Shown: positions 1 to 64,000 of the stretch, one piece after another
Layout of the letters: the number at the start of each line of letters is the position of its first letter
Position numbering within the stretch: position 1 is the stretch's first letter
Assembly: GCA_000002435.2 (NCBI GenBank)
Contig: CM018790.1
Length of the DNA stretch: 64,000 nt
DNA from: Giardia intestinalis
Lineage: Eukaryota
Reading direction: 5' to 3' (one strand)
Translations under genes and position numbers: made by a program
The notes under the pieces: generated by a model
What the model saw: only the letters and a program-made list of their open reading frames with translations
What the model was told of the DNA's origin: nothing
Databases searched by the model: none

Positions 1-2046
1 TGTTGCCTGGACAAGTATGATCTCCACGAGTGGATGACGTCTCCGTTTAACGGGGCCCTCGTAGACGTCTCTGGAGGGAAGACCAATGAGTGTTGTGACT
101 TCGTGGTTGAGTGTTTCTTTGGTTTCCAAGGACTCCTCATAAAGACTTTCATGACGACGTTTACCACGGCAGTTACGGCCTTCAGCGCTCTTTCAGAGGA
201 ATCCACAGAGTACTTTGCAGCGTCATTGACCCTAGACAGTGTCTTGACTGTCTTTGGGGCTATATGGCCCAGTCTCACCATAGACGTTGAGCACCTTGGG
301 GCCGATAGCTATGGGGAAAGAGGTACAGAAAAAGAACATGGGACGCCATTTCTTTTTGAAGACGCATACGGTATCTTTGATTCGTTATTTAGGGTGTGTA
401 GTCTCGTTCTTAAGAGGCCGCTCTATTGTCCCCTGACAGTAGGTCAGCCGGCGTCACTGGGTAATCTTCTCTTTCTGCGTCGGCTAGCGCTCCTTTTGAC
501 CTACGTTAGCGCGGCTATTTTGCCCGAGTTTGTCGATTCCTGTTTTAGCCTATTGCTTTGTTTTCTTCAGGCTCCTATGCTCACTACATCGTCACCCACT
601 GAGGCAGGGCCCCTCGAGGCCTACATGGGACTGCAAGTTCTGGCTGCAAATGCGATTTCTACCATAGTCACAGACATGAGCTCAGCCGATGCACAAAGAG
701 AGGCGCTGCTGTCAAGTAACCATACTCTTAGTATCTTAATTGCTGGAATAGATATTCTGACTGCTGTATTTTCAGATAGTTCCCGTCTTCCTTCTGATGG
801 ATACCTTGATGTGCACACAAGATTGGTCGAGAGTCTCCTGTCTTTTCTGAATAGCGAGCAGGATAACATGAAATTGGAGCGGTCGTTTTTCTCTTCATTG
901 ACCTCATCACTAGGGTCTTTAGTTGTAACAGCATCAAAATTCTTTGACCGGAGCTCAGCGCTTCGCAGATTGCTCAATTGTTACAGAGAGATCTTATTAA
1001 TACACATTTATGCCCTCAATTCAGAGTGCGAGGCTGACCTATCAGCCTCTCTAGAACTTTTTAGACTTATCTACCCTGTGTACATGGATACAATCCTGCC
1101 CCTCATTAACAGTGTCTTAATAGACTCAGCTCTAGAGATCGTTAGGGCTGTTCTGAACCTTCTGAACCTGTTTCCTCTAGTGGACAACTCTAAGGACTGC
1201 CTGGAAGCAACTGCTCTAGTTTTGTTTAAGTTGGTGTCCGTGACAAGGCAATCGGTGAGCTCTAGAGAGCTCGTGTACACACATACAACCGTAACGAATC
1301 TGATTATTACCATGATACAGCTATATCCAAAGTATATGGTGATGGAAGGGCAAGCAGTCACAGCTAGTTTTCTTTCTTACCTCTTTAGCTTCACGGAAGA
1401 TTGTGGAGACATCAATGGCTTTTATCAAGCCTTCTCCATTCTTATAGAGTCACTTGTTGATGTTGGCGAGTTAGCGCAGGTACTCTATAAGGGTGCCCAG
1501 TTCACTAGCGACCTTTCAAGGATTCGACAGTTTATGGATCGATATGCATACCTTCCATCGGATACGCCCCTGATACAGATTGATTCTCTGATAGCCATGG
1601 AGCTTCCTATATCCGCTATCCTTATCTATCTCTCAATTCGCTGTGCTTACACAAGCATCACTGCAGATTCACATCGGGACATATTACTGCGAGCGTACTG
1701 CTATGCTGCCCCCCTTGTTTACGCAACGGATACCTGCGTGAGTGTCCTGGGGAACGCAGATGCCTTCCTTACGGGGCTTTTTGATTTCGTCTGCAATCTG
1801 CTCCCATGTCTTGGCGACGCATTATTTAGTAAGAGGATAGCCACAGTCCTCCAGATATTTATCACCTTAGACAGTTACAACGGGCCTCAGGCATCCAGTA
1901 TTCATACTGTACTCAACCGTTGCATGCCACAGCTCGCACAGACTATTCAGCAGTTCAAGCACTTCAACAGGGATGAAGCAGACCCCACCTACACAGCCAT
2001 CGTGCGGGCCCTGGAAAGTCTGGTCGACAGACGAATGGAAAAGTAA
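1..2046 (+). CDS. Hypothetical protein, 5'-truncated by the window edge (C-terminal >680 aa)
   Basis: Frame 1 is open from nt 1 with no stop before the listed ATG at 34, so the ORF begins upstream of the window. Amino-acid composition is protein-like and leucine-rich, possibly helical-repeat. No recognisable motif. Confidence 0.5.
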   Translation, partial: CCLDKYDLHEWMTSPFNGALVDVSGGKTNECCDFVVECFFGFQGLLIKTFMTTFTTAVTAFSALSEESTEYFAASLTLDSVLTVFGAIWPSLTIDVEHLGADSYGERGTEKEHGTPFLFEDAYGIFDSLFRVCSLVLKRPLYCPLTVGQPASLGNLLFLRRLALLLTYVSAAILPEFVDSCFSLLLCFLQAPMLTTSSPTEAGPLEAYMGLQVLAANAISTIVTDMSSADAQREALLSSNHTLSILIAGIDILTAVFSDSSRLPSDGYLDVHTRLVESLLSFLNSEQDNMKLERSFFSSLTSSLGSLVVTASKFFDRSSALRRLLNCYREILLIHIYALNSECEADLSASLELFRLIYPVYMDTILPLINSVLIDSALEIVRAVLNLLNLFPLVDNSKDCLEATALVLFKLVSVTRQSVSSRELVYTHTTVTNLIITMIQLYPKYMVMEGQAVTASFLSYLFSFTEDCGDINGFYQAFSILIESLVDVGELAQVLYKGAQFTSDLSRIRQFMDRYAYLPSDTPLIQIDSLIAMELPISAILIYLSIRCAYTSITADSHRDILLRAYCYAAPLVYATDTCVSVLGNADAFLTGLFDFVCNLLPCLGDALFSKRIATVLQIFITLDSYNGPQASSIHTVLNRCMPQLAQTIQQFKHFNRDEADPTYTAIVRALESLVDRRMEK

Positions 2047-2071
2047 ACGAGACCGCTGGACCATCCCAGGT

Positions 2072-2662
2072 TTACTTGTTAGTCTTCTCAGTGAATATAC
2101 CCGTCTGGGCGAACGCGAGACGGTTGGCGGCAACCTTCTCTGCTCGCTCCTTGCATCGCTGCTCTGCCTTCTTGCGGCGCTGCTCAAGCTCCTCCTTCTT
2201 CTTCTTCTCGAGCTCCTGCTCCTTCTGCATTCCAACGATGTGCTCCAAGAGAACGCGCTTATTCTTGAACATGTTACCCTTAGCCTTAGCATAGAGGGTC
2301 TCATAAAGGTGCCTATCGATCTTTTCGTCGTCACGGTACCTGCTCAGCAGGCGACGGAGGACACGCTGGCGCTGAATCCAGAGAGTCTTCGAAGGCATAC
2401 GAGCCTCCCTGGTACCGCGGCGCTTACCGTGACCGCTGTGGCGGCCGAGGCGCTTAGCTGCATGGCGCGCACGAATACGACCGCGCGAAGAGCCCTTGAT
2501 GTCCAACTTTGCAATGATCTTTGACTCAATCAGGGATCGGATAGCCTCACGACTCGACGCCTGTTCGATGTACTTCTCATGGGCAGGGTTAAATCGAACG
2601 CGGCGCTTACCACATTTGAGGACGTCTGCCGCCAGGCGCTTCTGCAGCCTCAGATTAGCCAT
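2072..2662 (-). CDS. RPL19: 60S ribosomal protein L19e
   Basis: The N-terminus 'MANLRLQKRLAADVLKCGKRRVRFNP' and the basic K/R-rich body match the conserved eL19 family start (MVSLKLQKRLAASVLKCGK...). ATG confirmed at 2662. An AT-rich region lies upstream on the minus strand. Confidence 0.9.
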   Translation of the reverse strand: MANLRLQKRLAADVLKCGKRRVRFNPAHEKYIEQASSREAIRSLIESKIIAKLDIKGSSRGRIRARHAAKRLGRHSGHGKRRGTREARMPSKTLWIQRQRVLRRLLSRYRDDEKIDRHLYETLYAKAKGNMFKNKRVLLEHIVGMQKEQELEKKKKEELEQRRKKAEQRCKERAEKVAANRLAFAQTGIFTEKTNK

Positions 2663-2794
2663 GTCGGGAGGTCGAAAAAGTTCCGAGAAAAATTCATTTT
2701 AAAATCATTTCAAGTATTTTGTAACGCTTAGCAATTTTTATGGCAACTAAACATAAAATTGAAAAGCTCATTGAAATAGGACCAGGGAATAAAA
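2663..2794. promoter_or_regulatory. Short AT-rich divergent promoter region between RPL19 (-) and VPS25 (+)
   Basis: A 132-bp AT-rich spacer ('aaaattcattttaaaatcatttcaag...gggaataaaaATG') flanked by divergent start codons. Short AT-rich initiators next to the ATG are typical of diplomonad promoters. Confidence 0.4.
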
Positions 2795-3352
2795 ATGGCT
2801 TGTAAGGACGTTTTGGAATCTTCCGAACTGTGGTACTTTCCTCCGTTCTTCACCCTCCAACAGAAGATTGAGCAGGCGGACGTCTGCACTGAACAGCTCA
2901 AACAGTGGGACGCTCTTTTAATGAAGTGGTGCTATGAAGTAAAGTCCCGCGAGATTCCGAAGGATAACTATCTGGAGAAGGCGATCTTCAAGAACACAAA
3001 GATCAATCGCAAGGTCAGCGATGAGCTTTTCAGAGAGATCATCGATTGGTTTAAACGCAAGGGGCGTCTCGTCGAAATCAACAAGTCCTACTACCTTCTT
3101 TCTGCACCCGAAGATACTATTCCAGATTCCCTTCTCCGGCTCTTGAAAAACAATAACTTTACTGTGGGCTGCATTATTACCGTCTTAGAGTTAAAGAAGA
3201 CCATGGATAAAGACGCATCAGATCTGTTTGCTCTACCAGACCCAGTGCTCAAGAAGGCTCTCGAGGCTTTGCAGAAGAGTGGCAATCTTGCTCTCTATCA
3301 GGAGGGGCCGGTCTTTGGAGACGAAACGGGAATTAAAATCCTGGGCCTATGA
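2795..3352 (+). CDS. VPS25: ESCRT-II subunit Vps25
   Basis: It has the 'WYFPPFFTLQ' motif (Vps25 hallmark 'FPPFFTLQPN'). Length is 185 aa versus 176 aa for the human protein. The C-terminal 'KKALEALQKSGNLALYQEG...GIK' parallels human 'LRALQALQQEHKAEIITVSDGRGVKF'. Confidence 0.7.
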   Translation: MACKDVLESSELWYFPPFFTLQQKIEQADVCTEQLKQWDALLMKWCYEVKSREIPKDNYLEKAIFKNTKINRKVSDELFREIIDWFKRKGRLVEINKSYYLLSAPEDTIPDSLLRLLKNNNFTVGCIITVLELKKTMDKDASDLFALPDPVLKKALEALQKSGNLALYQEGPVFGDETGIKILGL

Positions 3353-3394
3353 CACTCTTGCTATGTTTACATGTGTTATTCTCTACGGCACCTC

Positions 3395-6300
3395 CTAATG
3401 GTTTCGCACAATGAATGCGGAAAGGGCAGCCACGCCTCCACCAAGCACGATACTGGCAGCTTCGCTTTTGGCGTCCATGCAGCAGTCTGTTAGTAAATTT
3501 ATTCCCTGGCGCATGTTGTCTATGGCCCGCTGGGAGTCGTACGCTGAGATGTCACAGGATGCCAGGTTGAGATGGTTGAATACTTTACGTATGGCCTTAA
3601 CAAGCTCCTGCTTTTGTGCTTTCGGTTCCTCTATGTCTGCAGAAGAAAGCTTTTTTGTTGCGATATCTTGTGATAAAGCAACCAATCGTTCATATACTTT
3701 AGATGCCAATTGAATGTTGCGCTTCGCGGGAGTCCCCCGCATGACCTCATCGAGAGTCAAACTACTTATTATAGCATAGCGCCCAAGGCAGTAGCTAAGA
3801 TAAAAATCTATAAAGTTCGCATAGTACATGCGTCGACAAGAAAGATCGTGCACAGCGTCTGCAAGGGCGCAACTCTCAACTGCAGGTTGATCCCCTATCT
3901 CCAACTGAGCAATGACAGAGGTGTCGTCCTTATACTCTACGGAGAAAGCGTAGAACACCTCTGTTACGGAATTGAAGTTGAGCAAAGTAACACATGTATC
4001 ACAGAACTCTCTAAACTTCCCTTCAGTAAGAAAGTTCTCTGTACTAATCTTAGACCAAACAAGGGTCATACTTTCAAAGAGCGAGCGCCTATAGCCACCA
4101 TACGCCACTAATATCATTTGCGAAAGATGTACTATGTCAATGGTATAGGCTTGCTTACTGCGCTGAACCAGCTTGCAACTATAAATGCTCTCGCACAGAC
4201 TGTACCTGCGCTTACTGCTCCAGTTGGGCAGTATGGCTTGTAAAAGCTCAGGTACCTCGACTAAATCCACAGCATCTCTATGAAGCCCACCAAGGGCCCG
4301 CTGGATGTCAAGATATGTGAGGTAAAAGTCAAAGTCTAAGTCACCGAATAGAAAACGCGCAAATAGGTAAATTTCGTTGTTCTCGTATTGATGATAGCAA
4401 ACAGAGACGATCAAGGACCATAAAAGCGATGTGACTATGGCGGTTACGCCATACTTGTTCTTGGCATAATATAGTAAAAAGTGTGGCAAAGACTCTGCCT
4501 CTTGCCGTGAGAGACCACCGTGAACAACGTTGAAGCTAAAAGATCTGCTCCGGGAGTCAGTGCCTTTTGTACTGTCTGCTTTTGTGATGTCTGCTCCACC
4601 TACTCCGTCAGGCACAGGGTCAAGCTCAACCTCGTGATCTCCCCGGCCTTCATCTTTCAGAGAAACTGTCAACACGTGTTCTACGGGTTCCTTGATGGTA
4701 ACGTAGGACTCTTCCATGTTGATCCTGGAACTATATATAGCCCTGATTAGCTTGAGAGTCCATATACTAGACTTTAGATAGGCGTTGGCAATTGGTATTC
4801 TAATATATGTTTTGTGCATTATGTCCACAGCACTTCCCGTCTCTATTGTAAAAAGTTCACAACGGTGAGGAGAGAGCTCTTGAAGTAGTTGTAGAATGGT
4901 CGGAAAGATTGACCTAGATTCATTCTTTCGGACATGTAATGCCGAATGTCTCAGGTACAGCACTGTGTCACCAGGTCTTGGTATCAGCAACTTCGTCTTA
5001 GAGAACTGCTTGGCAGTAATGCGAAAACCGTCCGTCAGGGAATCATTGGGTTTAGTTATATCTTCTTCTGTTATCGTCCTAGAAGGAAGATGCTTTATGG
5101 TCTCCACTAGATATTCAAACGTCTTCTGCATCTTCTGGCGAGTAGCCTGTCTATTCTGAGGCGACTGTTCCTCGCCTTTTGAAGAATTAGAGGAGAAGTC
5201 GTCTACAAGATCAACATTAGAAGAGAGAATACAGGGATAAATAACTTGGCTGTCATCAGAATGAGAATGTGCTAGTTCTAATAGTTCATGCGGGAGCGTA
5301 CAACGATGTCGCTTGAAGGATCCGAACTTTGTAACGAGGGCTTCAAACGTCCCACCAACAAACTGAAGTAATGGCCCTTCTGGTGGTTCAAGGGGATTAC
5401 ATTGGGTGAAGAGGACATTCTGGCCGTGCCTGGGATGGAGCCGCAAGTATGGGTGGCCAGAATGGGATGCAGTCACCGTATAAGATGGACGAGAATCACG
5501 GCCACGTGCATGGAGATACTCGCTATATGTTAGCGCAAGTCCTTGAGGATAAGTGTTGTCCTGTTTTGTTTTGATAAACGTGGTTGAGGAGAGCTGCGGT
5601 TGGAATTGGCCTTGGATATGATGATTGAGAATTTTGTTCTCAAGGCGACGGTTTTGAAGTGCTGTGCGTTCAGTGGTGGATGTAAGAGCTGGTGATTCCT
5701 TGCCAGGACCTAAATTAAACTTACTTTGCTGCTGCGCAAACAGTAGCAAACGTCCACCTCGTGCTTCCTCAGGGGTTAAGCTTTCTATTAAAAGTGACCC
5801 CTCTGCTATGTTATTCTTTTGTCTGATGGTTTCAGAGGCAAATTTATTAGCATCAATGCTTTGTCGCAAGCGTTGGGATGGAAGGGATTTGTGCCGTTGG
5901 GATACAGAAAGGAGCTCGAGAACGGTCTCCTTGTAAGTTCTAGAATTGTTGTCGACAAGATCGTCGTTGGCCATACTTAGAGCCATGTCCTCCCGAGTAC
6001 ATCGTAGAGATGTGTCAAGTGGCTGTGCGATAGAACCAGAAAGGTTACACCCGTCCAGTGGGCTCAACTGTTGAATGGCAGATGGTGACTCCATGTCCGT
6101 GGCAATATCTGCGGTGTCCTTAACATCTGAGTCTGGATTGAACTGCGATTTAGCCATGCTCTTGAGGTATGATGTTATAGGACTACTAGTATTAATTGCC
6201 GTTTTTGGCCGTTCACTAGCAGCTTTTAGATCTAATAAACTTTGTTCTTTGTTATGGAGGTTCCTCTGTTGAACAAGGGGAAGATGGTCTGGTGAGTTGT

Positions 6301-9300
6301 CATCGCTGTATTTTGTAATTCCTGACGGTCCTAGAAGCCCGCGTGTAACTAGGGGCAGACTAGTTGGCAAAGATCTCTGTAAAAGACTGAGCAAGGGGCT
6401 GGTGCGAGTCACAGGGTCATCAGTTTGCTTGATGTCTTTGGGAACTTTGCCCCCACCGTTATTTGCCTGAGAATCATTTTGAGGAATAAGCTGCTCAGTC
6501 ATGTAGATGTCTGGAAAGAGAGGAATATTAGTGAATCGTGACATAGTGAGATCAATGGCATTATCATTGTCTATGGGAATCGAATCGATACGTGTGACAT
6601 CGGCCGGTGTCTGCACAGGGGTTTGCTCCATTTGTAGTGGATCTGCATGCATAGCTGTAAAGAGCTTTTCAATAACAGAAAACGCGTCATTGACCAGGAG
6701 ATCACCGGTTGAAATTATTTCATCCAAGACCATGGGGGTTGTCTGCGTTGCAATAGTAGCGGTCCCAATTGCCATTTTGACTGCACCCGCTAGCTCTTGG
6801 GGAAGAGGGTGTGCCAGAAACATTGCAGATGCATTCTCTATGCATTCTGGTGGAGGTAGCAATGGATTTATAGAGTCGTTGATAAAGAAAATTGTGAGAG
6901 GTATCTGTGCTTTACCTACAGTGTCTTGATTATTCTCAATCAGGATAGTCTCTTGTCTATCAATAGCTGCGCTCAGAGACTTTGGAATATCATCAGGATT
7001 AAATGTAGCAAGGACTACAGAAGTAGGATTTCCTTCCACGTAATAGATATCATTGGTAAGGACTCTATTATCTTTTTCTATGATCGACATCAGTTCAGAT
7101 GTGCCCTTCTTGACTGAAGAGGTATCAACAAAGCTGATAGCCCCGTCACTAGTTTGTACTATGAGCCTTGGCTCCGACTTGTTTGTCTGTTGCATGGGAT
7201 ATCCAGGGTTTAATGGAGACGACAATGGTCTAGTTGCGGACCAACTCTTTCCGCGAATATTCTCAGAAACACGGGCTAAGATATCCTGTGTTGACAAACC
7301 GTAAAAGTGTCGCTTAGAGGGTGAACCGCTTTTTAGACGTGACGAGCTCTGTCTGCTATCAGTGCTTTTTGCAGGAGAGCCTACCCGCTTTGATTGCAGC
7401 AACATTGCGGGTGCCATAGAAGGCAGGTCTGGTACTGGGGGAGTACTGCCCAACGCTATTGTATTGAGATCTACTATACTCCCTATAGCAGGCGAAGACG
7501 TGCCCCGTGTTGGGCAATCTTTAGCAGAAAGTCTGCGCTGTGTAGATGGGCTAAGCTGAAATGATATCCCTTCTGAGTGTGCAGACCTGTCAGTACTAGA
7601 AGGCCGTGATTCATGAAGTGTGTAGCCGTCACCTGAACGGACGATCGAGTGCTTGACTGCGCAAAGGTTCCCACTTGCGTCTTTATAATATAGATATTTC
7701 TCTCCATTATCCATTGGATTAACCTTACCATTAACTGTCAGCAAATTCTGTTCTTCGCAAAGTTGCTCATACTCACAAGAATGGTTAGTCCCATTGACAT
7801 CCTTATCTAACTGAGTTCCTTGAGAACCCATTCTTTGGGTTTGCCGTGCACTTGTACACGCGCTTGGAAGAGGCTTTCGACCCGGAGAAACACCAAGAGC
7901 CCTGGGATTTGATAGCCTTTTATTGGTAGCAGTTAGTCTGGGTGTGGTTTGGTGTTTAATGGCCTTCTTTCTTCGAGCACGCTCTGCTTTGGATCTGATT
8001 TGGTCAACAACCCAATTGATGGTCTCCTTGGTACACATTGATAGATTGGCGTCAAGGAGTACTTCTATACTCGCTTGCTGATTGTCTTTCTGCACTAGCT
8101 CATCAGAAACAGGGCTCCTTTCGTCAAATAAATTATCTAACACTTGGGATAGCTTCAGTATGCCATTTGTCGTCTCGTTTGCCGCCACCGCTTCCGGGGA
8201 ATTAGCTTTATCAGTACTAGCATCAAGATCATTCCCATTCCGTTGTTGCAGAAGTAGTTCTTTCACCTGGTTATTATCCCGAATGAGCCTATTTGCATAC
8301 TCATCAAAAACTTGCAAGATAGAGCTATTGTACTTGGACTTATAAAGGAGATTCTGTAGTAGCAATATAACTTTGTCCTTTTGTTCCTGGGTTGTGGCGA
8401 GAGAAGCGATGGAAGTAATTTTTGCGTTAGCTGCCTTGACAGTCTCTTCGAAGATATCCACGCTATTGATTTGCAAATGTTCTTCATGAGACTCTGCATC
8501 AACAAAGAATTCTGTGCTCTCATCAATAAGCTGTGAGGATGCATACTGACCCCCGAAATCTACAGATTCCATAGATAGGTTTGGAGGTAAAGTCTCACCT
8601 TGCTGCAAGAAGTCCTTCTCGGGAGCAGTAGTGCGCGCACCCGTTTGATCATCGCGAGCTGGGACTGTCTTACTGGGATGCATCGATGGAATTGTACTGC
8701 TGTGATGAGTGCGCTTTTCAAGCTGAGTCGACGCAAATTCCTTGTCCAGAGATCGCGTCAGGAATTCGCCAGATCCATTATCCAACAGTGCATCATCGCC
8801 TTTCGGGGAGCCAAATTGATTAAGATGATCAAAATCCGAATCACATGGAGCCGAAGGACAATCTCCACAAGAAGGTCTTTGGTATACATCATAAGTTGTG
8901 ACTGAGCTTCTCTCATTATATTCTTTCCCTTGATAGTACTCGGCAAGTAATGTCTGTAACTCATTAAAGTCCTTGTCTGAGTCCATTGGCAAATGCTCAT
9001 ATTTATCCCTGTAAATCTGTAGTTGCCGATGCATATTTAGGAGTACATTGTGGGATTTTCTTAGAAGAAGACTGGTCGATGGAGCAGACGCGTCTGTAAA
9101 TTCGTTATCAAAGGAAGTATATATCCTATTTTCTGCTGATCCACTCGGTTCCTCGTTAGGAGCTGCTAAGCGAAGGTTCCTGACGGTGTCCATGACTGCA
9201 TCGGCGGCCTTCTTCTTTCGTTTAGCTTTTGCATCCATTACATAGCTATCTTTCGTCTGTACAGCAATGCCTTTAGCTACAAAGTATGACGAATACTGCC

Positions 9301-11233
9301 CGTGAAGGTGGGTAAGAAATGTGGCCACGTTATCAGAGTTCTTCGCAGCTGTAACAAGCCACATGATGGAAGAAAGGCCATCGTTTGTAATGCCTAGACG
9401 TCGGCACGCAACTCTGGAGTCTTCTGCACACAGGCGCAGAATGGTTGTTGCAGCCAGCTTGGCATGGGGACTCATATCCGTTCTCTTATGTATTTTGTTT
9501 GCTACCCTAACCAGGACCTCAGAGTTAGCTTCGCCGTCCTCTGCCCCTGAAGCGAAGAACATGCCACCACTTGCTAGGGTAGTCTGGAAGTCATTGTTCT
9601 CCATGGTGAGTCGCTCATTCTCAGAGACTAGCGCACCTCTCTCCTTGGCAAATGCTCCTGTAATCGTTGAAAGCTGCTCTTGGAGCATAGCCATCTCTGC
9701 CATCATTGTCTTTTTCTGCTTTTCTAGGTCTAGTATCTGTAACTCGCCATAGTTCGCCTTCCGCTCTGCCTGTGCAGCTCTGTCACCAACGCGCTCTAGG
9801 TTGCTCTTGAATCTGTTTGCCGTTGCAGCAAGGCGCTTAGTCTTATTTCTTTCGTCCAGGAGCTCAGACTTAATCATATCGAGGGTAAAGGACAGCTGGC
9901 TAACTTGGTCCTGTGCCACATTAAGTCGGCGGGTAAGAATAGTCATATCTCTTGCCTGCATCGTATTTTGGCAGACAAGCTCGTCAATGCGCTTCACTGC
10001 TTCTGTATAGTTCCCTTTCAAAGTAGTCAATCTGATTCTTAAGTCCTGATTTTCGTGCGTTGCTTCCTTGAGGTCCCGTACCGTTACCTGGAGCTTGCTA
10101 TCCAATATGTTCGCTGCCTCTTGGTATGCAGCTAGCTGCGTGGGAGTGCTTTTAATCCTTTTGACATAGTATGCTTTGACTCTACTCAAGGTCTGAAGGA
10201 TTTCGGCTATCTGCCCATTTCTATTGTAATTGGATAGATAATCAAGACATGTATCAAATGCTAGACCAAAAATGTCCATTTCGCTAAGACCTTGTTTGTC
10301 TGAAAAGCTCACAATTTGCTTGTCTAATTCCACACTTGGCAACGGGGTCAGCAGGTTACCAATCTTACAAGCGTCTCCTAGGAGGAAATCGTTTATTTCA
10401 CCGTCATGGTCTTGACTAATTATATCATGATCCGGGGGTTTTGAATTTTGAGCTGCATTAGACCGCAAAAAGTGACTAGTATCTGTAGGCTTAGAAAGAG
10501 CGAGTGAGGTTGGAATAGTGGAATGAGTAATAGGCTGAATGGTAGGGTCAGACTTGTTACTGCTTGTGACTGTATCGAAGTTGCTACCTGGATGACTTGA
10601 ATCTTCTGGTTGAAGAATCTCCGTGGTGAACTTAGTAATATCCTCAATTGGCATGTTGCATTCTCCTAGCTCCAGATCTGCCCCTGTATCGGGCCCAAAG
10701 ACAGGGTCAGTCTGTAGTTGGTCTGTAGTCTGAAGCCTAAAGAAAAGCTGTTCTAGGGTAGCTCGAAGAGTTGCGACTCGATCGCGTGCTAACGGATCCA
10801 AAAGAGCTTCAGTACTTGTTGCATCCGAGCTTTTGCGCTGCTGGGTTAGCTCAAGAAACTCTCGGGGCACATTTTCTTGAGAGCCATCTGGAACCCACTC
10901 TCTTGCCCGCACCCTGCTCTGGAACGACTTTTGTGCAGCAAACATTGAAGAACGTATCACTTCAAGGCCAACTAGGTACTGTGGAGAGGTTGAAGAAGAG
11001 CGTTCAGGAGATGACCCGATTTCTTGCCGATCTGAGCCAGAATTATAATCTGCTACCGAAGATGCGCGTGGCCGCATGCTGGCGTATCGGGCTAGCGGGG
11101 ACGGTACCCGTAGCTCTCCATTTGGAAGCCTCGCCAGAGACGCTAACGGAGGATGTAGTGTCATGCCCTTATGCTGAGATGATTTAGGACGCTTTGGTGG
11201 TGGCTTGGATGGTGGCTTTTGTGCCAGCTCCAT
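3395..11233 (-). CDS. Very large (2612 aa) coiled-coil / low-complexity protein with a possible C-terminal TBC (Rab-GAP)-like region
   Basis: A single 7.8-kb ORF with ATG at 11233 preceded by an AT-rich element. The central region has a long heptad-like coiled-coil ('LKEATHENQDLRIRLTTLKGNYTEAVKRIDELV...'). C-terminal motifs 'CYHQYENNEIYLFARF' and 'FLTEGKFREFCDTCVTLL' resemble the TBC YxQ and 'FxxEGxKxxFRVxLxLL' segments, but this is weak. Confidence 0.7.
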   Translation of the reverse strand: MELAQKPPSKPPPKRPKSSQHKGMTLHPPLASLARLPNGELRVPSPLARYASMRPRASSVADYNSGSDRQEIGSSPERSSSTSPQYLVGLEVIRSSMFAAQKSFQSRVRAREWVPDGSQENVPREFLELTQQRKSSDATSTEALLDPLARDRVATLRATLEQLFFRLQTTDQLQTDPVFGPDTGADLELGECNMPIEDITKFTTEILQPEDSSHPGSNFDTVTSSNKSDPTIQPITHSTIPTSLALSKPTDTSHFLRSNAAQNSKPPDHDIISQDHDGEINDFLLGDACKIGNLLTPLPSVELDKQIVSFSDKQGLSEMDIFGLAFDTCLDYLSNYNRNGQIAEILQTLSRVKAYYVKRIKSTPTQLAAYQEAANILDSKLQVTVRDLKEATHENQDLRIRLTTLKGNYTEAVKRIDELVCQNTMQARDMTILTRRLNVAQDQVSQLSFTLDMIKSELLDERNKTKRLAATANRFKSNLERVGDRAAQAERKANYGELQILDLEKQKKTMMAEMAMLQEQLSTITGAFAKERGALVSENERLTMENNDFQTTLASGGMFFASGAEDGEANSEVLVRVANKIHKRTDMSPHAKLAATTILRLCAEDSRVACRRLGITNDGLSSIMWLVTAAKNSDNVATFLTHLHGQYSSYFVAKGIAVQTKDSYVMDAKAKRKKKAADAVMDTVRNLRLAAPNEEPSGSAENRIYTSFDNEFTDASAPSTSLLLRKSHNVLLNMHRQLQIYRDKYEHLPMDSDKDFNELQTLLAEYYQGKEYNERSSVTTYDVYQRPSCGDCPSAPCDSDFDHLNQFGSPKGDDALLDNGSGEFLTRSLDKEFASTQLEKRTHHSSTIPSMHPSKTVPARDDQTGARTTAPEKDFLQQGETLPPNLSMESVDFGGQYASSQLIDESTEFFVDAESHEEHLQINSVDIFEETVKAANAKITSIASLATTQEQKDKVILLLQNLLYKSKYNSSILQVFDEYANRLIRDNNQVKELLLQQRNGNDLDASTDKANSPEAVAANETTNGILKLSQVLDNLFDERSPVSDELVQKDNQQASIEVLLDANLSMCTKETINWVVDQIRSKAERARRKKAIKHQTTPRLTATNKRLSNPRALGVSPGRKPLPSACTSARQTQRMGSQGTQLDKDVNGTNHSCEYEQLCEEQNLLTVNGKVNPMDNGEKYLYYKDASGNLCAVKHSIVRSGDGYTLHESRPSSTDRSAHSEGISFQLSPSTQRRLSAKDCPTRGTSSPAIGSIVDLNTIALGSTPPVPDLPSMAPAMLLQSKRVGSPAKSTDSRQSSSRLKSGSPSKRHFYGLSTQDILARVSENIRGKSWSATRPLSSPLNPGYPMQQTNKSEPRLIVQTSDGAISFVDTSSVKKGTSELMSIIEKDNRVLTNDIYYVEGNPTSVVLATFNPDDIPKSLSAAIDRQETILIENNQDTVGKAQIPLTIFFINDSINPLLPPPECIENASAMFLAHPLPQELAGAVKMAIGTATIATQTTPMVLDEIISTGDLLVNDAFSVIEKLFTAMHADPLQMEQTPVQTPADVTRIDSIPIDNDNAIDLTMSRFTNIPLFPDIYMTEQLIPQNDSQANNGGGKVPKDIKQTDDPVTRTSPLLSLLQRSLPTSLPLVTRGLLGPSGITKYSDDNSPDHLPLVQQRNLHNKEQSLLDLKAASERPKTAINTSSPITSYLKSMAKSQFNPDSDVKDTADIATDMESPSAIQQLSPLDGCNLSGSIAQPLDTSLRCTREDMALSMANDDLVDNNSRTYKETVLELLSVSQRHKSLPSQRLRQSIDANKFASETIRQKNNIAEGSLLIESLTPEEARGGRLLLFAQQQSKFNLGPGKESPALTSTTERTALQNRRLENKILNHHIQGQFQPQLSSTTFIKTKQDNTYPQGLALTYSEYLHARGRDSRPSYTVTASHSGHPYLRLHPRHGQNVLFTQCNPLEPPEGPLLQFVGGTFEALVTKFGSFKRHRCTLPHELLELAHSHSDDSQVIYPCILSSNVDLVDDFSSNSSKGEEQSPQNRQATRQKMQKTFEYLVETIKHLPSRTITEEDITKPNDSLTDGFRITAKQFSKTKLLIPRPGDTVLYLRHSALHVRKNESRSIFPTILQLLQELSPHRCELFTIETGSAVDIMHKTYIRIPIANAYLKSSIWTLKLIRAIYSSRINMEESYVTIKEPVEHVLTVSLKDEGRGDHEVELDPVPDGVGGADITKADSTKGTDSRSRSFSFNVVHGGLSRQEAESLPHFLLYYAKNKYGVTAIVTSLLWSLIVSVCYHQYENNEIYLFARFLFGDLDFDFYLTYLDIQRALGGLHRDAVDLVEVPELLQAILPNWSSKRRYSLCESIYSCKLVQRSKQAYTIDIVHLSQMILVAYGGYRRSLFESMTLVWSKISTENFLTEGKFREFCDTCVTLLNFNSVTEVFYAFSVEYKDDTSVIAQLEIGDQPAVESCALADAVHDLSCRRMYYANFIDFYLSYCLGRYAIISSLTLDEVMRGTPAKRNIQLASKVYERLVALSQDIATKKLSSADIEEPKAQKQELVKAIRKVFNHLNLASCDISAYDSQRAIDNMRQGINLLTDCCMDAKSEAASIVLGGGVAALSAFIVRNH

Positions 11234-11267
11234 CAGTGATAAATTAAATTTTCAGTACTAAGTTTAA

Positions 11268-11921
11268 CTAGCGCAGAACAGCCACTGCCTCCACAATAGG
11301 TGATCTACAAAGTGGACAAGTGCGTAGTTGTGATGCAATGAAACACTGCTCGCAGACAATAAAGTGTCTGCATGGAAGATACACTATCTCTCGCGGTCTG
11401 TCTAAGCAGATAACACAGGTGTCTATATTGGTAAAAGATTGATTAGTGGTGTGATTGGAAGCTGTACTCTTCTCAAGGTATGTTCTATTCTGCTGTATTA
11501 CATTTTGCTGAAGCTTAGCATTCCAATTCCTTACCTGTTCCAGCTCTGCCTTTGTGTCCAGTAGCTCCGCAAGGAGCGCCAACTGATAGTCCAGATTTGT
11601 GCCTATCTGCAAGCTTAGGTCCTTGTCGTCTTCATCCTTGATGGTCCTTACTTTACGCGGAGGGTCCCGTAGGCAGTCAATAGCCTGGAGAAACCCTATG
11701 CTTTCCGCCAAGAACATAGGTGATATTCCGGCCGGGGTCAAGTAGGCCCTTTCATAGGGAGCCAAGATAACTGTGCACTCTAGCTTTCTACTCAAGATAG
11801 CCCTGTGAAGTGCCGCATATCCGTCAGCATCGCGCGTGCCAGCATATTGAGCTGCATGCTGTACTATCAGATCCAAATCGTTCTCCTCCACCGCCTTAAA
11901 AAGGATGTTTTGTGGTTCCAT
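11268..11921 (-). CDS. Ankyrin-repeat protein with C-terminal C3HC4 RING finger (E3-ligase-like)
   Basis: The N-terminus has ankyrin-type repeats ('DADGYAALHRAILSRKLECTVILAPYE'). The C-terminus 'CVICLDRPREIVYLPCRHFIVCEQCFIASQLRTCPLCRSPI' is a C3HC4 RING of the IAP/MIB terminal type. ATG at 11921. Confidence 0.75.
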   Translation of the reverse strand: MEPQNILFKAVEENDLDLIVQHAAQYAGTRDADGYAALHRAILSRKLECTVILAPYERAYLTPAGISPMFLAESIGFLQAIDCLRDPPRKVRTIKDEDDKDLSLQIGTNLDYQLALLAELLDTKAELEQVRNWNAKLQQNVIQQNRTYLEKSTASNHTTNQSFTNIDTCVICLDRPREIVYLPCRHFIVCEQCFIASQLRTCPLCRSPIVEAVAVLR

Positions 11922-12146
11922 AGCTATCAGGCTTTACCAGGATTATTTATACTCAATCTTTATACTCAGTCGTTGCTCCGAGTCTCGGACGATCTCAATT
12001 GAAAAGTGATGACAACACGATTGACTTAGAGGTAGTCTTGCCAGAAATAGCACAGTAAAACGGGGAGTAAGCAGAAAATGGAAGTTATTTACAACACACA
12101 CTTCAGGCAGAGAAGTCAAGGGATATGTGTAAACGGAATGCTAATG

Positions 12147-12659
12147 CTAATTGGTGCTGACAGGCGTACCTTCGTTAGCTAGCGCCTGCGGAAGAAGCTC
12201 TCGTATGTTTGCAAACTTAACATTGATTAAATTGACTGCGGAGGCAGTTTTCATGGAGTTATTCCACAGGATTAAAGTCTGCACGTTGGACGGATCTGTG
12301 AGATCGGGGACAGTATAGGTGCCGTGCGCTATTGTGTCGAGGAGCTCCTTCTCCTTCGCTGCCATGGCCATAGCAGCCACGGGTGACTTCTTCTTCTCAA
12401 GGAGAACAGGAAGGATCTCTGTCGAGTAGTAGTAAATTATGTAGTCTAGTGCCATCTTGCGAAGCTCTTCTCCAGTGTATTTGTTTCTATCCAAGTCTTT
12501 TCGCAGATGGTCTTGAAACCAACGTAGCTTCAAGAGGACTGGCTGACGCGTGGCAGATCTGTGCTCGAGTTTCTTCGCTGTAACCCGCTTGTCCCGCAGC
12601 ATCTTACCCGCCTCGTATGCAACCTGCCGTGATTTGGGGTGGACAAACTTCTTAGGCAT
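12147..12659 (-). CDS. TMA16: Translation machinery-associated protein 16 (TMA16) homolog
   Basis: 'MPKKFVHPKSRQ' matches TMA16 'VHP(K/Y)SRK'. 'LLKLRWFQDHL' matches 'EKLQWFQNHL'. The C-terminal 'GTYTVPDLTDPSNVQTLILWNNSMKTASAVNLINVKF' matches yeast 'GFLCPDLSDAKNMEFLRNWNGTFGLLNTLRLIRI'. Confidence 0.65.
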   Translation of the reverse strand: MPKKFVHPKSRQVAYEAGKMLRDKRVTAKKLEHRSATRQPVLLKLRWFQDHLRKDLDRNKYTGEELRKMALDYIIYYYSTEILPVLLEKKKSPVAAMAMAAKEKELLDTIAHGTYTVPDLTDPSNVQTLILWNNSMKTASAVNLINVKFANIRELLPQALANEGTPVSTN

Positions 12660-12672
12660 TGAATGTTTTATT

Positions 12673-14031
12673 TCATTTACTCCTCGAAAGTGTCCCCCGC
12701 TCCAATCTCATTTGAACTGACGTCCCATCTTTTCCTAAAAGAGTAAGCTGCTTACCAGTTCCGTCCCAGTCAATTCTAGTGGGGTGTAGATCCTCAAGGT
12801 GGTATCGCAGAAGGGGTCCAAATTTGTAAGGGAGCTGGCAAATATCGGAGAGCAGAAGAGTAGATTGGTTCGGTAGGTACGTCGCTAGCAACCTTCCATC
12901 TGGATTAACCCCCAGCAATTCTCCCTCGTAGGAAAAGCTCAATGTAGGCGAGAGTGGCTGAGTCTGTAAGAGAGAGGTTACTGAGGCAGAAATGGAAAAG
13001 CTGATATTACCAAGATGATCCAGATGATCGATCTCTACTGGCGTTAACACAAGCATGTCCTGGGATCTCGCATAGATGCAGGAGCCATATGGATGGACAT
13101 GGAACACTTCGGAAGAAACTGTCAGCACTCTCGGAGGAGTGTCTAGGTTAAGAGCCGTAAGTATGTCCTGAAGAATAAGTGTGGAGTCTTGCGCGCTATA
13201 GATGTGGTTACATTGCACAAAGAGTAGTGCTGTGCCGTTGATGGATAAGTGTGTTCCACTCACTTCCAAATAGAGTTTAGATGAAACAGCTATGAAATTA
13301 ACAGGCACTCGATCGCTATTTCCATGAGGTATTTGATAAACGGGCCAGATGCGGTCTAGCTTGATACTGATAGATGGCTTTTGTTCGATAGAAAGCAAGC
13401 TAAAAATGGGGTTCTCTGAGAACATTAGGTGTTTGCGGAGCCTACTTCGGAGCTCTTCTAATGAACCCGAGCTTAACTGGACCGTTGGAGGCAGGGGCAG
13501 TGACGCCCTGATTGCCACAAGTTGTGGGGTATGTCGCTGAATTAGCTCTAATATCTTTGTTGGTGAAGAGGTAGTGGGGCTGGCAACATGCAGATGGGAG
13601 GCTGCGGCTTGATGGCTCGATGTAGCGTCTGGAATATCTGAAGAACACTTTTCCGCCAATTGTTTGCGCAGTCCGTAGTTATCGCTCGCCAGAGAAGACA
13701 CTAGAGATCCAAAGTAATCCAAGACCCCTGAGAGTGCAGAAATGCGCACCTGCTCTAGACTCTCCTCACTGTGAGTGGGTCCATTCTTGAGTGGAATACA
13801 TGCTTCAGGAAGAAGCTCATGGCCGGAGATGCAATTAGCTCGGTCTGCAATACGCTTCTTAGCTACTGACTCTTCGTACACGGCACCACACACAGTGCAC
13901 ACTACCGGGAAGCGGCAGGGGAGGCCAGAAACAGAGCAGAACAGCATTAAAAACCATCTATTTGCTTGAAAGTAGACAGCGAAGACACCAGCCAGAAGGC
14001 TGAAACAGTTATAGTTCATCATTGTATGCAT
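12673..14031 (-). CDS. Hypothetical protein (452 aa), hydrophobic N-terminus
   Basis: A long ORF with ATG at 14031 and protein-like composition. The N-terminal hydrophobic stretch 'FSLLAGVFAVYFQANRWFLMLFCSV' is a possible signal peptide or TM segment. The stop abuts the TMA16 promoter with 13 bp between them. Confidence 0.5.
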   Translation of the reverse strand: MHTMMNYNCFSLLAGVFAVYFQANRWFLMLFCSVSGLPCRFPVVCTVCGAVYEESVAKKRIADRANCISGHELLPEACIPLKNGPTHSEESLEQVRISALSGVLDYFGSLVSSLASDNYGLRKQLAEKCSSDIPDATSSHQAAASHLHVASPTTSSPTKILELIQRHTPQLVAIRASLPLPPTVQLSSGSLEELRSRLRKHLMFSENPIFSLLSIEQKPSISIKLDRIWPVYQIPHGNSDRVPVNFIAVSSKLYLEVSGTHLSINGTALLFVQCNHIYSAQDSTLILQDILTALNLDTPPRVLTVSSEVFHVHPYGSCIYARSQDMLVLTPVEIDHLDHLGNISFSISASVTSLLQTQPLSPTLSFSYEGELLGVNPDGRLLATYLPNQSTLLLSDICQLPYKFGPLLRYHLEDLHPTRIDWDGTGKQLTLLGKDGTSVQMRLERGTLSRSK

Positions 14032-14113
14032 GAAGGCTATGAAGCATTTCGTCCAGGCAATTCAGCAGGCCTATTGGTTCTGCTGCAGAGCCAAATAAAA
14101 TCATTGGGCTCAA

Positions 14114-15631
14114 ATGCCGAGAAGTCTCGTTTATACAGACTTTTCCTACCTATACTCAGGCCCACTTGGTCCAGTCTTCAAAGCCAAGAGAACACATGAC
14201 GGAATGACAGTGCTTTTACGTACCATTTCTTTATCAGAGACACACCGTCTCCTTTGGCCAAGCTATCGAGATGCCGCAAGCCACTGTCTCCACTACCATC
14301 ATCCTAGCATCGCCGTCACTAGTGCTGTATACTTAGATGAGCAAGGCCATCGGTTTCTGACAGAATTTTCAGATCCGTCTGTGTTTACTGAGTTTCCTCT
14401 TCAACTGCTCTGTGAGGCTAATACAAAGCCACTAAATATGTATATTGCGTGGGACATTATCCGCCAGATAACCATGGTCCTTGATTGGCTCCACAACCCT
14501 CCGCCGGGCACCCAGCACAAGCCTGGATTTCATGGTCATTTGTCCCCAGCAAACATTACGTACTGTCTTCTCACAAAGAAGGCTACCATCTACGACGTGG
14601 GATTTTCAATAGTTCCTGGCCCAATGGCCTCCATGGCCGCTGAGTCAGCAGTCCAGATTCATGACGATCGCTTCAAAATTGGTACTCCAGCCGATATGTA
14701 TGCTCTCGGATGTATTATTTCACTCTTAGTAACCCATGTTGATAAGACTAACTCCAATTTTCTGCAGGAAATGATTTCTCTAAAGAAGGCATGTCAGCAT
14801 CCCTGCAATCACGCTCTAATTTCGTTTGGCTATATAATATCAATGTCACAGCACTATATGAATTGCTGCTCGCTTAAGTTTTCAAAGTCAATCGATGAGT
14901 TAACAAAGTCGTTCTTTTTCTCTCCCAAAGACGACCCAACACTCGATGACCGTTTCCAACAGGCCATTGAGGATAATGATTATGAGAGGATATTGGCTAT
15001 TCTGGAAGAAAGCACCCAGAGACAACTTCCTCTCTACGTTCACGTGGCTCGCTCAGCAACTCCTGTTTCGGGAAAGACACCGCTGATGATTGCCGCTGAT
15101 AGAGGAAACGTAGAAGAGATCAAGAAGCAATTCCAGTATCTAGGCCAATCGTATGAAGGTGATACGGCCCTAATGCTTGCGGCCAAACGAGGACATGCAG
15201 ACTGTATCCGTGTTCTGCTGGGGGAACTGGGAATTACTGATTCTAGTGGGTTCACTGCCTTGATGAAGGCAGCAGATCAGCCAGTCGCGCAAAACGCAAT
15301 AGACAGCGGCCTTATATACTTGCTTCCTGAGGCTCGCATGCACGCGCCAAGCGGTTGGACGGCGATGATGTTTGCGTCTAGCGAAGGAAATACATCCTTA
15401 GTCAGTGCTCTAGTGAGCCGAGAGGCTGGAATGCGTAATAGAGATGGCCGTACAGCTTTAATGTATGCAGCGTTTAATGGTCATGACCAAACAGTCAAAG
15501 TCCTCTTGGCAGCAGAGTCCAACCTTGTGGATAGCAAAAGAAAGCGGGCCATAGACTATGCTGTGGAGCAAAACAATATTAAATGTGTTCGAGTGTTGCT
15601 TGGGCGCGAGGTTTTAGTTAATGTGAGTTAA
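14114..15631 (+). CDS. NEK-like pseudokinase with C-terminal ankyrin repeats
   Basis: The N-terminal protein-kinase-like fold has degenerate catalytic motifs: 'HGHLSPANITY' replaces HRDLKPxN and 'DVG' replaces DFG, so the catalytic Asp is lost. The C-terminal half has TALMxAA ankyrin repeats ('GDTALMLAAKRGHADCIRVLL', 'GRTALMYAAFNGHDQTVKVLL'). An AGTAAAT motif lies 10 nt after the stop. Confidence 0.8.
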   Translation: MPRSLVYTDFSYLYSGPLGPVFKAKRTHDGMTVLLRTISLSETHRLLWPSYRDAASHCLHYHHPSIAVTSAVYLDEQGHRFLTEFSDPSVFTEFPLQLLCEANTKPLNMYIAWDIIRQITMVLDWLHNPPPGTQHKPGFHGHLSPANITYCLLTKKATIYDVGFSIVPGPMASMAAESAVQIHDDRFKIGTPADMYALGCIISLLVTHVDKTNSNFLQEMISLKKACQHPCNHALISFGYIISMSQHYMNCCSLKFSKSIDELTKSFFFSPKDDPTLDDRFQQAIEDNDYERILAILEESTQRQLPLYVHVARSATPVSGKTPLMIAADRGNVEEIKKQFQYLGQSYEGDTALMLAAKRGHADCIRVLLGELGITDSSGFTALMKAADQPVAQNAIDSGLIYLLPEARMHAPSGWTAMMFASSEGNTSLVSALVSREAGMRNRDGRTALMYAAFNGHDQTVKVLLAAESNLVDSKRKRAIDYAVEQNNIKCVRVLLGREVLVNVS

Positions 15632-15769
15632 AGAAGATACAGTAAATACATAGCAGCCTGACTCTTGCGTAGGTCTGATGTAGGGCTCGAGTCTCTCCGG
15701 AGAACTCTAACTGAATGACATAACCGACTCAAAATTAAAATTATAACCATTAATCGTGGCCAAGAGCCC

Positions 15770-16810
15770 ATGAGCGCCTCTACATCGCATCCTGAGGACG
15801 GCTTCGTCAGGACACCGCTGGAACTGCGCTCAAAAAAATCTGAATCTATCAGCACGTTGAAGGTGTTCAATTCAGACCGTGTTGCTTCTCCAGTGGATGT
15901 AGAAGATATCTTTACCGATAAGAGCATTGTGCCTGCTGCCAAGAAAGGCAGACTTCTATGCATACCTACCGATACCGAAATTTCCCATCGTAACAAGCAC
16001 GTCACAGCATTCGGGGACAAGCCTTCCGATAACCAGCTCTTAAACGTCCCTGTCTTTGAATTCAGCGACGAAGACAAGGATCTTCCAGAGCTTGAATTGT
16101 CAAAGGTTAAGGTTACCACAAAGATTGACCAGTTTGATCGCAACGAGAAGCTGACAGGTCTAAAGTCAACATACGACTTTAACTCCTACACAATAGATGT
16201 ATCCTCGAAGAAAAGCAAACCAAAAGATTCAGGCGGATTCGATAGCGTCAGAAAACAGCGGCCCAATGTTTCAGCTACCTCATCGCCTCAGTCTAAGGTA
16301 CCCACCTACAAAGTCGGCGACTACATACCGAGGGCTGTGAGAGAGCAGCTTAAAAGTTCTCAGAAGCCGAGCTCTCCTTCGGTGACTACCCCTGAGGTCA
16401 TCACTCCAGTAATTGATACTACAGGAGATACGAGTGATGCAGTCTCTACTGCGTTAAGTGCCAATGAACCCGTTGAGTTCACTATCCAGAACGAAACACA
16501 GTTTCAGCAACTCTTTAAGCCTCAGATTTCTATGGCGTTTACTACTAAACAACAAGCTTTATCAATATCTACATCTAATCTCGAAGCATCTAACAAGACC
16601 ATTAGTATATTAACGAACAATCATTCATGTCCGAGTAACATTTGGACCACCCACCAAGCCAGTGCATGCCCTGTCAGTTTTTCTGATGCGCCCATGTGTA
16701 ACACAAACGCATCTAGTGACAATCAACCACGCCACATTGAATTACAGCCCGGGGATACTGGTTTCATACTGAGTCATTATGCTGCCACTGTACAATCAGA
16801 CAAAGCTTAA
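15770..16810 (+). CDS. Hypothetical Ser/Thr/Pro-rich low-complexity protein
   Basis: A 346-aa ORF with an ATG start and an AT-rich upstream element. Composition is S/T/P-rich with no recognisable domain. Confidence 0.45.
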   Translation: MSASTSHPEDGFVRTPLELRSKKSESISTLKVFNSDRVASPVDVEDIFTDKSIVPAAKKGRLLCIPTDTEISHRNKHVTAFGDKPSDNQLLNVPVFEFSDEDKDLPELELSKVKVTTKIDQFDRNEKLTGLKSTYDFNSYTIDVSSKKSKPKDSGGFDSVRKQRPNVSATSSPQSKVPTYKVGDYIPRAVREQLKSSQKPSSPSVTTPEVITPVIDTTGDTSDAVSTALSANEPVEFTIQNETQFQQLFKPQISMAFTTKQQALSISTSNLEASNKTISILTNNHSCPSNIWTTHQASACPVSFSDAPMCNTNASSDNQPRHIELQPGDTGFILSHYAATVQSDKA

Positions 16811-17033
16811 GTCTGATACTTTAATATAATAAGCAGTCTATCATAGATTTGTTGCTTTTTAAGAATTTAATCAATTAATTATACAGCTGTACTAGTGGCA
16901 GGAGGATGGGAATACCTCATTATTTCTGCGTTGAAAGTTTTTAGATTCGTTTGATGACCCTCAATCTCTTTTCCCTACAAATTATGTATCTCTGAATATA
17001 GCTATCAATGAGTGAATTTTTAGATGTGACCCA

Positions 17034-17474
17034 ATGGTCCTGTTTAACATATGCGGCTGCAAGGGGAGTCAGAGGTCACAGTCTCAAACACAATACTCAC
17101 ACATCGTATTGGACGACAGTCTGTCGGACTACCCGTTCGACACCAGCAACAAGCTTGTCGGGGCGAGCAGGGCTCTCGACGCCGACGCCGCCTCGACGGT
17201 TGTCGTCAACGAAAGGCTGACGTCCATCGAGGCCAGAACCCTGTTGGGGCGGGTGCACACCATGGAGCTTCTGCTTGACCAGTCGGCCCACACGATTGGG
17301 GAGCTGCGCCGCGAAAACGCCAGGCTGCAGCGGGTCATCCTGTCCACAGACGCATCAACGCAGAAGATCAGGCAGAGGGAGGTCCCCAAGCAATGCGCAG
17401 CGGAGAGCATATCAGGGAAATTCACTCCAGAACTGCCACAAAGCCCTATTCGTATGCTCCCTCTTTCCTACTGA
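17034..17474 (+). CDS. Small hypothetical coiled-coil protein (GC3-rich)
   Basis: A 146-aa ORF with ATG at 17034 preceded by an AT-rich spacer. Third codon positions are strongly G/C. It has a coiled-coil-like stretch 'MELLLDQSAHTIGELRRENARLQRVILS'. It overlaps the convergent ankyrin gene by 7 bp. Competing small ORFs exist in the other frames. Confidence 0.4.
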   Translation: MVLFNICGCKGSQRSQSQTQYSHIVLDDSLSDYPFDTSNKLVGASRALDADAASTVVVNERLTSIEARTLLGRVHTMELLLDQSAHTIGELRRENARLQRVILSTDASTQKIRQREVPKQCAAESISGKFTPELPQSPIRMLPLSY

Positions 17475-18766
17475 CGAATGGCCTTAATCCTCTTAACGAA
17501 CTTTTTGTAGGCGCCATCACTCTTAGCTTTCTTCTCAGCTATACTCAAAGCGTCAGAACCAGGATCGTGGTCAAACCACTTACTAGTATTCCCATCCTTA
17601 GCCGGTATATGTGCTTCCCTATCCAGTAGCAGCTCAGCACAGTCCAATTTACCATGGTGCAGTGCATACATGAGAGCGGTAGCACCCCAAGAATCCTGCA
17701 TACCCCCCTCCTTCTCGAGTAAGAGCTTGACACAGTCTACATAGCCGTTCTCTGCTGCTAGCATGAGGGCGGTCCAACCATAACCACTCCTCATGCCCCC
17801 CTCCTTCTCCAGGAGTAGTCTGACACACTCTTGGTGGCCATTCTGTGCTGCACATATAAGGGCGGTCTTACCAAATTTATCCTTTATACCCCCCTCTTTC
17901 TCTAGGAGCAACTCGACACAGTCTGGGTGACCATTAGCTGCTGCCCACATGAGGGCTGTCTTCCCGTCATGCCTCTGCATGCCTCCCTGCTTCTCCAGGA
18001 GTAGTCTGACACAGTTTGGGTGACCATTCTGTGCTGCTAGCATGAGGGCGGTCCAACCGTAATCACTCCTCATGCCCCCCTCCTTCTCGAGTAGGAGCTT
18101 GACACAGTCTGTATAGCCATTCTGTGCTGCATTCATGAGTGCTGTCCAGCTATTACCATCCTTCTTCCCCGTTTCCTGAAGATTACTCCTAACTGCATCA
18201 GCATCTCCAATGGAAGCAGCATACATAAGGCTCGTCCAGCCCGAGACATCACGTTCACCCTTGTGCTTCACCAGTAGCTTGACACAGTCTGGGTGGCCGT
18301 TCTCTGCTGCTAGCATGAGGGCTGTCTTCCCATCATGCCTCTGCATACCCCCCTCCTTCTCTAGGAGCAACTCGACACAGTCTGGGTGACCATTAGCTGC
18401 TGCACGCATAAGTGCAGTCCAGCCATCCTTGTTTACCATCCTGCTCTCTTTCTTTAATAGGAGTTTGGTGCATTCTGTGTGGCCATTCTGTGCTACCAGC
18501 ATGAGAGCTGTCTTATCATAATTATCCTTCATACCCCCCTCCTTCTCGAGTAAGAGCTTGACACAGTCTACATAGCCGTTCTCTGCTGCCCACATGAGGG
18601 CTGTCCAGCCATACTCATTCTGCTTACGGATTAGATCGGACGTAGCACCCAGCAATTTCTCGACGCATTCAGAGTCACCCCCCTTAGCAGCCCGCATGAG
18701 CTCGGTCATACCACGCAGGGGGCTGTCGGCTTCAACACCCCTGCGATCAACATCGCTCTGCGCCAT
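17468..18766 (-). CDS. Ankyrin-repeat protein (Giardia 'Protein 21.1'-type), about 12 tandem 33-aa repeats
   Basis: It has regular repeats 'GWTALMxAAxNGHxDCVKLLLEKEGGM'. The ORF-track start at 18955 is a GTG and that leader is GC-rich and non-protein-like. I place the start at ATG 18766 ('MAQSDVDRRG'), preceded on the minus strand by 'gagaaaataaaaATG'. Confidence 0.8.
   Translation of the reverse strand: MAQSDVDRRGVEADSPLRGMTELMRAAKGGDSECVEKLLGATSDLIRKQNEYGWTALMWAAENGYVDCVKLLLEKEGGMKDNYDKTALMLVAQNGHTECTKLLLKKESRMVNKDGWTALMRAAANGHPDCVELLLEKEGGMQRHDGKTALMLAAENGHPDCVKLLVKHKGERDVSGWTSLMYAASIGDADAVRSNLQETGKKDGNSWTALMNAAQNGYTDCVKLLLEKEGGMRSDYGWTALMLAAQNGHPNCVRLLLEKQGGMQRHDGKTALMWAAANGHPDCVELLLEKEGGIKDKFGKTALICAAQNGHQECVRLLLEKEGGMRSGYGWTALMLAAENGYVDCVKLLLEKEGGMQDSWGATALMYALHHGKLDCAELLLDREAHIPAKDGNTSKWFDHDPGSDALSIAEKKAKSDGAYKKFVKRIKAIRQ
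17640..18640. repeat. Intragenic tandem array of 99-bp ankyrin-repeat units with near-identical copies
   Basis: A 58-bp segment 'tacccccctccttctcgagtaagagcttgacacagtctacatagccgttctctgctgc' is identical at 17701-17758 and 18532-18589, 831 bp (3 x 277) apart. Many other units share long identical runs. Confidence 0.7.
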
Positions 18767-18779
18767 TTTTATTTTCTCT

Positions 18780-21700
18780 CCTGGCCAAGTGCATGAGACC
18801 GCAATTATTTCGTAATTTACACTACTCCGGGCTGCGACCGGCCGGAGCTCGCCAAGTAGACCAGCCATCTGAGGCAGAGGCGGACACTTATGTAGGAACC
18901 AAGGGCCTTCCCCTCCTGCTCTATAGACGGATGGCCACGAGACGCGGCACATCACCTACTCGTTGGTAGGGGCTTCTCGACGGCAGTGGAACGCTGCTTC
19001 CTTGTGTTGTGTCCGCAGGTGTCGAGCCCAGGTAACAAGCATGTTGCTGTGTCAGGTTCAGGATCAACTTGCAGGGATGGATTCACTCCACCCACCGGTT
19101 ACTTTCAGTGCTGTGCTGCTCCCCCCAGGCGGGTCAGGCATCCACGCTAACCCGCAGACTTGTGAACGCGTCCGGGACAGCCTCCATTGGAGACTTGGGA
19201 CTCCAGCATTGCAATGGCACGCTGGGCAGCCTGTGCCCTGTCCTCTTGCTGTGTCGGGCTCCTCACTAACGATCCCCGCCGGCTAGGAGCAGGACTGACC
19301 CGCTGGTCGGCTCGCCGGTGCCCGCTCCCTGGTCCCATGTAGAAACGGGAGGGCCTCTCGACTGCCTCGCCTGCGATGACGATGCGAAGGGAGCTCTACC
19401 TCTTCAACAGAGCTTGCCTCCGTCTCCGGATATAGCCAAAGATTCTACGGGTTTACTAATGGAATCTTAGATGTCCACAGGCAGAGGACCGGCAACAGCC
19501 AATTATTTCCAGCATTCTTCTGCTGAGCCCACACCTGCATGCGTGGTCCAAGGATCGCGCAGGTAAGCCAACTTCCCGTGCCGCTTGCGTGAAGACGGGG
19601 CAAGTCAGGGCTGGCGGATCTGGGCTCTCCCGTCAACCTTACTTTGAGCCCAAGCTTTTCTGGAGACCTCCGATGACTCCATCCAATCGACACCTGTGCA
19701 CAAGAACACCCGGTGTCTATCCTTTTCATTGTGTTGGGATCACTCTGGCCTTGGTGATTAGTCGTTCTCCTTTCCTCAACTGACATTATCTACTCAGCGG
19801 AGATCACAGGGGTCAGCTGGAAGTGGTCTGGAGGGCAGTGGGCGATTGACTCTCGGGTCCATCTGACGGCCTCATCAGGTGCTCATTCTCACTTGGACAA
19901 CTTTGATGACTGTGGAATAAACTGTCCATTCTGCATGTAATTGGGGGCGCTCCATTTCTATGGGGCTTTACCCTTCCACCGTAACAGTCCATCCGAGGAT
20001 GTTTCCATATTTATCACGTGCACCTACCAACAAGCCGCGAGTTTAGCCTTTGTCTTTGGTTCTGATCGTTGGAATGATTGCGTCTTCCCCTATATTAAAT
20101 TCCCCTGTCAGACGAAGGATAGACATAACAGCCATCCAGTGCTTCGTATCTAGTCCGGTTGCTTGAACAACCCGCAGTGCTGTCTCGCGTTTGTGTCATG
20201 ATCGAACGTGCTTCCTACCGTTCTCCCTTGCAAGCATTCTACGCACCTGCGAGCTGTATGTTGCTGCCCTAGTCGGGGCTGTGTTTCTACAGATGGTAGC
20301 CCTAACCCTATGCAACGAGCTACCTTCTCTTGAAAAAGGTTATAAAAAATAGGTCTTTCATGGGACTTTCAGGCCAGTCTGCAGGCAGGGCCCCAAAAGC
20401 ATTACACTGAACCTATTTGGATGGTGGGATAGGCACGTTCTCAGAGGATTCCGCCAGGTAGCAGGCGCTTTAGTCACACCGAGCGAGTAGACGCGGAACT
20501 ATAACAGGGCCTTAGGTCGTCTTCTCTGGCCGTCTCCCGTCTAGCATTCGTCCAATAGCCAGCACCAGACCGAAGTCTCAGCCTTAGACGGGCAGTCGTC
20601 ACATCGCGCTAGACTCCGGCTTCCTTAATCAAGGGGCCATTCAACGCGGAGCTCTTCCGGATACACAGCCCCCCGGATGGACCAGCTCAACAAGCCTCCT
20701 TGCAGGGGACCTCGTTGGGCATGGCTGGCGGCCGTCGGCTCCTGAGCAGGGGAGCTCATCCATTTCCCGGCGGTGGGCAGTGCACCCCCTCCGGCGCACC
20801 CACTCGTGCCAGGAGGCGTGTACAGGACGATCAGAGATGTAGTTGTGCCTGATGGCCACATCCAGGATGCAGACATGGAGGTAATAGTATACCTGTCAAG
20901 ACAGCACACGACTTCCCTACAGCTCCTTGGCGTGTCGGCGCACGCAGGCAGAGGACCAGCCAGGGTGGACTCCGTGGCTGACCAGCTGCACATCAGCCCT
21001 AGCTCACGGCCCAGAGAGCATTCAGTCGCCTGTTACCGGACGGGCCTGTCTGGTAGATCGTTGGCCCAGACCGCGGTGTTCGAGTCGTCTGCGCACACGG
21101 GAGAGACCTGCCTTCTCCTGCTGTGTGTGGTCTCTTCAACGATGTGTAAGCTGCGTCTGGTGGGCCCTGCGCTGTGCCGTGGTTGAGCATGCTGCACGCT
21201 CTAGGCATGACGGCCTCGCCACTGACCAGGCTCCGGCCATTAGCTGCTCCTACCAACCACTCTTCGCCAACCACCGAGCAAGCCGGGCTCTTCAGTCTTT
21301 AGCCCTTACTGGGGCACGTATCAGCGCACCCAGGCACGCCTCCGTAGCCCACAGGGGGGAAGCATGGCACGCACGCGAAGGCAACGGGCGACCCGAGGAG
21401 ACCCTGGCCCGTCTGGAGCGGGAGGACGCCGGGCCCAGGAACGACCCCGGGCGGGAGGGCGAGGACGAGGCACCCCGGCGCGTGCGGGGGCAGAAGCGCA
21501 GAGACCGCGCCCGGGGCAACAAAGACCGGCCCCCCGACGGGCGGCACCAGCGGAGGCGCGGCGCAACCAAGAACGCAGGGGGGCGGGGGAGAGGCCGCCA
21601 CAGGAGATGCCTCCTCCTCCTGCTTGGCCGCCCTCGGGCCGTATGTGCGGCGCGGCAGCACCACCCCGTGCTCCTCCAGGGCGGCGCGGACGTCCTGGGT

Positions 21701-24330
21701 GCGGAGCGCGTTGTTGTACGTCATCCGCAGCTCCTGGCGCGGATACTTCATCCCGAAGCGCTCGTGGACCCTGCGGTAGAAGTCCGGGCCCAGGATGCTC
21801 CGGTCCCTGACCCCGGCGATGATCATCGCCTTGATGGCCCTGCGGTCCTCGCCGGTCATCTTCACGTTGAGGATGCTCCGCGAGTGCGTCTCGCGGTACC
21901 AGTGGTAGATCCTGCTCCGGTCCTCGGACAGGGCGCGGGCGATCTTCTTCCAGTCGATGGCCGTCCGGAGCACGTGCCGGTGGAGGAGCAGCGGCCGCCG
22001 CACGAGGCTCTCGGCCGTCTCCCCCAGCCGCCGGGCAGCGACGACCTGCTTCGCGAGCTCGAGCAGAACGGAGGCGCGCGTCTCCGCCGTCATTGCCCCA
22101 GAGCCCATCCGATAGAAGCGGCGATAAAACTAAAAACAGACCAACGAATAATGTGAAATTAAATATGTACAGGCCTTGCACAAAAGCTTTAGCGGGTGTT
22201 TGTTGCCTGCCTGCCCCGGTCCGTCGGGCGAGCAGGGCGCCCCCATCCGGGCCATCGCCGCAGTACGAGTTGGCTTAGGCCGCCACACAGAACAGACTGC
22301 TTTACATACAGCGGCGCCGGGGCTGATGTATTGATCGGAGTTTTTTGGTATTGCCGAGGACCCCTGCCCTCGGCCGCTAGGGAGAGCCGCACCCTGCGCA
22401 GCCCCGGTTTGTCTGCATATGCCCAGAGCTCTGCGGAGGCGGGCAGGCTGGGGCCGTCCCCCTCGTTCGGGGCATCGCCGACGACGAGCTGCTGCCTGCG
22501 GCCTGCGAGGTCCTCCGCTCTGAGAGGGGCCACCGAGTGTCGTGGGCCGCAGCGCTCTGCAAGGCCTGCACACGACCAGAGGCTGCCCAGTTTTTTGAGC
22601 AGTTGGCTCTGGCGCGGATTCTGCGGACGCCTGCTGCCGGCCCGGTCTACAGGGGCGCCCGCGTGTCTACTGTGGCCTGGTGTGCGTGCCTGCGCGTCCT
22701 CCTGCGGCGGCTCCCCTTATGGCGCAGAAAGCCCCGCCTGTCCCCTCCCACCGGGTTCTCCCGACGTGCTCTCTACCGCGCCCAGCCGAGTTTCCAGCGA
22801 ACAAAGGAGTGGCATGACCAAATCAGTCGCCAGATTACAGTGTGATCTGCGGCCGCGAATCTTGCTGGCATCTTACGTGACAGTGGCTCTGGGTGTGCCC
22901 GTTCAGCAGCAGCTGCCTTGAACATAGATACTTAACGTGACCCGTATGCTAATATCTGCTCGCTCAATCTGTACAGAAGGATCTAACGGTATGCCGGCTA
23001 GAGCAGTAGGACTCGTCAGGCGAGCACACCGGAATTGCGTGGAGTACGCATCTCTAAAGGCTTGCATGCCTGGATCTGTGCTCGTCTTCTCACTGAGACC
23101 CCAGTACAGCGAAAGCGTTTAATATAAACAGAAAGCCGTGGTGTCGCTAGGGTCTATTCGGGCCGCTCAACTATACCGAATCATTCCTACCGGTAAAGCC
23201 TGACTGCTTGCTACTAAGCAGAAGAAAGCGACTCCATGGCGGCCAAGCGTGGAATCGGTACGCTGTCAAGCCTCTCGATTCAGATGCAGAGTCTGCAATG
23301 TCCACGTGAGTAGCACACCACCTGGTTGCCGCTTGCCTGTTATAGACTGCAAATCGACACGTAGGCTCGCAGGTCGGCTGCATCTTACTCGGAAATACAA
23401 GACGCTGCTCCTGTCTGGATCACAGATGCGAATCGCCGGTCCCGATGCGCACGAGTGTTACAGAGTAACAAGGAGAGCACCCGTCTATGGCACACAGTCA
23501 CAATTCGAGTGGTGTCCAGCTCTCCTGGAGAAGAGGCATGCCACGATCAACGGCATACTGCTTTGAACACCAGTAAGCACACCTACTATGTCTGCGAGGC
23601 CGAGGGCGGCCGTATCCCCAGCTACTACTTGTCACTCGGACGCACATGTGTGACGAGACGTGCGGGCGCCCTTCATAAAGGCCTCCTGATGCGCAACACA
23701 CGGCCCAACCGCCTCTTCTCTGAGAGACAGATGGATTTTGCTTGTAGTGAGCCATGCTAGCGTAACGGACTTCTGAACACGTCCCTCTGTTGAGGATTCA
23801 GCGGCTACGCACTGGGGCTAGACACGCGTGTTCTGTGGCCAACACGGGACTTGGCCGAGCAAAGGAGGTAACGAGTCGGCGCTTCTGGCCCGATGCTCTG
23901 CGTGACTGCGCCAGAGACCAGGCTGCCAACGTGCCGGTTAAGGAGAAGACGCGATGATCCACCATCGAGGACTGCAGTACCTGCGGAGACGGGCAGGAGC
24001 GACTTTTTATGACCACGAGCCTGAGCCCTTTAAGGTCTGTGCCAGGCTCTTCGCATTACACAGCTCCTCCTCGTGTGTGCCCTCAGAGAGAGCGAACATC
24101 CTCTTCGACAAGCACTTCTGTGGACACCACAGCAGGGATGCATAGTTCCGCGCTGACCATGCCTTAGCCCCATTGGGGTTGGTGACAAAACTACGACTTC
24201 CCTGTCACGAGACATTACGCTCTGTACAGAAGAATGCCAGCGAGTCATGCAAGGCCTGTGGATCTGTCCTTCAACCTTCTTCTGACAGATGTGTGTCTTT
24301 TGACATGCAGCTCTGCATTGCATGACGGTT
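18780..24330. other. GC-rich, ORF-poor island (~5.5 kb) interrupting an otherwise compact gene array
   Basis: Composition switches abruptly from ~50% to >60-70% GC just upstream of the ankyrin gene start at 18766. Only short, mutually overlapping ORFs occur on both strands, except the Myb-like ORF. No rRNA, tRNA or telomere signatures are recognisable. AT-rich sequence resumes near 24330, upstream of the kinesin. Confidence 0.5.
21299..22108 (-). CDS. Myb/SANT-like DNA-binding domain protein with Pro/Gly/Ala-rich C-terminal tail (~70% GC)
   Basis: ATG at 22108 is immediately preceded on the minus strand by a sharply AT-rich segment (22109-22190: 'ttttagttttatcgccgcttctatcggATG'). The N-terminal ~170 aa are protein-like. 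'RTAIDWKKIARALSEDRSRIYHWYRETH' resembles a Myb/SANT repeat (DWKKIA...R...HW). The C-terminal half is P/G/A-rich. All six frames are open across this stretch because of its extreme GC content. Confidence 0.45.
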   Translation of the reverse strand: MGSGAMTAETRASVLLELAKQVVAARRLGETAESLVRRPLLLHRHVLRTAIDWKKIARALSEDRSRIYHWYRETHSRSILNVKMTGEDRRAIKAMIIAGVRDRSILGPDFYRRVHERFGMKYPRQELRMTYNNALRTQDVRAALEEHGVVLPRRTYGPRAAKQEEEASPVAASPPPPCVLGCAAPPLVPPVGGPVFVAPGAVSALLPPHAPGCLVLALPPGVVPGPGVLPLQTGQGLLGSPVAFACVPCFPPVGYGGVPGCADTCPSKG

Positions 24331-24733
24331 CGCCCTCCAAGTGATGGTCTAGAGGACTCAACGCAGTGGTTCCCAAGATATGTGTCCTGAACAGAAGATT
24401 ATACGATCATATACCTCTGAATGTGCACAACATGATTCAATGCTTGCTTTAACGCCCTGTATTCTGATAGTCATAATTTATTTGCATGCCTTTAAAGAAC
24501 TTATCGTTTAAGCTGTTACCGATTTTGGTGCTGCAACTTATTTGCCGCATCTTATCACAAAAGCTTGATATCAAGATATCTTTCACAGACATGAAATAGT
24601 AACCCATGTGTCAGTTTGAATAAATATAAGCGTCCATAGCCTGGTGCTACCAAACAAGCGACGGTGGATGAGTAAATTGAAATGACAAAAGATATAAGAA
24701 GGAAGAGGTACGGCTAAAGATTTCAAAATTTTA

Positions 24734-27700
24734 ATGACTAGCGCTGGGAATCAAGCCGGTCCAACCGCTTCCGGAAAGGAAGTTAACATAGCGGTAGTAG
24801 TGCGTGCACGGCCTCTGAACACACGCGAGGTTGCTCACAGTTCTAAGTCGGTGGTCCGGATTAACACGTCTGCTAATGTTATCGAGATCAGTCAGCAAAA
24901 TAGACAGCAAGCAAAGACTTATTTCTTTGACAAAGTATTCGACGAAACCGCCAGCCAAGAGTTCTTTTATAGACAAGTCGTATCTCCAGTAGTCAAGGAC
25001 TTCCTCGATGGATTTAATTGTACTCTCTTTGCTTACGGTCAGACAGGAACAGGGAAAACATATACAATGATAGGTGATCAAGGGCATTTTACGGGGGACC
25101 GGAGGGTAAAATACGTCGATTTTTCCACCATCCCTCACGCAGGCATGATACCCAGGGTAAGTAATGAGATTTTCTCTGTGCTTGATAGTCAAAATGCAGA
25201 TTACCAAGTTCGCGTTTCGCACATGGAGGTCTATTGTGAAGAAATCTATGACTTACTCAAAGATTCATCTGACGAGCGAGAGGCGCTTAAACTTTTCGAA
25301 GAGCGGTCTTCATACGGAGTTACTCCAAAAGGTCATAGAGCAGATGAGGCTAAAGAATCCAAAGACTCTACTGCCCTGCCCTCCACCAACCTTCTTCAAC
25401 CAGGGGACAAAGCAGGTGGAAGACTCGTTATTTTGGGCCTTGAGGAGGTTCTTGTCAAATCTCCTGGGGAGATCATGTCTCTTTTGATTAAGTCGACCGA
25501 GAATCGACGCGTGGCAGAGACTAAGATGAATTCCAGCTCATCACGCTCTCATTCCATCTTCACTATATGTCTAATTGTAAAGGAAACGGCGCCTTCTTCT
25601 AATAACAATACCGATATCGATGTCATACGTATTTCGAAGCTGAACCTTGTGGACTTGGCAGGTAGCGAATCAGCCGGTAAATCGGGTGCATCAGGAGATC
25701 GCCAGCAAGAAGCCAGTAAGATAAATAAGAGCCTTCTTACGCTTGGCCGTGTCATCAACGCTCTCACAGAGACAAAGCAGCATATTCCGTACAGAGAGTC
25801 TAAGCTGACCCGTCTACTACAGGATTCACTCGGTGGCCGAACAAAGACATGCATAATTGCGACCATTACCACAGCAGACCTGGCATTAGACGAAACCACT
25901 AACACCCTAGAGTACATGTCAAGAGCTAAGAAGATCAAAAATCTACCAGAGGTGACCACGAAGATTAGCGGCAAATCCGTATTGAAGGAATACTCCCTGG
26001 AGATAAAGCGCCTACGGGAGCTGCTCTCTGCTCAAAAGGATGCTCAGGGAGGAATCTTTCTTACCGTTGAAAACTATGACGAGATGAATGAGGCGGCGCG
26101 CGTTAACAAGGCCCAGATCGCAGACCTAGAAGCGCGGATACAGCAAGCAACTAAGGAGATGGAGCGAGTCACCGCACTGTTGGTTTCAGGGGAGCAGAAG
26201 GTCGAGAAGCTGAAGCTAGCTTTGAATAAGACGGTAGAAAAGGTGAATGAGCTCCACGAGGAGAAGTGTCGGCTTTATGAGAAGATTGTTCTTGGTCGTG
26301 ATAAAGAAAAGATTAACGCAGCACAGCTGGATCACCTTAGGGCTAACGGGGCCTCTCTCATTCTTGAAAATGTATTTGGTCTAGATTCTCTTCGTCACAT
26401 GATTGATAAGAGCGGGATTTCCTCTGCGATAATAGAGATAGAGAAAACCGTATCTGCTTGCAAGGCAGAGCTCTCACTCTTCTCAAAAGCCCTTACCCAG
26501 GTCCTAGATGAGCATAAGAGGAACTTAGATGGTGGCTTGGAAAAGCTGTTGGAGAAGCTTATGGTTCCTGTTCTCAAAAGCTCTGCAGAAGTGCTTGGTA
26601 CAAGCATTCCAGGACTTTTAGAGACAGACTTATTGGGGAAGTTGTCGTCTGAGATGAAAAGCCATCTTATGGAGGAGGCACGACAAGGATTATCTTCCTT
26701 TATTGTTAATCCTCAAATCGAGCTCCTTCGCAAGCTGACAGAAGGGTCTACTGCATCCCTGGGCTTACTTGATAACTTGTCTAGTGCGCTCGATAAGTCT
26801 TCCGAATCGGTTCAGTTGCTACTGCAAAATATCTTAGCGCAGATTCAGGTTTTTGCTGAGAAGGAAACAGCATTTCTTTCGGGGCTGGATTCATTTCTAG
26901 CAAGAGAAGTGGAGCATCGTACGCACGCACTGGTCTCTAATCTGGAGAAACAGCTGCAAGCCGCGCACAAAAGTGTTCTTTCGGAGTTTACTGAAGTGCT
27001 AAGATCTAGTACTCAGGAGTTGAAGGACAGTCTCGCTAATCAGTGCAATACTCAACATGGTCGGATCGGCGTACTGACAGATACTGTCGACACATGGAGA
27101 GCTAAAGACGTACCTACTGTAGTTGAAAGATACGCAGACATCACTCGACAACTCAGTGAGCTCCGTTCGTCCATGAACCTTTCTCAAGCCATCGTGTCTA
27201 GTCACACAGACTCTGTCAAGGACGCTACGTCTAAGTATGAAGAGCTTCTTGAGAGGTCTTTTGATAAGGAGGTAACAGGAAGTATAGCGGCACCCATTAC
27301 CAAATCCATAAAACAGCTAACACAGATTGGGGAAACATTAATGGACATGATGGATGCCTTCACAGTCCAGCTAGGCAGCATCTCTAATACATCTCATGCT
27401 ACGCTTGTGGAGAGAACTGCGCAACTTTCTCACACATATATTCAGGAAGGTGTTGTAGACAAACTTCTGAGCGGGGCTGTGCTAGATTCTACAATTCGAG
27501 ATAGTGCTCCAGCAATTTCCTTGCTGGCCGCAGATCTTGAGAAGGATTGTTTGGCCACTGCTGACGGTGCCTCAGAGGGCACCTTTGCTATGGTTACCAA
27601 CATGGCCGTGTGCTCCATCTCAGATCTGATCAGTCGCTTTGAGGCTTCTGTAGCGTCTGCATTCTCAACCCTGGTTTCTAATTTCCACCTTACGCCTGTT

Positions 27701-27934
27701 ATTCAGACTGGTGGGTCTTCTTTGCAGACCCCTGCTTTGGCGACACCCAATGTACGGCCCATTTCCCTCGCCCAAACACATACTGAATTTGTCTATGGAG
27801 TAGTTACCCCATCTGTTCCTCTTAATAAGAGCATCTCAAATAAAGAGCCCCTAGCTACTATGCAAAAGCTCAACGAGTCCGGCAATCCAACTCCAACCAA
27901 AGCACCCACAGGAGCGTCACCACCTCAAAAATAA
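24734..27934 (+). CDS. Kinesin motor protein (N-terminal motor; kinesin-5/BimC-like architecture)
   Basis: It has a P-loop 'FAYGQTGTGKTYTM', switch I 'SSRSHS' and switch II 'LVDLAGSE'. The opening 'NIAVVVRARPLN' is typical of kinesin motor heads. The motor is followed by a long coiled-coil stalk, 1066 aa in total. 'caaaattttaATG' lies upstream. Confidence 0.9.
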   Translation: MTSAGNQAGPTASGKEVNIAVVVRARPLNTREVAHSSKSVVRINTSANVIEISQQNRQQAKTYFFDKVFDETASQEFFYRQVVSPVVKDFLDGFNCTLFAYGQTGTGKTYTMIGDQGHFTGDRRVKYVDFSTIPHAGMIPRVSNEIFSVLDSQNADYQVRVSHMEVYCEEIYDLLKDSSDEREALKLFEERSSYGVTPKGHRADEAKESKDSTALPSTNLLQPGDKAGGRLVILGLEEVLVKSPGEIMSLLIKSTENRRVAETKMNSSSSRSHSIFTICLIVKETAPSSNNNTDIDVIRISKLNLVDLAGSESAGKSGASGDRQQEASKINKSLLTLGRVINALTETKQHIPYRESKLTRLLQDSLGGRTKTCIIATITTADLALDETTNTLEYMSRAKKIKNLPEVTTKISGKSVLKEYSLEIKRLRELLSAQKDAQGGIFLTVENYDEMNEAARVNKAQIADLEARIQQATKEMERVTALLVSGEQKVEKLKLALNKTVEKVNELHEEKCRLYEKIVLGRDKEKINAAQLDHLRANGASLILENVFGLDSLRHMIDKSGISSAIIEIEKTVSACKAELSLFSKALTQVLDEHKRNLDGGLEKLLEKLMVPVLKSSAEVLGTSIPGLLETDLLGKLSSEMKSHLMEEARQGLSSFIVNPQIELLRKLTEGSTASLGLLDNLSSALDKSSESVQLLLQNILAQIQVFAEKETAFLSGLDSFLAREVEHRTHALVSNLEKQLQAAHKSVLSEFTEVLRSSTQELKDSLANQCNTQHGRIGVLTDTVDTWRAKDVPTVVERYADITRQLSELRSSMNLSQAIVSSHTDSVKDATSKYEELLERSFDKEVTGSIAAPITKSIKQLTQIGETLMDMMDAFTVQLGSISNTSHATLVERTAQLSHTYIQEGVVDKLLSGAVLDSTIRDSAPAISLLAADLEKDCLATADGASEGTFAMVTNMAVCSISDLISRFEASVASAFSTLVSNFHLTPVIQTGGSSLQTPALATPNVRPISLAQTHTEFVYGVVTPSVPLNKSISNKEPLATMQKLNESGNPTPTKAPTGASPPQK

Positions 27935-28026
27935 CGCTCACCATGACCATTGAAACACCTGTTATGCCTGGCAGATGTAATAAAAATTCACTCTCAGTGC
28001 CTCGATAGAGACAACAAAGCAATTAG

Positions 28027-28785
28027 TTAGTAGCGACGATTACCGGATGAGTGTCTTCCCGCATATCGATCGGATCCATAGCGATCCTCATCTCTGTGGT
28101 AGTCATCGCGGCGGCGACCGCCATAGCCATCATCATTGCGGCTATCGTAGCGATTGCTACTGCGATCCTGCAGCGCCCTGCGCGTATCATATGCACGATC
28201 GTACTCGTCCCACCCGCCGAACAAGGCATTTTGGTGACTTCGGTCGAAAAGCTCGCGCATGGGCATTTTGCTCATTCTGTCGTCGAAGTCCCGAGTGAAG
28301 GAGTCTACCTCGTGCTCCTTGACATCGTAGAGGTCGCGACTCACGTCTTCACGACCCGTTCTGATGTCCCGCTCACGCTTATTCGATATGTACTTGTCGC
28401 CTATTGCTCTCGTATGCGTTTCTACGTCCTTCCCGTTTGAGACTATGCGCTGCTTAACCTCCTTCACGCCCCCGGGGAGCATGCACATACTGGTGCTGCT
28501 GACATAGTGTGTGCCCTCGGGGTCGTGTCGCGCATCCTCGAACATCTTATCCATGTTTCCAAAAATGCTTCGAGTACTCCCAAAGAAATCGTTCATGTGA
28601 TCCATCATTCGCTGGAACGAGGCCATGGGATTGAAGCCAGCGAGGAAGCCAGGCGGATCTCTCTCATCACGTGCGTCGTCATAGCGTCGTTGCGGCCTCT
28701 CACCAGGCCTTGTAACCTCTTCTGGACGACGAACATTGTATCCGTCAGAGGAGTTAGCGTGCTCAATGTTTGGCGTTCTACTCAT
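28027..28785 (-). CDS. Myeloid leukemia factor (MLF)-like protein with R/D/Y-rich tail
   Basis: 'MASFQRMMDHMNDFFGS' matches MLF1 'SFQTMDQMVSNMRNYM'. 'LPGGVKEVKQRIVSNGKDVETHTRAIGDKYISNKRE' matches MLF1 '[38 protein letters not shown]'. The C-terminus is RD/RY-rich low complexity. 'aaaaaataaaaATG' precedes the start. Confidence 0.5.
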   Translation of the reverse strand: MSRTPNIEHANSSDGYNVRRPEEVTRPGERPQRRYDDARDERDPPGFLAGFNPMASFQRMMDHMNDFFGSTRSIFGNMDKMFEDARHDPEGTHYVSSTSMCMLPGGVKEVKQRIVSNGKDVETHTRAIGDKYISNKRERDIRTGREDVSRDLYDVKEHEVDSFTRDFDDRMSKMPMRELFDRSHQNALFGGWDEYDRAYDTRRALQDRSSNRYDSRNDDGYGGRRRDDYHRDEDRYGSDRYAGRHSSGNRRY

Positions 28786-29011
28786 TTTTATTTTTTGCGT
28801 TGCATCATGGTCATCATGATAGGTTAGTATAGTTGATTCGGAATTGATTTAGACCTTCGTAGCATCTACATACATGGCTACAATAAGACTTCCGCTTGTA
28901 AGTAAACGTATGTCAATCACAATCCTCAGCAACCATTCAGAATCAATTTGTCAATCAGACAAATCTTGGGGTATTTACTACTGGGCTACAGGCTTTCGTC
29001 ATCTTTAAGCT

Positions 29012-30589
29012 TCAATTCTTCTGTGGAGGTGCACAGCTTATTATGCTGTCGACCCTTAGTATCTGTTCTGCAGCCTCTGCCGCGTACAGAACTACGTGTT
29101 GCTTACACATGTAGCTCTCTGTGATCCCAGCATGTCTTACGTTCATGACTGTCCCTGTCCTCATGTCGAGACCAAAGTCTGTCTTTCCTGCGTTGTGGAG
29201 GGCCCTGAGCTTTGACACTAGCTCTTCCCCGTCATAGCCTCCATTGTTTGCAATGATCACAGGAATGCTCCGCAGGGCCTTAGCAAACGCCTCCATTGCG
29301 ATGGACACCTTCCCCTGAGTCTTCATGGCCGCCTTTTCAATAGCATTTGCCATCGCGGTCTCTGCACACCCTGCACCAAGGACCACACGAGAATCACGTG
29401 CAGCAGTCTGCGAGAGTACACAGAGTGCATCGTGGAGGGACCTCTCTGCTTCATCGAGAATGTGCATAGAAGCTCCCCTGAGAACGATGGTGGAGCACGT
29501 CTTCTTAAGGAGTCCAGAAAACTTGATGAGACGATCTTCCCCAATAAGGACTTCCTCAACGCTCTCACAAAAGCCTATCTTGACACTATTGGGGGTATCA
29601 AACGTCGAAACAATGTCTGCATTTAAGACCAAGGAGAGTCTGTCAACGCCGTCAAAGTCTGCGTGTTCAATGACCATGATACCCTTCTTGCTAAGGGCTT
29701 GCATGGGCACATCGTAAATAAGCTGTCTGTTGACAAATACATTGATGTCATGGGCTGCAATTTTATCACACTTGGCAATGATCCTTGCCTTTTCAGCTTC
29801 CTCAATCTCAGCAAGCTTTGTATGAGAATCCACGCGAACTCTGCTGCCCAGGATCTTAATCTTGTCAGAGTCCATGGGAGTGTTCGCAACGAGAACCCTT
29901 GCGTTGGATATCTCTTTGGGGCAAGAGAGACCGATGCGCTTGTCGAGGAGGAAGCCATCATCAACATATGAGTCCAGGAGAGTACCACCGGGCTTCTTGA
30001 TGATCTGGATGTTCTTGAGGTTTGTGTCACCCTCCATATTCAAAACACACTTAACAGCCATTTTGGCGAAGTGCTCCTGCACCGATGTCAGTATCTTAGA
30101 GCTAAGTGTTGTGCGTGCGATGTTAAGTAGGTCTGTGTGGAACGCCGCAGCGTCCTGCTTGTGGTCCACAGCAATAGACTCCAGAGCCTTCAAGGCGACA
30201 TCTGTGGCGGCTCGGAAGCCCTCGATGATGGTCATTGGGTGCATGCGCTTGGCAAGCAGCTGCTGGGCCTGGCGGAGAATCTCTCCGGCAAGGACGCAAA
30301 CAGAGGTCGTTCCGTCGCCAACCGTCTCGTCCTGGACGCGAGATATGTCAATGAGGACGCGTGCCGCAGGGTTGTCGACGACCACAGACTTCAGAATCGT
30401 GGCGCCGTCGTTTGTAATGTTCATCCCTCCAGAAACGCTCTGGAGGATCTTGTCCATCCCCTTGGGGCCCATGGTTGTCTTGACCATATCGCTGATTGCA
30501 ATAGCCCCGACCAAGGTTGACAGGCGTGCATCGTCTCCGCGCTCTTGAGAGCCTCCCTCCTTCAGTATGCGTGACGTCGCCTGTTCCAT
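29012..30589 (-). CDS. CCT2: T-complex protein 1 (CCT/TRiC) subunit beta
   Basis: Group II chaperonin signatures are present: 'GPKGMDKIL', 'NDGATILK' and 'VGDGTTSV'. The N-terminal '[29 protein letters not shown]' parallels CCT-beta '[29 protein letters not shown]'. Length is 525 aa. Confidence 0.85.
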   Translation of the reverse strand: [525 protein letters not shown]

Positions 30590-30820
30590 TCTTTTAGCAA
30601 TTTTTAAATTCCTTTCGTCGCTTTCTTCACCACTCGGTGTCTGCTGCCTCTGGATCCAGACCAGAGAGTGTCAGAGTTCAACGTGCTGGACCATGTCTCT
30701 ACCAGCTCCTGTGTTCCGACCTGGACTCAAGCCATCTTTATGTTGTGCCAAATGTCTCTGCAAAGGGTTTCATTTTCAATTAAATTATTCCAATTTGTAC
30801 TGTTCCACGAAAGATATAAC

Positions 30821-31360
30821 ATGCAAGGTACATCGCTGCCAGAGATTGCCGCGTCTTACTACGCAGAATACAAGACAAAGGTAGAGGCGCATGTCAACCT
30901 TACAATCAAATACAAACTGTACCGATGGCTTGGAGCAGCACTTCTGACTCTTCTGTTTCTCCTGAGGATCATAATCAGTCGCAAGTACTTTATGATCACC
31001 TACTTTCTTTATGTTTACATCCTCGTTGCCTTCGTCGCCTTCATCACCCCGTTCGAAGAGGCAGAAGGAGGGCTACCGATAAACGACACAGAGGACAAGG
31101 GTTATCGGCGTAACTTGCCAGAGTTTGACTTTTGGCGGAAGTACACCACTGCGCATCTCATAGCATTTTTCTCGTCTCTCTTTCCATTCATGGACATACC
31201 CGTCTTTGTCCCGGTTCTCGTCTTTTATGCAGCGATTTTAACTGTCTTCATGCTGTACAACGAACTCCAACGTGGTTTCATGCACCAGCTGTCTGTCAAA
31301 GAGACCATCGACAGGTGGTTCAACATGAAGAAGCCGTCTTACATTGCTGGGCACACGTAG
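30821..31360 (+). CDS. RER1: RER1 (retrieval receptor for ER membrane proteins)
   Basis: The four-TM layout and the motifs 'YRWLGAALLTLLFLLRI', 'RRNLPEFDFWRKYTTAHL' (RER1 'RRLPEFKFWH') and 'FMDIPVFVPVLVFYAAILTVFML' (RER1 'FNVPVFWPILVMYFIMLF') match RER1. I start at the internal ATG at 30821 ('MQGTSLPEIAASYY') rather than the upstream extension in the track. Confidence 0.7.
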   Translation: MQGTSLPEIAASYYAEYKTKVEAHVNLTIKYKLYRWLGAALLTLLFLLRIIISRKYFMITYFLYVYILVAFVAFITPFEEAEGGLPINDTEDKGYRRNLPEFDFWRKYTTAHLIAFFSSLFPFMDIPVFVPVLVFYAAILTVFMLYNELQRGFMHQLSVKETIDRWFNMKKPSYIAGHT

Positions 31361-31463
31361 TTCTTCTCATAGCGCTTCACGATCCTGTGCGACTGTGCAA
31401 AGTAAATTTTCAAACTGGCATCTATCTGACGACTGCTTCAGAGCATTAGTGGGGCGGAGGTCT

Positions 31464-33461
31464 ATGCATGACAAAGACAGTGCGGAGAATGACGGCTATC
31501 TGTGGATGAACGCCATAGCTAGCGGGCGCTTGGAGCTGGTCGAGGCGTCAATGACCGAGCGCACCTGTCCCATGCCCAGTGGACGCCCCGCCATTATCAG
31601 TGCCGCAGAGGCCGGCAACACCCCTCTCGTTGCACTTCTGTTGTCTCAGGAAAAAGACCTGTGCGACAATGCTGGAAGAACCGCGCTCATGCACGCAGCC
31701 ATTCACAATCATCTAACCACGGCAAAAGAGTTGTTGTCGTTAGCGGGAAGACAGACCAATGACGGCATTTCTGCGCTCATGTACGCTGCCTGGCGCGGCC
31801 ATCTCCAATTGGTTGAGCTCCTTGCGTGCTTCAAGAATGGCGTGGAGCTTGGGCTACAGCGTGCCAACGGCGAAACGGCTCTCATGACTGCCATCCGAAT
31901 GGGACACAAGAGCTGCGCCTTAGTTCTAATAAAGTCCGACAGGGAGCTCAACAAGCAAATGGCTGACGGAACGACAGCCCTGATGTTAGCGAAGACAAGA
32001 GACATAGCCATGCACCTTCTGTGTGAAGCCAATTTACTAAGAAAAGGCGGCCTTACTGCACTCATGACAGGGGCCATGCAAGATCTTGACGAAGTCGTCG
32101 AGTTTCTTGCTCCATATCTACGAGACAAACGATCTCATGAGGGATATACTGCTCTCATGCTGGCCGCTCGACATGGCAACGCGAAAAGCGTAAAGATCTT
32201 AATTAAAAAGACTGGCGAGTTGGGACTACAGGACAAACAGGGTAGATCAGCGCTAATGCTAGCCGCACACCACGGATCCAAGGACTGTGTAGAGCTCCTC
32301 CTTAAGGGGGAAGGCCACCTCGTTGACTATAAAAATCGCAGAGCCTCAGCCTATACCACGAATGATGATCTGAGGCTTCTGTTGGGACTATTCAACAGGG
32401 GGGATGTAGATACAGAGGGCCTAACGACTCTCATGCATGCAGCCAGGCTTACGCGCCCTGAGGTAGTTGAGCAGCTCATCAGCACACAACTAAAAGCACA
32501 GGATTCCATTGGACGCACAGCTCTTATGTACGCATGCCTTTGTGGGCATGAGAGTTCGGCAGAAATGGTCCCCGTAGTCTCTATGCTGTCTGCAGAAGCA
32601 GGATTATGTGACTCTCGTGGGCGTTCTGCGCTCTTCTACCTTATAGATAACCCCCACGTGCACGGCCTTACTGGAGAAGCAAGAGCCAATATCTCAAGCA
32701 TACTACTGCTCCTAAGCTCTGAGCTCTCGTTGGTTGGGCCAAAGGGATTAAGGCCTCTCGATTATGCAATCACGCAGGAGAAGTATGGGGTAGGGGCTCT
32801 CATCTATAACTCAGCTATGGCACTTCATACTGGAAATCTTGTCTCAATCCGGGCAATAATAGTATCAATGTTAAACACCCTTGCTTGCGGGGTAGATGAA
32901 GAATACGAGGATAGCCCTATGAGGGAAGACGCAAGGGCACTGACAGACTTTATATCTTCTTCCTTTTGTGACGACGGGCCCTTTCTTGCAGAAGAGCTTG
33001 CCGATCAGATGGAGAGCATATGCAGAGATACAGAGCTGCCAGGATGTTGCATATGCCTGGAGCAAGAAGCTGAGGAGGTTATGGTGCCTTGCGGACACTT
33101 GACCTGTTGTAAGAGCTGCTTATCGAAGGTTCATAAGGTATGTCCAGTTTGTAGAGCCCCTGTTCAAACTACAATTGCTCCTCTCTTTCGGGAAGAAACA
33201 CAGCATAGTAAGGATTTGGGTGAATCTAGGCGCATGCCGCCGCGGTCTACAGTCATGTCAACATTGTCGCTTATTGCCCAAGAACCTCACCTTCAGGGCT
33301 CAGAACCACTTTCTCGGACATCTTCCCCATCCAGCGTCAGTAGTACGCGCTATAACTTAACCACAGGCTCACAGAGTCTACGCCTAGAAGTGGACTCCGA
33401 GATGGAACTGTCCGACTCCACTACTCGTTCTGAGTCGCCCTCAGTCGGCTGGCCTGCGTGA
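31464..33461 (+). CDS. Ankyrin-repeat protein with C-terminal C3HC4 RING finger (MIB/IAP-type E3-like)
   Basis: The track start at 31344 is a TTG and overlaps the RER1 3' end, so I use the first in-frame ATG, at 31464. There are many TALMxAA repeats ('GRTALMHAAIHNHLTTAKELL'). The C-terminal RING is 'CCICLEQEAEEVMVPCGHLTCCKSCLSKVHKVCPVCRAPV'. Confidence 0.75.
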   Translation: MHDKDSAENDGYLWMNAIASGRLELVEASMTERTCPMPSGRPAIISAAEAGNTPLVALLLSQEKDLCDNAGRTALMHAAIHNHLTTAKELLSLAGRQTNDGISALMYAAWRGHLQLVELLACFKNGVELGLQRANGETALMTAIRMGHKSCALVLIKSDRELNKQMADGTTALMLAKTRDIAMHLLCEANLLRKGGLTALMTGAMQDLDEVVEFLAPYLRDKRSHEGYTALMLAARHGNAKSVKILIKKTGELGLQDKQGRSALMLAAHHGSKDCVELLLKGEGHLVDYKNRRASAYTTNDDLRLLLGLFNRGDVDTEGLTTLMHAARLTRPEVVEQLISTQLKAQDSIGRTALMYACLCGHESSAEMVPVVSMLSAEAGLCDSRGRSALFYLIDNPHVHGLTGEARANISSILLLLSSELSLVGPKGLRPLDYAITQEKYGVGALIYNSAMALHTGNLVSIRAIIVSMLNTLACGVDEEYEDSPMREDARALTDFISSSFCDDGPFLAEELADQMESICRDTELPGCCICLEQEAEEVMVPCGHLTCCKSCLSKVHKVCPVCRAPVQTTIAPLFREETQHSKDLGESRRMPPRSTVMSTLSLIAQEPHLQGSEPLSRTSSPSSVSSTRYNLTTGSQSLRLEVDSEMELSDSTTRSESPSVGWPA

Positions 33462-33570
33462 CTACAAGGTTTCAACTGACATTGCGTTTAAGATTATAGG
33501 TAAGCAGCAAAATTTGAGAAAGGCGCAAAATTTTCATTTTTTGGGAAGATTAAAATCAAATTGGCACGAG

Positions 33571-35691
33571 ATGTCGAGCATCGAGCTTCCCGAAGGCTAC
33601 CGCTTCCAGACGACTTTGGCGGCAGGAGAGTACAGCATGCTCTTCCTGGCCATGGGAAACGACTACCAGGAGGTCGCTATCAAGAGCTTTGATTGCACGC
33701 AGATGGACGATGCACAAGTCTCGGAAATTCACCGCCAGGCCCTACTCCTGAAGTCCGTTAACCATCCGCTGGTACTCAAGGTATATGACGTCCAGATGAA
33801 CATTACGCGCACGCGCCTGCACGTGATCATGGAGCCCTTCTTCAAGACGCTTCAGAACCTCATCGACGAGTGTGAGAAGGCAGATCGCTCGCTCCTCAAC
33901 AACATCGTCTGCCAGGTGGCCTACCAGGTCATCAAGGGGCTCCACTATCTCTCCACCACCAACCATGTCGCGGTCAACGAGCAGGGACAGGAGTTCTCGC
34001 AGGACAAGATCTTCCACTCGTTTATCACACCGAACGACATTGTGTTCAACACCTCCGGAGTTGTGAAGCTTATGAACATCTTCCCCCTGGAGCATAGGAT
34101 GCTCTATGAAAAGGGCGACGCCAGCTTCCCGGGGCTCGCCTATGCGTCGCCTGAGTTTCTCAACAGGGAATACACCGAGTGCCCTGCCGATGTGTGGTCT
34201 GCGGGCGCGTGCATTTTCGCCATGGCTATGCGCAGGCCCCCGTTCAACTCTACCAACGTGGAGTCCCTAAGGGTGGAGGTCGAAGAAGGAAAGAAGGATG
34301 GCCTCGATATCAGCTTCAGCCGCGAGCTTGATGACATGCTCCAGCGCATGATGACGCCGGACCAGGGCTACAGGCCCACTGCCGGCGATCTCCTCAACGA
34401 CCCCTCAATCACCGAGGCGGCGTACGAGATCGAAGCGGGCGGCCTGCAAAACCCGTGGATGGCAATCGGCTTCTCCAGGCCGATCTCTCAGGCAGTGGCC
34501 CCTGTGTCCAACGACTCCCCGGTCCTCGCCCTGGATCCGAACAATGTGTACCCGATTGCCTTCGATGACAACAACCCATGGGAGAGGTACTGGCTTAACG
34601 CTCCTCGTCCAGATGCGACAGTCGACGCAGCCTCCTACACCAGGGGCACTATCGGCGAGGAAGTGGTTGCAAGGGTCCCGACACCACCGCCCGAGATGGA
34701 TATGTATGCCACGATGGATGATGCCTACAAGGGTGCCAACGATGAGTCCGCCTACTACGCCCCTGATAGCTATTATGGCAGTGCCCCTGCAGAGAGCGTC
34801 ATGGACGTCGCGCAAGTTGTGCGGGTGGAGACGCCTCCTCCAGAGCCTGATGCCTATGCTGACGCGGGCGCTCAGGGCAATGACTATAAGGTGGACGATG
34901 AGGCAGCGGCCTACGCACTCACCAGCTACTACGGTGATGCGCCTGCGGACAGCATCATGCTTACCGATGATGAGGTAGTCCACAGGATTCCCACACCACT
35001 GCCAGAAGGGGTGGCAGAGGTAGTTGTAAAGAGGAGCGCACCAGCCCCGGTCCCAACCCCAGCCCCGCTCATGGAAACGGCACCTGAGTCCAAGACTGTC
35101 ACTGCTCTTATGAACGCGGTTCGAACGGGCAAAAACGATGTTGTGCAGAGGCTCGTCGGAGAGCACTCCGGAGACATCGGATGGAAGACGCCCAACGAGA
35201 AGAAGACCGCCCTCATGGTCGCTGCGGATCTTGGGAACGCCGAGGCTGTCGAGTTGCTGGCGCCATGTGAGTGTGGTGAGGTAGACTCGGATGGCTGGCG
35301 AGCGATCGATTACGCCGCCCAAAACGGTAATGTCAGGGCCGTCAACGCTCTTCTTCAGTACGAGGGAGACATGCCTATCGTGCGCAAGGACGGATGCACG
35401 CCGCTCTTCCAGGCGGTGTTCTGGAACAAGCCGGACTGTGTGAGGGCACTCGCTCCTAAGTACGCCGGCGCAACGACGACAAGCCACTACTGGCAGGGGG
35501 AGGGCTTTACGGCCCTCATGGAGGCGGCTAAGTGCTGCCGCGTCGAGTGCGTTGAGATTCTGGCGCCCTATGAAGCGAAGATGACGGACAAAAAGGGTCA
35601 TACAGCACTCTACCACTGTGAGCACGCGTGGGACCATATTCTCGATGACGCCAAGAAGGAGGAATGCATCAGGATCCTCGAGAGGGCCTAG
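33571..35691 (+). CDS. NEK-like pseudokinase with C-terminal ankyrin repeats
   Basis: The track start at 33514 is a TTG, so I use the first in-frame ATG, at 33571 ('MSSIELPEGY'), which has AT-rich sequence upstream. Kinase-like N-terminus: beta3 'VAIK' is present, but 'HSFITPNDIVFN' replaces HRDLKPxN with no catalytic Asp and there is no DFG; 'ASPEF' and 'DVWSAGACIF' are retained. The C-terminal ankyrin module is 'PLFQAVFWNKPDCVRALAP...HYWQGEGFTALMEAAKCCRVECVEIL'. Confidence 0.8.
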   Translation: MSSIELPEGYRFQTTLAAGEYSMLFLAMGNDYQEVAIKSFDCTQMDDAQVSEIHRQALLLKSVNHPLVLKVYDVQMNITRTRLHVIMEPFFKTLQNLIDECEKADRSLLNNIVCQVAYQVIKGLHYLSTTNHVAVNEQGQEFSQDKIFHSFITPNDIVFNTSGVVKLMNIFPLEHRMLYEKGDASFPGLAYASPEFLNREYTECPADVWSAGACIFAMAMRRPPFNSTNVESLRVEVEEGKKDGLDISFSRELDDMLQRMMTPDQGYRPTAGDLLNDPSITEAAYEIEAGGLQNPWMAIGFSRPISQAVAPVSNDSPVLALDPNNVYPIAFDDNNPWERYWLNAPRPDATVDAASYTRGTIGEEVVARVPTPPPEMDMYATMDDAYKGANDESAYYAPDSYYGSAPAESVMDVAQVVRVETPPPEPDAYADAGAQGNDYKVDDEAAAYALTSYYGDAPADSIMLTDDEVVHRIPTPLPEGVAEVVVKRSAPAPVPTPAPLMETAPESKTVTALMNAVRTGKNDVVQRLVGEHSGDIGWKTPNEKKTALMVAADLGNAEAVELLAPCECGEVDSDGWRAIDYAAQNGNVRAVNALLQYEGDMPIVRKDGCTPLFQAVFWNKPDCVRALAPKYAGATTTSHYWQGEGFTALMEAAKCCRVECVEILAPYEAKMTDKKGHTALYHCEHAWDHILDDAKKEECIRILERA

Positions 35692-35765
35692 GAGCTCTAG
35701 ACTCCCGGAGAGTAAAGCGCCTGCGTGGCTTTGTTAAAATTCACAAATTACAGAAAAAAGTGAGG

Positions 35766-36521
35766 ATGGACCCCATGGAGGTTGAGGTTATCCGTACGCC
35801 GTCCGACTCAGACATAGCTGGTTCCGGGGGGCCCGCGACTGCGGTGCCCATGAGCAGGGCCGCTCCAGCGCCCCAGGCCACAGGGGAAGATCCTCAGACG
35901 CTCCCGAGGCTGACCACGCTTGTCAACCCTGACGAAGGGGTGACGGAGCTCATGGTTGCTGCTCGCCGCGGAGACGAAGAGACCGTCATGGCACTCTTGG
36001 ACGAGCAGGCATGCCAGGTCGATGCACGAGGGCGTACAGCACTCATGTATGCCGCCGAGATGGGCAGATCATCCATTGTGGAGCTGCTTAAGGACCGCGA
36101 GGCAGGCATCCAGGACTCGTTTCTGTGGACGGCGCTCTTCTATGCGGCGCAAAACGGGCACCTCGTCTGCGTCTCCATGCTTGCACCTCTTGAAGCAAAG
36201 ATACAGCGCAAAGATGGCTGCACTGCCCTCTTCCTAGCAGTCTTTTGGAACCACATCGAGTGCGCCCGCATCCTCGCTCCTCTAGAGGCGGGGATCACAA
36301 CAAACTACAAACACTGGCAGGGCGGAGAGTACACGGCCCTCATGGAAGCAGCGAGGTGGGCCCGTTTGGAATGCATTGAACTTCTTGTCGAGCAGGAGCA
36401 CGGTATGAAGGACGCGTCTGGAAATAGGGCAATTGACTACGCCCGTGCTCCCTACGCACACGTCCCGGAAGATCGCAAAGAGCAGTCCATACAGCTTCTT
36501 GAGCAGTATGAGCGCGACTAG
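35766..36521 (+). CDS. Short ankyrin-repeat protein (kinase-less paralog of neighbouring NEK-ANK genes)
   Basis: The listed ORF ATG at 35664 overlaps the upstream gene. I prefer the internal ATG at 35766 ('MDPMEVEV'), which is preceded by 'acagaaaaaagtgagg'. It contains only the shared module: 'TALMYAAEMGRSSIVELL...ALFLAVFWNHIECARILAPLEA...KHWQGGEYTALMEAARWARLECIELL'. Confidence 0.7.
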   Translation: MDPMEVEVIRTPSDSDIAGSGGPATAVPMSRAAPAPQATGEDPQTLPRLTTLVNPDEGVTELMVAARRGDEETVMALLDEQACQVDARGRTALMYAAEMGRSSIVELLKDREAGIQDSFLWTALFYAAQNGHLVCVSMLAPLEAKIQRKDGCTALFLAVFWNHIECARILAPLEAGITTNYKHWQGGEYTALMEAARWARLECIELLVEQEHGMKDASGNRAIDYARAPYAHVPEDRKEQSIQLLEQYERD

Positions 36522-36641
36522 ATCGCTGCCGGCGCATTCTCTAGCATCCCCTGCCGCTGAGTGAACATCTGTGACCACAGTAAAGCGAATTTAAAATGGA
36601 ATTTGGGGTTTTTGGTCAAACCGCTTAAAGCGGGCAATAAA

Positions 36642-38189
36642 ATGGACGGCCAGGCCTTTGCCATGGACTACCAGCCCGTTGCGGACATCTACTCCACCGG
36701 CGTGCACGAGATTGCCTCTGCACGCTCGACCAGGGATCCTAGCTCGAACATCGCTCTCTTCACCTGCTCCTATGGCGGGTTTGACGAGTCGGACCGAGCT
36801 ACCCTCAGGAGGCGCACGGGCGAGTACTGCGAGTTCAACAACTCGTCGACCGCTGTCCAGCCGGATCTTCTTAGCCCTTATCTGGCGCGTCTGTCCCACT
36901 ACTTCAACGACGATGCGTCTGCCCTCCTGACCATGGGTCTTCCTTACGGAGTTAACACCCTCTACGACGTGATGATGGCGAAGGCTCAGTCATACAGCAA
37001 CTTCACCGAGGAGGAGGTCTGGCGCGTGGTTGCGGCCCTCTGTGATGCCGCGCGCTTCATGCACAGCGAGGAGAAACCCGACACAGAACTGGAGGAGTTT
37101 GCGCACCTTGGCATCCACCCTGCCAACATCTTCCTGTACGCTGACGGCGCCCGTATCAGGCTTGGGTACCCGTACATCTGCCCCACAATGAGTTTCAAGA
37201 ACCCAGGCAATTACAGGGCCTTCCAGCAGCTCGGCGAGGCGCACTTCATGGCGCCGGAGTTCATCGAGGCTGGCGCCAAGGGCTCGTGTCCTTGTGACAT
37301 ATTCTCTATCGGTATGGTTGGGTATGCCATGATGACAAACTCGACTGCCTGGAGCGCGAGCAATATCAACGATCTGCAGGGAGAGGTGTACACTCGCGGG
37401 GCCATCAGCCTGCCATACGACGGCCGATACAGCCAGGACCTCGTTGATCTCATCAACTCTATGCTTTCCTTCGACTCGTCTGCCCGCCCCAAGGCAGAGC
37501 AGCTCTGTGCAAGCGGAAAGATTGCGCAGTGCATCGCGGAGAACGGAGACGCTCCCACGATGGCTCCTCCGAAGATGACCCGCGATATCGTCCAGCCACC
37601 CAGCGGGCTCACAGACCTCATGATCGCTGCCAGAGACGGCGACCTCAGTGGCGTCAGGAACAACCTCCACCAGGCAGGGTCCACAGACCAGTGCGGCCGC
37701 ACCGCTCTCATGTACGCGGCAGAGCACGGGTACGCCGATTGTGTCCGCGCGATCGTCTCTGACGCAATGGGCCACGGCGAGGTTCGCCTCCAGGACAAGT
37801 ACATGTGGACTGCAACCATGTATGCTGCCCAGAACGGACACGCCGATTGCGTCTCGCTTCTCCACGAGGAGTTCGGGATGCAGCGTCGCGACGGTGCCAC
37901 GGCGCTCTTCACTGCCGTCTTCTGGAACCGTTGCGAGTGCGTCAAGGTGCTCGCCCCGACTGAGGCCATCATCTCCACCAACGACAGGTACTGGCAGGGC
38001 GAGCGCTACACGGCTGCAATGGAGGCCGCAAGGTGGGGACGTCCCGAGTGTCTCCAGGAGCTTCTTGGGTACATCGACAAGTACACTACCGATAATAATG
38101 GGAACGATGTGGCGTACTATGCCATGCACCCATGGGAGCACGTGTCTGCAGATAAGAGCAGCAGAGTGCGTGAGGTCCTGAACCTGTAA
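36642..38189 (+). CDS. NEK-like pseudokinase with C-terminal ankyrin repeats
   Basis: The track start at 36561 is a GTG, so I use the first in-frame ATG, at 36642 ('MDGQAFAMDY'), preceded by 'gcaataaaATG'. The catalytic loop is 'AHLGIHPANIF' (HRDLKPANI with D->G and K->H). 'APEFIE' and 'DIFSIGMVGY' are retained. The C-terminal module is 'ALFTAVFWNRCECVKVLAPTEA...RYWQGERYTAAMEAARWGRPECLQELL'. An AGTAAAT motif lies after the stop. Confidence 0.8.
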   Translation: MDGQAFAMDYQPVADIYSTGVHEIASARSTRDPSSNIALFTCSYGGFDESDRATLRRRTGEYCEFNNSSTAVQPDLLSPYLARLSHYFNDDASALLTMGLPYGVNTLYDVMMAKAQSYSNFTEEEVWRVVAALCDAARFMHSEEKPDTELEEFAHLGIHPANIFLYADGARIRLGYPYICPTMSFKNPGNYRAFQQLGEAHFMAPEFIEAGAKGSCPCDIFSIGMVGYAMMTNSTAWSASNINDLQGEVYTRGAISLPYDGRYSQDLVDLINSMLSFDSSARPKAEQLCASGKIAQCIAENGDAPTMAPPKMTRDIVQPPSGLTDLMIAARDGDLSGVRNNLHQAGSTDQCGRTALMYAAEHGYADCVRAIVSDAMGHGEVRLQDKYMWTATMYAAQNGHADCVSLLHEEFGMQRRDGATALFTAVFWNRCECVKVLAPTEAIISTNDRYWQGERYTAAMEAARWGRPECLQELLGYIDKYTTDNNGNDVAYYAMHPWEHVSADKSSRVREVLNL

Positions 38190-38265
38190 CGTGTCGACTC
38201 GTTAGTAAATCAATCTAAGCTTTACTGCGCAGTTAAAAAAGGCGGACTTTTTTAAAAAGAAATTA

Positions 38266-40599
38266 ATGGCTGCGGTTCAACTCCCTGCCCCCTACGTCTG
38301 GACAGCAGATATATGTAGGACGACCCTTGGATGCATTTGTCAGGCAATGGACACGAGTAACAACACCGAGGTGACGGTCAAGGTTGTGAATTACTCACAA
38401 CTCTCCCAGGAGGAGGCGAACGCCCTGGCCCACGAGGCGCGCGCCCTTTTATACCTCAATCACGATCACGTTGTCAAGACATATAACACAATCATAGCTC
38501 CCGAGACTTACACAATATACATTATCATGGAGCCGTGTCTAGGAACTTTGGGGACGGCAATACAGGTCATGAGCGCATACGGCCAGCAGATTCCCGAGGA
38601 GCACATCTGGTACATCGCTGCCGAGGTCGGGTCTGCTCTTAAGTATCTCCACGAGCCACATGAGAAGATGATGATTGACTGGTACTCTGCTGAAATCCCT
38701 ATAGGGCCTGTCGTTCATGGGTATCTCACGCCTTCCGACATCTTTATTTCTCGCGATGGAAAGTGCAAGGTTGGTGGAATAAGCCCGACGCAGTCGGCAT
38801 GGGAGATCCGCTCGGGCAACGCTGACCTGGGCAGACTTTTCCTCCAAGCCCCAGAGATCTTAGATATGCAGCCGAATATCACAGAGAAGGTCGATATCTG
38901 GTCGTTGGGGACGACTCTCTTCTTTATCGCTGCCTTTCAATCAGTTTGGATCTCCAGTGACTACGCTAGTATAGTCGCTGAGATAAAACACGGGAAGATC
39001 CAGCGCCTCCCCGATAGGTATTCCTGCGAGCTTGACGGCTTTATAGCTCGGTGTTTGCAGGTGGATCCGATGTACCGTCCATCCATTTTGGAGCTGCTTT
39101 TGGAGCCCCAGATCAACGACGTCATGCGTTCAGTGTGCGAGGGGTCTGTTCCGTCTATGCGCTATCTCCTTGGGCTATCTGAGGAGTCCGAGTCTCAGCC
39201 GCCCTCTATGCAGCCTGAGGAGCCAGCGGCACCTGCTGCGCCAATCCAAGAGCAGCCCGAAGAGCAACCTCAGAGAGACCCGATGCAGGTGGAGCGCATC
39301 TCTACACCCATGTCTGGGTCGCTCACCGCTGAGCCCAGGGCCCCTGAAAATCTTGAGCTGCCTCCTTTGCCGACAGACACTCCGACAGTTTCTACTCTTG
39401 AACCTTCCGAAATGGCTGTTTATGCACCTTCCGAGACTCGTACATTTGCCACTGAGCCGGCGACGTCTGACTTTGTAGATGCCGCTGAAAAGATTGTTAG
39501 CCTCATCGCTAAAGAGGCGTGTGCTCCCTCTGTTCCTGCGGAGGACATACGCGAGCCCGTCGACATGAATATCCTCCCAGCAAGCGTCACAGCGTCTATC
39601 CAGCCCGTTCCCGACCCCACTCCAGATGTTATAGCAGAGAAGATTGTCTCTGAAATCATTACTGCCGCCGATGATGATCTTTACAATAACACTGTGAGCG
39701 TTGTTGAAAGGCTGGAGGAGCCGGAGGACTCTGACGTGGGTGTAGTCTGTACAGCACTGCAGGATCCATCTCTCGTTGAGTCTGTGAAGAGACTTGAAGA
39801 GCCTGCTGTTGAGTACGATGTTCCTGTTGAGCCGGTCTACGCCACCGCTCCAAGCGCCTTTGCCAAGCCAGACACAGGCGTGGCCGAGGTCCTGAAGGAG
39901 GAGGAACCTGCCGTTGAAGCCAACACGTATGAGGCAGAGCCCGTTCTTGCTGCACCCATCCAGCCTGACGTGTATGCCAATAAGACCTTTGACTCCTCAG
40001 TTGTGCGCCCTGTAGAGGGTGTAACCCAGCTAATGCTTTGCGTTGAGAGAGGCGATCTTGAGGGTGCCAAGTATTATATCAATGAGGCAAGGTCCTCTGA
40101 CTCCTTCGGAAAGACTGCTCTGATGCGTGCCGCTGAACTTGGCAATTCGGAGCTAGTCGAGCTTCTTGTCGGATACGAGGCTTGCCTGCAGGACATTGAC
40201 GGATGGACTGCGCTCATGTTTGCCGTCCACAGCCGTAATACAGAGTGTGTTCGTCTCCTTGAGCCTCGTGAGCACGGGATGAGGCTCGCCAACGGACAAA
40301 CTGCACTGATGATGGCCTCCTTCTGGAACAATTCCGATGCCGTCTCCATACTAGCTTCGAGGGAATCGCGCGCGAGAACGACGGAGAGGTACTTTGAAGG
40401 CGAGGGATTCACAGCGCTCATGGAGGCTGCAAGGTGGGGACGCCACGATATTGTGAAGCTGCTTCTTCCGCACGAGGGCGACATGCGTGATTCCAGCGGG
40501 AAGACCGCACTTGATCACGCCCGCATTTCTGCCCATTCAGTTAGTCAGGTTGACAGAGACGAGTGCATTGCCATTCTCAGTGGTTCATCCGCCTGTTGA
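38266..40599 (+). CDS. NEK-like pseudokinase with acidic/Pro-rich linker and C-terminal ankyrin repeats
   Basis: ATG at 38266 is preceded by 'cttttttaaaaagaaattaATG'. The kinase-like N-terminus has 'VVHGYLTPSDIFIS' replacing HRDLKPxNI (D->Y, K->T). 'APEIL' and 'DIWSLGTTLF' are retained. The C-terminal module is 'TALMRAAELGNSELVELL...RYFEGEGFTALMEAARWGRHDIVKLL'. An AGTGAAT motif lies 3 nt after the stop. Confidence 0.8.
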   Translation: MAAVQLPAPYVWTADICRTTLGCICQAMDTSNNTEVTVKVVNYSQLSQEEANALAHEARALLYLNHDHVVKTYNTIIAPETYTIYIIMEPCLGTLGTAIQVMSAYGQQIPEEHIWYIAAEVGSALKYLHEPHEKMMIDWYSAEIPIGPVVHGYLTPSDIFISRDGKCKVGGISPTQSAWEIRSGNADLGRLFLQAPEILDMQPNITEKVDIWSLGTTLFFIAAFQSVWISSDYASIVAEIKHGKIQRLPDRYSCELDGFIARCLQVDPMYRPSILELLLEPQINDVMRSVCEGSVPSMRYLLGLSEESESQPPSMQPEEPAAPAAPIQEQPEEQPQRDPMQVERISTPMSGSLTAEPRAPENLELPPLPTDTPTVSTLEPSEMAVYAPSETRTFATEPATSDFVDAAEKIVSLIAKEACAPSVPAEDIREPVDMNILPASVTASIQPVPDPTPDVIAEKIVSEIITAADDDLYNNTVSVVERLEEPEDSDVGVVCTALQDPSLVESVKRLEEPAVEYDVPVEPVYATAPSAFAKPDTGVAEVLKEEEPAVEANTYEAEPVLAAPIQPDVYANKTFDSSVVRPVEGVTQLMLCVERGDLEGAKYYINEARSSDSFGKTALMRAAELGNSELVELLVGYEACLQDIDGWTALMFAVHSRNTECVRLLEPREHGMRLANGQTALMMASFWNNSDAVSILASRESRARTTERYFEGEGFTALMEAARWGRHDIVKLLLPHEGDMRDSSGKTALDHARISAHSVSQVDRDECIAILSGSSAC

Positions 40600-40644
40600 T
40601 TAGTGAATTTGCGCTGAACTGTACTTGAACTAAACCTTTTAAAA

Positions 40645-43335
40645 ATGGCGGCAGGGTTGAACGGCGAGGAGCGCGGCGACACCGCTCTGATTAGAGCAGC
40701 AAAGGCTAACAATCTCAGAGCAGTCATGGCCACCTTTCCAGAGGATGCGTGTAAAACTGACCACACAGGCCGCACGGCCCTCAGCTGGGCTACCGAGCGG
40801 GGATATGTTAATATTGTCCGGTACTTGATACACAAGGAGGCGAGGATTGTTGACAGGAAGGGTGTCACTGCGCTAATGATCGCCGTAAAGCGCCAGAACA
40901 TCTCCTGCGTCATGTCTCTTTACGCATACGAGTCCGGGTTCCAGGATAACCACGGCTGGTCTGCGCTTCACTGGGCAGTTTTCTATGGCTGCGCAAACAT
41001 TGTCCAGTACTTGGCTCCGTTGGAGGCTGGGCTCATCACTAACAATGGAACCACCGCCTTGATGTGCGCTGCCCAAAAGGGGTATGCAAACATCATCCCC
41101 TATCTTCTAGCCGCTGGAAGGGAGCTTAGAATGGTTGATAATTTGAAGAAGAGCGCACTCATCTATGCAGTAGAAGCAGGGCACGAGGATATAGTGCAGC
41201 TCTTAGCTGAGAAGGAGGCGGGAATAACTGACATGCTCGGACGATCGGCTCTCATGTATGCTGTGATAAATAAGAGGCCGGCGTGTGTCTCTATTCTTGC
41301 TCCGTATGAAGCGGGCATAGTTAGTAGTGAGGGGATGACTGCGCTTATGTATGCCGTGCAACAGCATGAGTGGCACATTGCGATGATTTTGGCCAAGCAA
41401 AAGGCAGAGCTAGGGAAGCAGGCTGCAAAGGAAGTTACTGCGCTTATGCTCCTGATGGACGCGAAGGATCCTCCGTCCGAAGTCGTGCTGGCACTTGGAG
41501 ACCGTCTGATCCCTTATGAAGCTAAGCTATCCGACTCTGCGGGCAATACAGCCCTTATGCGCGCAGCAATGCGGGGGGACATTAAGATGGTTGAAAGACT
41601 TGTCACCCACGAGGCGGGAATGCAGTCGTTGGCGGGGAAGACAGCTATGATGCTAGCCAGCCACGCTGGGCATGATGAGATTGTAAGATTACTTTCACCC
41701 ATAGAGAAGGGTCTCGTTGACGCCATGGGGCGGACTGCATTAATGTACGCCACAAGGGCAAACAATGATAACGTGATACGATACCTCATTCCGTTTGAAA
41801 GCAGAATGACTGATTTCTATGGCAAGACGGCGTTGATGTGCGCTGCAAAGAATAATTATATGCCGATTCTTAAGTTTCTTGCGTCAAAGGAGTGCAAGAT
41901 TAAAGATCACAAGGGCCGGACGGCTCTGATGCGGGCAGCCGCTAGCGGGCACATAGAGTCAGTAGCATTCTTGGCTCGGTATGAATCGCAACTTCAGTCG
42001 GAGAGTGGTTTAACTGCCTTGATGTTTGCTGCCGTCAATGGCCATTCAACCGTGGCGCGAGTTCTCGCCAAAACAGAGGCCGGGATGCGCGATTCTACAG
42101 GACGGACTGCCCTTCTCCTTTCGCTGGTTAACAATCATGAAAATGTCGCCCGTGCGCTTCTTGTATTCGAGCATCAACTTGCTGACGATCAAAAGCGGAC
42201 CGCCCTGATGTATTCTGCCCAAACAGCATTCGACTCGGTGACTCGGTCACTTATAGCCCTGGATAATCTGGCTAAAAGACAAGATGATGTAGGTCGCACG
42301 GCACTAATGTATGCTGTCACTTCTTCGCAGAGAAATGCTATCAGAGCGCTGCTTCCCAAGGAAAATTGCATGGTTGACAAGAACGGACGGACTGCACTCA
42401 TGTATGCCGCGCGTGCGTGCCTGTCTCCGGGGGTCCCGGGGCTCATCGAGAGTGAAGCAGGAATACACGATAACGACGGTCTAACGGCCCTCATGTATTG
42501 CTGTCTCAGCAAAAACTACTCGCTAGCGGATCTTTTGTTATCAACGGAGGTCTGCATGCGTGACAAGCGGGGACAGACAGCGCTCATGTATGCTGCCAAG
42601 GAGGGTTGCAAGGAGCTCGTCAATAAGTTGCTTCCACACGAAGCGGACATGCGTGACCATAGCGGGAAGACCTCATTGATCTATGCTGTTGAAAACGGGC
42701 ACTCTCATCTGGTATCGTCCCTGGCGTCGGAGAACAGGCTTTCCGATAAGCATCTTCAAACGCCATATGACTACGCAATGCGTCTGCGCTGCACAAAGTC
42801 TGTACAGTCTCTTGTCAGCATCTTAACAGATACGTCCACTCTCGTGCTAAGTGCCAGTGTTTGTTTACAATTCATCCGAAACCTTTCTCCGATTGTTTCG
42901 TATATGCTCTGGAAGAGTAAGAACACTCTCTATGCGATTCACGCACACACCTTATTGGATACCCTGATGTCATTTTTGTTTGATGATCTAGACATTAGTC
43001 TTCTGCGTTCTGAGGAAGAACAACGATGTGGTGAGAGCCTCATGCATCTCTGCACCATCAACGATAGTTTCATGGCCTCGTCGTCTTCGTTCTGGCTCCG
43101 CGGAGAAGCTCGGCGTCGGTACATGCACCGGACGCGGACTATGGAGATCTCTGATGCTTCACATGACTCCGTCTGCGCAGTGTGCTTAGACAACCATCCC
43201 AATGTCGTCTTTCTGCCATGCAGACACATGGTTGTCTGCAGTGCTTGCTTGACGTCTATGGAGCGTCACTGTCCTTATTGTCGAAAATATGTCTGTCGTC
43301 ACTTCACTATAAACGAAGAAGACATACTCTGCTAG
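40645..43335 (+). CDS. Large ankyrin-repeat protein (more than 20 repeats) with C-terminal C3HC4 RING finger (MIB/IAP-type E3-like)
   Basis: ATG at 40645 is preceded by 'aaccttttaaaaATG'. It has a continuous run of 'GRTALMYAxxxxHxxxVxxL' repeats. The terminal RING is 'CAVCLDNHPNVVFLPCRHMVVCSACLTSMERHCPYCRKYV'. Confidence 0.8.
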   Translation: MAAGLNGEERGDTALIRAAKANNLRAVMATFPEDACKTDHTGRTALSWATERGYVNIVRYLIHKEARIVDRKGVTALMIAVKRQNISCVMSLYAYESGFQDNHGWSALHWAVFYGCANIVQYLAPLEAGLITNNGTTALMCAAQKGYANIIPYLLAAGRELRMVDNLKKSALIYAVEAGHEDIVQLLAEKEAGITDMLGRSALMYAVINKRPACVSILAPYEAGIVSSEGMTALMYAVQQHEWHIAMILAKQKAELGKQAAKEVTALMLLMDAKDPPSEVVLALGDRLIPYEAKLSDSAGNTALMRAAMRGDIKMVERLVTHEAGMQSLAGKTAMMLASHAGHDEIVRLLSPIEKGLVDAMGRTALMYATRANNDNVIRYLIPFESRMTDFYGKTALMCAAKNNYMPILKFLASKECKIKDHKGRTALMRAAASGHIESVAFLARYESQLQSESGLTALMFAAVNGHSTVARVLAKTEAGMRDSTGRTALLLSLVNNHENVARALLVFEHQLADDQKRTALMYSAQTAFDSVTRSLIALDNLAKRQDDVGRTALMYAVTSSQRNAIRALLPKENCMVDKNGRTALMYAARACLSPGVPGLIESEAGIHDNDGLTALMYCCLSKNYSLADLLLSTEVCMRDKRGQTALMYAAKEGCKELVNKLLPHEADMRDHSGKTSLIYAVENGHSHLVSSLASENRLSDKHLQTPYDYAMRLRCTKSVQSLVSILTDTSTLVLSASVCLQFIRNLSPIVSYMLWKSKNTLYAIHAHTLLDTLMSFLFDDLDISLLRSEEEQRCGESLMHLCTINDSFMASSSSFWLRGEARRRYMHRTRTMEISDASHDSVCAVCLDNHPNVVFLPCRHMVVCSACLTSMERHCPYCRKYVCRHFTINEEDILC

Positions 43336-43984
43336 TGGGTATCCTATTATTCGATTTTGTTCTTCGGACAGGCATGCTATGATGTCGCAAATATTGGGTC
43401 CCCAACGGTAATGAACGGTCTTCTCTGCTGGTCAATCCTGCTGGTCAATCAATTCTATAAATGTTGAGTGACAGATTGACACAAGCTATAATTTGTTTTA
43501 GTTTGTTGAATACACACAAACACTTATAAAGAGTAAATCGCTCTTAGGCTTTTTCCTTCTCTTTGCTACACCCCTGATGCAGCAACGGAGTCTATCGAAT
43601 ATGTTAGTTAATTTTTATAACTTAGTTGATTGAGTAACCTAAGCCGTCACTGTCCGGACTTCTTCTGTGCACAAGTAAATAAGGTGTGCAGACTCACTAT
43701 TTCAGGAGACACATGCAGATGACTAGTTTCTCGAAAGGCCCTGCAATAAGCCATAAAATCAAAGCGTTTCATTACTCTAAGAGCAATCTGCCCTCTCTCG
43801 GACATATCTACAGGGACAGGTACTGTCACTTATGTCACTATACTAGTAAGCAGGTGGCACCCGGAACCAGGAAGCACCGGTAGGCAAGCAAGTAAAGAGA
43901 TGATCTTCTTTTCTTCCGAAGCAAAAAGACATTGGGGCAAATAATTGTTATCGGTTGTTCTAGTCACATTCTGAGTCCTGCTCG

Positions 43985-46684
43985 ATGCTCAAGGCTATCG
44001 ATGCACTGGTCCTCACCCTTTCAGAGACTGGTGGAGTGACGCCCGAGCCCCCAAGGCCAAGCCCCTATGTTCCGCTCCAAGAAGTATACACCCACTGGCA
44101 TCCCGTTTTTCAACAGACACCCCACGATGCTGACATCTTCAGTCAGGAGTGCTTCACAGGCATGCATGAGTATGTACAGAAACTGCTCGCACGTGAAACT
44201 GAGTTACGTGAAGATGATGAGACCAAGGACACTGCAGCACCTATGCCCTTGTCTCTAGAGCAGACGACCTTCGGTCTCCCCTCAGGGGTTATTGCAAATC
44301 TGCAAGTCAAAGATTTGTTGCCATGGCAAAGCGAGCTCCTATTGAAAACAGTGCCCCTAGAGACTCAGAAAGATGAGTACGTTCCCCCGTGTTACCGCCA
44401 CATCCTCATATCAGCGCCAACGTCGGCTGGAAAAAGCCTGGTGGCATTCATCTATATTCTACGATGTCTATCTCTGTGCAAGAAGTCTGCCATCATTGCT
44501 GTTCCCTTTGTTGCATTGGCTGATGAGCTTGTTGGGAAACTGAGGGACATCATTCCTCCGGGTTGTGGAGTAGTCGGGATCACTGGGATGAAGCAAGTGC
44601 CACGGGTCTCGGGATCTAGACCCATAATATATGTGTGTACATTTGAGAAAGCTATTCTTGTCTTCAGCAAGTTTCTTCAGAAAGGGTTGGTGGCACATCT
44701 AGGGCTACTTGTGTTCGACGAAATCCATCTCATAGGGGACGGGTCTACTCGAGCATGCAAGTTGGAGCTCTTCATTAGCCAGCTTATCCTATTGGAAAAA
44801 ACTGCACGCATCCCAATTTGTTATCGGATCGTGGGCATGTCTGCAACCCTCAGTAATATTTCCGATCTTCAGCGGTGGCTTGGTTGCTACGTGTATGAGT
44901 GCAACTTCCGACCGATTTCTCTTCAAGAGTATGTTCTTGTAGACAGAAACCTATACCTTTTCAATGCCCAGACCAAGAAGCTCGAGCCAAGAGGTCAAAT
45001 CCTCGTTAACTCTCCAATTACAAAAGTCAAGCTCAACATATCTCCTTTAAATACTATTTCTTTGATTGCACTGAAACCGCTGATCATATTTGTGACTACT
45101 AAGCATGAGACCGTCGATGTGGCAAACTCCCTAGCCGAGATAATACGCACAAGCTTCCCTAGCCCGCCCGCTGAACTCATAGCAAAGCGCACTCAGCTGA
45201 TCACCGAGCTGAAGCAGCTGGGCGATGTCTCCTGGGCACCCCTCATCTCAGCAGGGGTCATGTACCACAATTCATCACTGGCGTCTTTGGAGCGTACACT
45301 TATCGAAGAGGCATTTTCAAACTCAGTTATTCACACCCTTGTTGCAACCACTACGATCTCTGCAGGAGTCAATCTGCCTGCACGGTCAGTAATCATTCGA
45401 TATCAGAAGATTGGGTCTATAGAACTGGACGGAGCTAAATATCGACAGATGATAGGGCGTGCGGGTCGCATGGGCCTCGCCACCAGCGGCCATTCATTTC
45501 TATTGCTCACCGAGCGGGACAAGAAGGAGGTCTTGGCAAAGTTGAGTGCCGAATCTGACGTAGTCACCGCCACAGAACAGTTGCTTTCGGAGCTGCACAC
45601 GATTCGTCCGATATTATCTAGTCTCTCTAAATCAAGCATCAGCGCAGAAGTGATTCTGAACAGCTGCATCTACGATGTTTCCGTCAGGGAGTTCATAGAG
45701 TCAACACTTGCCCATGTTCAAGGGTCGCTTAAGCACGAAAACGTCGTTCGAGCTTTGGAGGTATTGCAGAGCCTTGGTCTTGTGTCATTCTCAAACGGTA
45801 TTGTGCGCCTTACACCTCGGGGAAGGGCGTGCGTTGATGCAGGAACAGACATTTATAATTCTCTGGTGATCTATACGTATCTTCAGACCTTCCAAACTGA
45901 AGGGCTACTGGTTGGAAACGACTATCATATATGCTGCACAACTATACCAATATATGCATCGATAGTAGCATCTCTCAGTGACCCAACGTCCGGAGAAAGC
46001 GAGTCTACGAAAGATATACCCCCCAATCAGCTCTTTACCCTTCCGTTTCATTTCAGAGAAACCCCCCTTCTGGCACCGAAATATGAGATTTTCTATAATG
46101 TTGCATCTCAAATGGATCCGGCAATCCTTCATCCGACGCTTGCGAAGCTTCATCTAAATATGGACATGATAGAGGCTAAGATGCTAAATAGCAGCGGTCC
46201 CTGCAGCGTGGGCATGGCTGCCGCATACAACGGGCTAGTTACATACACGTTCCTCACCAGGGTGGAAGGGCTTCATGCGGCAGCGGGTCTTGAACGAATC
46301 TTTACGGAAGTGCGTACGCTGTTTGGGATTGATGGAGGGTCACTTGAGGCATTGCTGAAGCACTCAATTCAGCAAAGCAATGCAATGGCACAGTTTTCGG
46401 ACAGCCTTGGACGTACAACCACCGCACAGGTTTATCGACTTCTCGCAGATAGGCTACGAAGGATTACCCTAGATGATCTCTCTGACCTGCTGGCAATCCC
46501 AGGCGTGGGAGAAAAGCGGGCACGGGCGTTGCGTGATGCAGGCTACCGCAGCGCATGGGATATCATAGAGGCAGGTCTAGATCGGTTAAAGCAAACAGTT
46601 GATTTCGGTCCAGCCACGGAAGCCGCGTGCGTGGTTATTTATCGCGGAGCAGAAAAGTTATGGGACACGACAGCAAATGGATAG
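43985..46684 (+). CDS. Ski2-like superfamily-2 DNA/RNA helicase with C-terminal HhH (Hel308/HELQ-like)
   Basis: Motif I is 'ISAPTSAGKSLVA', motif II is 'LVFDEIHLIGD', motif III is 'GMSATLSN' (SAT-type, Ski2-like) and motif VI is 'QMIGRAGRMG'. The C-terminus has a helix-hairpin-helix 'LLAIPGVGEKRARALRDAGYRSAWDI', as in Hel308/HELQ domain 5. Confidence 0.7.
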   Translation: MLKAIDALVLTLSETGGVTPEPPRPSPYVPLQEVYTHWHPVFQQTPHDADIFSQECFTGMHEYVQKLLARETELREDDETKDTAAPMPLSLEQTTFGLPSGVIANLQVKDLLPWQSELLLKTVPLETQKDEYVPPCYRHILISAPTSAGKSLVAFIYILRCLSLCKKSAIIAVPFVALADELVGKLRDIIPPGCGVVGITGMKQVPRVSGSRPIIYVCTFEKAILVFSKFLQKGLVAHLGLLVFDEIHLIGDGSTRACKLELFISQLILLEKTARIPICYRIVGMSATLSNISDLQRWLGCYVYECNFRPISLQEYVLVDRNLYLFNAQTKKLEPRGQILVNSPITKVKLNISPLNTISLIALKPLIIFVTTKHETVDVANSLAEIIRTSFPSPPAELIAKRTQLITELKQLGDVSWAPLISAGVMYHNSSLASLERTLIEEAFSNSVIHTLVATTTISAGVNLPARSVIIRYQKIGSIELDGAKYRQMIGRAGRMGLATSGHSFLLLTERDKKEVLAKLSAESDVVTATEQLLSELHTIRPILSSLSKSSISAEVILNSCIYDVSVREFIESTLAHVQGSLKHENVVRALEVLQSLGLVSFSNGIVRLTPRGRACVDAGTDIYNSLVIYTYLQTFQTEGLLVGNDYHICCTTIPIYASIVASLSDPTSGESESTKDIPPNQLFTLPFHFRETPLLAPKYEIFYNVASQMDPAILHPTLAKLHLNMDMIEAKMLNSSGPCSVGMAAAYNGLVTYTFLTRVEGLHAAAGLERIFTEVRTLFGIDGGSLEALLKHSIQQSNAMAQFSDSLGRTTTAQVYRLLADRLRRITLDDLSDLLAIPGVGEKRARALRDAGYRSAWDIIEAGLDRLKQTVDFGPATEAACVVIYRGAEKLWDTTANG

Positions 46685-46698
46685 AGGAAATTTAAAAA

Positions 46699-47463
46699 AT
46701 GTCGGAAAGAGAGGGGTTTTTGGCTTCTATAACCCTCAACATACGCGCAGTCATGTACGAAGCCGGGGCACTCCAACAAGTGGAGCTTGAAAGCGAAGTT
46801 CTGCGCCGCCTCGGGCTTTATGAAGATACTGCCAAACACGCGACGGTCAAGCGGCGCATATACGATGCACTCTCCACGTTCATAGCGCTGGAGATCATTC
46901 AGAAGGTTAATAAGATGCTTTATTGGAACGGATTTCCTCACTATGGGCCCAAGCCAGATCTACCCGGCTCAGGCAGTGCTGAGGTTCAGTCAAAGTTAGA
47001 TTCTTCCGCCATTGTCACCGAGGATTCCTCTCGCACACTAAACTCGGAGACGAATGAGCATGACCCCGTTGCTGCAGGCATGGATGCTATCGTCCCTACT
47101 GCCGCCGAGGAAGGAGATGACAATGCCTCTGTCGAGGAGCTAGAAGCACAGATTGCAGAGCTGGAAGGACGGATAAGTGTGCTGAGCCAGCAACATGCAT
47201 ACTACACATTTTTCAACAGCCAGGCGCTGCTGTCACCGCAATGGGACCAAGGGGCTCCGCCAGTGCCTCCACCAGTTGCACTGCCCTTCACCGTTATCGC
47301 GGTTCCGTCAGAAGCAGACGCCGTGATCTTTAGCAACCAAAATCACACGCGCATCTCCATTGACGCCAGTATGCAGAACATTACGATCTTATCAGATGAT
47401 CAGATCGTGCAAGCCTTAATACAAAACACAGACAAAAGCATGAAGCCTCCATCTCCTTTCTGA
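46699..47463 (+). CDS. E2F/DP-family winged-helix transcription factor
   Basis: 'VKRRIYDALSTFIALEIIQKVNKMLYWNGFP' matches DP1 '[31 protein letters not shown]' and E2F 'KRRIYDITNVLEGIGLIEK...IQW'. The following coiled-coil 'ELEAQIAELEGRISVLSQQ' fits the dimerisation region. 'aatttaaaaaATG' lies upstream. The gene sits 15 bp after the helicase stop. Confidence 0.65.
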   Translation: MSEREGFLASITLNIRAVMYEAGALQQVELESEVLRRLGLYEDTAKHATVKRRIYDALSTFIALEIIQKVNKMLYWNGFPHYGPKPDLPGSGSAEVQSKLDSSAIVTEDSSRTLNSETNEHDPVAAGMDAIVPTAAEEGDDNASVEELEAQIAELEGRISVLSQQHAYYTFFNSQALLSPQWDQGAPPVPPPVALPFTVIAVPSEADAVIFSNQNHTRISIDASMQNITILSDDQIVQALIQNTDKSMKPPSPF

Positions 47464-47552
47464 ACCCTCTCCTTAGTTTACAGGATGTGTGGGCTGTGTG
47501 ATGGAGTGAGGAATCATCGTCAAAAAAAAGAGAAAAGGAGAAAAATGAAAAA

Positions 47553-47915
47553 ATGCCTGAAGCGGTCGCAACATCCACCCCTTGCCTTGGACCGTACAGC
47601 CCGGCTGTGAAGACCGGGAACCTTGTCTTCGTGTCAGGGCAGCTCGGCATAAAGGACGGCGAGCTTGCCGACGGTGTTCAGGCCCAGACACGCCTCTGCC
47701 TCGAGAATCTGAAGGGCGTTCTCGAGGCTGCCGGCACAACCATGAAGAACGTCGTCAAGTGCCAAGTGTACTTGAAGAACATGGATGACTTCGCCAAGGT
47801 CAACGAGGTCTACGCCGAGTTCTTCACCGAGTCAAAACCTGCGCGGATCTGCGTTGAGGTGGCCCGCCTTCCCAAGGACGCTTTAGTGGAAATCGACGCG
47901 ATAGCCGAACAGTGA
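47553..47915 (+). CDS. RIDA: RidA/YjgF/UK114-family reactive-intermediate deaminase
   Basis: It carries a full-length family signature: '[26 protein letters not shown]', '[22 protein letters not shown]', '[12 protein letters not shown]' and 'VEIDAIA'. Length is 120 aa. An AGTGAAT motif lies 13 nt after the stop. Confidence 0.85.
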
Positions 47916-47960
47916 GACTGTGAGATTAGTGAATAAAACTGGGATTTGTGTTCCTTTAGC

Positions 47961-47999
47961 TTGCGCCACGAAGTCGTGAAGTCACAAAGTCGTGAAGTC
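47961..47999. repeat. Short direct tandem repeat (2 x ~17 bp 'aagtcgtgaagtcaca') in a convergent 3' intergenic spacer
   Basis: 'gaagtcgtgaagtcacaaagtcgtgaagtcacag' lies between the RidA (+) stop and the stop of the 48035..49357 (-) gene. It is followed by the palindromic 'ctgcaggccaactgcag'. Confidence 0.5.
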
Positions 48000-48034
48000 A
48001 CAGACTGCAGGCCAACTGCAGACACGGAGCCGTG

Positions 48035-49357
48035 TCAGGGCTGTTTGGGATTAGCTTGGTTTGTGGGGGGAAGTGGCCGAGAGTCCTTCAGCAACGGCTC
48101 TACACACGTGTGATAAAAGTCTGCGTAGTCCGGCATCTGGGCCAGCACCTTAAGCGGCGGCAACTGGGTCTTTGCACATGCCTGCTGAAAGTCTATTACA
48201 AAGTCCAGAAATTGGGAAGTTACGCTACTGCGAACCGTTACGTATCCCAGTGACCGGGGAACAGCGAAGTCATTGAAATTGGAAATAAATTTGATGTGGT
48301 CGTTGTCCTGGATTGTAGAGTTTTTTAACTTGTACAGGTTGTTCTTGTTGTTCTGCATTAGCACGTCATCGTACAATCTAAAGTCACCGCGCAGCCATTC
48401 ACCCATGTAGCGCCCAGTTTCTGTCGTGCTGCGGGTGTGCGTGCGTTTCTTGGACATGGCCTCCAGGTAATATTTGTGCTCTACCGAGTCCTTTTCAATT
48501 CCCAGATTCTGAGCTTGGGTCTTGGTAAACCTCACCACAGCTAATCGCAGTCGCGAGGGATTGCTTGAATTCCGTGCTTGTGGGTCCAGCTCCCCGCACG
48601 GAATCCTCGTGCAGAAATCAGTAGACCCGGGGACAATGAGTCGGCTAAGATCATTGGACTTCGACTGTTTTAGGCTCAGCTGTTCTAAATAGTACTTCTG
48701 CAAGGCCTGGTGCAGAGAGTCATCGTCAACGATCCATTTGATCTGCGTCATGATACTCTTATGCGTGGTCTCTTGCTCAGGCTTAGCCAGCCGCGACAGA
48801 ACGATATTATTTATAGGTGCTTTGTATTGCTCTATCTCAGAGAGGAGACAAACCCTGAAAAACTGGGTCTTTAAATAGCCAGCTTGTGTCTTGTAGCGCA
48901 GTACGTTGCGAAAGTCGGTATAGGATAGCAAATCCTTGCTGCTAAACTCTATGTTGTGGTCGATGTCGAGACGGAACAGCTCTTTGTCTGTGGTCTGCTC
49001 CTTAACCAAGGTGAAGACCTGCATGTGTGCGAGGATTTTCCCGTCAGCATCCGGTAGCATGGACGCAAGGGTGGGGGGTGAAGAAACAGAGACAGCAGGG
49101 TCTTGTGTGAGCTGGAGAGACGGAGGCATGATGGCGTAGTGGACGATGAAGTTATTATCGTGTTGATTGAAGGAGTTGAAGTGGTAAGACCCTTCAGTCG
49201 GGTACGGATTATGGGCGTCATCACACTCGCCTTTGTACTCCTTGTAATCCTCAGCGTGCGCCGCAGTTACAGCGCCTCCTTGGATCATGTCCATACAGAG
49301 AGACGAATCCTCAAAAGCATGACCGTCGAGTGTACCAGAGGAATGCTGGTAGGTCAT
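48035..49357 (-). CDS. Hypothetical protein (440 aa)
   Basis: A clean ORF with ATG at 49357 preceded by an AT-rich leader on the minus strand. Composition is protein-like with no domain I can name confidently. Confidence 0.55.
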   Translation of the reverse strand: MTYQHSSGTLDGHAFEDSSLCMDMIQGGAVTAAHAEDYKEYKGECDDAHNPYPTEGSYHFNSFNQHDNNFIVHYAIMPPSLQLTQDPAVSVSSPPTLASMLPDADGKILAHMQVFTLVKEQTTDKELFRLDIDHNIEFSSKDLLSYTDFRNVLRYKTQAGYLKTQFFRVCLLSEIEQYKAPINNIVLSRLAKPEQETTHKSIMTQIKWIVDDDSLHQALQKYYLEQLSLKQSKSNDLSRLIVPGSTDFCTRIPCGELDPQARNSSNPSRLRLAVVRFTKTQAQNLGIEKDSVEHKYYLEAMSKKRTHTRSTTETGRYMGEWLRGDFRLYDDVLMQNNKNNLYKLKNSTIQDNDHIKFISNFNDFAVPRSLGYVTVRSSVTSQFLDFVIDFQQACAKTQLPPLKVLAQMPDYADFYHTCVEPLLKDSRPLPPTNQANPKQP

Positions 49358-49529
49358 TCGGGCGTTTTACTGCTCCACAAAACTAAAAAACGCAAAAATG
49401 TATAAAATGTTGTAAGGAAAATTATATACCCCATTAAAAAATTTACAACGGGTAAACATTTTAACATCAATAATCAGTAATGCAATCTGGCAAAAGGAAA
49501 TACAGTTTGCGTAAAATCGGCAAGGAGCA

Positions 49530-51011
49530 TCAATCGGACGACGAGGTATCCGAGTCAATGGGCCCGAGAATCTTCTTATTGATAAAGAACGCTCCTGCAG
49601 GCTTAATGTCCGAGGTAGGCTTGGAAGCGTCCGCTGCAGTCGTGGGGGTTGCCGGCGCCGGTGGCTTTGAGGGAGACACAACCGCTGGAGGTGGCGGTGG
49701 TGGTGGCGACGTCGTCTTGAGCTGTGGCGGCGACGTTGCAGAAGATGCCGCTGCTGGTGCACTCGCTGCCTCTGACGCCGGCTTCAGTGATGCCGATGTC
49801 TGGTCCTCAACCTGAGTGCTCGGAGTAGTGTCTGGTTTGCTTACACTCCCCGAGGTTGATGCCTCGTGAGCCGATTCCTTGTGTTTGTCCTTTCCCTTGC
49901 CTTTGCCCTTAAACAGAGCAGCAAACTTGCCTATGCCCTGTTTGCTCCTGCTCACGCCTGCAGTGCCACACATGTTGCCGGTGATGAGATTAACCAAGAC
50001 GTATCTGAGGGTCTGGTCCCACTTATAGCCTTGAACAGCGACGGGAACCTGCAGAACAACAACGCTTCCTGCTTCGGAGGTAAACATGTGGTGCTCGGGT
50101 ATAGACGCGTTAATGTCTACGTTGCTGATGGAGAGATCCAGGCCGGTGAGACCGGGATACTTCTTGGTTATGGAATCGACCACCTCTGCTTCTGTGGCTC
50201 CTATTACAGCCCCTGCTGATTCAATGAGAGAGGCCGTCAGATCCATAACTGCGTCATCGGTAAACGCGTCTTTCAAAGCACTCGAAGTAATCTGCTGGGA
50301 GTCTTTAACTTCGATCTTCTTGGGAATGCTGGTTCCCGTGGAGCATCGCAGGAAGCCTGCAAGAGGAGCCAGCTGTTCTACCGCGGTATCAGAGATGTCA
50401 CTAATAGAGCTTTTGAACACGTCTGCCCTTGTCTGCGAGGAGCCAAGAAGAATGGCGTTTCCAGCAGAGGTAGCGACCTTCTCGAGGCGCATTGTTTCAA
50501 TTGATAGAGCCGTCTGATTTGCTTTATAAAAGTGGGCCGTAATGGATATAGTTAGCCTGGCAGTAATTGTGACGCTTGCATACGAGAGAAAGCCGCGCAG
50601 AATGGTGGGATCAAACCACTTGGCCTTGTTGATCGACGAGAAGCCGACGGGCCCCTGTACCACAGTCTTTGCCCAAATCCTCCAGTAGTTAGTACGGGCA
50701 TTATCATCTGTCCAGCTTATCTGAGGTTCAGCAACAATAACCTTGGCCGAAACAGGGTCTTTCGAGAGATCAGAGATGAGCTTCGAGACCTGATGGTAGA
50801 TGGACCGGCGTGTGGAGCTGCAAATACATGCATAGGAGAGACGCCTAAGAAGGATGGTTCGCACAACCGCGTCACGTTCCTCCGGGGTTGCATGCTCGGA
50901 AACGGGGAGCTTGCGAGACGAGTGGTAGGTGCTGTCAATAAGGTTGTCATCCTCACACCCGACAGGAACGCCAAGAGTCTTGTATGCGTGCACTGGAAGT
51001 GAGTCACTCAT
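49530..51011 (-). CDS. Hypothetical protein with Pro/Ala/Ser-rich low-complexity C-terminus
   Basis: A 493-aa ORF with ATG at 51011 and AT-rich sequence upstream. The N-terminal ~370 aa are globular-like. The C-terminus 'KGKGKGKDKHK...SPPPPPPPAVVSPSKPPAPATP' is low complexity. Confidence 0.55.
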   Translation of the reverse strand: MSDSLPVHAYKTLGVPVGCEDDNLIDSTYHSSRKLPVSEHATPEERDAVVRTILLRRLSYACICSSTRRSIYHQVSKLISDLSKDPVSAKVIVAEPQISWTDDNARTNYWRIWAKTVVQGPVGFSSINKAKWFDPTILRGFLSYASVTITARLTISITAHFYKANQTALSIETMRLEKVATSAGNAILLGSSQTRADVFKSSISDISDTAVEQLAPLAGFLRCSTGTSIPKKIEVKDSQQITSSALKDAFTDDAVMDLTASLIESAGAVIGATEAEVVDSITKKYPGLTGLDLSISNVDINASIPEHHMFTSEAGSVVVLQVPVAVQGYKWDQTLRYVLVNLITGNMCGTAGVSRSKQGIGKFAALFKGKGKGKDKHKESAHEASTSGSVSKPDTTPSTQVEDQTSASLKPASEAASAPAAASSATSPPQLKTTSPPPPPPPAVVSPSKPPAPATPTTAADASKPTSDIKPAGAFFINKKILGPIDSDTSSSD

Positions 51012-51188
51012 AGATTATAGGGTTTTTTGCAGTTTTTTCAAATGTCCAAACCACAGAGCTATGTCCGCATGCTCTTCGCCCTCCTTTCTCCCTCACGGCA
51101 GCCTTAGCCCTTGATTCGCACAGCTGTTGCCTGCACTCCCTTAATTTACTGGTTCCGCCCCTCTGTGTGCCCCAGAGCGTGACAGAGA

Positions 51189-52007
51189 TCAGTTTAGAAT
51201 GACCCAAGTAACATTACAAAGAGTAAATACCCTGCTATCGTCCTCTGTCGTGACAATAGTATTTTTCTCCACCACAATCCATACCGTATTAGACGAATAG
51301 TACGCCTTTTTGAATGACGATCCAATTGCACCGCTCCAATACTTGGTCATCTCCTTCATCAGAGGCTTAGTTATCTCGACTGTCTCGCCGCCGTATGGCT
51401 TTATTTTGTAAGTCGATATGCGGGAGGTGCCGCCCAGATCTTTGCTTGCAAAGGAGAACGACGACATCAGACTGCTGGCCACTGACAGGCAGCTAGAGTC
51501 CTCTAGCATGCTGCTACTACAAAGCGAAGAAGTACCGTTTGAAGCGCTCTCAAGAAAATCTATGAATTTGCTTTTGGAGGTATCAATCTGCAGTATAACG
51601 CGATAAATAAGAGAAGGGGCAAAGCTAGTCACATATTTGACGTAATTAGACACATATACATGCCCAACGACAAGGATATCGTGGGGCAGCCGGGTCCTAC
51701 ACGGACTCTCTATGGGGCTAGAGGCGTTTGTGGGACCAACTCGATACATGAACGACACCATAGCGTCCTTGGGGGACTCCAACTTGTTTATCGCTATAGA
51801 ATCAATTCCAAGAGAATCCAAGTCTAGATGTGTTTCGGACGGCATATGTTTGTCGGAGAGACAGCAGTTGCAGTCTGGAAAGGATAGTAGTATAGCCGGT
51901 TTGGACTTCTTTAAAGAATTTCTGCCCTTCAGAATCTTTATCAAGTTATGAGTCGAAAAGATATGGTCAACGACTCCCTGAATGGACGCTCTCACCTTGG
52001 CGGACAT
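51189..52007 (-). CDS. Candidate Hus1-like checkpoint-clamp (9-1-1) subunit
   Basis: The 272-aa length is close to the 280 aa of Hus1. The N-terminus 'MSAKVRASIQGVVDHIFSTHNLIKILKGRNSLKKSKPAILLSF' parallels human HUS1 '[43 protein letters not shown]'. This is a family-level resemblance only. Confidence 0.4.
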   Translation of the reverse strand: MSAKVRASIQGVVDHIFSTHNLIKILKGRNSLKKSKPAILLSFPDCNCCLSDKHMPSETHLDLDSLGIDSIAINKLESPKDAMVSFMYRVGPTNASSPIESPCRTRLPHDILVVGHVYVSNYVKYVTSFAPSLIYRVILQIDTSKSKFIDFLESASNGTSSLCSSSMLEDSSCLSVASSLMSSFSFASKDLGGTSRISTYKIKPYGGETVEITKPLMKEMTKYWSGAIGSSFKKAYYSSNTVWIVVEKNTIVTTEDDSRVFTLCNVTWVILN

Positions 52008-52073
52008 AGATTCGCAGCCAAAATTTTTAGTTTAAGATTTTCCCTGCTAAGCCCTATTACGGCTTCCTTTCGT

Positions 52074-52781
52074 TTAATTCAGGGGACTATCGGGAGAGAG
52101 ACCGTGCCGCAGAATAGCAATATTGGTCATAAGCGTTTGCAGCTGAGCATTGAGCTCGGCTAACTCTGCTTCAAGGAAGTCGCGCTTGGAGACCGCGGCG
52201 TCCATTTCCCTTTGCAGCTCTAGAAGATTATTGTAAGCCTGCTGTCCAGGGTCATTTGCGCTCGAAGCTATAAATTTGATGATTTGAGCACTTTCCTGTT
52301 CCCTGCGCTTTTGGACCTTTTGAAGTTCTTCGTAGAAGAACCGGGCTTGGCTTTCCATTTGATCGGCTTTTGTGTTCTGCGCAGCCAGAATTGCCTCTGC
52401 TTCAGCCCGAGATTCGTTTGCGACTGTCTCTGCTTCTGTGATCTGCTTCTGTAGATTTTCTTTTATCATTTTTGCTTCCCTGCTTAGACCTTGCCGCTGT
52501 AGTTTATATTCTGCTGTCTTCTTGGCGGTGGTTGCGATAGCATCATCAACAGATGCCTCCAAATCTTCTATGGCAGATAATTTTGCCGCATACTCTTCTC
52601 GTAGAGCAGCAGAGCGGGCGCTGAACTCGTCTCTTATCGCCTGAAACCGCTCCTGCTGTAGTTTTTTGAGCTCAGCTTCGAATCGTGCCGTCTCGGCGCT
52701 CTTCCAAAGATTGAACTCCCAAGCAATGGCCACATCTCTCTCGTCCTGATAGTCTATAAGGCCTTCGGGGGCTGATTGCAT
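52074..52781 (-). CDS. Hypothetical coiled-coil protein (235 aa)
   Basis: It has continuous heptad-like E/K/A/Q-rich sequence ('ELKKLQQERFQAIRDEFSARSAALREEYAAKLSAIEDLEA...'). ATG at 52781. Confidence 0.55.
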   Translation of the reverse strand: MQSAPEGLIDYQDERDVAIAWEFNLWKSAETARFEAELKKLQQERFQAIRDEFSARSAALREEYAAKLSAIEDLEASVDDAIATTAKKTAEYKLQRQGLSREAKMIKENLQKQITEAETVANESRAEAEAILAAQNTKADQMESQARFFYEELQKVQKRREQESAQIIKFIASSANDPGQQAYNNLLELQREMDAAVSKRDFLEAELAELNAQLQTLMTNIAILRHGLSPDSPLN

Positions 52782-52962
52782 GGGCTACCACGGGTCCAGA
52801 GGTGCTCAAGTAGAACTAAGACAAATTTTGGATTTTGGCGTCTGAGTGTTGCGAGTGGGATTTACTGCGCTCGTTAGCTGCTACAAGACTTTGTTGCGCT
52901 GAGATTAGAGTAGATTACTGTCTGGAGAGTAATGTTGAGCTGGTAGTCGCTGGAGATGAGCT

Positions 52963-53382
52963 TTAGTAGTTGGTCGGCCATGACTCGACCCGCTCGACAA
53001 TGAATCTACCGTCACGTCCGCTTGTTACATTTGTACATGGAGGAACGACACCAGTCCTCGTGGCTCCCAAGTGCCAATCCAAACACTCCACCGGACTGAG
53101 GGAGATGTTGAAGCGGGAGTCGTGTTTGACAACGAAGTGCGAAGCCTGGCCACTATTGCCATCCGTATGTACTTCTCCGTTTGGGTCCACACGCAGCCAA
53201 TATTTAGTGCTTTCTGCGGAGTTGAGCTTAATGTGGTTGGCATCTATGCGATGAACTATAAAAACTGCGTCAGGTCCCTTTCCACCGGTTGCATTGACCT
53301 CTCCTGTCCTCATTATTCTTAGATATTTGCCTGTGTTGCAAGAACGTAGGCGGATCAGCGCTCTGTTAGCCAACTCTATCAT
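52963..53382 (-). CDS. Small protein with fascin/FGF-like beta-trefoil-type sequence
   Basis: 'LRSCNTGKYLRIMRTGEVNATGGKGPDAVFIVHRID' and 'YWLRVDPNGEVHTDGNSGQASHFVVKHD' resemble the repeated 'GKYL...DG.V.A......FT..F..' pattern of fascin and beta-trefoil folds. ATG at 53382 is preceded by 'gggaaaaaataATG'. Confidence 0.4.
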   Translation of the reverse strand: MIELANRALIRLRSCNTGKYLRIMRTGEVNATGGKGPDAVFIVHRIDANHIKLNSAESTKYWLRVDPNGEVHTDGNSGQASHFVVKHDSRFNISLSPVECLDWHLGATRTGVVPPCTNVTSGRDGRFIVERVESWPTNY

Positions 53383-53458
53383 TATTTTTTCCCTGCTTCG
53401 TCACTAACCCTCGCTCCGCATCAGGCAAACGTTGCTTGTGCTAATCTTAGAAATAAAG

Positions 53459-54562
53459 TTATGCTTCCTTTTGAAAGCCCTTTATTTGCCTAATGAGAAG
53501 CCGAACGCACTTGGAGAGGGCATGGCTTTCGAGGTCCTTCAAGCCATATGAAATTTCGGCCGAATATACTATGAACCCGCCGATTAGAGACAATAATCTA
53601 TCGTTGTAGGTGCCTTCCTTGACTGCTGTATGAAGGCAATCAATATGAACTACCATTATAGCACTAGGTGTGAAGGGTTGTATCTCCTGAGGTGGATCTA
53701 AAGCTGCATCTGGGTGGGCCATTGCATACAGCTGCTCGATTAACTTTGTGAGCTGGTGTTTCCGGTTAGTATCTATAAAGGAGTACCTCGCCAGAAAGAG
53801 CACGTATAAGAGTGCAAAGCTCTCAATGCACTTGGCATCATGCACTATCCCCGCTTTAAAGTAGAAGTCCCAGCAACGCGTTGCTTCTCTGACGTCTCCA
53901 CCAAGAATGCCAGCAATAATACTAACTCTTGCAGCACACGTGGCCTCCTTTCCTTCTACACCTTGTACGCGATAGTCATACCGTATGGCATATATCCGCG
54001 CCTGAAACAAAAGGTAGTTAGGGTCGTACGGCGGGTCTAGGAGTTCAGGAGTTGGATCCGGCCGTGGCACAATGTTAGACTCAAAGAACTCTCTGCTGAA
54101 GACGTCTAGAGCTTTAGCTAGGGTGTCCGGCGTTCTCACTTCACTGGCTAAAGGTATATCAGCAGAACGTGTCATCCTCTTATCTATCTGAGTGGACTTG
54201 CCAATCACTGTGGAAGCTGAGATGAACTCTTGCTTTTCCTGGTTATACTTTTTGACAGAGTTACTTAGCTCAGTGCTCAACCGCTGGTCCTTGGCAGCTT
54301 GCTCTGCAGCCTTACTTGCTTGGATGTCTGTGTAATTAGCGCGGAACTCTGCGAGGCTTTTCTTATCTTTTACGAGGCAGTTATACAAATCAGTGATCCA
54401 CTTGTCGTGATCCTTTTGCTTAAGGATTCCAAGTATCTTTGGGTATTCAAACTTGCAGGTGGACTGGAGCCTCCTTAGGATTTTCAACCGTCCAGAGACC
54501 CGTGCAGCATCAGCCAATCCGATGTTCTGACGAGCACTCTTTTCAAAAGTATCGAAGTCCAT
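53459..54562 (-). CDS. Hypothetical protein (367 aa), helical
   Basis: A clean ORF with ATG at 54562. It is divergently paired with GCN1 across a 36-bp spacer. No confident domain call; it may be a PCI-like helical bundle. Confidence 0.5.
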   Translation of the reverse strand: MDFDTFEKSARQNIGLADAARVSGRLKILRRLQSTCKFEYPKILGILKQKDHDKWITDLYNCLVKDKKSLAEFRANYTDIQASKAAEQAAKDQRLSTELSNSVKKYNQEKQEFISASTVIGKSTQIDKRMTRSADIPLASEVRTPDTLAKALDVFSREFFESNIVPRPDPTPELLDPPYDPNYLLFQARIYAIRYDYRVQGVEGKEATCAARVSIIAGILGGDVREATRCWDFYFKAGIVHDAKCIESFALLYVLFLARYSFIDTNRKHQLTKLIEQLYAMAHPDAALDPPQEIQPFTPSAIMVVHIDCLHTAVKEGTYNDRLLSLIGGFIVYSAEISYGLKDLESHALSKCVRLLIRQIKGFQKEA

Positions 54563-54598
54563 AGACGCAGCCCTCGAGTTAGACTGACCAAATTAAAA
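54563..54598. promoter_or_regulatory. Ultra-short (36 bp) divergent promoter spacer
   Basis: 'agacgcagccctcgagttagactgaccaaattaaaa' separates divergent ATGs at 54562 (-) and 54599 (+). An AT-rich initiator 'ccaaattaaaaATG' abuts the GCN1 start. Confidence 0.4.
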
Positions 54599-57500
54599 AT
54601 GTCCGGCCGCCACTCTTCGGAGCAGGAGATTGAAAAGTTAACGAAGCAGGCCGAAGAGACTTTAGTCTTAGACCACCTGCCAGCGATCGCTAAGTATGGG
54701 TCGACCGAACAGATCCTTCGCCTCTGGCCGATAATGCTTACAGATGCGCGGCGGCTCACTGGCCGCTACATTCGTTCTTACGAGTACGTTCTCCGTTATG
54801 CGCTTAAGCACGTCGATGACTCTCTGCCCGCCGAGGTTGAGCGCCTCCTGGGCTGCTTGACTTCTCTAATGCAGAGACAACCAACAGCGTTTTTGACATT
54901 TCTCGTTGAGTCGCTGAGTCATTGGCACACTTACGTGATAGCTAGTGTCAAATTGCGGGACTATCTCCTGTCTCTTCTCTTTGACGCATATCTGGAAGAC
55001 AAGCCAAGAGTGGATAGCACTAAGCTGCGAGCTGCGATACTAAACTGCAGGGATAGTAGCTTTACGATCTGCCGGATCATTTCGGGAGATTTGTCTATGC
55101 AGAAAAAGACATCTTTAACTATTCGTAACATTGATTCATTGTTAAGCCTTTTAACGCAGTCCCGAGATAGCCATATATCTAACGAATATGACCTCCTTAT
55201 TAATAAGCTTGGCGAAGTGCTTAATGCAAAAGCGTCGACTCGCTTGCAGGGCACGCTACTGTTTCTTTTAAATACGACGCAAAATCCTGCAACTACCTTG
55301 GCCAATCTGGCTGACACATTTAAGCTATACTTAGGTGAAGACGTCTTTTTACACTTACTAAGAATTTATGGATCCTCAGTTGCTGTAACTGAGCCGTTCG
55401 TAGATGAGATACCCATAGATTCTGACTACTTTGATCAAAAACTGGCTGTGATAGAGGCAAGCTATCTTAAGTCACCATTAGTAACACTTGATACTATCTT
55501 TACGGTGCTTCACGAATATTGCAGACAGGCCTCCACAGATACATTGCTTGCTAGCTTTTCCCTTTTCTGGAGTAGATTGTACAAACTATTGTTGCATACT
55601 GATACCATTCACTCTACCTACACCCCAGTTGTGGGCCTTTTGCTCACGTGCCTTGCGTCTATTTTCGCATCGTCTCTTCACAGGGAGGAAAGAATACGAA
55701 CTTGGGAGGAGATTCTTTATCAAGGACTTATTGCACGTGCATTTAACGACGTTGATCATCTAGCTCTTCTGAATGCCTCCTTTCGCGCCATTGGGCCACT
55801 GCCGGCAGATCATGGGAAGCTTTGGCTATGCTTGGCTTACATGCACTTCTCGGTTCGCACTAACTTGATTCGGGGATACTCTTGGTCTGCACCCACTAGA
55901 GTATCTATATCCAGCTTCGATTCATGTTCACAGCTCCTTTATAAGCTCATTTGCAGTGTAGATCTTCAGGTATTCTTCAGGCAGACACGCCATCTTCTCA
56001 CACACTCTTCGATTTCATGTCTTGTTACTAGTCTGTGCCAGTCTATGCGGTTAGATCCTAGCATTGCTGAGCTTCTAAGCCTCACTGATAAGGACAGGTC
56101 GATTTTGTGTGCATCATCTCAAACTGTATCTGATCTCCACTCTCCACGTCTTCAGCCGCCCGAGATGCCTAAGCTAGATCCGGATGATCTAAAGGGGGAG
56201 CAACAGTACAAACAGAGTCTTGCCAAGTACAACGAAGTGCGAGCTCAGGTTCTCGCATTTGAAGATACCCGGCGGAAGCATATCCTTGGTCTTCTGGACT
56301 CTCTGGAGCAGCGTATTTGGACATATGTGACAGCGTGGGCGTCATTCCCATCACAATTTGTCGCCTCCACACTTAAGCAGGCTACTGCGCTTGCGCTAGA
56401 GCTTGCTTCTGCCGTTGACGGGCTCTCTTCATCCAGTGCATCGGCACTTGTCAAGATACTCGTGGCCTTACTGAACTATGGGCTCTCTCTTTGTATTGAG
56501 AAAGCTCTCAATAAGTGCTCTTCAGATACTCATGAAGATACCGGACCCGGGGGTAAGTTCAGGTACTCTTTCATCCCGTGTTATATACATAACCCGGCGT
56601 TTCTTATTATGGCCATTATACTCTTGATAAAGAGGACAGGTGAGCAGTCCAATCGGCAGCTTTATGACCACTTTCTTTCAATACTATCTTCGAACGATGT
56701 ACAGGCCCGCATCAGACAACAGAACCGTCTCTACATGCAAATTGCGTTCACAAACTGCTTGGCAAATAATGTGCTTGTCGGTGGAGAATCTTTCCAATCG
56801 TTGGCCTACCTATCAAATGTCGCTTGTTACACGCTTTCTTCTCAATCTACGGTGGGGCATGGTTCATACTTTATGCTTCAAGCTGCTATGCCGTTATTCC
56901 ACGCATTTCTTGATGTCGAAGACAAGACCGTTGTTACACTAAGCGCAAAACAGTTAATCTTTGAATATATGAATGCCGTATTGGTCGTCACTCCTGAAGC
57001 CGTTCAACAATCGATGCCTAGGCAGTTCTATCGGGACTTTCTAGAGCAGCTCCTGAAGCTTCTGGACTATGGGGAGTCATCTAGATTGGGACGCACGATT
57101 CTAAAGATCTTCTGTGAAAACATACCATTTAGCTGCGTAGACTCATCTATAATTCAGCCTCTACTGAAGAATATGTCCCATCCAACTCAGAGATCGAACA
57201 GACACATGGCTATCGACGGGCTAATGGCCTTAAAGTTCACTACTCAAGATCTTCAGCACAGGCCATCTTTGATTAACACCCCAGAGCTTTGCTGTCAGTT
57301 CTTTATTGCTAGAACAGAGTTCCCCTTGGACAATTTTGACCGATTCATTGCCTCCCATCTCCACACGCCCCTACTTGTGGAGCAGCCAGTAGGGCTTCTC
57401 AGAGCGTTTTTAACATATGTTCTAACGACTAACTGCTCACTATATGTCTTAGGTCTTTTCCCAAAAACCCTGGAGAACCTTCTTGGGCGGCTTTTACAAT

Positions 57501-60500
57501 ATGAGCAGCGTACCATTTATCTTGCTTATATCATCCTTATTAACAAGCTTGTGTGCTCCTATACAACTGTTGAGGACTCGCCTGTGGACGTTGGGACTCC
57601 CGCTGCGTTTTTGCGACGTCAGCTGTGGACAGCCATCTCTATTGTCACTCAGCTATTGACGGCCAATAACATCACTGTTTTTCAGTGCCAGCAAGCAGTT
57701 ACCGTTCTAGGCGCCCCAGAGCTTCTTCTAGCAGGGTCTCTTTCAATGCTCCCGTCACACTCGTTTCCAATAGCATGTAATATAACGCTCAATGAGCATT
57801 CTTCGGAGAAGCACAGAAGGATCCAGAAACTGAGGGAAGAGTGCTTATTTGTACGCTGTAATACTTCGGCTCCAGAAGACCTTAAGGTTAACCCGCATCT
57901 TGTTGTGGTGCCGAACTATTTCAGTGAGGACATAGTACTGGATACTTTACGGGCAAGTCCTTATATTTTTGTCCATCAGGATCCCGCAGAGCTGTCGTGT
58001 TTAGAACTGCTTGTTAGGTTTGCCTTGGTCGTGGGCTTTTTGGACTTCGACGAGAGCTGTCGGCGCAGCTGTGTAGACGCTATTTCGTCCATTTTCATGT
58101 CTTACGGAGTCAAATATAAAAACCAAATTTGCTTCATCAAAAGCTCGACAAGGAATGATTACATGGCCTCTGTAGTAATCCCCGAGTCTGCCATTTATCT
58201 CGCACAGTCTGCTGTAGATTATGGAACACTCTTATTGAAGCATGGCAATTTCTACAAGTATTTACTGCACCAGGAGTCCCTCATCCACTATCTGGATATA
58301 AATGGGATCTCCTCGATCATCACTGTCCTGACAGATGTATGCTCCTGGCTTCCATGCTCTCACTCCTTCCGAGATCAATTCTTTGACTTCCTCACGGAAG
58401 CATTGAAGCTTCAGGACAATACAGACAGCCGTGTTCTTTACCATGCTATTGTGAGGAATGTCTCTCGTGCGTTTCCTCCAGATGCTCCAGAAGCCCTGGA
58501 ATATGCCATCAAGGTGCTGATACCTCGCTTTGGGGATACATGCATTAAGCATCTTGACACGTATCCAGGGGCTCCTTTCGCTCTGGCCGGTATCTCTGCA
58601 TATTATGGCCTGGAGTGCTTAATTGGGGATCAGGGGGTAATTTCAACATACCTCCTCCCTCTCTTTGGGCCAGCAGATCATATCAGTACTCTTGGAAAGG
58701 CTAGCACCACTGAGGTGCGCCAAATACTAGTTGCGTTGGCTCTCCTGGAAGGACTCTACATCGGATTTGGACAGCTATTTGAGCCTTGCTTGGTCCTTGT
58801 TTTGCCATACATATTGAAGCTCTCTGGATCGCCTAACAAAACTATTGCTCAGAGGCTTGATGAAATACATGAAAAGCTTCTCGGCAACTTGTCTCCCTTT
58901 GGCATGCAGTATATCCTGTCAACTCTTCTAAAGGCGCTAGATGCATCATCCGATTGGAACGAACGTTACGGTGCCCTCACGCTCATGTATTGCATCTGCA
59001 CATTCAATAGTGCCGTCATCTCGCATTCCCTACTTAAGAGCATTATCTTCAGCATGCTTCCTCGCGTGATTCCCGTTGTTCTAGACATCATCGTGTCTGA
59101 AGTTAATGCTAAGGTCAAAGAAGCTGCGCAGAAAACCATGGACATCATTACCCTATCAGTGCAATCACCAGACATACGCCCATATGTTTCGCGGATACTA
59201 GCTGCATTCACAGACCCGTCGCTACTTCGAGACATTCTCTGCGACGTGTCAGACATAAAGTTTAAGACCAAGCTTGACGGCGCATCTTTGACTCTGCTAG
59301 TTCCTCTTTGCAGAAAGGCTATAACGATGCCCACGGCAACTATATACAGCATTGGGAGAAACAGGATGGACGGTGTACATACAAAGGTGCTTGCTTGCGA
59401 ATGTTTGGCTCTTTGCTGCAAGATTAGCAACACTATGGATCTCAAGGAGCACGCAGCCTTGATTAAACAGTCTCTGAAGTCTACCTTGATAGAGACAAGG
59501 CCTGAGATACGCTCTGCTGGTGCAAAATCGCTTGCCATTCTTGCGACTGCCATTCCAGCTGACGCTAACGGCATTGTTAATGAGCTCTGGTCGAGCATCT
59601 TCCTTAAGAGTAAGGTCCCGTACGCGGAAGCACACGGATTAGCAGAGGCTATTAGCACAGTTCTGGTTGATCTAGATCGGGCTGACGAACTTTACCAGCA
59701 CCTACGTTTATTCTACTACTTCCGTTGCAATTGGACGTTTGGGAAGCAATCGCTGGAGATCTCCGACACCATGGCAGATCATCTTTGTCGGCAGTATCAA
59801 TCTGCTAACGCCGTTACCTTCCTTTTAATATTGCAATATATGACCAAGCGCATTGTGGAGCGTAAGGACCTTGACCAAGAAGCGGAATTTATCAAGCTTT
59901 TCTTCAGAGAGGCGTTCTCGATGATCTTTATATCGGCTATGGATAACGTTCAGGATGCAAGTTATTTCCTTGATGTGCGTTCTCAAATTGCTCGTATCTT
60001 GGCAACGTCCTTCCTCGGTACAGACAACTCTCAAATAGAATCTATTCTGCAGACGATAAAGATCTTTGCCTTTTCTGAGGATCATTCAACAAGGGCGCTT
60101 TGTGCATCTCTTACGGCAGATATTATCAGCGACTTGGGGTCAGAGACTATGTCCACTATCCTAGAGTCCCAGCCAGATGACAAGAGCAAGAAGGCTAAGG
60201 CTCTACTCAATGAAGCTTACTATTCTCTGGGAGAAAGAAGTGAGAAAACAAAGATCTTCATTCCAGACAATGCTGTTAAGCATGCCATTACACGTCTTGG
60301 GAAGAGCAACTTCGAACTGCTTATGTCCATCATCTTTGTGCTGCGACTAGATCCTGTCTCAGAGGTGCGAACTCAGGCGATGACCACGTGGAAGGCCATC
60401 GTCCAAAAGCCTCTGGAGATGACACGGGAGTGTATGCCCAATATCAACAAGCTTCTTTTCGAAATGAGCAACTGTATTGACCCCACAGAGGTAGTCGAGC

Positions 60501-63097
60501 CAGACGTATTCAGCTATCCGCTAATCGTAGACCTAACTATTCAGGACCTTGTCCGCATGTCTAAGACCTATGCCTCTGAGTACTTCTACCCTATGCTTGT
60601 AGCTATCGTTCTGGACGCTGATATGAGCTCTAGCGATATGGACACCGACGTGTCTTCTGCCCTTTACATACTCTCTGTTCTTTTGAAGCATCTGCCGCCT
60701 CCTGCCGACACTGTTAGTGAGCAGCTGATTGGTAAGGTGTCCCTCTGTCTATCTAGCTCCAATGTGCTGATTTCGTACAGCGCTGCTAATCTCTTTTCGT
60801 CATTCGGTGCTGGTGGCGAAGCTTCTATAGATGTTACGTCTATAGTCGTCGACCCGCTACTTACCGACGTTCTTGAGTCTAGTAGCTCTGCTGACAAATC
60901 CATTGTCACTTTGGTGTCTCTTTGTCACAAGAAGAGGGCCACCATGGTGACTGTGATAGATAGACTGTTGACTATACTTGAGGAGGACTTGCTGGGAACT
61001 TGTGAAAAGAACCAGAGAGTCGCACGATTTATGGAAGAGTGCTTGACAGGTCTCCCGAGACCGTTCTACTCTGCCGTAAAGGATATCTTCCAGAGAGTGT
61101 CTAGATCCCTTTCATCACTAAGCGAAGAAGCTCTCTCAGATACCGATCTCCTCGTCAACTTTAAGACACATCCAGTCGGTTGCATCCTGAAGGCAATCGT
61201 TCTATGTATTGGAGATGATAAAGACTCGTTACTGATGCTCGAACGGTATTGCAGAGATAACTTTGAGTCTCCGTTCTTTGGTCAGCTTGTTTGTGCGTTT
61301 TATGTACTCCAGCTTCTCCTGGATCCGTCTAGCTCCGATGATCTGTACGTAAGCATCATCAATGATTCTGATTATATCAAGGCTATTCTGCGTGCAGTGT
61401 GCTTAGCTATGAGCCGTAGGGGTTTAGCAGGAAGCATACTGGCTACGATGAATGTGCTGCACAGCCTAACTAAGTCTGCTGGGGCGAGCAACTACGATTT
61501 TCTAACAGCATTTGCATATGGTCTGTATATGGGGCTGCGCTCAGCATTGGCGTTGAACTCAGGCCATCTCGTGGTGGCCACCCAGGTAGATCTCTCTCCC
61601 CTTTTGGATATCCTGATGTCTCTACTGTCAAACAAGCTGACGACAAACGAGTCTGTTCAGAATGCTGTATTTACTAGCAGTCTCTTTCTCTTGCACACTG
61701 CTGGGAGCGTGCCCCATGGGCAAAAATCAAGCCCTGGAGTTGCGACGGTGATCATTGATGAGGTGCCTATTTTCGTCAACACAGAAGAGGCAACAAAGCC
61801 TTTGAAGCCCTATGTTACACGCCTTGTTGGGCGAACTTTGAATATACTGAATGACCAGCTTCCTCTGGACATTAGATCAAAACTTCTTGACATGCTGAGC
61901 ACCATTCTTGCTCTATCGCCAGCCAATTGCAGGATCTTTGAAGGATCTATTCGCATAACTATTATGACTAAGAAAGGACTCACCTCCGCAGCCAAAGATG
62001 TTCGCACAGCGGCTGCAAGAGTAATTAGAACGTTAACTAAGATAACCACAAAACCAGAGCAGTTAGCATATATTCTACTGTCCCTGGCTGTATCGTACAG
62101 CTCTGCGACGCACCAAGTTGCAATCTCTTCTGAGAGCGTGGACATTAATGTCTCTGTACTATCGTGTCTTGCAGATCTTTTGCAGACTGTGACTCTTAAC
62201 CAGTCAGCACCTTTGAGCAAGATTGCTACCTTGCCATTGACGCAATCAATTCTGGACTCAATTATATCTTACATATATCGCTGTTACGTTTTTGATGCTA
62301 TTCCTGCCTATAAGGGCCCTGCAGCTGAATGTGTCGCTTCGGCCGTTCTGCAGCTTCCAGCTGACAAAGCAATAGAGTGTATTATGAACTATGTCTTTGA
62401 AAAGAGTCCAGATAATCTGATAACTGCCGAACAAAATCGCATAGCCCTTAAGCTCATAACAGCAACTCCGGTGAAGCTTTCAGCAGAGACAGCCCAACCG
62501 TCTGGAATAGAACTTCTGCTGCTAGCCCATGAGGCATACAATAGGCTTAATGGAATCAGTGAGCTAATCGACTGTTGGCTCAAGCAGCGCATAGACAAGG
62601 CATCAGAGTCGCACGACCACCTTGTTCTTCTGGAGTTATACGCTGAGGTGTTCCATGTGGCAGGATCGTTTGTTTCTACCGCTGGCACCTCTTCGCCTCT
62701 GTGCGCTAAGATCACTGAGCTTATTGCTCCTAGTATTAACTGTCTTGAGACTGTTCTTAGAGTGCTCGTCAACCCAGCCCAAAAGGGAACCACCGATCAC
62801 AAATTGGCGACTATTGCTATCCTCAGCCGTTGCGTCTCCAGTGGCGAGCTTTCGGAGGCTCACCTCAAGCTTCTAGCAATATACATTGCCGTAGAGCTGA
62901 AGATTCTTCTTTGTGACAAGAGTCAGCCGGTAATGACAGCGGCAGAGGAGCTATTTGTGTCCCTATTCCGCTTGCAGTATGGTATGGACTTTGCAATGTC
63001 GATATTTACTCAGCTAAAAGAATCGAACGAGGGCTTCGCCAAGGAGCTCCAGGCTTACTCCGAGATGCTCAGGAAGAGGCTCAGAGCGCACAGCTAG
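54599..63097 (+). CDS. GCN1: GCN1-like HEAT-repeat translational activator (2832 aa)
   Basis: 'LRLDPVSEVRTQAMTTWKAIVQKPLEMTRECMPNINKLLF' matches human GCN1 '[40 protein letters not shown]'. 'DLKEHAALIKQSLKSTLIETRPEIRSAGAKSLAILA' matches '[39 protein letters not shown]'. The size and HEAT-like repeat composition fit. A TAGTAAAC stop/polyA motif lies at 63095-63102. Confidence 0.65.
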   Translation: MSGRHSSEQEIEKLTKQAEETLVLDHLPAIAKYGSTEQILRLWPIMLTDARRLTGRYIRSYEYVLRYALKHVDDSLPAEVERLLGCLTSLMQRQPTAFLTFLVESLSHWHTYVIASVKLRDYLLSLLFDAYLEDKPRVDSTKLRAAILNCRDSSFTICRIISGDLSMQKKTSLTIRNIDSLLSLLTQSRDSHISNEYDLLINKLGEVLNAKASTRLQGTLLFLLNTTQNPATTLANLADTFKLYLGEDVFLHLLRIYGSSVAVTEPFVDEIPIDSDYFDQKLAVIEASYLKSPLVTLDTIFTVLHEYCRQASTDTLLASFSLFWSRLYKLLLHTDTIHSTYTPVVGLLLTCLASIFASSLHREERIRTWEEILYQGLIARAFNDVDHLALLNASFRAIGPLPADHGKLWLCLAYMHFSVRTNLIRGYSWSAPTRVSISSFDSCSQLLYKLICSVDLQVFFRQTRHLLTHSSISCLVTSLCQSMRLDPSIAELLSLTDKDRSILCASSQTVSDLHSPRLQPPEMPKLDPDDLKGEQQYKQSLAKYNEVRAQVLAFEDTRRKHILGLLDSLEQRIWTYVTAWASFPSQFVASTLKQATALALELASAVDGLSSSSASALVKILVALLNYGLSLCIEKALNKCSSDTHEDTGPGGKFRYSFIPCYIHNPAFLIMAIILLIKRTGEQSNRQLYDHFLSILSSNDVQARIRQQNRLYMQIAFTNCLANNVLVGGESFQSLAYLSNVACYTLSSQSTVGHGSYFMLQAAMPLFHAFLDVEDKTVVTLSAKQLIFEYMNAVLVVTPEAVQQSMPRQFYRDFLEQLLKLLDYGESSRLGRTILKIFCENIPFSCVDSSIIQPLLKNMSHPTQRSNRHMAIDGLMALKFTTQDLQHRPSLINTPELCCQFFIARTEFPLDNFDRFIASHLHTPLLVEQPVGLLRAFLTYVLTTNCSLYVLGLFPKTLENLLGRLLQYEQRTIYLAYIILINKLVCSYTTVEDSPVDVGTPAAFLRRQLWTAISIVTQLLTANNITVFQCQQAVTVLGAPELLLAGSLSMLPSHSFPIACNITLNEHSSEKHRRIQKLREECLFVRCNTSAPEDLKVNPHLVVVPNYFSEDIVLDTLRASPYIFVHQDPAELSCLELLVRFALVVGFLDFDESCRRSCVDAISSIFMSYGVKYKNQICFIKSSTRNDYMASVVIPESAIYLAQSAVDYGTLLLKHGNFYKYLLHQESLIHYLDINGISSIITVLTDVCSWLPCSHSFRDQFFDFLTEALKLQDNTDSRVLYHAIVRNVSRAFPPDAPEALEYAIKVLIPRFGDTCIKHLDTYPGAPFALAGISAYYGLECLIGDQGVISTYLLPLFGPADHISTLGKASTTEVRQILVALALLEGLYIGFGQLFEPCLVLVLPYILKLSGSPNKTIAQRLDEIHEKLLGNLSPFGMQYILSTLLKALDASSDWNERYGALTLMYCICTFNSAVISHSLLKSIIFSMLPRVIPVVLDIIVSEVNAKVKEAAQKTMDIITLSVQSPDIRPYVSRILAAFTDPSLLRDILCDVSDIKFKTKLDGASLTLLVPLCRKAITMPTATIYSIGRNRMDGVHTKVLACECLALCCKISNTMDLKEHAALIKQSLKSTLIETRPEIRSAGAKSLAILATAIPADANGIVNELWSSIFLKSKVPYAEAHGLAEAISTVLVDLDRADELYQHLRLFYYFRCNWTFGKQSLEISDTMADHLCRQYQSANAVTFLLILQYMTKRIVERKDLDQEAEFIKLFFREAFSMIFISAMDNVQDASYFLDVRSQIARILATSFLGTDNSQIESILQTIKIFAFSEDHSTRALCASLTADIISDLGSETMSTILESQPDDKSKKAKALLNEAYYSLGERSEKTKIFIPDNAVKHAITRLGKSNFELLMSIIFVLRLDPVSEVRTQAMTTWKAIVQKPLEMTRECMPNINKLLFEMSNCIDPTEVVEPDVFSYPLIVDLTIQDLVRMSKTYASEYFYPMLVAIVLDADMSSSDMDTDVSSALYILSVLLKHLPPPADTVSEQLIGKVSLCLSSSNVLISYSAANLFSSFGAGGEASIDVTSIVVDPLLTDVLESSSSADKSIVTLVSLCHKKRATMVTVIDRLLTILEEDLLGTCEKNQRVARFMEECLTGLPRPFYSAVKDIFQRVSRSLSSLSEEALSDTDLLVNFKTHPVGCILKAIVLCIGDDKDSLLMLERYCRDNFESPFFGQLVCAFYVLQLLLDPSSSDDLYVSIINDSDYIKAILRAVCLAMSRRGLAGSILATMNVLHSLTKSAGASNYDFLTAFAYGLYMGLRSALALNSGHLVVATQVDLSPLLDILMSLLSNKLTTNESVQNAVFTSSLFLLHTAGSVPHGQKSSPGVATVIIDEVPIFVNTEEATKPLKPYVTRLVGRTLNILNDQLPLDIRSKLLDMLSTILALSPANCRIFEGSIRITIMTKKGLTSAAKDVRTAAARVIRTLTKITTKPEQLAYILLSLAVSYSSATHQVAISSESVDINVSVLSCLADLLQTVTLNQSAPLSKIATLPLTQSILDSIISYIYRCYVFDAIPAYKGPAAECVASAVLQLPADKAIECIMNYVFEKSPDNLITAEQNRIALKLITATPVKLSAETAQPSGIELLLLAHEAYNRLNGISELIDCWLKQRIDKASESHDHLVLLELYAEVFHVAGSFVSTAGTSSPLCAKITELIAPSINCLETVLRVLVNPAQKGTTDHKLATIAILSRCVSSGELSEAHLKLLAIYIAVELKILLCDKSQPVMTAAEELFVSLFRLQYGMDFAMSIFTQLKESNEGFAKELQAYSEMLRKRLRAHS

Positions 63098-63102
63098 TAA
63101 AC
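63095..63102 (+). terminator. Putative polyadenylation signal (AGTRAAY-type) overlapping the GCN1 stop
   Basis: 'TAGTAAAC' places the stop codon TAG inside an AGTAAAC motif. Similar AGTAAAT or AGTGAAT motifs occur 3-15 nt after the stops at 15631, 38189, 40599 and 47915. Confidence 0.4.
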
Positions 63103-63125
63103 TTAGAATCGCTTTCTTTTCAAAA

Positions 63126-64000
63126 ATGGAGGCTCTCCTGGATTTCTCTCAGCCATTCAACTATTCACTTTTCGTACAAGTTGTAGAAGCCTACCAGCAA
63201 ACAGTAGACTACTCCTTGAAGCAGAGGGCCGCTGATGTGCTGCGACAGTTTCAGGATTCTCCCCAATCAAGCCAATTGTGTATGAACATTTTGTCTCAGG
63301 ACCGCTCCACCCAGACCCCAATGGTTCGCTTTTTTGGTTTTTCTCTATTAGAAACGTTTATTAGGCGGAGCTGGTACGTTATCCCCACGGAGCAGCAACA
63401 AGAATTGTGTTCCTATATAATGAGCTTCGCAGCCCAAACATTAAGTGTTGATGACGTTGTCAGACGTAAGTATCTGACCATTTTCACCTTGATTGCCCTC
63501 TACACGTACCCATCGTCTTACAGTACCTTCCTCAGTGATGTCCTGTCCATGCGCAGCACTCCACTGGACAGGATAAATTCTGTCACAATTCTGACGTCCT
63601 TTTTCGAAGACTTTCGAGTACGTGATGAGCTGCTGAGTGGCCAGAAGCAGGCTATCCAGAGACAGCTATCTTCTGAGATCTCGAACATCCTATTGTATCT
63701 CATGGATTTGTTACGTGATGCATGTGCACAGAGAGATATCTTTCTGCTTTCCTTGCTTCTCAAGCTGTTGGTGGCAGTTGTTTCTTTTTGTGACAATACA
63801 ATCAAGATAGATCAACTGCTACCTTTTATTGATTCTCTCCTTGAATATTGTCATCAGATACTGTCCTTTGGGAACCAGGAGATCTACCACCTTTCTCTGC
63901 AGGCCCTCGGCCATATTTATGCAACCCTAAAGTCTCAGCCAGACGCGCTTATGCTGAAGCTTTCAACGTTCTTTTATAGCACTTGGGACGTGGTATCGCA
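63126..64000 (+). CDS. XPO1: Exportin-1 (CRM1) N-terminus, 3'-truncated by the window edge
   Basis: ATG at 63126 is preceded by 'cttttcaaaaATG'. 'MEALLDFSQPFNYSLFVQVVEAYQQ' matches yeast Crm1 '[25 protein letters not shown]'. 'LKQRAADVLRQFQDSPQS' matches 'QKQAQEILTKFQDNPDAW'. 'FFGFSLLETFIRRSW' matches 'FIALSILDKLITRKW'. The frame stays open to nt 64000. Confidence 0.7.
   Translation, partial: MEALLDFSQPFNYSLFVQVVEAYQQTVDYSLKQRAADVLRQFQDSPQSSQLCMNILSQDRSTQTPMVRFFGFSLLETFIRRSWYVIPTEQQQELCSYIMSFAAQTLSVDDVVRRKYLTIFTLIALYTYPSSYSTFLSDVLSMRSTPLDRINSVTILTSFFEDFRVRDELLSGQKQAIQRQLSSEISNILLYLMDLLRDACAQRDIFLLSLLLKLLVAVVSFCDNTIKIDQLLPFIDSLLEYCHQILSFGNQEIYHLSLQALGHIYATLKSQPDALMLKLSTFFYSTWDVVS

Follow-up and report, generated by a model that had tools for sequence, protein, structure and literature searches.

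Ankyrin-RING genes of predicted ubiquitin-ligase type and a neighbouring NEK-ankyrin array in Giardia intestinalis

In a 64,000-nucleotide stretch of DNA (the window), three genes encoding C-terminal RING fingers, here called g1, g2 and g3, lie within 32 kb of each other, and two of them stand next to genes that combine NEK kinase-like domains with ankyrin repeats. This arrangement raises the question of whether the three RING genes are close kin and whether they form a functional unit with the kinase-like genes beside them. By exact-sequence look-up, proteins of the window were identical to proteins of Giardia intestinalis WB; the window is from G. intestinalis WB C6, and the genes matched in this way all carry annotation. 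Six peptide strings, which a sequence-only reading of the window had quoted for three RING motifs, were each found exactly once at the places given (11295-11417 on the minus strand, and 33045-33164 and 43174-43293 on the plus strand), and they fall within the intact ORFs of g1, g2 and g3. Judged from their sequences, the three are real G. intestinalis genes of the ankyrin-plus-RING, predicted ubiquitin-ligase type. The observation was thus partly confirmed, and its earlier interpretation partly supported.

RING domains and architecture of the three proteins

The RING domains of g1 (11268..11921, minus strand, 217 aa), g2 (31464..33461, plus strand, 665 aa from the first ATG) and g3 (40645..43335, plus strand, 896 aa) matched Pfam PF13920 (zf-C3HC4_3) with 53.4, 42.9 and 43.3 bits, respectively (E = 2e-14 to 4e-11; gathering threshold, 27 bits), and as sequence matches these far exceed chance. 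All three also fit the regular expression C-x2-C-x11-C-x-H-x3-C-x2-C-x7/8-C-x2-C, so that the proposed assignment to IAP/MIB-type C3HC4 RINGs was borne out by both profile and Cys/His spacing. In an alignment of 16 Giardia RINGs, ten columns were invariant, namely the eight zinc ligands, the Pro before C3 and the Pro after C7, and an Arg after C8 was present in most sequences. All of these, together with a hydrophobic residue after C1, are retained in g1, g2 and g3. A profile of the Giardia RINGs matched cIAP1 (E = 2e-17) and XIAP (E = 5e-15) more strongly than the third RING of MIB1 (E = 7e-8; 35 bits versus 65 for the IAPs). Among solved structures, the best sequence matches were the cIAP1 and cIAP2 RINGs for g1 (E = 3e-9) and the cIAP2 RING for g2 (E = 1.7e-9). 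For g3, an AlphaFold model of the RING (mean pLDDT 85.4, core at least 93) was matched by Foldseek to the RINGs of cIAP2, IDOL, cIAP1, BIRC7 and XIAP at an rmsd of 1.7-2.1 Å; the superpositions covered about 52 columns with a probability of 1.00 at about 1.9 Å.

The RINGs could instead be structural or interaction modules devoid of ligase activity, which would make the proteins scaffolds like the Protein 21.1 or ARP-1 members. Such pseudo-E3s would fit a family that expanded alongside catalytically dead kinases and in which the Arg after C8 has been replaced in some relatives (Ser or Gly in P0200 and P0207, Lys in P0121). However, g1, g2 and g3 themselves keep every one of the residues listed above, the key RING positions are intact in orthologues down to 63-78% identity, and the modeled fold of the g3 RING is nearest to active dimeric RINGs, several of which were solved with UbcH5B. 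We judge a lack of ligase activity to be quite unlikely.

The RING had been placed at the extreme C-terminus of each protein. This holds for g1, whose RING core (11307..11417, minus strand; residues 169-205, C1 to C8) leads into a hydrophobic tail that, at 12 residues, is about as long as in IAPs, and for g3, whose core (43174..43281, plus strand; residues 844-879) is followed by 17 residues. In g2, however, the core (33045..33152, plus strand; residues 528-563) precedes a Ser/Thr-rich tail of 102 residues (33153-33458), which is kept in orthologues including P0230 of G. muris. Ankyrin repeats, likewise claimed for all three proteins, form a long TALM-type solenoid in g2 (about 10 repeats, six with the exact TALM motif) and g3 (at least 17 repeats, 14 with the exact motif, separated from the RING by a non-ankyrin linker of about 150 aa), but not in g1. 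The latter has about two degenerate ankyrin-like repeats, its Ank_2 score of 18.7 bits is under the cut-off of 27.3, and the TALM motif is absent; the backing for these repeats consists of orthologues with precomputed PF12796 matches and weak DARPin/ankyrin-2 matches. By sequence, g1 is therefore not clearly an ankyrin-repeat protein. A long helix at residues 106-151 is predicted solely by a model of low confidence.

Kinship of the three genes and their family

g1 is identical to KAE8301936.1 / XP_001707045.1 / A8BH48, annotated as [quoted passage not shown], and its orthologues are 63-99% identical with RING ligands invariant in all. g2 is identical to KAE8301947.1 / XP_001707034.1 / A8BH29, has orthologues of 69-87% identity in other G. 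intestinalis lineages, and is annotated in the reference as "Ankyrin repeat protein 2" (ARP-2). Many Giardia read assemblies also have g3 as a called gene at this position, and a divergent lineage has an orthologue there with 78% identity and an intact RING.

The three genes had been described as paralogous, which stands at the level of the Pfam family but not in the sense of close kinship. Their RINGs share 31-35% identity, no higher than that to human cIAP; in a comparison of 31 RINGs they rank 10th to 23rd as mutual neighbors, below human cIAP1/2, and they were placed in three separate clades. Because of these identities and the separate clades, g1, g2 and g3 are not local duplicates. A recent tandem or segmental duplication that placed a RING cassette at either end of the array would account for the shared Pfam family, the same general layout and the 32-kb span, yet g2 and g3 are only 28% identical overall and, for each of the three genes, orthologues or closer paralogues of its own exist elsewhere. 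For example, the nearest relative of the C-terminal region of g3 is P0168, at another locus, and an ankyrin segment of g3 is 39-44% identical to unlinked proteins, which is comparable to the 45% with the adjoining kinase-like gene NEKc. Furthermore, g2 already occupied its place before the lineage of G. muris split off; the positional orthologue there is P0230. The identities and the tree refute local duplication, which we regard as most improbable.

The sequence-only reading also held that ankyrin-RING proteins are not a well-known Giardia family, a view contradicted by the literature and by the annotation of g2. A paper of 2011 pointed out that both the NEK and the Protein 21.1 families include C-terminal RINGs (PMC3218828), a ubiquitin inventory of 2020 listed 30 E3s with ankyrin repeats and a single C-terminal RING (PMC7029713), and Xu et al. 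(2020) defined an ARP-2 class of ankyrin plus zinc finger proteins, to which 33 G. intestinalis genes and 86 G. muris genes belong (PMC7641422). ARP-2 is the RING-bearing subset of the old "Protein 21.1" and corresponds to the 30 ankyrin-RING E3s of the inventory (PMC7029713). A family of about 30 genes is thus already catalogued, and g1, g2 and g3 belong to it. g2, through its annotated class name, and g3, through its layout, agree with ARP-2, which in the same organism pairs TALM-type ankyrin repeats with one PF13920 RING at the C-terminus and has homologues in G. muris; g1 departs from this as a reduced version that has some two weak repeats and whose annotation mentions just the RING domain.

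Outside Giardia, the best sequence and fold matches of the RINGs are those of the IAPs (cIAP1/2, XIAP, ML-IAP/BIRC7) and IDOL/MYLIP, with the same ligand spacing, conserved prolines and Arg after C8. Unlike these, the Giardia proteins lack BIR, CARD, UBA and FERM domains and would use an ankyrin solenoid as the substrate-binding part, and g2 has its long tail after the RING. The suggested Mind-bomb/XIAP layout applies as a general resemblance, since MIB1 and MIB2 likewise end in a PF13920-type RING that comes after ankyrin repeats, but Pfam found no MIB/HERC2, ZZ or BIR domain, the REP domains of Mind bomb are missing, and there is one RING instead of two or three. The plant XB3/XBAT proteins, with N-terminal ankyrin repeats and a single C-terminal C3HC4 RING, were proposed as the closest family by the 2020 inventory, in whose tree one of four Giardia clusters lies near XB3 (PMC7029713). 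With the XB3/XBAT RING model PF24921 (cut-off 50), however, g1 scored 19.3 bits and g2 and g3 gave no match, and the repeats in Giardia, of a lineage-specific TALM type, far outnumber those of the plant proteins.

The NEK-ankyrin array and its gene order

That two RING genes bracket a NEK-ankyrin array was confirmed: g2 and g3 flank four genes on the same strand, with spacers of 45-120 bp in the block. NEKa (33571..35691, plus strand, 706 aa; KAE8301948.1 / A8BH24, "Kinase, NEK"), NEKb (36642..38189, plus strand, 515 aa; KAE8301950.1 / A8BH19) and NEKc (38266..40599, plus strand, 777 aa; KAE8301951.1 / A8BH18) each combine a kinase-like domain with ankyrin repeats. NEKa matched Pkinase with 76.7 bits, as well as Ank_2, and retains the VAIK lysine; HRD motif, DFG motif and glycine loop are missing from all three. 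In Table 1 of PMC12538575 they are classed as "Int-ncPsK" and reported to differ between trophozoites and cysts. This class agrees with the earlier description of them as pseudokinases, which they are predicted to be from the missing catalytic motifs. The fourth gene, ARP-1 (35766..36521, plus strand; KAE8301949.1, 251 aa), is ankyrin-only; a longer ORF of 285 aa has its start at 35664, inside the last part of NEKa. ARP-1 shares 41-48% identity over about 200 aa with the ankyrin modules of the three NEKs, and all four inner genes have in common about 190 aa of C-terminal ankyrin module (39-48% identity). These four are one old tandem family, and g2 and g3 stand outside that duplication.

In G. 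muris, the order is Rer1, ARP-2, NEK, ARP-1, NEK, NEK, and the genes pair off one to one as best matches; g3 is absent from that block, its place being taken by a SET-domain gene. The positional orthologues are 36% identical over the full length for NEKa, 53% for ARP-1 (216 aa in G. muris), 41% over the full length for NEKb and 47% over the kinase domain for NEKc. [quoted passage not shown]

Such conservation could reflect a functional module in which the ankyrin repeats of g2 (and, in G. intestinalis, also of g3) recognize the adjoining NEK pseudokinase scaffolds or their complexes and control their turnover, co-regulation keeping the genes together. The three NEKs appear in PMC12538575 as pseudokinases with stage regulation, kinase-ankyrin-RING fusions occur in Giardia as a Rosetta-stone-type hint (PMC3218828, PMC7029713, PMC12538575), a report on ubiquitylated proteins includes NEKs and 21.1 proteins (PMC3684764), and two ARP-2 genes would flank a given array by random placement with a probability of only about 4e-5. 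Against this, the G. muris block has no g3, and local synteny between the two species is common, covering 3043 orthologues and being the norm for about two thirds of genes (PMC7641422). Published maps show no obvious clustering of NEKs and ARPs, and the ubiquitylation supplements contained no match for six accessions (g1, g2, NEKa, NEKb, NEKc and a guessed accession for g3). Of the other ARP-2 genes, 12 were sampled and two had a kinase neighbor, which is chance level (P = 0.46 with an expectation of 0.13 per gene), so that in this small sample, picked by g2/g3 similarity and mixing two species, ARP-2 genes came close to the random spread relative to NEK arrays that had been named in advance as counting against a link. 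In the same sample (12 genes at nine loci), an ankyrin-family neighbor was present at six of the nine loci, with P = 0.011 by G. muris gene-family frequencies and 0.002 by WB frequencies. Giardia is not known to use operons, which also speaks against a module. We consider the module unlikely; a tie between the E3s and the pseudokinases is a hypothesis that we do not favor, and nothing special was seen beyond ordinary conserved gene order.

Predicted function

We regard g1, g2 and g3 as separate, anciently diverged ARP-2 members, each most likely a single-chain RING ubiquitin ligase. By homology, the TALM-type ankyrin solenoid would bind a substrate or anchor the protein at a cell structure, and the IAP-type C3HC4 RING would recruit a ubiquitin-charged UbcH5-like E2 and promote direct ubiquitin transfer. 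As in the IAPs and IDOL, from which E2 use and dimerization in Giardia are extrapolated, the RING is probably dimeric; a g1 dimer could form through its short hydrophobic tail or a coiled coil, and the Ser/Thr-rich tail of g2 may be regulatory.

Overall, the genes are real, ordinary and already known. The placement of g2 and g3 around the pseudokinase array does not indicate a dedicated unit of RING genes acting on adjoining kinase-like genes; it reflects ordinary conserved local gene order, together with a general tendency of ankyrin-family genes to adjoin one another.

Layout and annotation of the three RING genes

By an exact-sequence look-up, eight predicted proteins of the window were found to be residue-identical to proteins of G. 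intestinalis WB clone C6 (ATCC 50803), which are encoded on a 1.54-Mb contig under accessions KAE8301936-KAE8301953 / XP_0017070xx; these eight genes are already annotated, and the organism assumed in the sequence-only reading was the right one. The six RING strings quoted in that reading are each present once, within three intact open reading frames (ORFs). The gene g1 (KAE8301936.1 / A8BH48) occupies 11268-11921 on the minus strand and encodes 217 aa, with its RING strings at 11295-11417 (-); g2 (KAE8301947.1 / A8BH29) lies at 31464-33461 on the plus strand and encodes 665 aa when read from the first ATG, the start codon also used in the annotation, with its strings at 33045-33164 (+); and g3 lies at 40645-43335 on the plus strand and encodes 896 aa, with its strings at 43174-43293 (+). 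Orthologues at 63-87% identity likewise have intact ORFs and RINGs.

All three genes had been described as ankyrin repeats followed by a RING at the extreme C-terminus, and this held in part. In a Pfam scan and motif count, g2 gave an Ank_2 score of 190.6 bits with 6 copies of TALM, the Giardia-type ankyrin repeat motif, and g3 gave 404.1 bits with at least 17 repeats, 14 of them with exact TALM, whereas g1 scored only 18.7 bits against the cut-off of 27.3 and had no TALM motif. Two g1 orthologues have precomputed PF12796 matches and designed ankyrin proteins match g1 weakly; judging from its sequence, g1 probably holds two degenerate ankyrin repeats at most. It is named a RING-domain protein in the reference annotation, not a member of the ankyrin-plus-zinc-finger class (ARP-2), and looks like a minimal version of the ankyrin-RING layout. 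The full-length g1 model, built from a five-sequence alignment, had a mean pLDDT of 43, too poor for fold comparison, and its low-confidence coordinates offer at most a hint of a long central helix. The g2 gene is annotated as 'Ankyrin repeat protein 2', and its RING is followed by a Ser/Thr-rich tail of 102 residues that is kept in orthologues, including that of G. muris, and may be a regulatory region. A RING at the extreme C-terminus is thus found in g3, in which repeats, linker, RING, and a 17-residue tail follow in this order, but not in g2.

The g3 protein and eight alternative starts had no exact match in the protein collection, and the best hits of a homology search were at no more than 37% identity. 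Its close orthologues are also absent from that collection, so the g3 orthologues were read from fetched DNA; the contig index likewise lists no Pfam domains for g3. In many Giardia read assemblies (L001-L006 and L016 among the fetched loci), however, the gene is predicted at this position, and the missing protein seems to reflect a gap in the database, not a biological absence.

The Mind-bomb/XIAP-like architecture proposed for these genes applies to the type of RING but not to the full layout. Mind bomb proteins (MIB1/2) begin with MIB/HERC2 and ZZ domains, also contain REP domains, and end in two or three RINGs, whereas only ankyrin families and one RING were detected in g2 and g3 by the Pfam scan; IAP proteins carry at least one BIR domain, of which the same scan found none in g1, g2, or g3. 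Like the plant XB3/XBAT proteins, g2 and g3 have ankyrin repeats at the N-terminus and one C3HC4 RING at the C-terminus, to which g2 adds its tail. With the XB3/XBAT RING model PF24921 (50-bit cut-off), however, g1 scored 19.3 bits, g2 and g3 gave no match at E <= 0.01, and 6 of the 16 aligned Giardia RINGs matched weakly (best E-value, 1e-5). Both g2 and g3 carry the ankyrin repeats and zinc finger that define ARP-2.

RING type and kinship

The eight-ligand RING pattern C-x2-C-x(9-39)-C-x(1-3)-H-x(2-3)-C-x2-C-x(4-48)-C-x2-C was matched as a regular expression by g1, g2, and g3, so that the Cys/His spacing proposed from the sequence was upheld. Classification with a profile hidden Markov model also agreed with the proposed IAP/MIB type: PF13920 (zf-C3HC4_3) scored 53.4, 42.9, and 43.3 bits for g1, g2, and g3, respectively, against a gathering threshold of 27, which excludes matches by chance, and it was matched by 16/16 aligned Giardia RINGs. 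Ten columns are invariant in these 16 RINGs, namely the eight zinc ligands (C1 to C8 in order) and two prolines, one preceding C3 and one following C7; in most of the RINGs C8 is followed by Arg. Around C1 the three proteins read CVIC, CCIC, and CAVC and around C7 CPLC, CPVC, and CPYC, with Arg after C8 in all three. In general, binding and activation of an E2 by a RING depend on a hydrophobic residue after C1, the Pro after C7, and a basic 'linchpin' after C8. As far as can be judged from these residues, g1, g2, and g3 would all be equipped for E2 binding.

The best solved sequence relatives of each RING were cIAP1, cIAP2, XIAP, and ML-IAP (E about 1e-9 to 1e-10), with MIB1 RING3 far weaker. 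A profile of the 16 RINGs gave E = 2e-17 (65 bits) against cIAP1 and 5e-15 against XIAP, but only 7e-8 (35 bits) against MIB1 RING3. Structure prediction from a RING alignment of 13 rows yielded an AlphaFold model of the g3 RING with a mean pLDDT of 85.4 and a core at or above 93; in a Foldseek search this model was superimposed on cIAP2, IDOL, cIAP1, BIRC7, and XIAP at 1.7-2.1 Å over about 52 columns with a probability of 1.00, and MIB1 RING3 ranked 44th. For g3, the only one of the three modeled to this standard, the predicted structure has the cross-brace RING fold. The matches of sequence, profile, and fold together show that the IAP/MIB-type class was right and that IAP proteins and IDOL are the nearer relatives.

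By eye, a helix-like motif of hydrophobic and acidic character can be made out 60-100 residues upstream of the RING in many ankyrin-RING proteins of Giardia. It is seen in g3 at residues ~735-760 (window ~42850-42925) and in P0104, P0168, P0180, P0181, and P0099; examples are LLDTLMSFLFDDLD, LYDSILALLFDDLD, and LELMWAALLCEYDN. This motif may be a family-specific linker element. A G. muris-specific ankyrin-RING expansion (P0132, P0140, P0145, P0239, P0273, and P0299) ends in a 12-residue tail (…TVKVYL, …VIKAYI), which we take to resemble the aromatic C-terminal tail used by IAP RING dimers; this expansion is the nearest group to g1 outside its own orthologues.

The three genes had been called paralogous, which is correct only in the sense that they are members of one Pfam family. 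Identity among the three RINGs is 31-35%, as against 37-41% with human cIAP1/2 and 43-50% with a variety of further Giardia RINGs, and g2 and g3 share 28% identity overall. In a neighbor-joining tree the three RINGs fell in separate clades: g2 with its orthologues and G. muris P0230, g1 with its own orthologues, and g3 with P0168, P0267, and P0264. The nearest relative of the g3 C-terminal region is P0168, from a different G. duodenalis locus. At the level of sequence comparison, the low identities, the separate clades, and the relatives elsewhere exclude a recent local duplication of the three genes.

Two further relationships of g3 were considered and rejected. An exchange of ankyrin repeats with its neighbor NEKc, which is 45% identical over the g3 ankyrin segment, was dismissed, since the identity of unlinked proteins to this segment is about as high (39-44%). 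P0168 was considered as a g3 orthologue from a distant species that could preserve an ancestral bracket; its source, however, is the same sequencing series of G. duodenalis, and it lies at another locus, where its neighbors are an annexin-family gene and an ankyrin-only gene.

The pseudokinase array and its gene order

As the sequence-only reading had it, two RING genes bracket a NEK-ankyrin array: between g2 and g3 lie four genes, all on the plus strand and separated by spacers of 45-120 bp. These are NEKa (A8BH24; 33571-35691), an ankyrin-only (ARP-1) gene (35766-36521), NEKb (A8BH19; 36642-38189), and NEKc (A8BH18; 38266-40599), the three NEK genes combining a kinase-like domain with ankyrin repeats. 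A motif check found no HRD, DFG, or glycine loop in the three kinase-like domains, and the VAIK lysine is kept in NEKa only. None of the three therefore has the full set of VAIK Lys, HRD Asp, and DFG Asp of an active kinase, in agreement with the label 'Int-ncPsK' in a 2025 kinome re-annotation, which lists A8BH24, A8BH19, and A8BH18 as pseudokinases with interaction domains and, in its Table 1, counts them among 31 non-core kinases with a reported change from trophozoite to cyst (PMC12538575). The four inner genes have in common a C-terminal ankyrin module of about 190 residues with 39-48% identity, which indicates that they form one old tandem family.

The annotation of the ankyrin-only gene has changed from a 285-aa 'Ser/Thr protein kinase' to a 251-aa 'Ankyrin repeat protein 1'. 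Its longer ORF (35664-36521, +) overlaps the end of NEKa by 28 bp, and in two read assemblies (L002 and L003 7400-8257) the gene is split into ORFs of 62 and 223 aa. In P0229, a 536-aa ORF on a 2766-bp Logan contig (corresponding to window ~32700-34300), the RING and tail of g2 run on via the translated spacer into the kinase domain of NEKa. P0229 was rejected as a natural RING-kinase fusion, since it is a frameshifted ORF call on a contig that is frameshifted at its end too, and is read as an assembly or indel artefact.

Two further ankyrin genes lie in the span, at 14114-15631 (+) and 17468-18955. The former encodes 505 aa, and is annotated 'Ankyrin repeat protein 1 / Protein 21.1' (the latter an old family name); its N-terminal region lacks catalytic motifs and matches the protein-kinase model at 21.1 bits, short of the 31.7-bit cut-off. 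It exemplifies the cryptic remnants of kinases described in 21.1 proteins (Manning et al., 2011). The flanking genes are ordinary ones (Tma16, kinesin, Mlf1IP, a CCT subunit, Rer1, and a DNA helicase). No gene is obvious in a 5.7-kb region at about 18.96-24.73 kb, which includes a GC-rich stretch at 20500-23000 (GC 0.61-0.70, the window as a whole having 0.50) and in which long ORFs overlap on both strands. The ORF at 21299-22108 (-), 269 aa with an ATG start, had no Pfam match, and an Rfam scan of the gap at 16.8-24.8 kb gave none either. Of two very large ORFs, one at 3395-11233 (-; 2612 aa) had no Pfam match and the other at 54599-63097 (+; 2832 aa) had only an EF3-type HEAT-repeat match.

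On G. muris contig CM016926.1 the gene order is Mlf1IP, kinesin, Rer1, ARP-2 (603 aa), NEK (708 aa), a 216-aa ankyrin gene, NEK (478 aa), NEK (811 aa), and a SET-domain gene. For 5/5 block genes the best window match was the positional counterpart (g2, 230 bits; NEKa, 384; ARP-1, 202; NEKb, 389; NEKc, 300), and these one-to-one matches indicate that the block and its internal duplications are older than the split of G. muris and G. intestinalis. On CM016926.1, g3 is not found at the 3' end of the block. A divergent lineage of the G. intestinalis complex, in which g2 is 69% identical, has the whole block, including a g3 orthologue that is 78% identical with an intact RING. With 3043 one-to-one orthologues between the two species, local synteny is common (PMC7641422), and conservation of the g2-to-NEKc block is therefore not exceptional in itself.

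To place this arrangement among its equivalents, regions of ±10 kb around other ARP-2 genes were surveyed in WB-like, P15, and G. muris assemblies, a small and non-random sample of 12 genes at 9 loci. A kinase-domain gene was the immediate neighbor of 2/12 genes, compared with a chance expectation of 0.13 per gene (P = 0.46), and a NEK with ankyrin repeats was a neighbor in one of the 12; the proposed clustering of ankyrin-RING genes with NEK arrays thus finds no backing here. An immediate neighbor from the ankyrin families (ARP-1, ARP-2, or NEK) was present at 6/9 loci (P = 0.011 when family frequencies of G. muris are used, 0.002 when those of WB are). At one WB locus, around P0104 in a read assembly of G. 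duodenalis assemblage A (L007 1-17000), 17 kb hold three ARP-2 genes (418, 749, and 1477 aa) together with three ARP-1 genes (785, 1074, and 804 aa), and a kinase domain was not detected there. Ankyrin-family genes tend to cluster together and ARP-2 genes show no specific attraction to NEKs, a direction that is clear in this small sample.

Putative ligase function and place in the family

The domain composition, the conserved zinc ligands, the fold, and the retention of intact ORFs and RINGs in diverged orthologues have direct support; E2-dependent ligase activity of g1, g2, and g3 is putative. By analogy with IAP proteins and IDOL, each would act as a single-chain RING E3, in which the ankyrin solenoid may bind substrates or serve localization and the RING would bind and activate a ubiquitin-carrying UbcH5-type E2, probably as a dimer. 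On a further reading, the five-gene block, with its order unchanged since before the split from G. muris and its three pseudokinases reported as stage-regulated, could be a functional neighborhood in which g2, together with g3 in G. intestinalis, ubiquitylates the adjacent pseudokinase/ankyrin scaffolds or their complexes during encystation. We consider this improbable, and the distribution data do not favor a functional link between ligase and pseudokinase. Among five confirmed XP accessions of the cluster and one guessed for g3, 0/6 occur in the ubiquitylome supplements of PMC3684764; by accession, the genes were traced in the literature to PMC12538575 only, and the text of an encystation RNA-seq paper does not discuss the NEK or ankyrin-RING families.

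The ankyrin-RING family had been thought not to be well known; in fact it has been named and counted in three published surveys. A 2020 ubiquitin inventory lists 71 C3HC4 RING proteins, 30 of which have ankyrin repeats and a single C-terminal RING and were likened to plant XB3, and notes 14 that are MIB-like without MIB architecture; it also reports that multisubunit (cullin-type) E3s are absent from Giardia (PMC7029713). For G. intestinalis and G. muris, respectively, 33 and 86 ARP-2, 184 and 216 NEK, and 269 and 298 ARP-1 genes have been counted (PMC7641422). At least 14 G. muris proteins among our matches are named 'Ankyrin repeat protein 2', all with PF13920. Because the family is known and the reference genome annotated, the finding adds little in this respect. 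It does sharpen the published 'XB3-like / MIB-like' labels, in that Giardia ankyrin-RING domains lie much nearer to the dimeric RINGs of IAP/IDOL type than to those of Mind bomb or XB3 of plants, and this typing suggests UbcH5-type E2s as candidate partners. Amid about 180 NEK pseudokinases and about 30 ankyrin-RING ligases, the conserved block of g2 and pseudokinases is a candidate E3/substrate pair; if that reading were true, the block would be a rare example in a eukaryote of a ligase gene adjoining the genes for its substrates.

Follow-up and report, generated by a model that had tools for sequence, protein, structure and literature searches.

What kind of DNA fills a long, almost gene-free interval in a genome as compact as that of Giardia intestinalis? 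We analyzed a window of 64,000 nucleotides from G. intestinalis WB (contig CM018790.1), in which the initial annotation had singled out an ORF-poor, GC-rich island at 18780-24330. Gaps between ATG-ORFs in this window have a median of 106 bp, with the largest gap outside the island measuring 649 bp, and the mean intergenic distance across the published genome is 477 bp (PMC7000408). The stretch lacking credible genes proved slightly longer than first described, extending over 18767-24733, from the first base past the ATG of an ankyrin-repeat gene to the last base ahead of the kinesin-5 ATG. As had been proposed, it holds a single credible gene, the one called 'Myb-like' (21299-22108, minus strand), which is flanked by spacers of 2532 bp and 2625 bp. 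Both the ORF poverty of the island and its exceptional standing in a compact genome were confirmed. We consider it likely that the island is a composite rather than a single element, comprising a multi-copy gene, a dispersed repeat and a locus-specific spacer (Table 1).

Table 1 Features of the gene-poor interval and its bordering genes, in window coordinates.
Feature	Coordinates	Strand	Evidence or remark
Ankyrin-repeat protein, Giardia 'protein 21.1'/ARP-1 type, 432 aa; left boundary	17468..18766	-	Pfam Ank_2 E 6e-104; ATG at 18766
Left non-coding repeat, GC 0.54	18755..20539	.	BLASTN; no Pfam domain, no protein homologue
GC-rich (0.615) non-coding segment downstream of GL50803_112150	20540..21298	.	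Paralogue comparison
GL50803_112150, 269 aa	21299..22108	-	Exact match to Giardia WB protein
AT-rich promoter-proximal region of GL50803_112150	22109..22208	-	WB vs P15 95% identity; upstream alignment
GC-rich (0.634) non-coding block upstream of GL50803_112150	22109..22871	.	Copy alignments; not coding
Locus-specific non-coding spacer, GC 0.55, 0.39 in last 430 bp	22872..24733	.	Orthologous in DHA2, P15
Kinesin-5, 1066 aa; right boundary	24734..27934	+	Pfam Kinesin E 3e-102; exact match XP_001707038

The centre of the island is a genuine protein-coding gene, GL50803_112150. Its product combines a confidently folded, all-helical N-terminal domain of 154 aa (about 21646-22108), consisting of two Myb/SANT-like three-helix bundles, with a Pro-rich disordered C-terminal tail of 115 aa (21299-21645). 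The three-helix bundle repeats superpose on solved Myb repeats. Pfam has no family for the protein; Myb_DNA-bind_6 touched only two of 14 family members, its best E value of 0.011 falling below threshold, and no Pfam Myb model passed. A profile search of PDB sequences gave nothing significant (best E 0.58), and Foldseek returned no significant match. The product is probably a DNA-binding protein with a Myb/SANT-like N-terminal domain. Unlike the Myb/SANT proteins c-Myb (R2R3), Cdc5/Cef1, SNAPC4 and Reb1, however, the family was found only in diplomonads, with distant members in Giardia, Trepomonas and Hexamita, and its DNA binding is putative.

A young subfamily that includes GL50803_112150 has at least seven near-identical copies in the WB genome, dispersed on at least four WB sequences of 1.5-4.0 Mb (1, 3, 1 and 2 copies per sequence), and a 639-aa paralogue is single-copy and conserved across assemblages. 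GC3 is 0.97, 0.95 and 0.88 in the multi-copy genes of assemblages A, E and B, compared with 0.65 and 0.46 in older paralogues; GL50803_112150 has an overall GC of 0.715 and a GC3 of 0.97 in its N-terminal domain. The family copy in assemblage B has a VSP gene on one side and a NEK gene on the other. The WB gene identifiers of the family are cited by no paper in the literature that we searched.

About two thirds of the island consists of a dispersed low-copy repeat, for which we derived copy boundaries from six independent repeat-bearing sequences of other assemblies. Long similarity that includes non-coding DNA connects unlinked loci: BLASTN aligned 18749-20689 at 88.9-89.0% identity with a locus beside a TOG-domain gene (L003/L004) and 19812-22871 at 84.5% with a locus beside annexin genes (L002), and additional copies are present in L014-L016. 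The left repeat recurs at a second locus (L003, L004 and L006), where it adjoins another ankyrin gene downstream of a diverged family paralogue, with a patchy identity of 85-100%. Its start is sharp at about 18755, with one mismatch and one gap in the following ~150 nt, and it takes in the first ~12 coding bases and the AT-rich promoter of the bordering ankyrin gene, which itself contains internal repeats with a period of 93 bp. On the other side, the block upstream of GL50803_112150 and the N-terminal coding block form a unit of ~1.2 kb that is 93-100% identical among assemblage-A copies. Coverage of one 4.8-kb repeat contig was 62.7x, compared with 22-25x for the contigs of that assembly that are single-copy. 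The spacer toward kinesin-5 is about 95% identical to its DHA2 orthologue and about 73% identical to that of P15, and it matched no other sampled sequence.

Comparisons among strains showed mosaic exchange between the chromosomal copies. Assemblage-A copies are 0.93-0.98 identical in the upstream block and 0.99-1.00 identical in the domain coding sequence, and the orthologous pair of WB and DHA2 (0.935 and 0.991, respectively) is no closer than paralogous pairs; the corresponding values for assemblage A against P15 are 0.75 and 0.95. Within 20540-21340, WB resembles L002 (0.88-0.96), whereas the DHA2 orthologue resembles a DHA2 paralogue, L003 (0.94-0.99), and across 20540-21298 the WB and DHA2 orthologues are only 0.62-0.79 identical to each other. 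The nearest relative switches segment by segment. Paralogues as similar as orthologues, together with the differing downstream segments of WB and DHA2, point to ectopic recombination or gene conversion.

GL50803_112150, with about 0.8 kb upstream and about 2.5 kb downstream, is segmental-duplication material common to other loci, and the remaining 1.9 kb toward kinesin-5 is locus-specific non-coding DNA that changes at a roughly neutral rate and in which GC is declining. The near-identity of the 1.2-kb upstream and domain-coding block between loci is probably maintained by ectopic recombination or gene conversion, and the same exchange has probably given WB and DHA2 their differing paralogous versions of the downstream segment. 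Part of the similarity among paralogues could stem from recent duplication from this locus instead of conversion between old copies.

The GC profile agrees only in part with its first description. Mean GC over 18780-24330 is 0.593, compared with 0.497 for the whole window, and the DNA around the gene is GC-rich and non-coding, as had been claimed. An abrupt rise to more than 60-70% at 18780 was an overstatement: GC is 0.52-0.55 in the ankyrin gene, climbs to 0.58-0.60 and then returns to 0.50 at 19750-20500. Within the island, 500-bp windows with GC of at least 0.60 are confined to 20501-23000 (about 20.5-22.9 kb), and those with at least 0.70 to 21251-22000, inside GL50803_112150. The fall reported at ~24330 was accurate, with GC dropping to 0.39 upstream of kinesin-5 from about 24300. 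GC is also high (0.60-0.63) in a second stretch at 34-38 kb, where NEK kinase and ankyrin genes form a coding cluster, and high GC in the window is therefore not limited to non-coding DNA.

GC decreases with distance from the homogenized block. Polarized substitutions in the locus-specific spacer comprise 81 S->W and 46 W->S changes, implying a GC* of about 0.41 against a present GC of 0.55, which indicates that GC is decaying there. Derived changes among the assemblage-A copies of the homogenized block number 28 W->S and 49 S->W (GC* about 0.53, present GC 0.66); relative to the spacer, GC* is shifted in the direction expected under GC-biased conversion, although the counts are small and present GC exceeds GC* here too. 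Third codon positions differ between WB and P15 by only 4.5%, compared with about 25% in the adjacent upstream block; selection on the coding sequence would explain this low divergence no worse than a regional conversion bias would. We infer that the GC peak (0.62-0.72, GC3 0.97) arises from gene conversion with a GC bias among the copies, from strong selection on codon use in the gene, or from both.

The flanks themselves carry no detectable coding signal. On both strands the overlapping short ORFs reflect composition rather than genes, in agreement with the initial annotation, and two that we examined in detail are non-coding: a 242-codon frame at 22193-22918 (plus strand) has substitutions spread 18/13/18 across codon positions, and a 122-aa ORF at 20625-20993 (minus strand) does not stay open in a paralogue, which has stops and frameshifts there. 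A 409-aa ORF at 20927-22156 (plus strand) is the codon-aligned antisense of GL50803_112150, and stays open as a by-product of that gene's GC3 of 0.97. Could the spacers, especially the unique one, be ancient pseudogenes decayed beyond recognition? A spacer GC that stands above its equilibrium would be expected of formerly coding or GC-rich DNA that is relaxing, and the right spacer has kept a near-constant length (2625, 2624 and 2677 bp in A1, A2 and E). Pfam searches of 70 stop-to-stop segments nevertheless found no significant family, six-frame translations of 22906-24398 and 18896-20368 had no homologue among 5.8 billion proteins, and no frame matched VSP, NEK or ankyrin, all of them abundant families in Giardia. 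The unique spacer has no nucleotide similarity to other sampled Giardia DNA, and its P15 orthologue is just as ORF-free. We therefore judge a pseudogene origin unlikely.

An eroded mobile element, either a GilD-type 'dead' non-LTR retrotransposon or a ~4-kb non-canonical transposon in which the Myb-like gene supplies the DNA-binding component, is a quite unlikely source of the flanks. Arkhipova and Morrison reportedly described the Giardia non-LTR retrotransposons GilM, GilT and GilD in 2001, GilD being degenerate and chromosome-internal. PIF/Harbinger transposons are known to carry Myb-like accessory proteins. The repeat unit is multi-copy and dispersed and has a sharp end against L002 at 22871/22872. 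Moreover, a 39-bp motif of the island (19082-19120) is found again in L003, about 450 bp away from an RVT_1 gene, and a 268-bp piece of L015 matches the same neighbourhood. Like the Gil elements, the island is GC-rich and multi-copy, and a Gil-like RVT_1 element lies near the paralogous copy in L003. It differs in having no remnant of a non-LTR retrotransposon ORF, whether reverse transcriptase, endonuclease or zinc finger, and the 39-bp motif is all that it has in common with DNA beside the Gil-like element; tblastx of the island against that element gave only scattered, non-collinear fragments. Integrase and transposase signals were likewise missing from every frame, and we found no terminal inverted repeats bracketing the unit, no long terminal repeats and no tandem repeats. 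Copy ends are unequal rather than fixed (22871, 22918 and at least 22998 on the right), and on the left the similarity to L002 tails off gradually. The distant relatives in Giardia, Trepomonas and Hexamita have no transposase domain, and the conserved single-copy 639-aa paralogue also speaks against a mobile component. The earlier suggestion of a decayed mobile element or pseudogene cluster consequently found no support.

That the island is a locus for a long non-coding RNA, or serves the Myb-like gene as an extended regulatory region, for example through long UTRs or antisense transcripts, appears distinctly improbable. Sterile and antisense transcripts are abundant in Giardia, and family members elsewhere likewise adjoin long gene-less stretches (1.7 and 1.5 kb at L013, 3.1 kb at L003 and about 2.1 kb at L007). 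Against this reading, Rfam models had no hit in the window at their gathering thresholds, nor any within 17000-26000 at E<=1, the island contains no tRNA, and a folding scan of 158 windows found no z-score below -2 (mean +0.20, minimum -1.8), leaving neither rDNA nor a known structured RNA among these searches and no excess of secondary structure. The structured-RNA locus that had been suggested was thus not recovered. Divergence between assemblages A and E is near neutral (about 73% identity) except in the promoter-proximal 100 bp, to which strong conservation in the right spacer is confined, and the left flank is freely replaced between sub-assemblages.

More speculatively, the GC-rich repeat, the Myb/SANT-like protein that it encodes and the gene-free kilobases, a recurring arrangement, might together form a functional chromosomal element rather than a passive duplication, a reading that we regard as highly improbable. 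Such an element may comprise centromere-like, origin-like or heterochromatin-nucleating sites bound by the family's own protein, or a cassette that propagates itself through ectopic conversion. We found no mapping of Giardia centromere sequences in the literature searched, and the distribution of WB copies over sequences (1, 3, 1 and 2) fits poorly with one centromere per chromosome. An assembly chimera or horizontally acquired insertion, which a composition unlike the surroundings and a P15 contig that breaks within the gene might suggest, carries negligible probability: mis-assembly is excluded by the same order and spacing in the independent DHA2 assembly, collinear over the whole interval (contig AHGT01000025, L012), and in P15 over the right half (contig ACVC01000037, L001), where the break is explained by a repeat in a short-read assembly, and foreign origin is very unlikely for a diplomonad-restricted family whose older paralogues have normal GC.

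The island is unusual for the compact Giardia genome, yet it is no new kind of element. Xu et al. 2020 (PMC7000408) ascribed 6.9% of the WB genome to duplication, mostly as short one-gene stretches, and described gene-poor regions near variable gene families. The island resembles those duplications in being a one-gene repeat beside an ankyrin-family gene, but that study makes no mention of the GL50803_112150 family or locus, and here the non-coding flanks are duplicated and exchanged as well. Multi-copy (ampliconic) families under interlocus gene conversion offer a second parallel, in that paralogues within a lineage are closer than orthologues between lineages, tracts are mosaic and the homogenized block is GC-elevated. 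The island copies are, by contrast, few (about seven) and dispersed rather than arrayed, and the island showed no W->S excess, the feature by which GC-biased conversion is usually recognized.

For annotation, these results mean that no further features should be annotated in the roughly 5 kb surrounding GL50803_112150, where the long GC-rich ORFs are artefacts. They also draw attention to an uncharacterized diplomonad-specific family of putative DNA-binding proteins, and within it to a recently amplified subfamily whose copies are near-identical and extreme in codon composition (GC3 0.97). Finally, the island is a concrete locus at which sub-assemblages A1 and A2 differ by kilobase-scale exchange of repeat segments. 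Loci of this kind are places where short-read assemblies break, and as markers of ectopic recombination they are useful in a species for which sex and recombination remain a matter of debate.

The stretch comes from Giardia intestinalis WB C6, and a 1066-aa ORF on its plus strand is identical to kinesin-5 (XP_001707038). On the left side, the ORF at 17468-18955(-) matches Pfam Ank_2 (E 6e-104) and encodes an ankyrin-repeat protein whose true start is the ATG at 18766, with an AT-rich stretch ahead of it. Given these two neighbors, the interval free of credible genes, apart from one 269-aa ORF, is 18767-24733. In a greedy set of ATG ORFs, the spacers beside the 269-aa gene measured 2532 and 2625 bp, compared to a median gap of 106 bp within the window, a largest gap outside the island of 649 bp, and a published genome-wide mean of 477 bp in Giardia WB (PMC7000408). 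The ORF-poor island described in the initial annotation is an exceptional and real feature of a compact genome, unusual yet explicable. The 649-bp gap, the sole other sizeable one in the window, lies upstream of a DEAD/DEAH-box helicase gene. At its 3' end, the ankyrin gene shares 7 bp with a 146-aa ATG ORF, for which Pfam gave no match.

Coordinates of features in the window and, where a locus is named, at related loci
Feature	Position (strand)	Remark
Ankyrin gene	17468-18766(-)	left neighbor
Ankyrin periodic units	17613-18650	93 bp (31 aa)
Ankyrin orthologue, DHA2	L012 13353-14153	266 aa called
146-aa ATG ORF	17034-17474(+)
39-bp motif	19082-19120; L003 16102-16140	~90% identical
AT-rich patch	20334-20410	GAAAAAGGTTATAAAAAATAGG
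122-aa ORF	20625-20993(-)
409-aa opposite-strand ORF	20927-22156
GL50803_112150	21299-22108(-)	269 aa
Aromatic-Val/Ile-Pro motif site	21299-21345 region	alignment columns ~390-400
Longest flank frame	22193-22918(+)
Kinesin-5	24734-27934(+)	right neighbor
Second GC-rich stretch	33571-40599	coding cluster, peak 34-38 kb
Antisense ORFs in cluster	34405-35637(-), 36990-38141(-)	no Pfam match
649-bp gap	43336-43984
268-bp piece	L015 4632-4897	matches L003 16128-16395
Gene-poor stretches at other family loci	L013 1778-3480, 4498-6042; L003 10880-13959; L007 7914-10000; L002 10778-14075

The island is enriched in GC (mean 0.593 over 18780-24330 versus 0.497 for the window), and the previously noted fall at ~24300 holds, but the abrupt rise to 60-70% claimed at 18780 does not: GC steps there only from 0.52-0.55 to 0.58-0.60 and is back to 0.50 at 19750-20500. 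In 500-bp windows, GC of at least 0.60 is confined to 20501-23000 and GC of at least 0.70 to 21251-22000, within the 269-aa gene. A second region of high GC (mean 0.57, rising to 0.63) holds NEK kinase and ankyrin-repeat genes in tandem, along with long antisense ORFs; in the window, high GC accompanies multi-gene families.

The 269-aa ORF exactly matches the hypothetical protein GL50803_112150. Of its 20 relatives in a word-indexed search, all those with a source name were from Giardia. A profile search with the N-terminal domain reached 79 cluster representatives, among them the conserved Giardia paralogue GL50803_38275 (639 aa) as well as Trepomonas sp. PC1 and Hexamita inflata proteins; a marsupial coiled-coil protein, matched only weakly, is probably a spurious hit. 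In the ten distant family members tested, no transposase or other known domain was present. Within the first ~135 residues, 36 columns of the family alignment are invariant; beyond them lies a variable, Pro-rich tail. Substitutions relative to a low-GC paralogue (53, 38, and 105 at the three codon positions) follow the pattern of coding sequence. AT-rich DNA covers ~95 bp upstream of the ATG, and identity between assemblages A and E is 95% in the first 100 bp upstream of the gene and ~73% in the remaining spacer. AlphaFold2 modeled nine helices, including two consecutive three-helix bundles, with pLDDT >90 across most of residues 11-150; from residue 155 onward the tail is disordered. Foldseek found no significant match to this model in the PDB, and none of the Pfam Myb models scored above threshold on the family. 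The label "Myb-like" given to the gene is reasonable at the level of fold but does not extend to sequence-level membership. The protein is diplomonad-specific and probably DNA-binding. A literature search by the family's WB gene identifiers found no paper in the library covered that mentions them. The island is a hitherto undescribed example of a familiar kind of feature.

Most probably, the island consists of a genuine multi-copy gene set in dispersed low-copy repeat, with recombination of the repeat between loci, together with a spacer that is unique and neutral. The WB genome holds at least seven gene copies at ≥90% protein identity, spread over four WB sequences 1.5-4.0 Mb long; the comparison that follows sets the WB window against copies from DHA2, P15, GS_B, and ENA/Logan assemblies. 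Window 19812-22871 matches a locus adjoining annexin and RING genes (L002) at 84.5% over 3.1 kb, and 18749-20689 matches L003 and L004 at 89%, at a locus beside a TOG-domain gene and downstream of a diverged family paralogue, again abutting an ankyrin gene. The left repeat starts sharply at ~18755 and takes in the ATG and promoter of the ankyrin gene; its first ~150 nt contain only a single mismatch and a single gap. The core also occurs on three further contigs (L014-L016), for one of which coverage was 62.7x versus 22-25x in that assembly's single-copy contigs. On the right, the shared block ends at 22871 (L002), 22918 (L016), or at least 22998 (L015), depending on the copy; on the left, its similarity to L002 fades gradually. 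Sensitive blastn and nhmmer searches with 22872-24733, run on every locus retrieved and on the remainder of the window, matched nothing but orthologues.

Collinearity extends over the whole interval in DHA2 (assemblage A2) and from the gene rightwards in P15 (assemblage E), whose contig terminates inside the gene. WB and DHA2 share ~98-99% identity in the flanking genes and ~95% in the unique right spacer. Identity is only 87.8% over 18304-20875, and 20876-21336 did not align at all. A four-way alignment accounts for this loss of identity. Over 18740-20540, the closest pair alternates patchwise between WB with the DHA2 orthologue and the DHA2 orthologue with a DHA2 paralogue; over 20540-21340, WB is closest to the paralogue L002 (0.88-0.96) and the DHA2 orthologue to the DHA2 paralogue L003 (0.94-0.99), with only 0.62-0.79 between WB and its own DHA2 orthologue. 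In a 1.2-kb block of six assemblage-A copies, upstream DNA is 0.93-0.98 and domain coding sequence 0.99-1.00 identical, the orthologous pair being no closer than paralogous pairs, versus 0.75 and 0.95, respectively, between A and P15. Since the locus is older than the A/E split, the similarity within A requires recent transfer of sequence between loci, with gene conversion and a recent re-seeding of copies as the possible routes. Literature searches on Giardia gene conversion or GC3 and on Giardia centromere maps found nothing specific; a centromere-like role for the island, also considered, would be a remote possibility.

GC by codon position is 0.66/0.46/0.97 in the N-terminal domain, compared to 0.54/0.40/0.46 in kinesin-5; GC3 reaches 0.95 for the P15 orthologue and 0.88 for a copy from assemblage B, against 0.65 and 0.46 for older paralogues. 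The 409-aa opposite-strand ORF is an exactly codon-aligned antisense of the gene, as expected where a gene has no A-ending codons. Changes polarized with P15 in the unique spacer (46 W->S, 81 S->W) imply an equilibrium GC near 0.41, indicating that its present GC of 0.55 is decaying. For the homogenized block (28 W->S, 49 S->W) the implied equilibrium is ~0.53, above that of the spacer but below the present 0.66. Only 4.5% of third codon positions in the domain differ between WB and P15 (7/154), versus ~25% in the adjoining upstream block. From these counts, GC-biased conversion among copies may plausibly have contributed to the GC peak, and selection on the coding sequence may count as much.

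The flanks are non-coding and not structured RNA. Their short overlapping ORFs had already been read as non-coding, and we concur: in the longest frame, where long ORFs are present in all six frames, substitutions against three relatives were spread evenly over codon positions (18/13/18, 14/17/18, and 59/49/54), and the 122-aa ORF is interrupted in a paralogue. Pfam searches of the long ORFs and of 70 stop-to-stop segments (≥50 codons, all six frames) gave nothing significant (best E 0.019 over 70 tests), and concatenated six-frame translations of 22906-24398 and 18896-20368 had no match at E≤0.001 in a set of 5.8 billion proteins. The suggested structured-RNA locus found no support in Rfam (no match at gathering thresholds over the window, nor at E≤1 over 17-26 kb), in an ARAGORN tRNA search, or in a folding scan of 158 windows of 100 nt (mean z +0.20, minimum -1.8; neighboring coding DNA, mean 0.01, minimum -2.9). 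The only tandem periodicity detected was that of the ankyrin gene. In the left flank, the ATG that follows an AT-rich, promoter-like patch opens an ORF of only 16 codons; the patch could be the remains of a promoter or could give rise to sterile transcripts.

Among other origins, ancient pseudogenes are possible but unlikely for the unique spacer, and nothing in it identifies any. A decayed mobile element, one of the initial candidates, is not supported. The 39-bp motif and a 268-bp piece of L015, the latter downstream of another family copy, recur ~0.2-0.45 kb from a Gil-like reverse-transcriptase gene at L003 in DHA2; they are the sole hints of a mobile element and may be a relic of retroelement-adjacent DNA. 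Tblastx against that retroelement gave only non-collinear noise, six frames held no enzymatic remnant, inverted repeats were short chance-level pairs with no terminal pair bracketing the repeat unit, the ends vary between copies, and the gene family resembles host genes. The family's restriction to diplomonads contradicts a foreign insertion, and the collinear order of independent assemblies contradicts mis-assembly.

Other family members, diverged ones included, likewise adjoin unusually long stretches (1.5-3.3 kb) that lack credible genes (Table), and the copy in assemblage B has a VSP gene on one side and a NEK kinase gene on the other. Most family members carry an aromatic-Val/Ile-Pro motif near the C-terminus (FACVPCF, FAYVPCF, FTYIPFI, IAYVPVL, and similar) in an otherwise unalignable tail; this sequence could be a conserved short linear motif. 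The body of the ankyrin gene is nearly unalignable between WB (432 aa) and DHA2, with flanks ~99% identical, and its repeat array appears to be rearranging quickly.

What the first reader, a model, noticed from the sequence alone, without database searches (positions are those of the whole stretch)
21299..22190. Extremely GC-rich (~70%) Myb/SANT-like gene with a sharply AT-rich promoter, open in all six frames
The ORF has an ATG at 22108 directly abutted by an abrupt AT-rich element, 'ttttagttttatcgccgcttctatcggATG', as at other gene starts in the window. Its N-terminal half is compositionally normal and contains 'RTAIDWKKIARALSEDRSRIYHWY', resembling a Myb/SANT repeat. However, its codons are almost exclusively G/C-ending, far beyond the neighbours, and the C-terminal half is Pro/Gly/Ala-rich. 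Three additional ORFs of 148-409 aa overlap it in other frames because stop codons are depleted. It is either an unusually biased regulatory gene, possibly highly expressed or recently acquired, or a relic within the island.
Basis: partly seen in the sequence, partly recalled or inferred. Interest (0 to 1): 0.6.

Follow-up and report, generated by a model that had tools for sequence, protein, structure and literature searches.

The report
GC-rich multicopy Giardia Myb-like gene
This is a real but uncharacterised Giardia gene, one of at least seven near-identical copies, that probably encodes a DNA-binding protein with two Myb/homeodomain-like helix bundles; its extreme GC content most likely comes from repeated copy-correction between the copies, not from foreign origin or decay.

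Summary
The ORF at 21299-22108 (-) is real and is exactly GL50803_00112150 of Giardia intestinalis WB, annotated "hypothetical protein". GC is 71.5% and GC3 is 89% (96% in the N-terminal 165 codons). Only three of the six frames are stop-free. The two extra open frames follow mechanically from G/C at third positions.

The N-terminal domain defines an unannotated family found only in diplomonads (Giardia, Spironucleus, Trepomonas, Hexamita).

WB carries at least seven copies that are over 90% identical, on four chromosome-sized contigs. The window copy is syntenic in assemblage E. Copies are 99-100% identical across promoter and domain. Single-copy paralogs have normal GC3 (0.47-0.57).

Synonymous divergence between assemblages A and E is 0.085, against 0.47-0.75 in neighbouring genes. 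C and G are used equally at fourfold sites.

Best reading: a double-HTH DNA-binding protein family evolving in concert, made GC-rich by GC-biased gene conversion. Recent acquisition and relic are rejected. Expression is untested.

The parts
21299..22108 (-). Coding sequence of GL50803_00112150 (269 aa plus stop), one of at least 7 near-identical copies in Giardia WB
   Evidence: The ORF is. The sequence exactly matches the cluster member named GL50803_00112150. GC3 of 0.89 against GC2 of 0.54 marks this as the coding frame. There are 20 homologs at E<=0.01.
21644..22108 (-). Conserved N-terminal domain (residues 1-155): nine helices, net charge +14, the family-defining region
   Evidence: pLDDT exceeds 90 over residues 8-150, and the domain-only model has mean pLDDT 90.9 and pTM 0.68. 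There are 34 invariant columns among 21 Giardia sequences. K+R is 31 against D+E of 17.
21869..21994 (-). Predicted Myb/homeodomain-like three-helix unit 1 (residues 39-80; helices 39-48, 53-60, 64-80). It contains W53, W70 and the invariant helix RxRIYHWYRETHxR
21704..21853 (-). Predicted three-helix unit 2 (residues 86-135; helices 86-102, 110-118, 124-135), with the invariant helix ELRMxYNN
   Evidence: Helices are. SNAPc4 aligns over 125 residues, which implies that both units match tandem Myb repeats.
21302..21643 (-). Disordered Pro/Gly/Ala-rich C-terminal tail (residues 156-269)
   Evidence: pLDDT is below 50. The tail is poorly conserved and variable in length among relatives. An allele of 191 aa lacks most of it.
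22121..22200 (-). AT-rich patch upstream of the ATG, the probable core promoter or initiator region
   Evidence: GC is 36% within flanks of 65-75% GC. It is 98-100% identical in the paralogous copy L001. Its position matches the AT-rich upstream regions of other genes in the window. Promoter function is inferred from established knowledge of Giardia promoters and was not tested.
19812..22880 (.). Dispersed repeat unit carrying the gene, also present in a different genomic context (L001: annexin and zf-RING neighbours)
   Evidence: It is 84.5% identical over 3.1 kb to L001, with a sharp upstream edge near 22880 and gradual decay downstream. The neighbours differ.
21483..22282 (.). Homogenised core of the repeat: 98-100% identity between copies, covering the promoter and the N-terminal domain
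   Evidence: From the 100-bp identity bins. GC correlates with inter-copy identity (Spearman 0.47, p=0.008).
20927..22156 (+). Antisense 409-aa ORF, judged spurious
   Evidence: Its codons are the exact reverse complements of the sense codons. An antisense stop would need a sense codon TTA, CTA or TCA, and these are avoided when GC3 is 0.9 or higher. No Pfam hits were found in the six island ORFs tested outside the CDS; this ORF itself was not scanned.
21321..22181 (-). 286-aa ORF in the sense strand's +2 frame, judged spurious
   Evidence: Its first codon base is the third base of the real codons, which is G or C in 89-96% of cases, so T-initial stop codons are excluded.
21364..21810 (+). 148-aa antisense ORF, judged spurious
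   Evidence: In this frame the middle codon base is the complement of the sense third position, so only TGA can occur. The frame has 4 stops elsewhere in the CDS.

Best explanation
The ORF is a functional gene, GL50803_00112150 of Giardia intestinalis WB. It belongs to an uncharacterised protein family found only in diplomonads.

The conserved, basic N-terminal domain of about 150 residues is predicted to fold as an N-terminal helix followed by two Myb/SANT/homeodomain-like three-helix bundles. The most conserved segments are the third helices of these bundles, RxRIYHWYRETHxR and ELRMxYNN. By analogy with Myb repeats, these would be the recognition helices that lie in the DNA major groove. The Pro/Gly/Ala-rich tail is disordered and would act as an effector or interaction region. 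The protein is therefore most likely a nuclear, sequence-specific DNA-binding regulator. This function is inferred, not shown.

The gene sits in a repeat unit of about 3 kb that occurs at seven or more loci on four chromosome-sized contigs. The copies are kept 98-100% identical across promoter and domain by ectopic gene conversion. Conversion biased towards G/C has driven third codon positions to about 96% GC and the non-coding part of the unit to 60-67% GC. It also suppresses synonymous change. That gene conversion is the cause is inferred from these patterns. The AT-rich promoter patch survives because it is under selection. The extra open frames are a mechanical side effect of the G/C-ending codons.
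For: Gene identity and copy number:
- The protein matches GL50803_00112150 exactly. Six further WB loci are more than 90% identical, on contigs of 1.54, 1.97, 2.76 and 4.02 Mb. All are intact.

Family:
- There are 70 representative proteins at E<1e-3. All named ones come from Giardia, Spironucleus, Trepomonas or Hexamita. All are annotated as hypothetical and none has a Pfam domain.

Fold:
- Two independent AlphaFold runs give the same nine helices with pLDDT above 90.
- Relatives give recurrent weak hits to HTH_23, Myb_DNA-bind_8 and Myb_DNA-bind_6.
- hhalign places the segment in register with c-Myb R3.
- The invariant residues concentrate in the third helices, and the domain has a net charge of +14.

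Purifying selection:
- dN between assemblages A and E is 0.040, against neighbour dS of 0.47-0.75.

Conversion and GC:
- Copies are 99-100% identical over 21483-22282, with a sharp upstream edge at about 22880 in a different genomic context.
- GC tracks inter-copy identity (Spearman rho 0.47, p=0.008).
- The non-coding parts of the unit are 60-67% GC, against 49% for the rest of the window.
- GC3 is high in the multicopy subfamily in assemblages A, B and E (0.85-0.95). It is normal (0.47-0.57) in four other subfamilies.
- dS between A and E is only 0.085.
- C:G at fourfold sites is 77:77, where highly expressed Giardia genes predict 95.6 C (z=-3.1, p=0.002, reference table from PMC8393687).
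- Upstream of the gene, derived W>S variants are shared by two or more copies more often than S>W variants (14/20 against 10/34; Fisher p=0.005).
- Giardia genes involved in gene-conversion events are reported to be GC-enriched (PMC12669663).
Against: - No curated Myb/SANT/homeodomain profile is matched.
- The structure is predicted, not solved. DNA binding, nuclear localisation and expression are all untested.
- gBGC has not been separated from selection on synonymous sites. CAI against the high-expression codon set is 0.75, the highest in the window.
- The polarised-substitution test uses only four copies, from different isolates, with one outgroup. It is exposed to mis-polarisation.
- The low A-E dS could also reflect genetic exchange between assemblages.
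- DNA was available for the window copy only among the WB copies. The other copies analysed at the DNA level come from other isolates or metagenome assemblies.
Confidence: 0.55

Rival explanations
1. The extreme G/C-ending codon usage is translational selection on a very highly expressed gene. Gene conversion plays no causal role in the composition.
For: All 26 optimal codons of Giardia end in G or C, and CAI correlates with GC3 (PMC8393687). The gene's CAI against the high-expression set is 0.75, while the other ORFs in the window score 0.37-0.65. Seven copies could also serve a need for high dosage.
Against: Fourfold sites use C and G equally (77:77), whereas the high-expression set prefers C (95.6 expected; z=-3.1). 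The non-optimal codons CGG (10, against 11 CGC) and GTG (5, against 5 GTC) are common. Non-coding DNA inside the repeat unit is also 60-67% GC. A regulatory DNA-binding protein is not an obvious candidate for very high expression. No expression data were obtained.
Confidence: 0.2
2. The ~3-kb unit is, or was, a mobile element, and the protein is its element-encoded DNA-binding factor. It would resemble the HTH domains of Tc1/mariner transposases or the Myb-like proteins of Harbinger elements.
Against: There are no terminal inverted, long terminal or tandem repeats. No transposase, integrase or RT domain was found in the unit or in longer family members. The downstream edge decays gradually rather than ending cleanly. 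The window copy occupies the same syntenic position in assemblage E. The family has ordinary single-copy members across diplomonads. No relatives were found in viral contigs.
Confidence: 0.08
3. The helical domain is not a DNA binder. It would be a SANT-like or Cdc5-like protein, histone or RNA interaction module, so the protein works in chromatin or RNA processing rather than as a sequence-specific transcription factor.
Against: The domain is strongly basic (+14), whereas SANT domains are typically acidic (established knowledge). The invariant residues lie in the two putative recognition helices and include Arg, Asn and Tyr residues typical of base contacts. The best long match is the DNA-bound SNAPc4 Myb array.
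Confidence: 0.15
4. The ORF is a chance open frame, a decaying relic, or a recent foreign acquisition within a GC-rich island.
For: At 71.5% GC, a 269-codon open frame is not very rare by chance (p about 0.008 per frame). Three frames are open. About 5 kb around the gene has no other recognisable gene.
Against: GC3 is 0.96 against GC2 of 0.47 in the domain. Intact orthologs and paralogs exist in assemblages A1, A2, B and E and in three other diplomonad genera. The locus is syntenic in assemblage E. dN is about a tenth of the neighbours' dS. The fold prediction is confident. No homologs were found outside diplomonads.
Confidence: 0.02

Closest known systems
Myb/SANT DNA-binding repeats (c-Myb R2R3, plant R2R3-MYB such as WER; Pfam PF00249 and relatives)
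   Different: No Pfam Myb, SANT or homeodomain profile is matched at any useful threshold. The first Trp of each repeat is replaced by Leu or Ile, and the spacing is shorter. Extra helices are present (8-26, 32-37, 138-146). The family is restricted to diplomonads. DNA binding is unproven.
SNAPc subunit 4 (SNAP190) Myb-repeat array
   Different: Identity is 12% and rmsd is 4.9 A. SNAPc4 has 4.5 repeats and functions within a multisubunit snRNA-promoter complex. This family has several paralogs per genome and a different overall architecture. There is no evidence of orthology.
   Same: It comes from the same organism. It is a presumed helix-turn-helix transcription regulator with Myb-type repeats.
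   Different: gMyb2 is a canonical Myb protein recognised by standard profiles, and it is single-copy. The present protein matches no Myb profile, belongs to a separate diplomonad-only family and is multicopy. Any link to encystation is untested.
Bipartite HTH DNA-binding domain of Tc1/mariner transposases (Tc3A)
   Different: There is no DDE catalytic domain, no terminal inverted repeats and no target-site duplications. One copy is syntenic between assemblages.
GC-biased gene conversion in concertedly evolving multigene families (for example GC-rich histone and Hsp70 paralogs in mammals, and rDNA; established knowledge)
   Same: Copies are near-identical and dispersed, with a homogenised tract. 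GC rises in both coding third positions and non-coding tract DNA. C and G enrichment is strand-symmetric. dS is reduced. Derived W>S variants are shared by more copies.
   Different: This is in Giardia, whose recombination biology is debated. The bias itself has not been measured directly, and the contribution of codon selection remains unresolved.

Membership tests
Myb/SANT (Pfam Myb_DNA-binding PF00249 and related Myb_DNA-bind_x families) | Match to a curated profile at or above its gathering score | tested here: not met
   No Pfam family matches at E<=10 for the protein. Among 43 relatives there are only sub-threshold hits: Myb_DNA-bind_8 in 6 (best E 0.022) and Myb_DNA-bind_6 in 4 (best E 0.0086).
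Myb/SANT (Pfam Myb_DNA-binding PF00249 and related Myb_DNA-bind_x families) | Three-helix bundle of about 50 residues with a helix-turn-helix formed by helices 2 and 3 | tested here: met
Myb/SANT (Pfam Myb_DNA-binding PF00249 and related Myb_DNA-bind_x families) | Three regularly spaced Trp (or aromatic) residues, 18-19 apart, forming the core of each repeat | tested here: inconclusive
   Unit 1 has L35-x17-W53-x16-W70 and unit 2 has I92-x18-Y111-x19-Y131. All are invariant in the Giardia alignment. The first position is aliphatic and the spacing in unit 1 is short. W53 and W70 align with the second and third Trp of c-Myb R3.
Myb/SANT (Pfam Myb_DNA-binding PF00249 and related Myb_DNA-bind_x families) | Sequence-specific DNA binding through the third helix | not testable with these tools
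   Only indirect support is available. The third helices are the most conserved segments, and the domain has a net charge of +14.
Transposase-type HTH (HTH_23 / HTH_Tnp_1 / Tc3-like) as part of a DNA transposon | HTH domain linked to a DDE or other catalytic domain, or encoded within an element that has terminal repeats | tested here: not met
   No catalytic domain is present in this protein or in the longer relatives. No Pfam hits were found in the island ORFs. There are no TIRs, LTRs or tandem repeats in 18700-24800.
Transposase-type HTH (HTH_23 / HTH_Tnp_1 / Tc3-like) as part of a DNA transposon | Profile match to HTH_23 or a related family above threshold | tested here: not met
   HTH_23 is hit in 10 of 43 relatives, but the best E is 0.0084 and all scores are below the gathering score. 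The window protein itself has no hit.
Concertedly evolving multigene family under GC-biased gene conversion | Several dispersed copies that are more alike within a genome than expected from their age | tested here: met
   There are seven WB loci, on four chromosome-sized contigs, that are more than 90% identical and fall in one 90% cluster. The locus predates the split between assemblages A and E, as shown by synteny. Even so, the copies are 99-100% identical in the core.
Concertedly evolving multigene family under GC-biased gene conversion | GC enrichment that follows the converted tract, including its non-coding DNA, and is absent from single-copy relatives | tested here: met
   The non-coding unit DNA is 60-67% GC, against 49-51% outside it. 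GC correlates with identity (Spearman rho 0.47, p=0.008). The other subfamilies have GC3 of 0.47-0.57.
Concertedly evolving multigene family under GC-biased gene conversion | Fixation bias favouring W>S over S>W changes | tested here: inconclusive
   Derived W>S variants are shared by two or more of four copies in 14 of 20 cases, against 10 of 34 for S>W (Fisher p=0.005). The sample is small, the copies come from mixed isolates, there is a single outgroup, and mis-polarisation is possible.
Translationally optimised, highly expressed Giardia genes | Codon usage matching the high-expression set, including its preference for C over G at fourfold sites | tested here: not met
   CAI is high (0.75). 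However, C:G is 77:77 against 95.6 C expected (z=-3.1, p=0.002), and the non-optimal codons CGG and GTG are frequent.
Translationally optimised, highly expressed Giardia genes | High measured mRNA or protein abundance | not testable with these tools
   No paper in the library mentions the gene IDs. No expression data could be reached.

The most novel reading that the evidence does not exclude
The ~3-kb GC-rich unit may be a self-propagating 'conversion cassette'. It would be a dispersed repeat that carries its own promoter and a double-HTH protein. It would spread and homogenise itself by ectopic, GC-biased gene conversion, with no transposase. The protein would bind sites in the unit or in the neighbouring variable gene clusters (VSP, NEK, ankyrin 21.1). 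That would link a diplomonad-specific DNA-binding family to the organisation or regulation of Giardia's variable genome compartments.
Probability: 0.08. Interest if true: 0.7.

Novelty: new variant of a known kind. Interest (0 to 1): 0.38.

Why it matters
Few transcription regulators are known in Giardia. A family that is conserved across diplomonads, missed by Pfam and carries a confident tandem Myb/homeodomain-like fold is a concrete new candidate class. One of its subfamilies is amplified to seven near-identical copies.

The locus is also a compact natural test of gene conversion, and of any GC bias in it, in an organism whose sexual and recombination status is still debated. Third positions are 96% GC. 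Synonymous divergence is 5-9 times lower than in neighbouring genes. Single-copy paralogs have normal composition.

For annotation, the case shows that the long overlapping ORFs in Giardia's GC-rich genes are by-products of codon bias and should not be called as genes.

Tried and rejected
- Pfam scan of the protein at E<=10: no hit.
- PDB sequence-profile searches with two alignments: only chance hits at E of 0.8 or above.
- Foldseek against the PDB and against viral structures: nothing significant. The afdb50 library was unavailable.
- Rfam search of the window at gathering thresholds, and of the island at E<=1: nothing credible. No tRNAs were found.
- Pfam scan of the ten longest stop-to-stop segments of the island: nothing.
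- Search for terminal, inverted or tandem repeats that would mark a transposon: none.
- Scans of metagenome and viral contig collections for relatives: none.
- Exact look-ups of the WB proteins to fetch the other six WB loci: not on record. The other copies' DNA therefore came from other isolates or metagenomes (L001, L005, L011-L014).
- Literature searches by gene ID: no mentions. Supplements of PMC12669663 are not held.
- A suspected head-to-head duplicate in L012 turned out to be a spurious GC-rich ORF.
- The CDS part of the polarised-substitution count was discarded. L011 and L012 carry an internal deletion that misaligns the 3' end.
- HGT, relic and six-frame-open readings were rejected, as set out under the rival explanations.

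Full report
OBSERVATION

The minus-strand ORF at 21299-22108 (269 aa, ATG at 22108) exists as described. The quoted AT-rich string directly precedes it.
- The CDS is 71.5% GC, with GC1/2/3 of 0.72/0.54/0.89.
- In the first 165 codons GC3 is 0.96 while GC2 is 0.47.
- The other long ORFs of the window have GC3 of 0.43-0.75, and the rest of the window is 49% GC.
- Published genome-wide figures put Giardia genes at a mean of 48.95% GC (SD 5.2, range 39-81%) (PMC8393687). This gene therefore lies about 4 SD out, but it is not the extreme.
- The motif RTAIDWKKIARALSEDRSRIYHWY begins at residue 48. The last 114 residues are 51% Pro+Gly+Ala.

The claim 'open in all six frames' is wrong. Across the CDS the plus-strand frames have 0, 4 and 4 stops. 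The minus-strand frames have 0, 6 and 2.

The 409-aa antisense ORF is the exact codon-by-codon complement of the gene. The 286-aa ORF starts each codon on the gene's third base. With G or C there, T-initial stop codons cannot form. These ORFs are mechanical by-products.

At this composition a 269-codon open frame has a chance probability of about 0.008 per frame. Length alone proves little. The codon-position periodicity and the homologs do.

IDENTITY

The protein is identical to GL50803_00112150 of Giardia intestinalis WB, annotated 'hypothetical protein'. Its 90%-identity cluster holds six further WB loci: 61066, 60974, d60974, 103981, 137682 and 114778. They lie on contigs of 1.54, 1.97, 2.76 and 4.02 Mb. 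All are intact and they differ by a few residues.

Orthologs of this subfamily occur in assemblage A2 (DHA2_153281), B (GSB_153196) and E (GLP15_5233). More distant paralogs (35-47% identity) occur in every Giardia genome.

A profile search of 1.8 billion representative proteins found 70 proteins at E<1e-3. Every one that carries a name is from Giardia, Spironucleus salmonicida, Trepomonas or Hexamita inflata. All are 'hypothetical' and none has a Pfam domain. Nothing was found in metagenome or viral contigs. No paper in the library mentions the gene IDs.

WHAT THE PROTEIN IS

Pfam gives no hit at E<=10. PDB sequence-profile searches give only noise.

AlphaFold models residues 8-150 with pLDDT above 90, using 21 sequences. 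A domain-only run with 43 diverse sequences gives mean pLDDT 90.9 and pTM 0.68. Both runs show the same nine helices, while residues 155-269 are disordered.

The helices group as follows:
- an N-terminal helix (8-26);
- a short helix (32-37);
- two three-helix units (39-48/53-60/64-80 and 86-102/110-118/124-135);
- a final helix (138-146).

Scanning 43 family members individually gives recurrent sub-threshold hits to HTH_23 (10 members), Myb_DNA-bind_8 (6) and Myb_DNA-bind_6 (4).

The invariant residues of the Giardia alignment cluster in the two third helices (R64, R66, H69-T74, R77; E126-M129, Y131-N133). They also form a hydrophobic ladder: L35/W53/W70 and I92/Y111/Y131. The domain has a net charge of +14.

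I conclude that this is a divergent tandem Myb/homeodomain-like HTH domain, probably DNA-binding, followed by a disordered effector tail. The fold is a prediction and the function is an inference.

GENOMIC CONTEXT

The gene lies in a 5.8-kb stretch (18956-24733) with no other credible gene. That is unusual for compact Giardia. The stretch sits between an ankyrin 'protein 21.1' gene and a kinesin gene.

The same arrangement (TCP-1, Mlf1IP, kinesin, 2.7-kb spacer, then this gene) is present in assemblage E (P15). There the contig ends inside the gene. This copy therefore predates the A/E split.

Window 19812-22880 also recurs in a quite different context, with annexin and zf-RING neighbours, in another assemblage-A assembly (L001). 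Identity along that unit is as follows:
- 98-100% over 21483-22282 (promoter plus domain);
- 91-98% upstream, up to a sharp edge near 22880;
- gradual decay downstream.

In assemblage B a copy sits between a VSP gene and a NEK/ankyrin kinase gene. No terminal inverted, long terminal or tandem repeats and no transposase or RT remnants were found.

WHY IT IS SO GC-RICH

High GC3 is shared by the multicopy subfamily in assemblages A (0.89-0.90), B (0.85) and E (0.95). Four other subfamilies have GC3 of 0.47-0.57.
- Non-coding DNA within the repeat unit is 60-67% GC, against 51% in the adjacent non-repeat spacer.
- GC tracks inter-copy identity (Spearman rho 0.47, p=0.008).
- Between assemblages A and E, the domain's dS is 0.085 while the three neighbouring genes show 0.47-0.75. 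Its dN (0.040) equals that of kinesin (0.042). Synonymous sites are therefore 5-9 times slower, and the protein is under purifying selection relative to the neutral rate.
- CAI against the published high-expression codon set is 0.75, the highest in the window.
- However, fourfold sites use C and G equally (77:77), whereas that set predicts 95.6 C (z=-3.1, p=0.002). The non-optimal codons CGG and GTG are common.
- In the upstream non-coding part, derived W>S variants are shared by two or more copies more often than S>W variants (14/20 against 10/34; p=0.005). This is a small and imperfect test.
- Independent work reports that Giardia genes in gene-conversion events are GC-enriched (median 0.541 against 0.488; PMC12669663).

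Together this favours GC-biased gene conversion among the dispersed copies, with the AT-rich promoter patch preserved by selection. Translational selection may contribute and is not excluded.

VERDICT

The Myb/SANT idea holds at fold level but not as family membership. 'Acquired' and 'relic' are rejected.

The gene itself is already annotated, as hypothetical. What is new is the structural assignment of an unannotated diplomonad family, and the recognition that this subfamily is a concertedly evolving, conversion-shaped repeat. Interest is moderate.

Noticed in passing
window 18749-20689 (best 18846-20040); L002 8173-10097: A ~1.9-kb non-coding module lies between the gene's 3' end and the ankyrin 21.1 gene. 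It is 89-95% identical to DNA downstream of the distant paralog DHA2_153000 in another isolate, although the flanking genes there are only about 70% alike. Mismatches show no period-3 pattern. There is no ORF longer than 114 aa, and no Pfam or Rfam hit.
   Followed up: partly
window 22109-24733; L014 5324-8000: A 2.6-kb gene-free spacer separates this gene from the divergently oriented kinesin gene. It is retained in assemblage E at 54-87% identity. Such a long spacer is unusual for Giardia's compact genome, and its ORFs have no Pfam hits.
   Followed up: partly
L002 7149-7375 versus window 21337-21594: DNA lying after the stop codon of the paralog DHA2_153000 is 69% identical to the tail-coding part of the window gene. 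This suggests a remnant of a GC-rich tail or a past rearrangement or conversion at that locus.
   Followed up: no
L002 12554-12879 (-) and 12102-12140; window 19082-19120: A reverse-transcriptase (RVT_1) gene lies about 1.7 kb beyond the ankyrin gene at the paralogous locus. A 39-nt stretch next to it matches the window's non-coding module at 90%.
   Followed up: no
L011 906-1481; L012 and L013 2141-2716: An allele of 191 aa (P0003) was seen in three metagenome assemblies. It lacks most of the Pro/Gly/Ala tail but keeps the N-terminal domain intact, so the tail tolerates large deletions.
   Followed up: partly
window 33500-38200: This is a second GC-rich block (55-63% GC). Its ORFs have GC3 of 0.72-0.75 and are overlapped by long antisense ORFs (34405-35637 and 36990-38141, minus strand). 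These are probably the same codon-bias artefact.
   Followed up: no
window 17669-18625: The ankyrin 'protein 21.1' gene is internally repetitive at the DNA level, with 66-87% identity between repeat units.
   Followed up: no
L005 404-1777 and 6043-7515: In assemblage B, the copy of this gene is flanked by a VSP gene and a NEK/ankyrin kinase gene. Copies therefore tend to sit among Giardia's variable gene families.
   Followed up: no

What the first reader, a model, noticed from the sequence alone, without database searches (positions are those of the whole stretch)
31464..43335. Head-to-tail array of six ankyrin paralogs sharing a conserved C-terminal module, including a kinase-less member
Six consecutive same-strand genes (ANK-RING, NEK-ANK, ANK, NEK-ANK, NEK-ANK, ANK-RING) are separated by only ~45-105 bp. 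Four of them (starts at 33571, 35766, 36642 and 38266) end with the same ~4-repeat ankyrin module: '...TALMYAA... -> (A/P)LF.AVFWN...C(V/A)..LAP.EA -> (H/R)YWQGE.(Y/F)TALMEAARWGR.EC...'. The 251-aa gene at 35766 consists of this module only. This looks like local tandem duplication in which an ankyrin-only 'Protein 21.1'-type gene arose from a NEK-ankyrin gene by loss of the kinase half. It is a direct snapshot of how the two largest diplomonad gene families interconvert. Because the genes are co-directional and tightly spaced, they may be co-regulated.
Basis: seen in the sequence. Interest (0 to 1): 0.6.

Follow-up and report, generated by a model that had tools for sequence, protein, structure and literature searches.

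The report
Old Giardia pseudokinase-ankyrin gene cluster
Four neighbouring Giardia genes, three dead-kinase scaffolds and one kinase-less sibling, share a distinctive ankyrin tail from local duplication, but the cluster is ancient, conserved and already annotated rather than a fresh evolutionary snapshot.

Summary
The window is Giardia intestinalis WB. The six same-strand genes exist as described: ANK-RING (GL50803_15412), NEK-ANK (15411), ANK-only (15410), NEK-ANK (15409), NEK-ANK (11390) and ANK-RING (probably 11389).

The four middle genes end in one ~196-aa module of six ankyrin helix pairs. It carries FWN, YWQGE and ARWGR signatures. After an exhaustive search of 1.84 billion proteins, each module's best relatives are the other three. 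The signatures occur nowhere else among the 150 top hits.

Local duplication is therefore supported. Kinase loss is the more parsimonious origin of the 251-aa gene, because it nests among the NEK modules, but this is unproven: support is moderate and no kinase remnant survives.

"Snapshot" is wrong. The array is syntenic in assemblages A, B and E. Published orthology tables show an ANK-only ortholog between NEK orthologs in G. muris. The kinase-less gene is the most constrained member (module 94% A vs B, 100% A vs E).

All three kinases are catalytically dead. Published work places them together at peripheral endocytic compartments, and all four proteins are abundant in vesicle proteomes. Each gene has its own poly(A)-like signal, and the tight spacing is ordinary.

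These are known genes, with a modest new link between them.

The parts
31464..33461 (+). g1: ankyrin repeats plus a C-terminal C3HC4 RING (665 aa). It is GL50803_15412, 'Ankyrin repeat protein 2', a Mind-bomb-like E3. It does not carry the shared module.
   Evidence: ORF and Pfam. Exact match to XP_001707034.1. ID from the Xu 2020 table. Listed as a MIB1-like E3 in PMC7029713. Best single-domain score to the g3 module is 51 bits.
33571..35691 (+). g2: dead NEK pseudokinase (aa 1-300), a Pro/Ala-rich linker with three ~50-aa internal repeats, and the shared ANK module (aa 506-706, nt 35086-35688). It is GL50803_15411, the published 'pseudokinase Gl15411'.
   Evidence: Pfam Pkinase+Ank. The N-terminus matches the Manning 2011 table row GK292, 'Dead Nek - missing D166, D184'. 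Published links to clathrin assemblies, peripheral vacuoles and alpha-1 giardin.
35766..36521 (+). g3: kinase-less member (251 aa). It has a 55-aa disordered leader (nt 35766-35930) and the shared ANK module (nt 35931-36518). It is GL50803_15410, 'Ankyrin repeat protein 1', formerly misnamed 'Ser/Thr protein kinase'.
   Evidence: Pfam finds ankyrin only. In the AF2 model, residues 1-55 have pLDDT below 50 and residues 56-251 form six helix pairs with pLDDT above 90. The older 285-aa upstream extension contains stop codons in assemblage B. ID and length (252 including stop) are in the Xu 2020 table. The protein is detected in the EV proteome.
36642..38189 (+). g4: highly divergent dead NEK pseudokinase plus the shared ANK module (aa 319-515, nt 37596-38186). 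It is GL50803_15409. Manning's ankyrin-repeat deletion (aa 351-386) corresponds to nt 37692-37799.
   Evidence: Pfam. Manning's primer matches 37800-37823 exactly. Table row GK175, 'Dead Nek - missing K72, D166, D184'. Localisation at peripheral vacuoles.
38266..40599 (+). g5: dead NEK pseudokinase, a long fast-evolving linker, and the shared ANK module (aa 582-777, nt 40009-40596). It is GL50803_11390.
   Evidence: Pfam. Manning row GK209, 'Dead Nek - missing D166, D184'. Localisation at peripheral vacuoles. The linker is 47% identical between assemblages A and B, against 75-80% for the domains.
40645..43335 (+). g6: about 25 ankyrin repeats plus a C-terminal RING (896 aa). It is probably GL50803_11389, a MIB2-like E3. 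It does not carry the shared module.
   Evidence: Pfam. Best single-domain score to the g3 module is 64 bits. The ID is inferred from its number being adjacent to 11390 and from the E3 list.
36243..36389 (+). Signature core of the module in g3: the FWN turn of repeat 4, the extended loop TTNYKHWQGGEYTALM, and the EAARWAR turn of repeat 5. The equivalent stretches are in g2 (about 35419-35565), g4 (about 37920-38066) and g5 (about 40321-40467).
   Evidence: Alignment. The regular expressions hit only the four genes and their orthologs among the 150 best global hits. DNA repeat family D4. In the model, the loop at residues 175-190 is longer than the other loops, and the inter-helix turns are 3 residues at 161-163 and 198-200.
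35692..35765 (+). g2-g3 spacer (74 bp). It has an AGTAAA poly(A)-like signal 20 nt after the g2 stop and an A-rich stretch before the g3 ATG. There is no room for a kinase remnant.
   Evidence: Both elements are conserved in assemblage B.

Best explanation
This is an ancient, conserved tandem gene family of Giardia. An ancestral gene encoding an N-terminal NEK-type (pseudo)kinase and a C-terminal six-hairpin TALM-ankyrin module duplicated locally into four genes. One copy (g3, GL50803_15410) kept only a short disordered leader and the ankyrin module. This happened either by a 5' deletion or by a partial duplication that began in the linker, and the copy acquired its own short AT-rich promoter and start codon.

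This occurred before G. intestinalis and G. muris diverged. All copies have since been kept by purifying selection, and the kinase-less copy is under the strongest constraint.

The three kinase domains are catalytically dead, so all four proteins act as non-enzymatic scaffolds. The shared ankyrin module is inferred to be their common protein-docking surface. Published work places the three pseudokinases at the peripheral endocytic compartments, within the clathrin and alpha-giardin interactome. The kinase-less protein is inferred to be a stand-alone adaptor using the same kind of surface; it appears on the published list of ventral-disc proteins.

Each gene is transcribed on its own. The two flanking ANK-RING genes are ordinary Mind-bomb-like E3 members of the wider TALM-ankyrin superfamily and are not part of the module family.

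Shown here: the anatomy, the specificity of the module, mutual best relatedness, synteny, the constraint pattern and the dead catalytic motifs. Inferred: the direction of change (loss), the docking role of the module and the adaptor role of g3.
For: - **Architecture and identity:**
- **Module alignment:** 39-48% pairwise identity, with 44 invariant columns.
- **Exhaustive search:** phmmer against 1.84e9 representatives, rescored by best single domain. Module-to-module scores are 105-172 bits. The best outsider scores 80-104 bits. Those identified by name are G. intestinalis 21.1 proteins and G. muris ANK or NEK proteins, so both proteomes were covered.
- **Signatures:** the motifs occur only in the four genes and their orthologs and not in other ankyrin genes of the window.
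- **Tree:** the four are monophyletic at 65%, g2+g3+g4 at 74%, and g3 outside the NEKs at 1.4%.
- **Kinase domains:** g2 and g5 are mutual near-best hits at 87 bits.
- **Synteny:** the full array is present in an assemblage-B-like contig and in P15, from consecutive accessions on one contig. The G. muris order is NEK(11390 ortholog) - ARP-1(15410 ortholog, 215 aa) - NEK(15411 ortholog) - ARP-2 - Rer1.
- **Constraint:** the g3 module has dN 0.030 (94% identity A vs B; 196/196 identical A vs E). The NEK modules have dN 0.11-0.16. CCT-beta has 0.023.
- **Dead kinases:** Manning 2011 table and the sequences themselves (HSF/MNI, HLG/YPY, HGY/GIS).
- **Function from the literature:** 15411, 15409 and 11390 lie at peripheral vacuoles in one interactome. 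Gl15411 is found in clathrin assemblies and cross-links to alpha-1 giardin. Deleting one ankyrin repeat of 15409 changes its localisation. The three array NEKs are the most abundant NEKs in the EV proteome, and 15410 is detected there at a similar level.
- **Transcription:** four of the five spacers inside the array have an AGTRAA poly(A)-like signal, and four are A/T-rich just before the ATG.
Against: - The tree is neighbour-joining on 186 columns with moderate bootstraps. The fastest-evolving member (g5) could be drawn to the outgroup. g3 is the best hit of all three others, which also fits an ancestral-like, ANK-only prototype.
- The g3 leader is not significantly similar to the NEK linkers: 34/300 to 215/1000 composition-preserving shuffles reach the observed score. 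No kinase remnant exists.
- The g4 kinase domain has no detectable special relation to those of g2 and g5 (23-25 bits).
- The exhaustive list has a floor of about 71 bits and was seeded with g3 only.
- I could not obtain the G. muris sequences, so their place in the tree is untested.
- g3 is listed as a disc protein, whereas the NEKs are at peripheral vacuoles. A shared module therefore does not simply mean a shared address.
Confidence: 0.6

Rival explanations
1. Kinase gain rather than loss. The ancestral gene was an ANK-only protein like g3, and one or more duplicates acquired an N-terminal NEK pseudokinase by fusion with a neighbouring kinase gene.
For: - g3 is the closest relative of each of the other three modules and evolves most slowly, so it may look ancestral.
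- The nearest outgroup modules come from a mixture of ANK-only and NEK proteins, so outgroups do not polarise the character.
- The g4 kinase is unrelated in score to those of g2 and g5.
- Row 15409 is absent at the syntenic place in the G. muris orthology table.
- Manning 2011 states that ankyrin arrays are gained and lost within subfamilies.
Against: - The topology needed (g3 sister to all the NEK modules) has 1.4% bootstrap support.
- The g2 and g5 kinase domains are homologous near-best hits, so a kinase-plus-module ancestor existed for at least those two.
- If g3 is nested, gain requires two or more fusions, against a single loss.
Confidence: 0.22
2. A recent or ongoing decay event, which is the 'snapshot' reading. 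On this view g3 is a young truncated copy on its way to becoming a pseudogene, or a freshly born 21.1 gene.
For: g3 is short, lies between full-length paralogs and has a compact 74-bp upstream spacer.
Against: - g3 is intact and syntenic in assemblages A, B and E.
- It has a 215-aa ANK-only positional ortholog in G. muris.
- Its module is the most conserved in the array (dN 0.030; identical between A and E).
- The paralogs differ by 52-60% at protein level, and the signature-core DNA repeat is only 61-71% identical.
- The protein is detected abundantly by mass spectrometry.
Confidence: 0.03
3. The shared tail is a generic C-terminal ankyrin cap found throughout Giardia NEK and 21.1 proteins. 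On this view the four genes are not a special family, and their adjacency is a coincidence in a genome with more than 450 such genes.
For: - The long loop 'TTN....G.G[YF]TALM.AA' and the terminal cap are also seen in the G. muris proteins P0159, P0195, P0168 and P0236.
- TALMEAA occurs in 14 other proteins among the 150 best hits.
- The window holds eight TALM-ankyrin genes.
Against: - FWN, [YH][WF][QE]G[EG] and A[RK]W[GA]R are confined to the four genes and their orthologs, apart from a single stray FWN.
- Every module scores higher to the other three than to any outsider.
- The other ankyrin genes in the window score 42-85 bits.
Confidence: 0.05
4. The six genes form one co-transcribed, operon-like unit, which would explain the tight same-strand spacing.
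For: Same strand, with a median spacer of 76 bp against 177 bp elsewhere in the window. The G. muris orthologs share a cyst-high expression profile.
Against: - Four of the five spacers inside the array carry an AGTRAA poly(A)-like signal a few to about 40 nt after the stop. Four of the five are A/T-rich just before the ATG; g3->g4 is only weakly so.
- Seven of 19 other spacers in the window are 103 bp or shorter.
- From established knowledge of Giardia, genes are monocistronic with very short promoters.
Confidence: 0.05

Closest known systems
Giardia NEK expansion with TALM-ankyrin tails (Manning et al. 2011, Genome Biol 12:R66). Here it is the 'Nek-Unclassified, dead' entries GK292 (15411), GK175 (15409) and GK209 (11390).
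   Same: N-terminal kinase fold followed by TALM-type ankyrin repeats. Loss of K72, D166 or D184. The ankyrin region affects localisation; for 15409 this was tested on this very gene.
   Different: That paper treated the three as unrelated 'unclassified' NEKs on the basis of their kinase domains. Their adjacency, and a shared and specific C-terminal module, were not described in the text or tables I could read.
Protein 21.1 / ARP-1 family (ankyrin-only proteins of Giardia; Xu et al. 2020 classification)
   Same: g3 is ankyrin-only, has TALM repeats, and is annotated 'Ankyrin repeat protein 1'. Manning 2011 had already suggested that NEK and 21.1 form one family.
   Different: g3 is unusually short (six hairpins) and is demonstrably a sibling of three specific NEK genes. 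Its older name, 'Ser/Thr protein kinase', reflects that tail similarity. It is far more conserved than typical family members.
Pseudokinase Gl15411 and the PV/PEC-associated NEKs (Zumthor 2016, as cited in Cernikova 2020, PMC7058353; Balmer 2023, PMC9928461)
   Same: These are the same genes (g2, g4, g5). They are described as catalytically inactive scaffolds at clathrin and alpha-giardin assemblies of the peripheral endocytic compartments.
   Different: Those papers do not mention ankyrin repeats, paralogy or genomic adjacency: the word 'ankyrin' occurs zero times in PMC9928461. GL50803_15410 is not mentioned in the main text; the supplementary co-IP tables were not available to check.
Mind-bomb-type ANK-RING E3 ligases (the ARP-2 class of Giardia)
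   Same: g1 and g6 have ankyrin repeats followed by a C-terminal C3HC4 RING. Both are listed as MIB1/MIB2-like (PMC7029713).
   Different: There are no MIB/HERC2 or ZZ domains. The resemblance is limited to ANK plus RING. They lack the family-specific module.

Membership tests
Giardia NEK-ankyrin pseudokinases (g2, g4, g5) | Protein kinase fold at the N-terminus | tested here: met
   Pfam Pkinase scores of 76.8, 60.4 and 85.6 bits, above the 31.7-bit cut-off.
Giardia NEK-ankyrin pseudokinases (g2, g4, g5) | Catalytic residues K72, D166 (HRD) and D184 (DFG) present, which would indicate an active kinase | tested here: not met
   The Manning 2011 table records g2 and g5 as missing D166 and D184, and g4 as missing all three. 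The sequences read HSF..MNI, HLG..YPY and HGY..GIS. They are therefore pseudokinases.
Giardia NEK-ankyrin pseudokinases (g2, g4, g5) | C-terminal array of TALM-type ankyrin repeats | tested here: met
   Pfam Ank_2, Ank and related families. TALM motifs are visible in the alignment.
Protein 21.1 / ARP-1 (g3) | Ankyrin repeats only, with no kinase, RING or other domain | tested here: met
   Pfam returns only ankyrin families. AF2 shows a 55-aa disordered leader and a six-hairpin solenoid. The upstream ORF extension is not conserved.
ARP-2 / Mind-bomb-like ANK-RING E3 (g1, g6) | Ankyrin repeats plus a C-terminal C3HC4 RING finger | tested here: met
   zf-C3HC4_3 scores of 42.9 and 43.3 bits, above the 27-bit cut-off, at the C-terminus. 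E3 activity was not tested.
Locally duplicated (tandem) gene family (g2-g5) | Members are each other's closest relatives genome-wide | tested here: met
   Scores among the four are 105-172 bits, against 80-104 bits for the best outsider, after an exhaustive search. Caveats: the candidate list was seeded with g3 and has a floor of about 71 bits.
Locally duplicated (tandem) gene family (g2-g5) | Monophyly in a phylogeny with outgroups | tested here: inconclusive
   65% neighbour-joining bootstrap. No maximum-likelihood method was available and the G. muris orthologs were not included.
Locally duplicated (tandem) gene family (g2-g5) | Kinase domains co-duplicated with the tails | tested here: inconclusive
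   g2 and g5 are mutual near-best hits at 87 bits. The g4 kinase is too divergent to place, at 23-25 bits.
Recent duplication or 'snapshot' of family interconversion | Lineage-specific, young copies with high DNA identity, or decay | tested here: not met
   The signature-core DNA repeat is 61-71% identical. The array is conserved in assemblages A, B and E and, per Xu 2020, in G. muris. g3 is under strong constraint.
Co-transcribed gene cluster | No transcript-end or transcript-start signals between genes | tested here: not met
   AGTRAA signals occur in four of the five internal spacers, and four of the five are A/T-rich just before the ATG. This is sequence evidence only; no RNA data were available.

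The most novel reading that the evidence does not exclude
The shared six-hairpin module, with a stacked-tryptophan turn in repeats 4 and 5 and an extended YWQGE loop, is a dedicated docking domain for alpha-giardins (annexins) and the clathrin-associated coat of the peripheral endocytic compartments. The four paralogs would then be a matched set. Three pseudokinase scaffolds each bring a different dead-kinase surface. One ultra-conserved kinase-less protein (15410) either competes with them for the same site or carries the module to giardin-rich structures such as the ventral disc. On this reading, a single genomic cluster encodes the core scaffolds of Giardia's unconventional secretion and endocytic interface.
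Probability: 0.25. Interest if true: 0.5.

Novelty: already known. Interest (0 to 1): 0.3.

Why it matters
Three of these genes are already studied as the 'inactive NEK scaffolds' of Giardia's peripheral endocytic and unconventional-secretion machinery. The published work I could read treats them as independent hits.

Recognising that they are tandem paralogs, defined by one specific ankyrin module, gives a concrete and testable handle. The module can be deleted, swapped or used alone as bait. It also nominates the untested, highly conserved GL50803_15410 as a fourth member of the set.

The cluster is a clean, datable example of NEK and 21.1 genes being one family. However, the event is old, so it says little about how the families turn over today.

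Tried and rejected
1. **Leader versus linker.** I looked for homology between the g3 leader and the NEK linkers as a footprint of truncation. The eye-catching match 'MDPMEVEVIRTP' versus g5 'DPMQVERISTP' is not significant against composition-preserving shuffles, either over whole proteins or over the 60 aa just upstream of the modules.

2. **Word-indexed search with g3**. It missed even g2, g4 and g5, so it could not be used for the genome-wide test.

3. **Profile query for the exhaustive search.** Leave-one-out trials showed that multi-repeat proteins such as g6 outscore true members. I therefore used a single 100-aa query and rescored the hits by best single domain.

4. **G. muris synteny anchored on CCT-beta.** That locus is rearranged in G. 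muris and in two unknown Giardia-like contigs. The Rer1 search did not return the G. muris protein. I therefore could not fetch the G. muris array DNA and relied on the tables of Xu 2020.

5. **Metagenome scan for further module carriers.** It returned 80 loci, none with the signature pair.

6. **Manning supplement as a source of tails.** Protein sequences are cut at 400 residues, so motif searches there return nothing.

7. **AFDB fold search.** This library was unavailable. The PDB search gives only generic DARPin and gankyrin matches.

8. **Apparent '15410' and '15411' hits in Hagen 2011.** These were artefacts of P15 gene IDs, GLP15_4102 and GLP15_4117.
Full report
**Identity of the window.** Eight proteins encoded around the finding were looked up by exact sequence. 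Seven are identical to Giardia intestinalis WB (ATCC 50803) proteins KAE8301945-53 / XP_0017070xx. The exception is g6, whose exact sequence is not in the collection.
- From the supplementary kinome table of Manning et al. 2011, g2 is GL50803_15411, g4 is GL50803_15409 and g5 is GL50803_11390. The primer used there to delete an ankyrin repeat of 15409 matches window 37800-37823 exactly.
- From the orthology table of Xu et al. 2020, g3 is GL50803_15410 and g1 is GL50803_15412.
- g6 is probably GL50803_11389.

- Six + strand ORFs lie at the stated coordinates, with spacers of 109, 74, 120, 76 and 45 bp.
- Pfam gives Ank+RING, Pkinase+Ank, Ank only, Pkinase+Ank, Pkinase+Ank and Ank+RING.
- The tails of g2-g5 align over about 196 residues with 44 invariant columns and 39-48% pairwise identity. 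Their identity to g1 and g6 is 30-35%.
- A DNA repeat search returns one 84-nt family with exactly four copies, one per module gene, at 61-71% identity. The similarity is therefore old, and no long high-identity DNA tract links the copies, so there is no sign of recent gene conversion.
- An AlphaFold2 model of g3 (pLDDT above 90 over residues 56-251) shows a disordered 55-residue leader and six helix pairs. The loop between repeats 4 and 5 is extended. The inter-helix turns are widened where the FWN and ARW tryptophans sit. Against the PDB it is a generic ankyrin solenoid.

- The word-indexed search was too insensitive to use.
- Local trials showed that multi-repeat proteins inflate whole-protein HMMER scores.
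- I therefore sent the last 100 residues of g3 to the exhaustive search of 1.84 billion representatives. I rescored the 150 best hits by best single domain, using all four modules as queries.
- Each module's top relatives are the other three, at 105-172 bits. The best outsiders score 80-104 bits.
- The ten nearest outsiders looked up by name include Giardia 21.1 / ARP proteins and NEKs from G. intestinalis and G. muris; two are unnamed. Both proteomes were therefore covered.
- The signatures FWN, [YH][WF][QE]G[EG] and A[RK]W[GA]R are confined to the four genes and their orthologs, apart from one stray FWN.
- The two other ankyrin genes in the window lack the module. So do 80 metagenome loci.
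- One nuance: the extended loop 'TTN....G.G[YF]TALM.AA' and the terminal cap also occur in several G. muris proteins. The general cap architecture is therefore wider than this locus, while the specific residues are local.
- Caveats: the candidate list was seeded with g3 and has a floor of about 71 bits.

**Direction of change.**
- A bootstrapped neighbour-joining tree of the modules with 22 outgroup segments gives these supports: the four monophyletic 65%, g2+g3+g4 74%, g3+g2 45%, g3+g4 39%, and NEK modules excluding g3 1.4%.
- The g2 and g5 kinase domains are mutual near-best hits at 87 bits. The g4 kinase domain is too divergent to place.
- Loss of the kinase half is therefore the more parsimonious reading. 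It is not demonstrated, for four reasons:
  - g3 is the slowest-evolving member and the best hit of all three others.
  - Long-branch effects could misplace g5.
  - The g3 leader has no significant similarity to the NEK linkers.
  - The 74-bp upstream spacer leaves no room for a remnant.
- The older 285-aa gene model that earned g3 the name 'Ser/Thr protein kinase' is not conserved. The extension contains three stop codons in assemblage B.

**Age and constraint.**
- An assemblage-B-like contig carries the whole array in the same order, next to Rer1 and CCT-beta. In P15 the orthologs have consecutive accession numbers on one contig.
- Table S1A of Xu et al. 2020 lists G. muris positional orthologs in this order: NEK (11390 ortholog), ARP-1 (15410 ortholog, 215 aa), NEK (15411 ortholog), ARP-2 (15412 ortholog), Rer1, kinesin-5.
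- There is no row for 15409 at that place. A neighbouring-numbered NEK, GMRT_12950, appears only in the expression table. Whether g4 is ancient therefore remains open.
- I could not fetch the G. muris DNA. The CCT-beta anchor is rearranged there, and the Rer1 search did not return the G. muris protein.
- Between assemblages A and B, the g3 module has dN 0.030 (94% identity). The NEK modules have dN 0.11-0.16, and CCT-beta has 0.023. dS is saturated.
- Between assemblages A and E, the g3 module is 196/196 identical, against 91% for g2 and 93% for g4.
- The pseudokinase domains are also conserved, at 70-84% between A and B. The linkers evolve fastest.
- This is an old, constrained gene set, not a snapshot of ongoing interconversion.

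**What the proteins do.**
- All three kinases are listed as dead in Manning's table, and their HRD and DFG positions are visibly substituted.
- Manning et al. showed that deleting one ankyrin repeat of 15409 (window 37692-37799) shifts it partly to the plasma membrane.
- Balmer et al. 2023 recovered 15411, 15409 and 11390 as interactors of unconventionally secreted proteins. They localised all three to the peripheral vacuoles / endocytic compartments. That paper does not mention ankyrin repeats, paralogy or adjacency.
- Gl15411 is also part of the clathrin assemblies and cross-links directly to alpha-1 giardin.
- In a 2026 vesicle proteome, 15409, 15411 and 11390 are by far the most abundant NEKs. 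15410 is present at a similar level.
- Xu et al. list 15410 among ventral-disc proteins.
- My inference is that the shared module is the common docking surface of a matched set of non-enzymatic scaffolds, and that g3 is a stand-alone version. The different reported address of g3 shows that the module alone does not fix the location.

**Co-regulation.**
- Four of the five spacers inside the array carry an AGTRAA poly(A)-like signal soon after the stop codon; g1->g2 has none. Four of the five are A/T-rich just before the ATG; g3->g4 is only weakly so. This fits separate transcripts.
- The array's median spacer is 76 bp, against 177 bp elsewhere in the window. Seven of 19 other spacers are 103 bp or shorter. 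The spacing is tight but ordinary.
- Co-function is supported by the literature above. The G. muris orthologs also share a similar cyst-high expression profile. The spacing itself is not evidence.

**Verdict.**
- The genes are annotated and three of them have been studied experimentally. Manning 2011 proposed that NEK and 21.1 form one family with mobile domains. Xu 2020 tabulated the orthology.
- What appears not to have been stated is that the three PV/PEC pseudokinases and 15410 form one tandem subfamily defined by a specific ankyrin module, and that the kinase-less member is the most conserved. This is a useful but modest addition.

Noticed in passing
window 18956-24733: A 5.8-kb stretch with no clear gene and unusually high G+C (0.55-0.62, against about 0.47 nearby). 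It has overlapping ORFs of 120-409 aa on both strands. One of them (21299-22108, minus strand, 269 aa) looks protein-like. There are no Pfam or Rfam matches.
   Followed up: partly
window 34650-35090 (g2 aa ~360-505): The g2 linker contains three degenerate ~50-aa internal repeats of the form 'VV.R[VI].TP.PE.D.YA....YYG.AP..S.M'. They are not detected as a DNA tandem repeat. A similar short 'V.[VR]I.TP' motif occurs at the start of g3 and in the g5 linker, but this is not statistically significant.
   Followed up: partly
window 14114-15631 (+): A 505-aa ankyrin protein whose N-terminal 200 residues give a sub-threshold Pkinase match (21 bits, against a 31.7-bit cut-off). It is probably one of the cryptic, highly degenerate NEK-ankyrin genes. 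It lacks the module studied here.
   Followed up: partly
window 17468-18955 (-) and 11268-11921 (-): Another ankyrin-only gene with very regular 'DG.TALM.AA.NGH.DCV.LLLEKEGGM' repeats, and a small RING-only gene. Together with the array, the 64-kb window holds eight TALM-ankyrin genes and one RING-only gene.
   Followed up: no
window 40645-43335: The exact 896-aa translation of g6 is not in the 15-billion-protein collection, although all five neighbours are. The annotated model may use a different start, or this copy may differ by a residue.
   Followed up: no
window 36642-36682: A 21-nt unit is repeated twice at the very start of g4 (80% match). The assemblage-B ortholog was called with a shorter N-terminus (509 aa, against 515), so the g4 start codon may be uncertain.
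   Followed up: no
P0164; loci L004 and L005: Sequences from unnamed Giardia-like or diplomonad organisms in public read archives and metagenomes. One is an 817-aa NEK-ankyrin protein with a complete DFG and VIVK lysine but HGN in place of HRD; its kinase domain is as close to g5 as the g2 kinase domain is. The others are two contigs with CCT-beta about 72-73% identical to Giardia but without the array next to it.
   Followed up: partly
window 28027-28785 (-), 24734-27934 (+): The neighbours upstream of the array are a disc-associated protein (GL50803_16424, with a weak Mlf1IP match) and kinesin-5. Per Xu 2020, these stay linked to Rer1 and the array in G. muris, whereas CCT-beta does not.
   Followed up: partly
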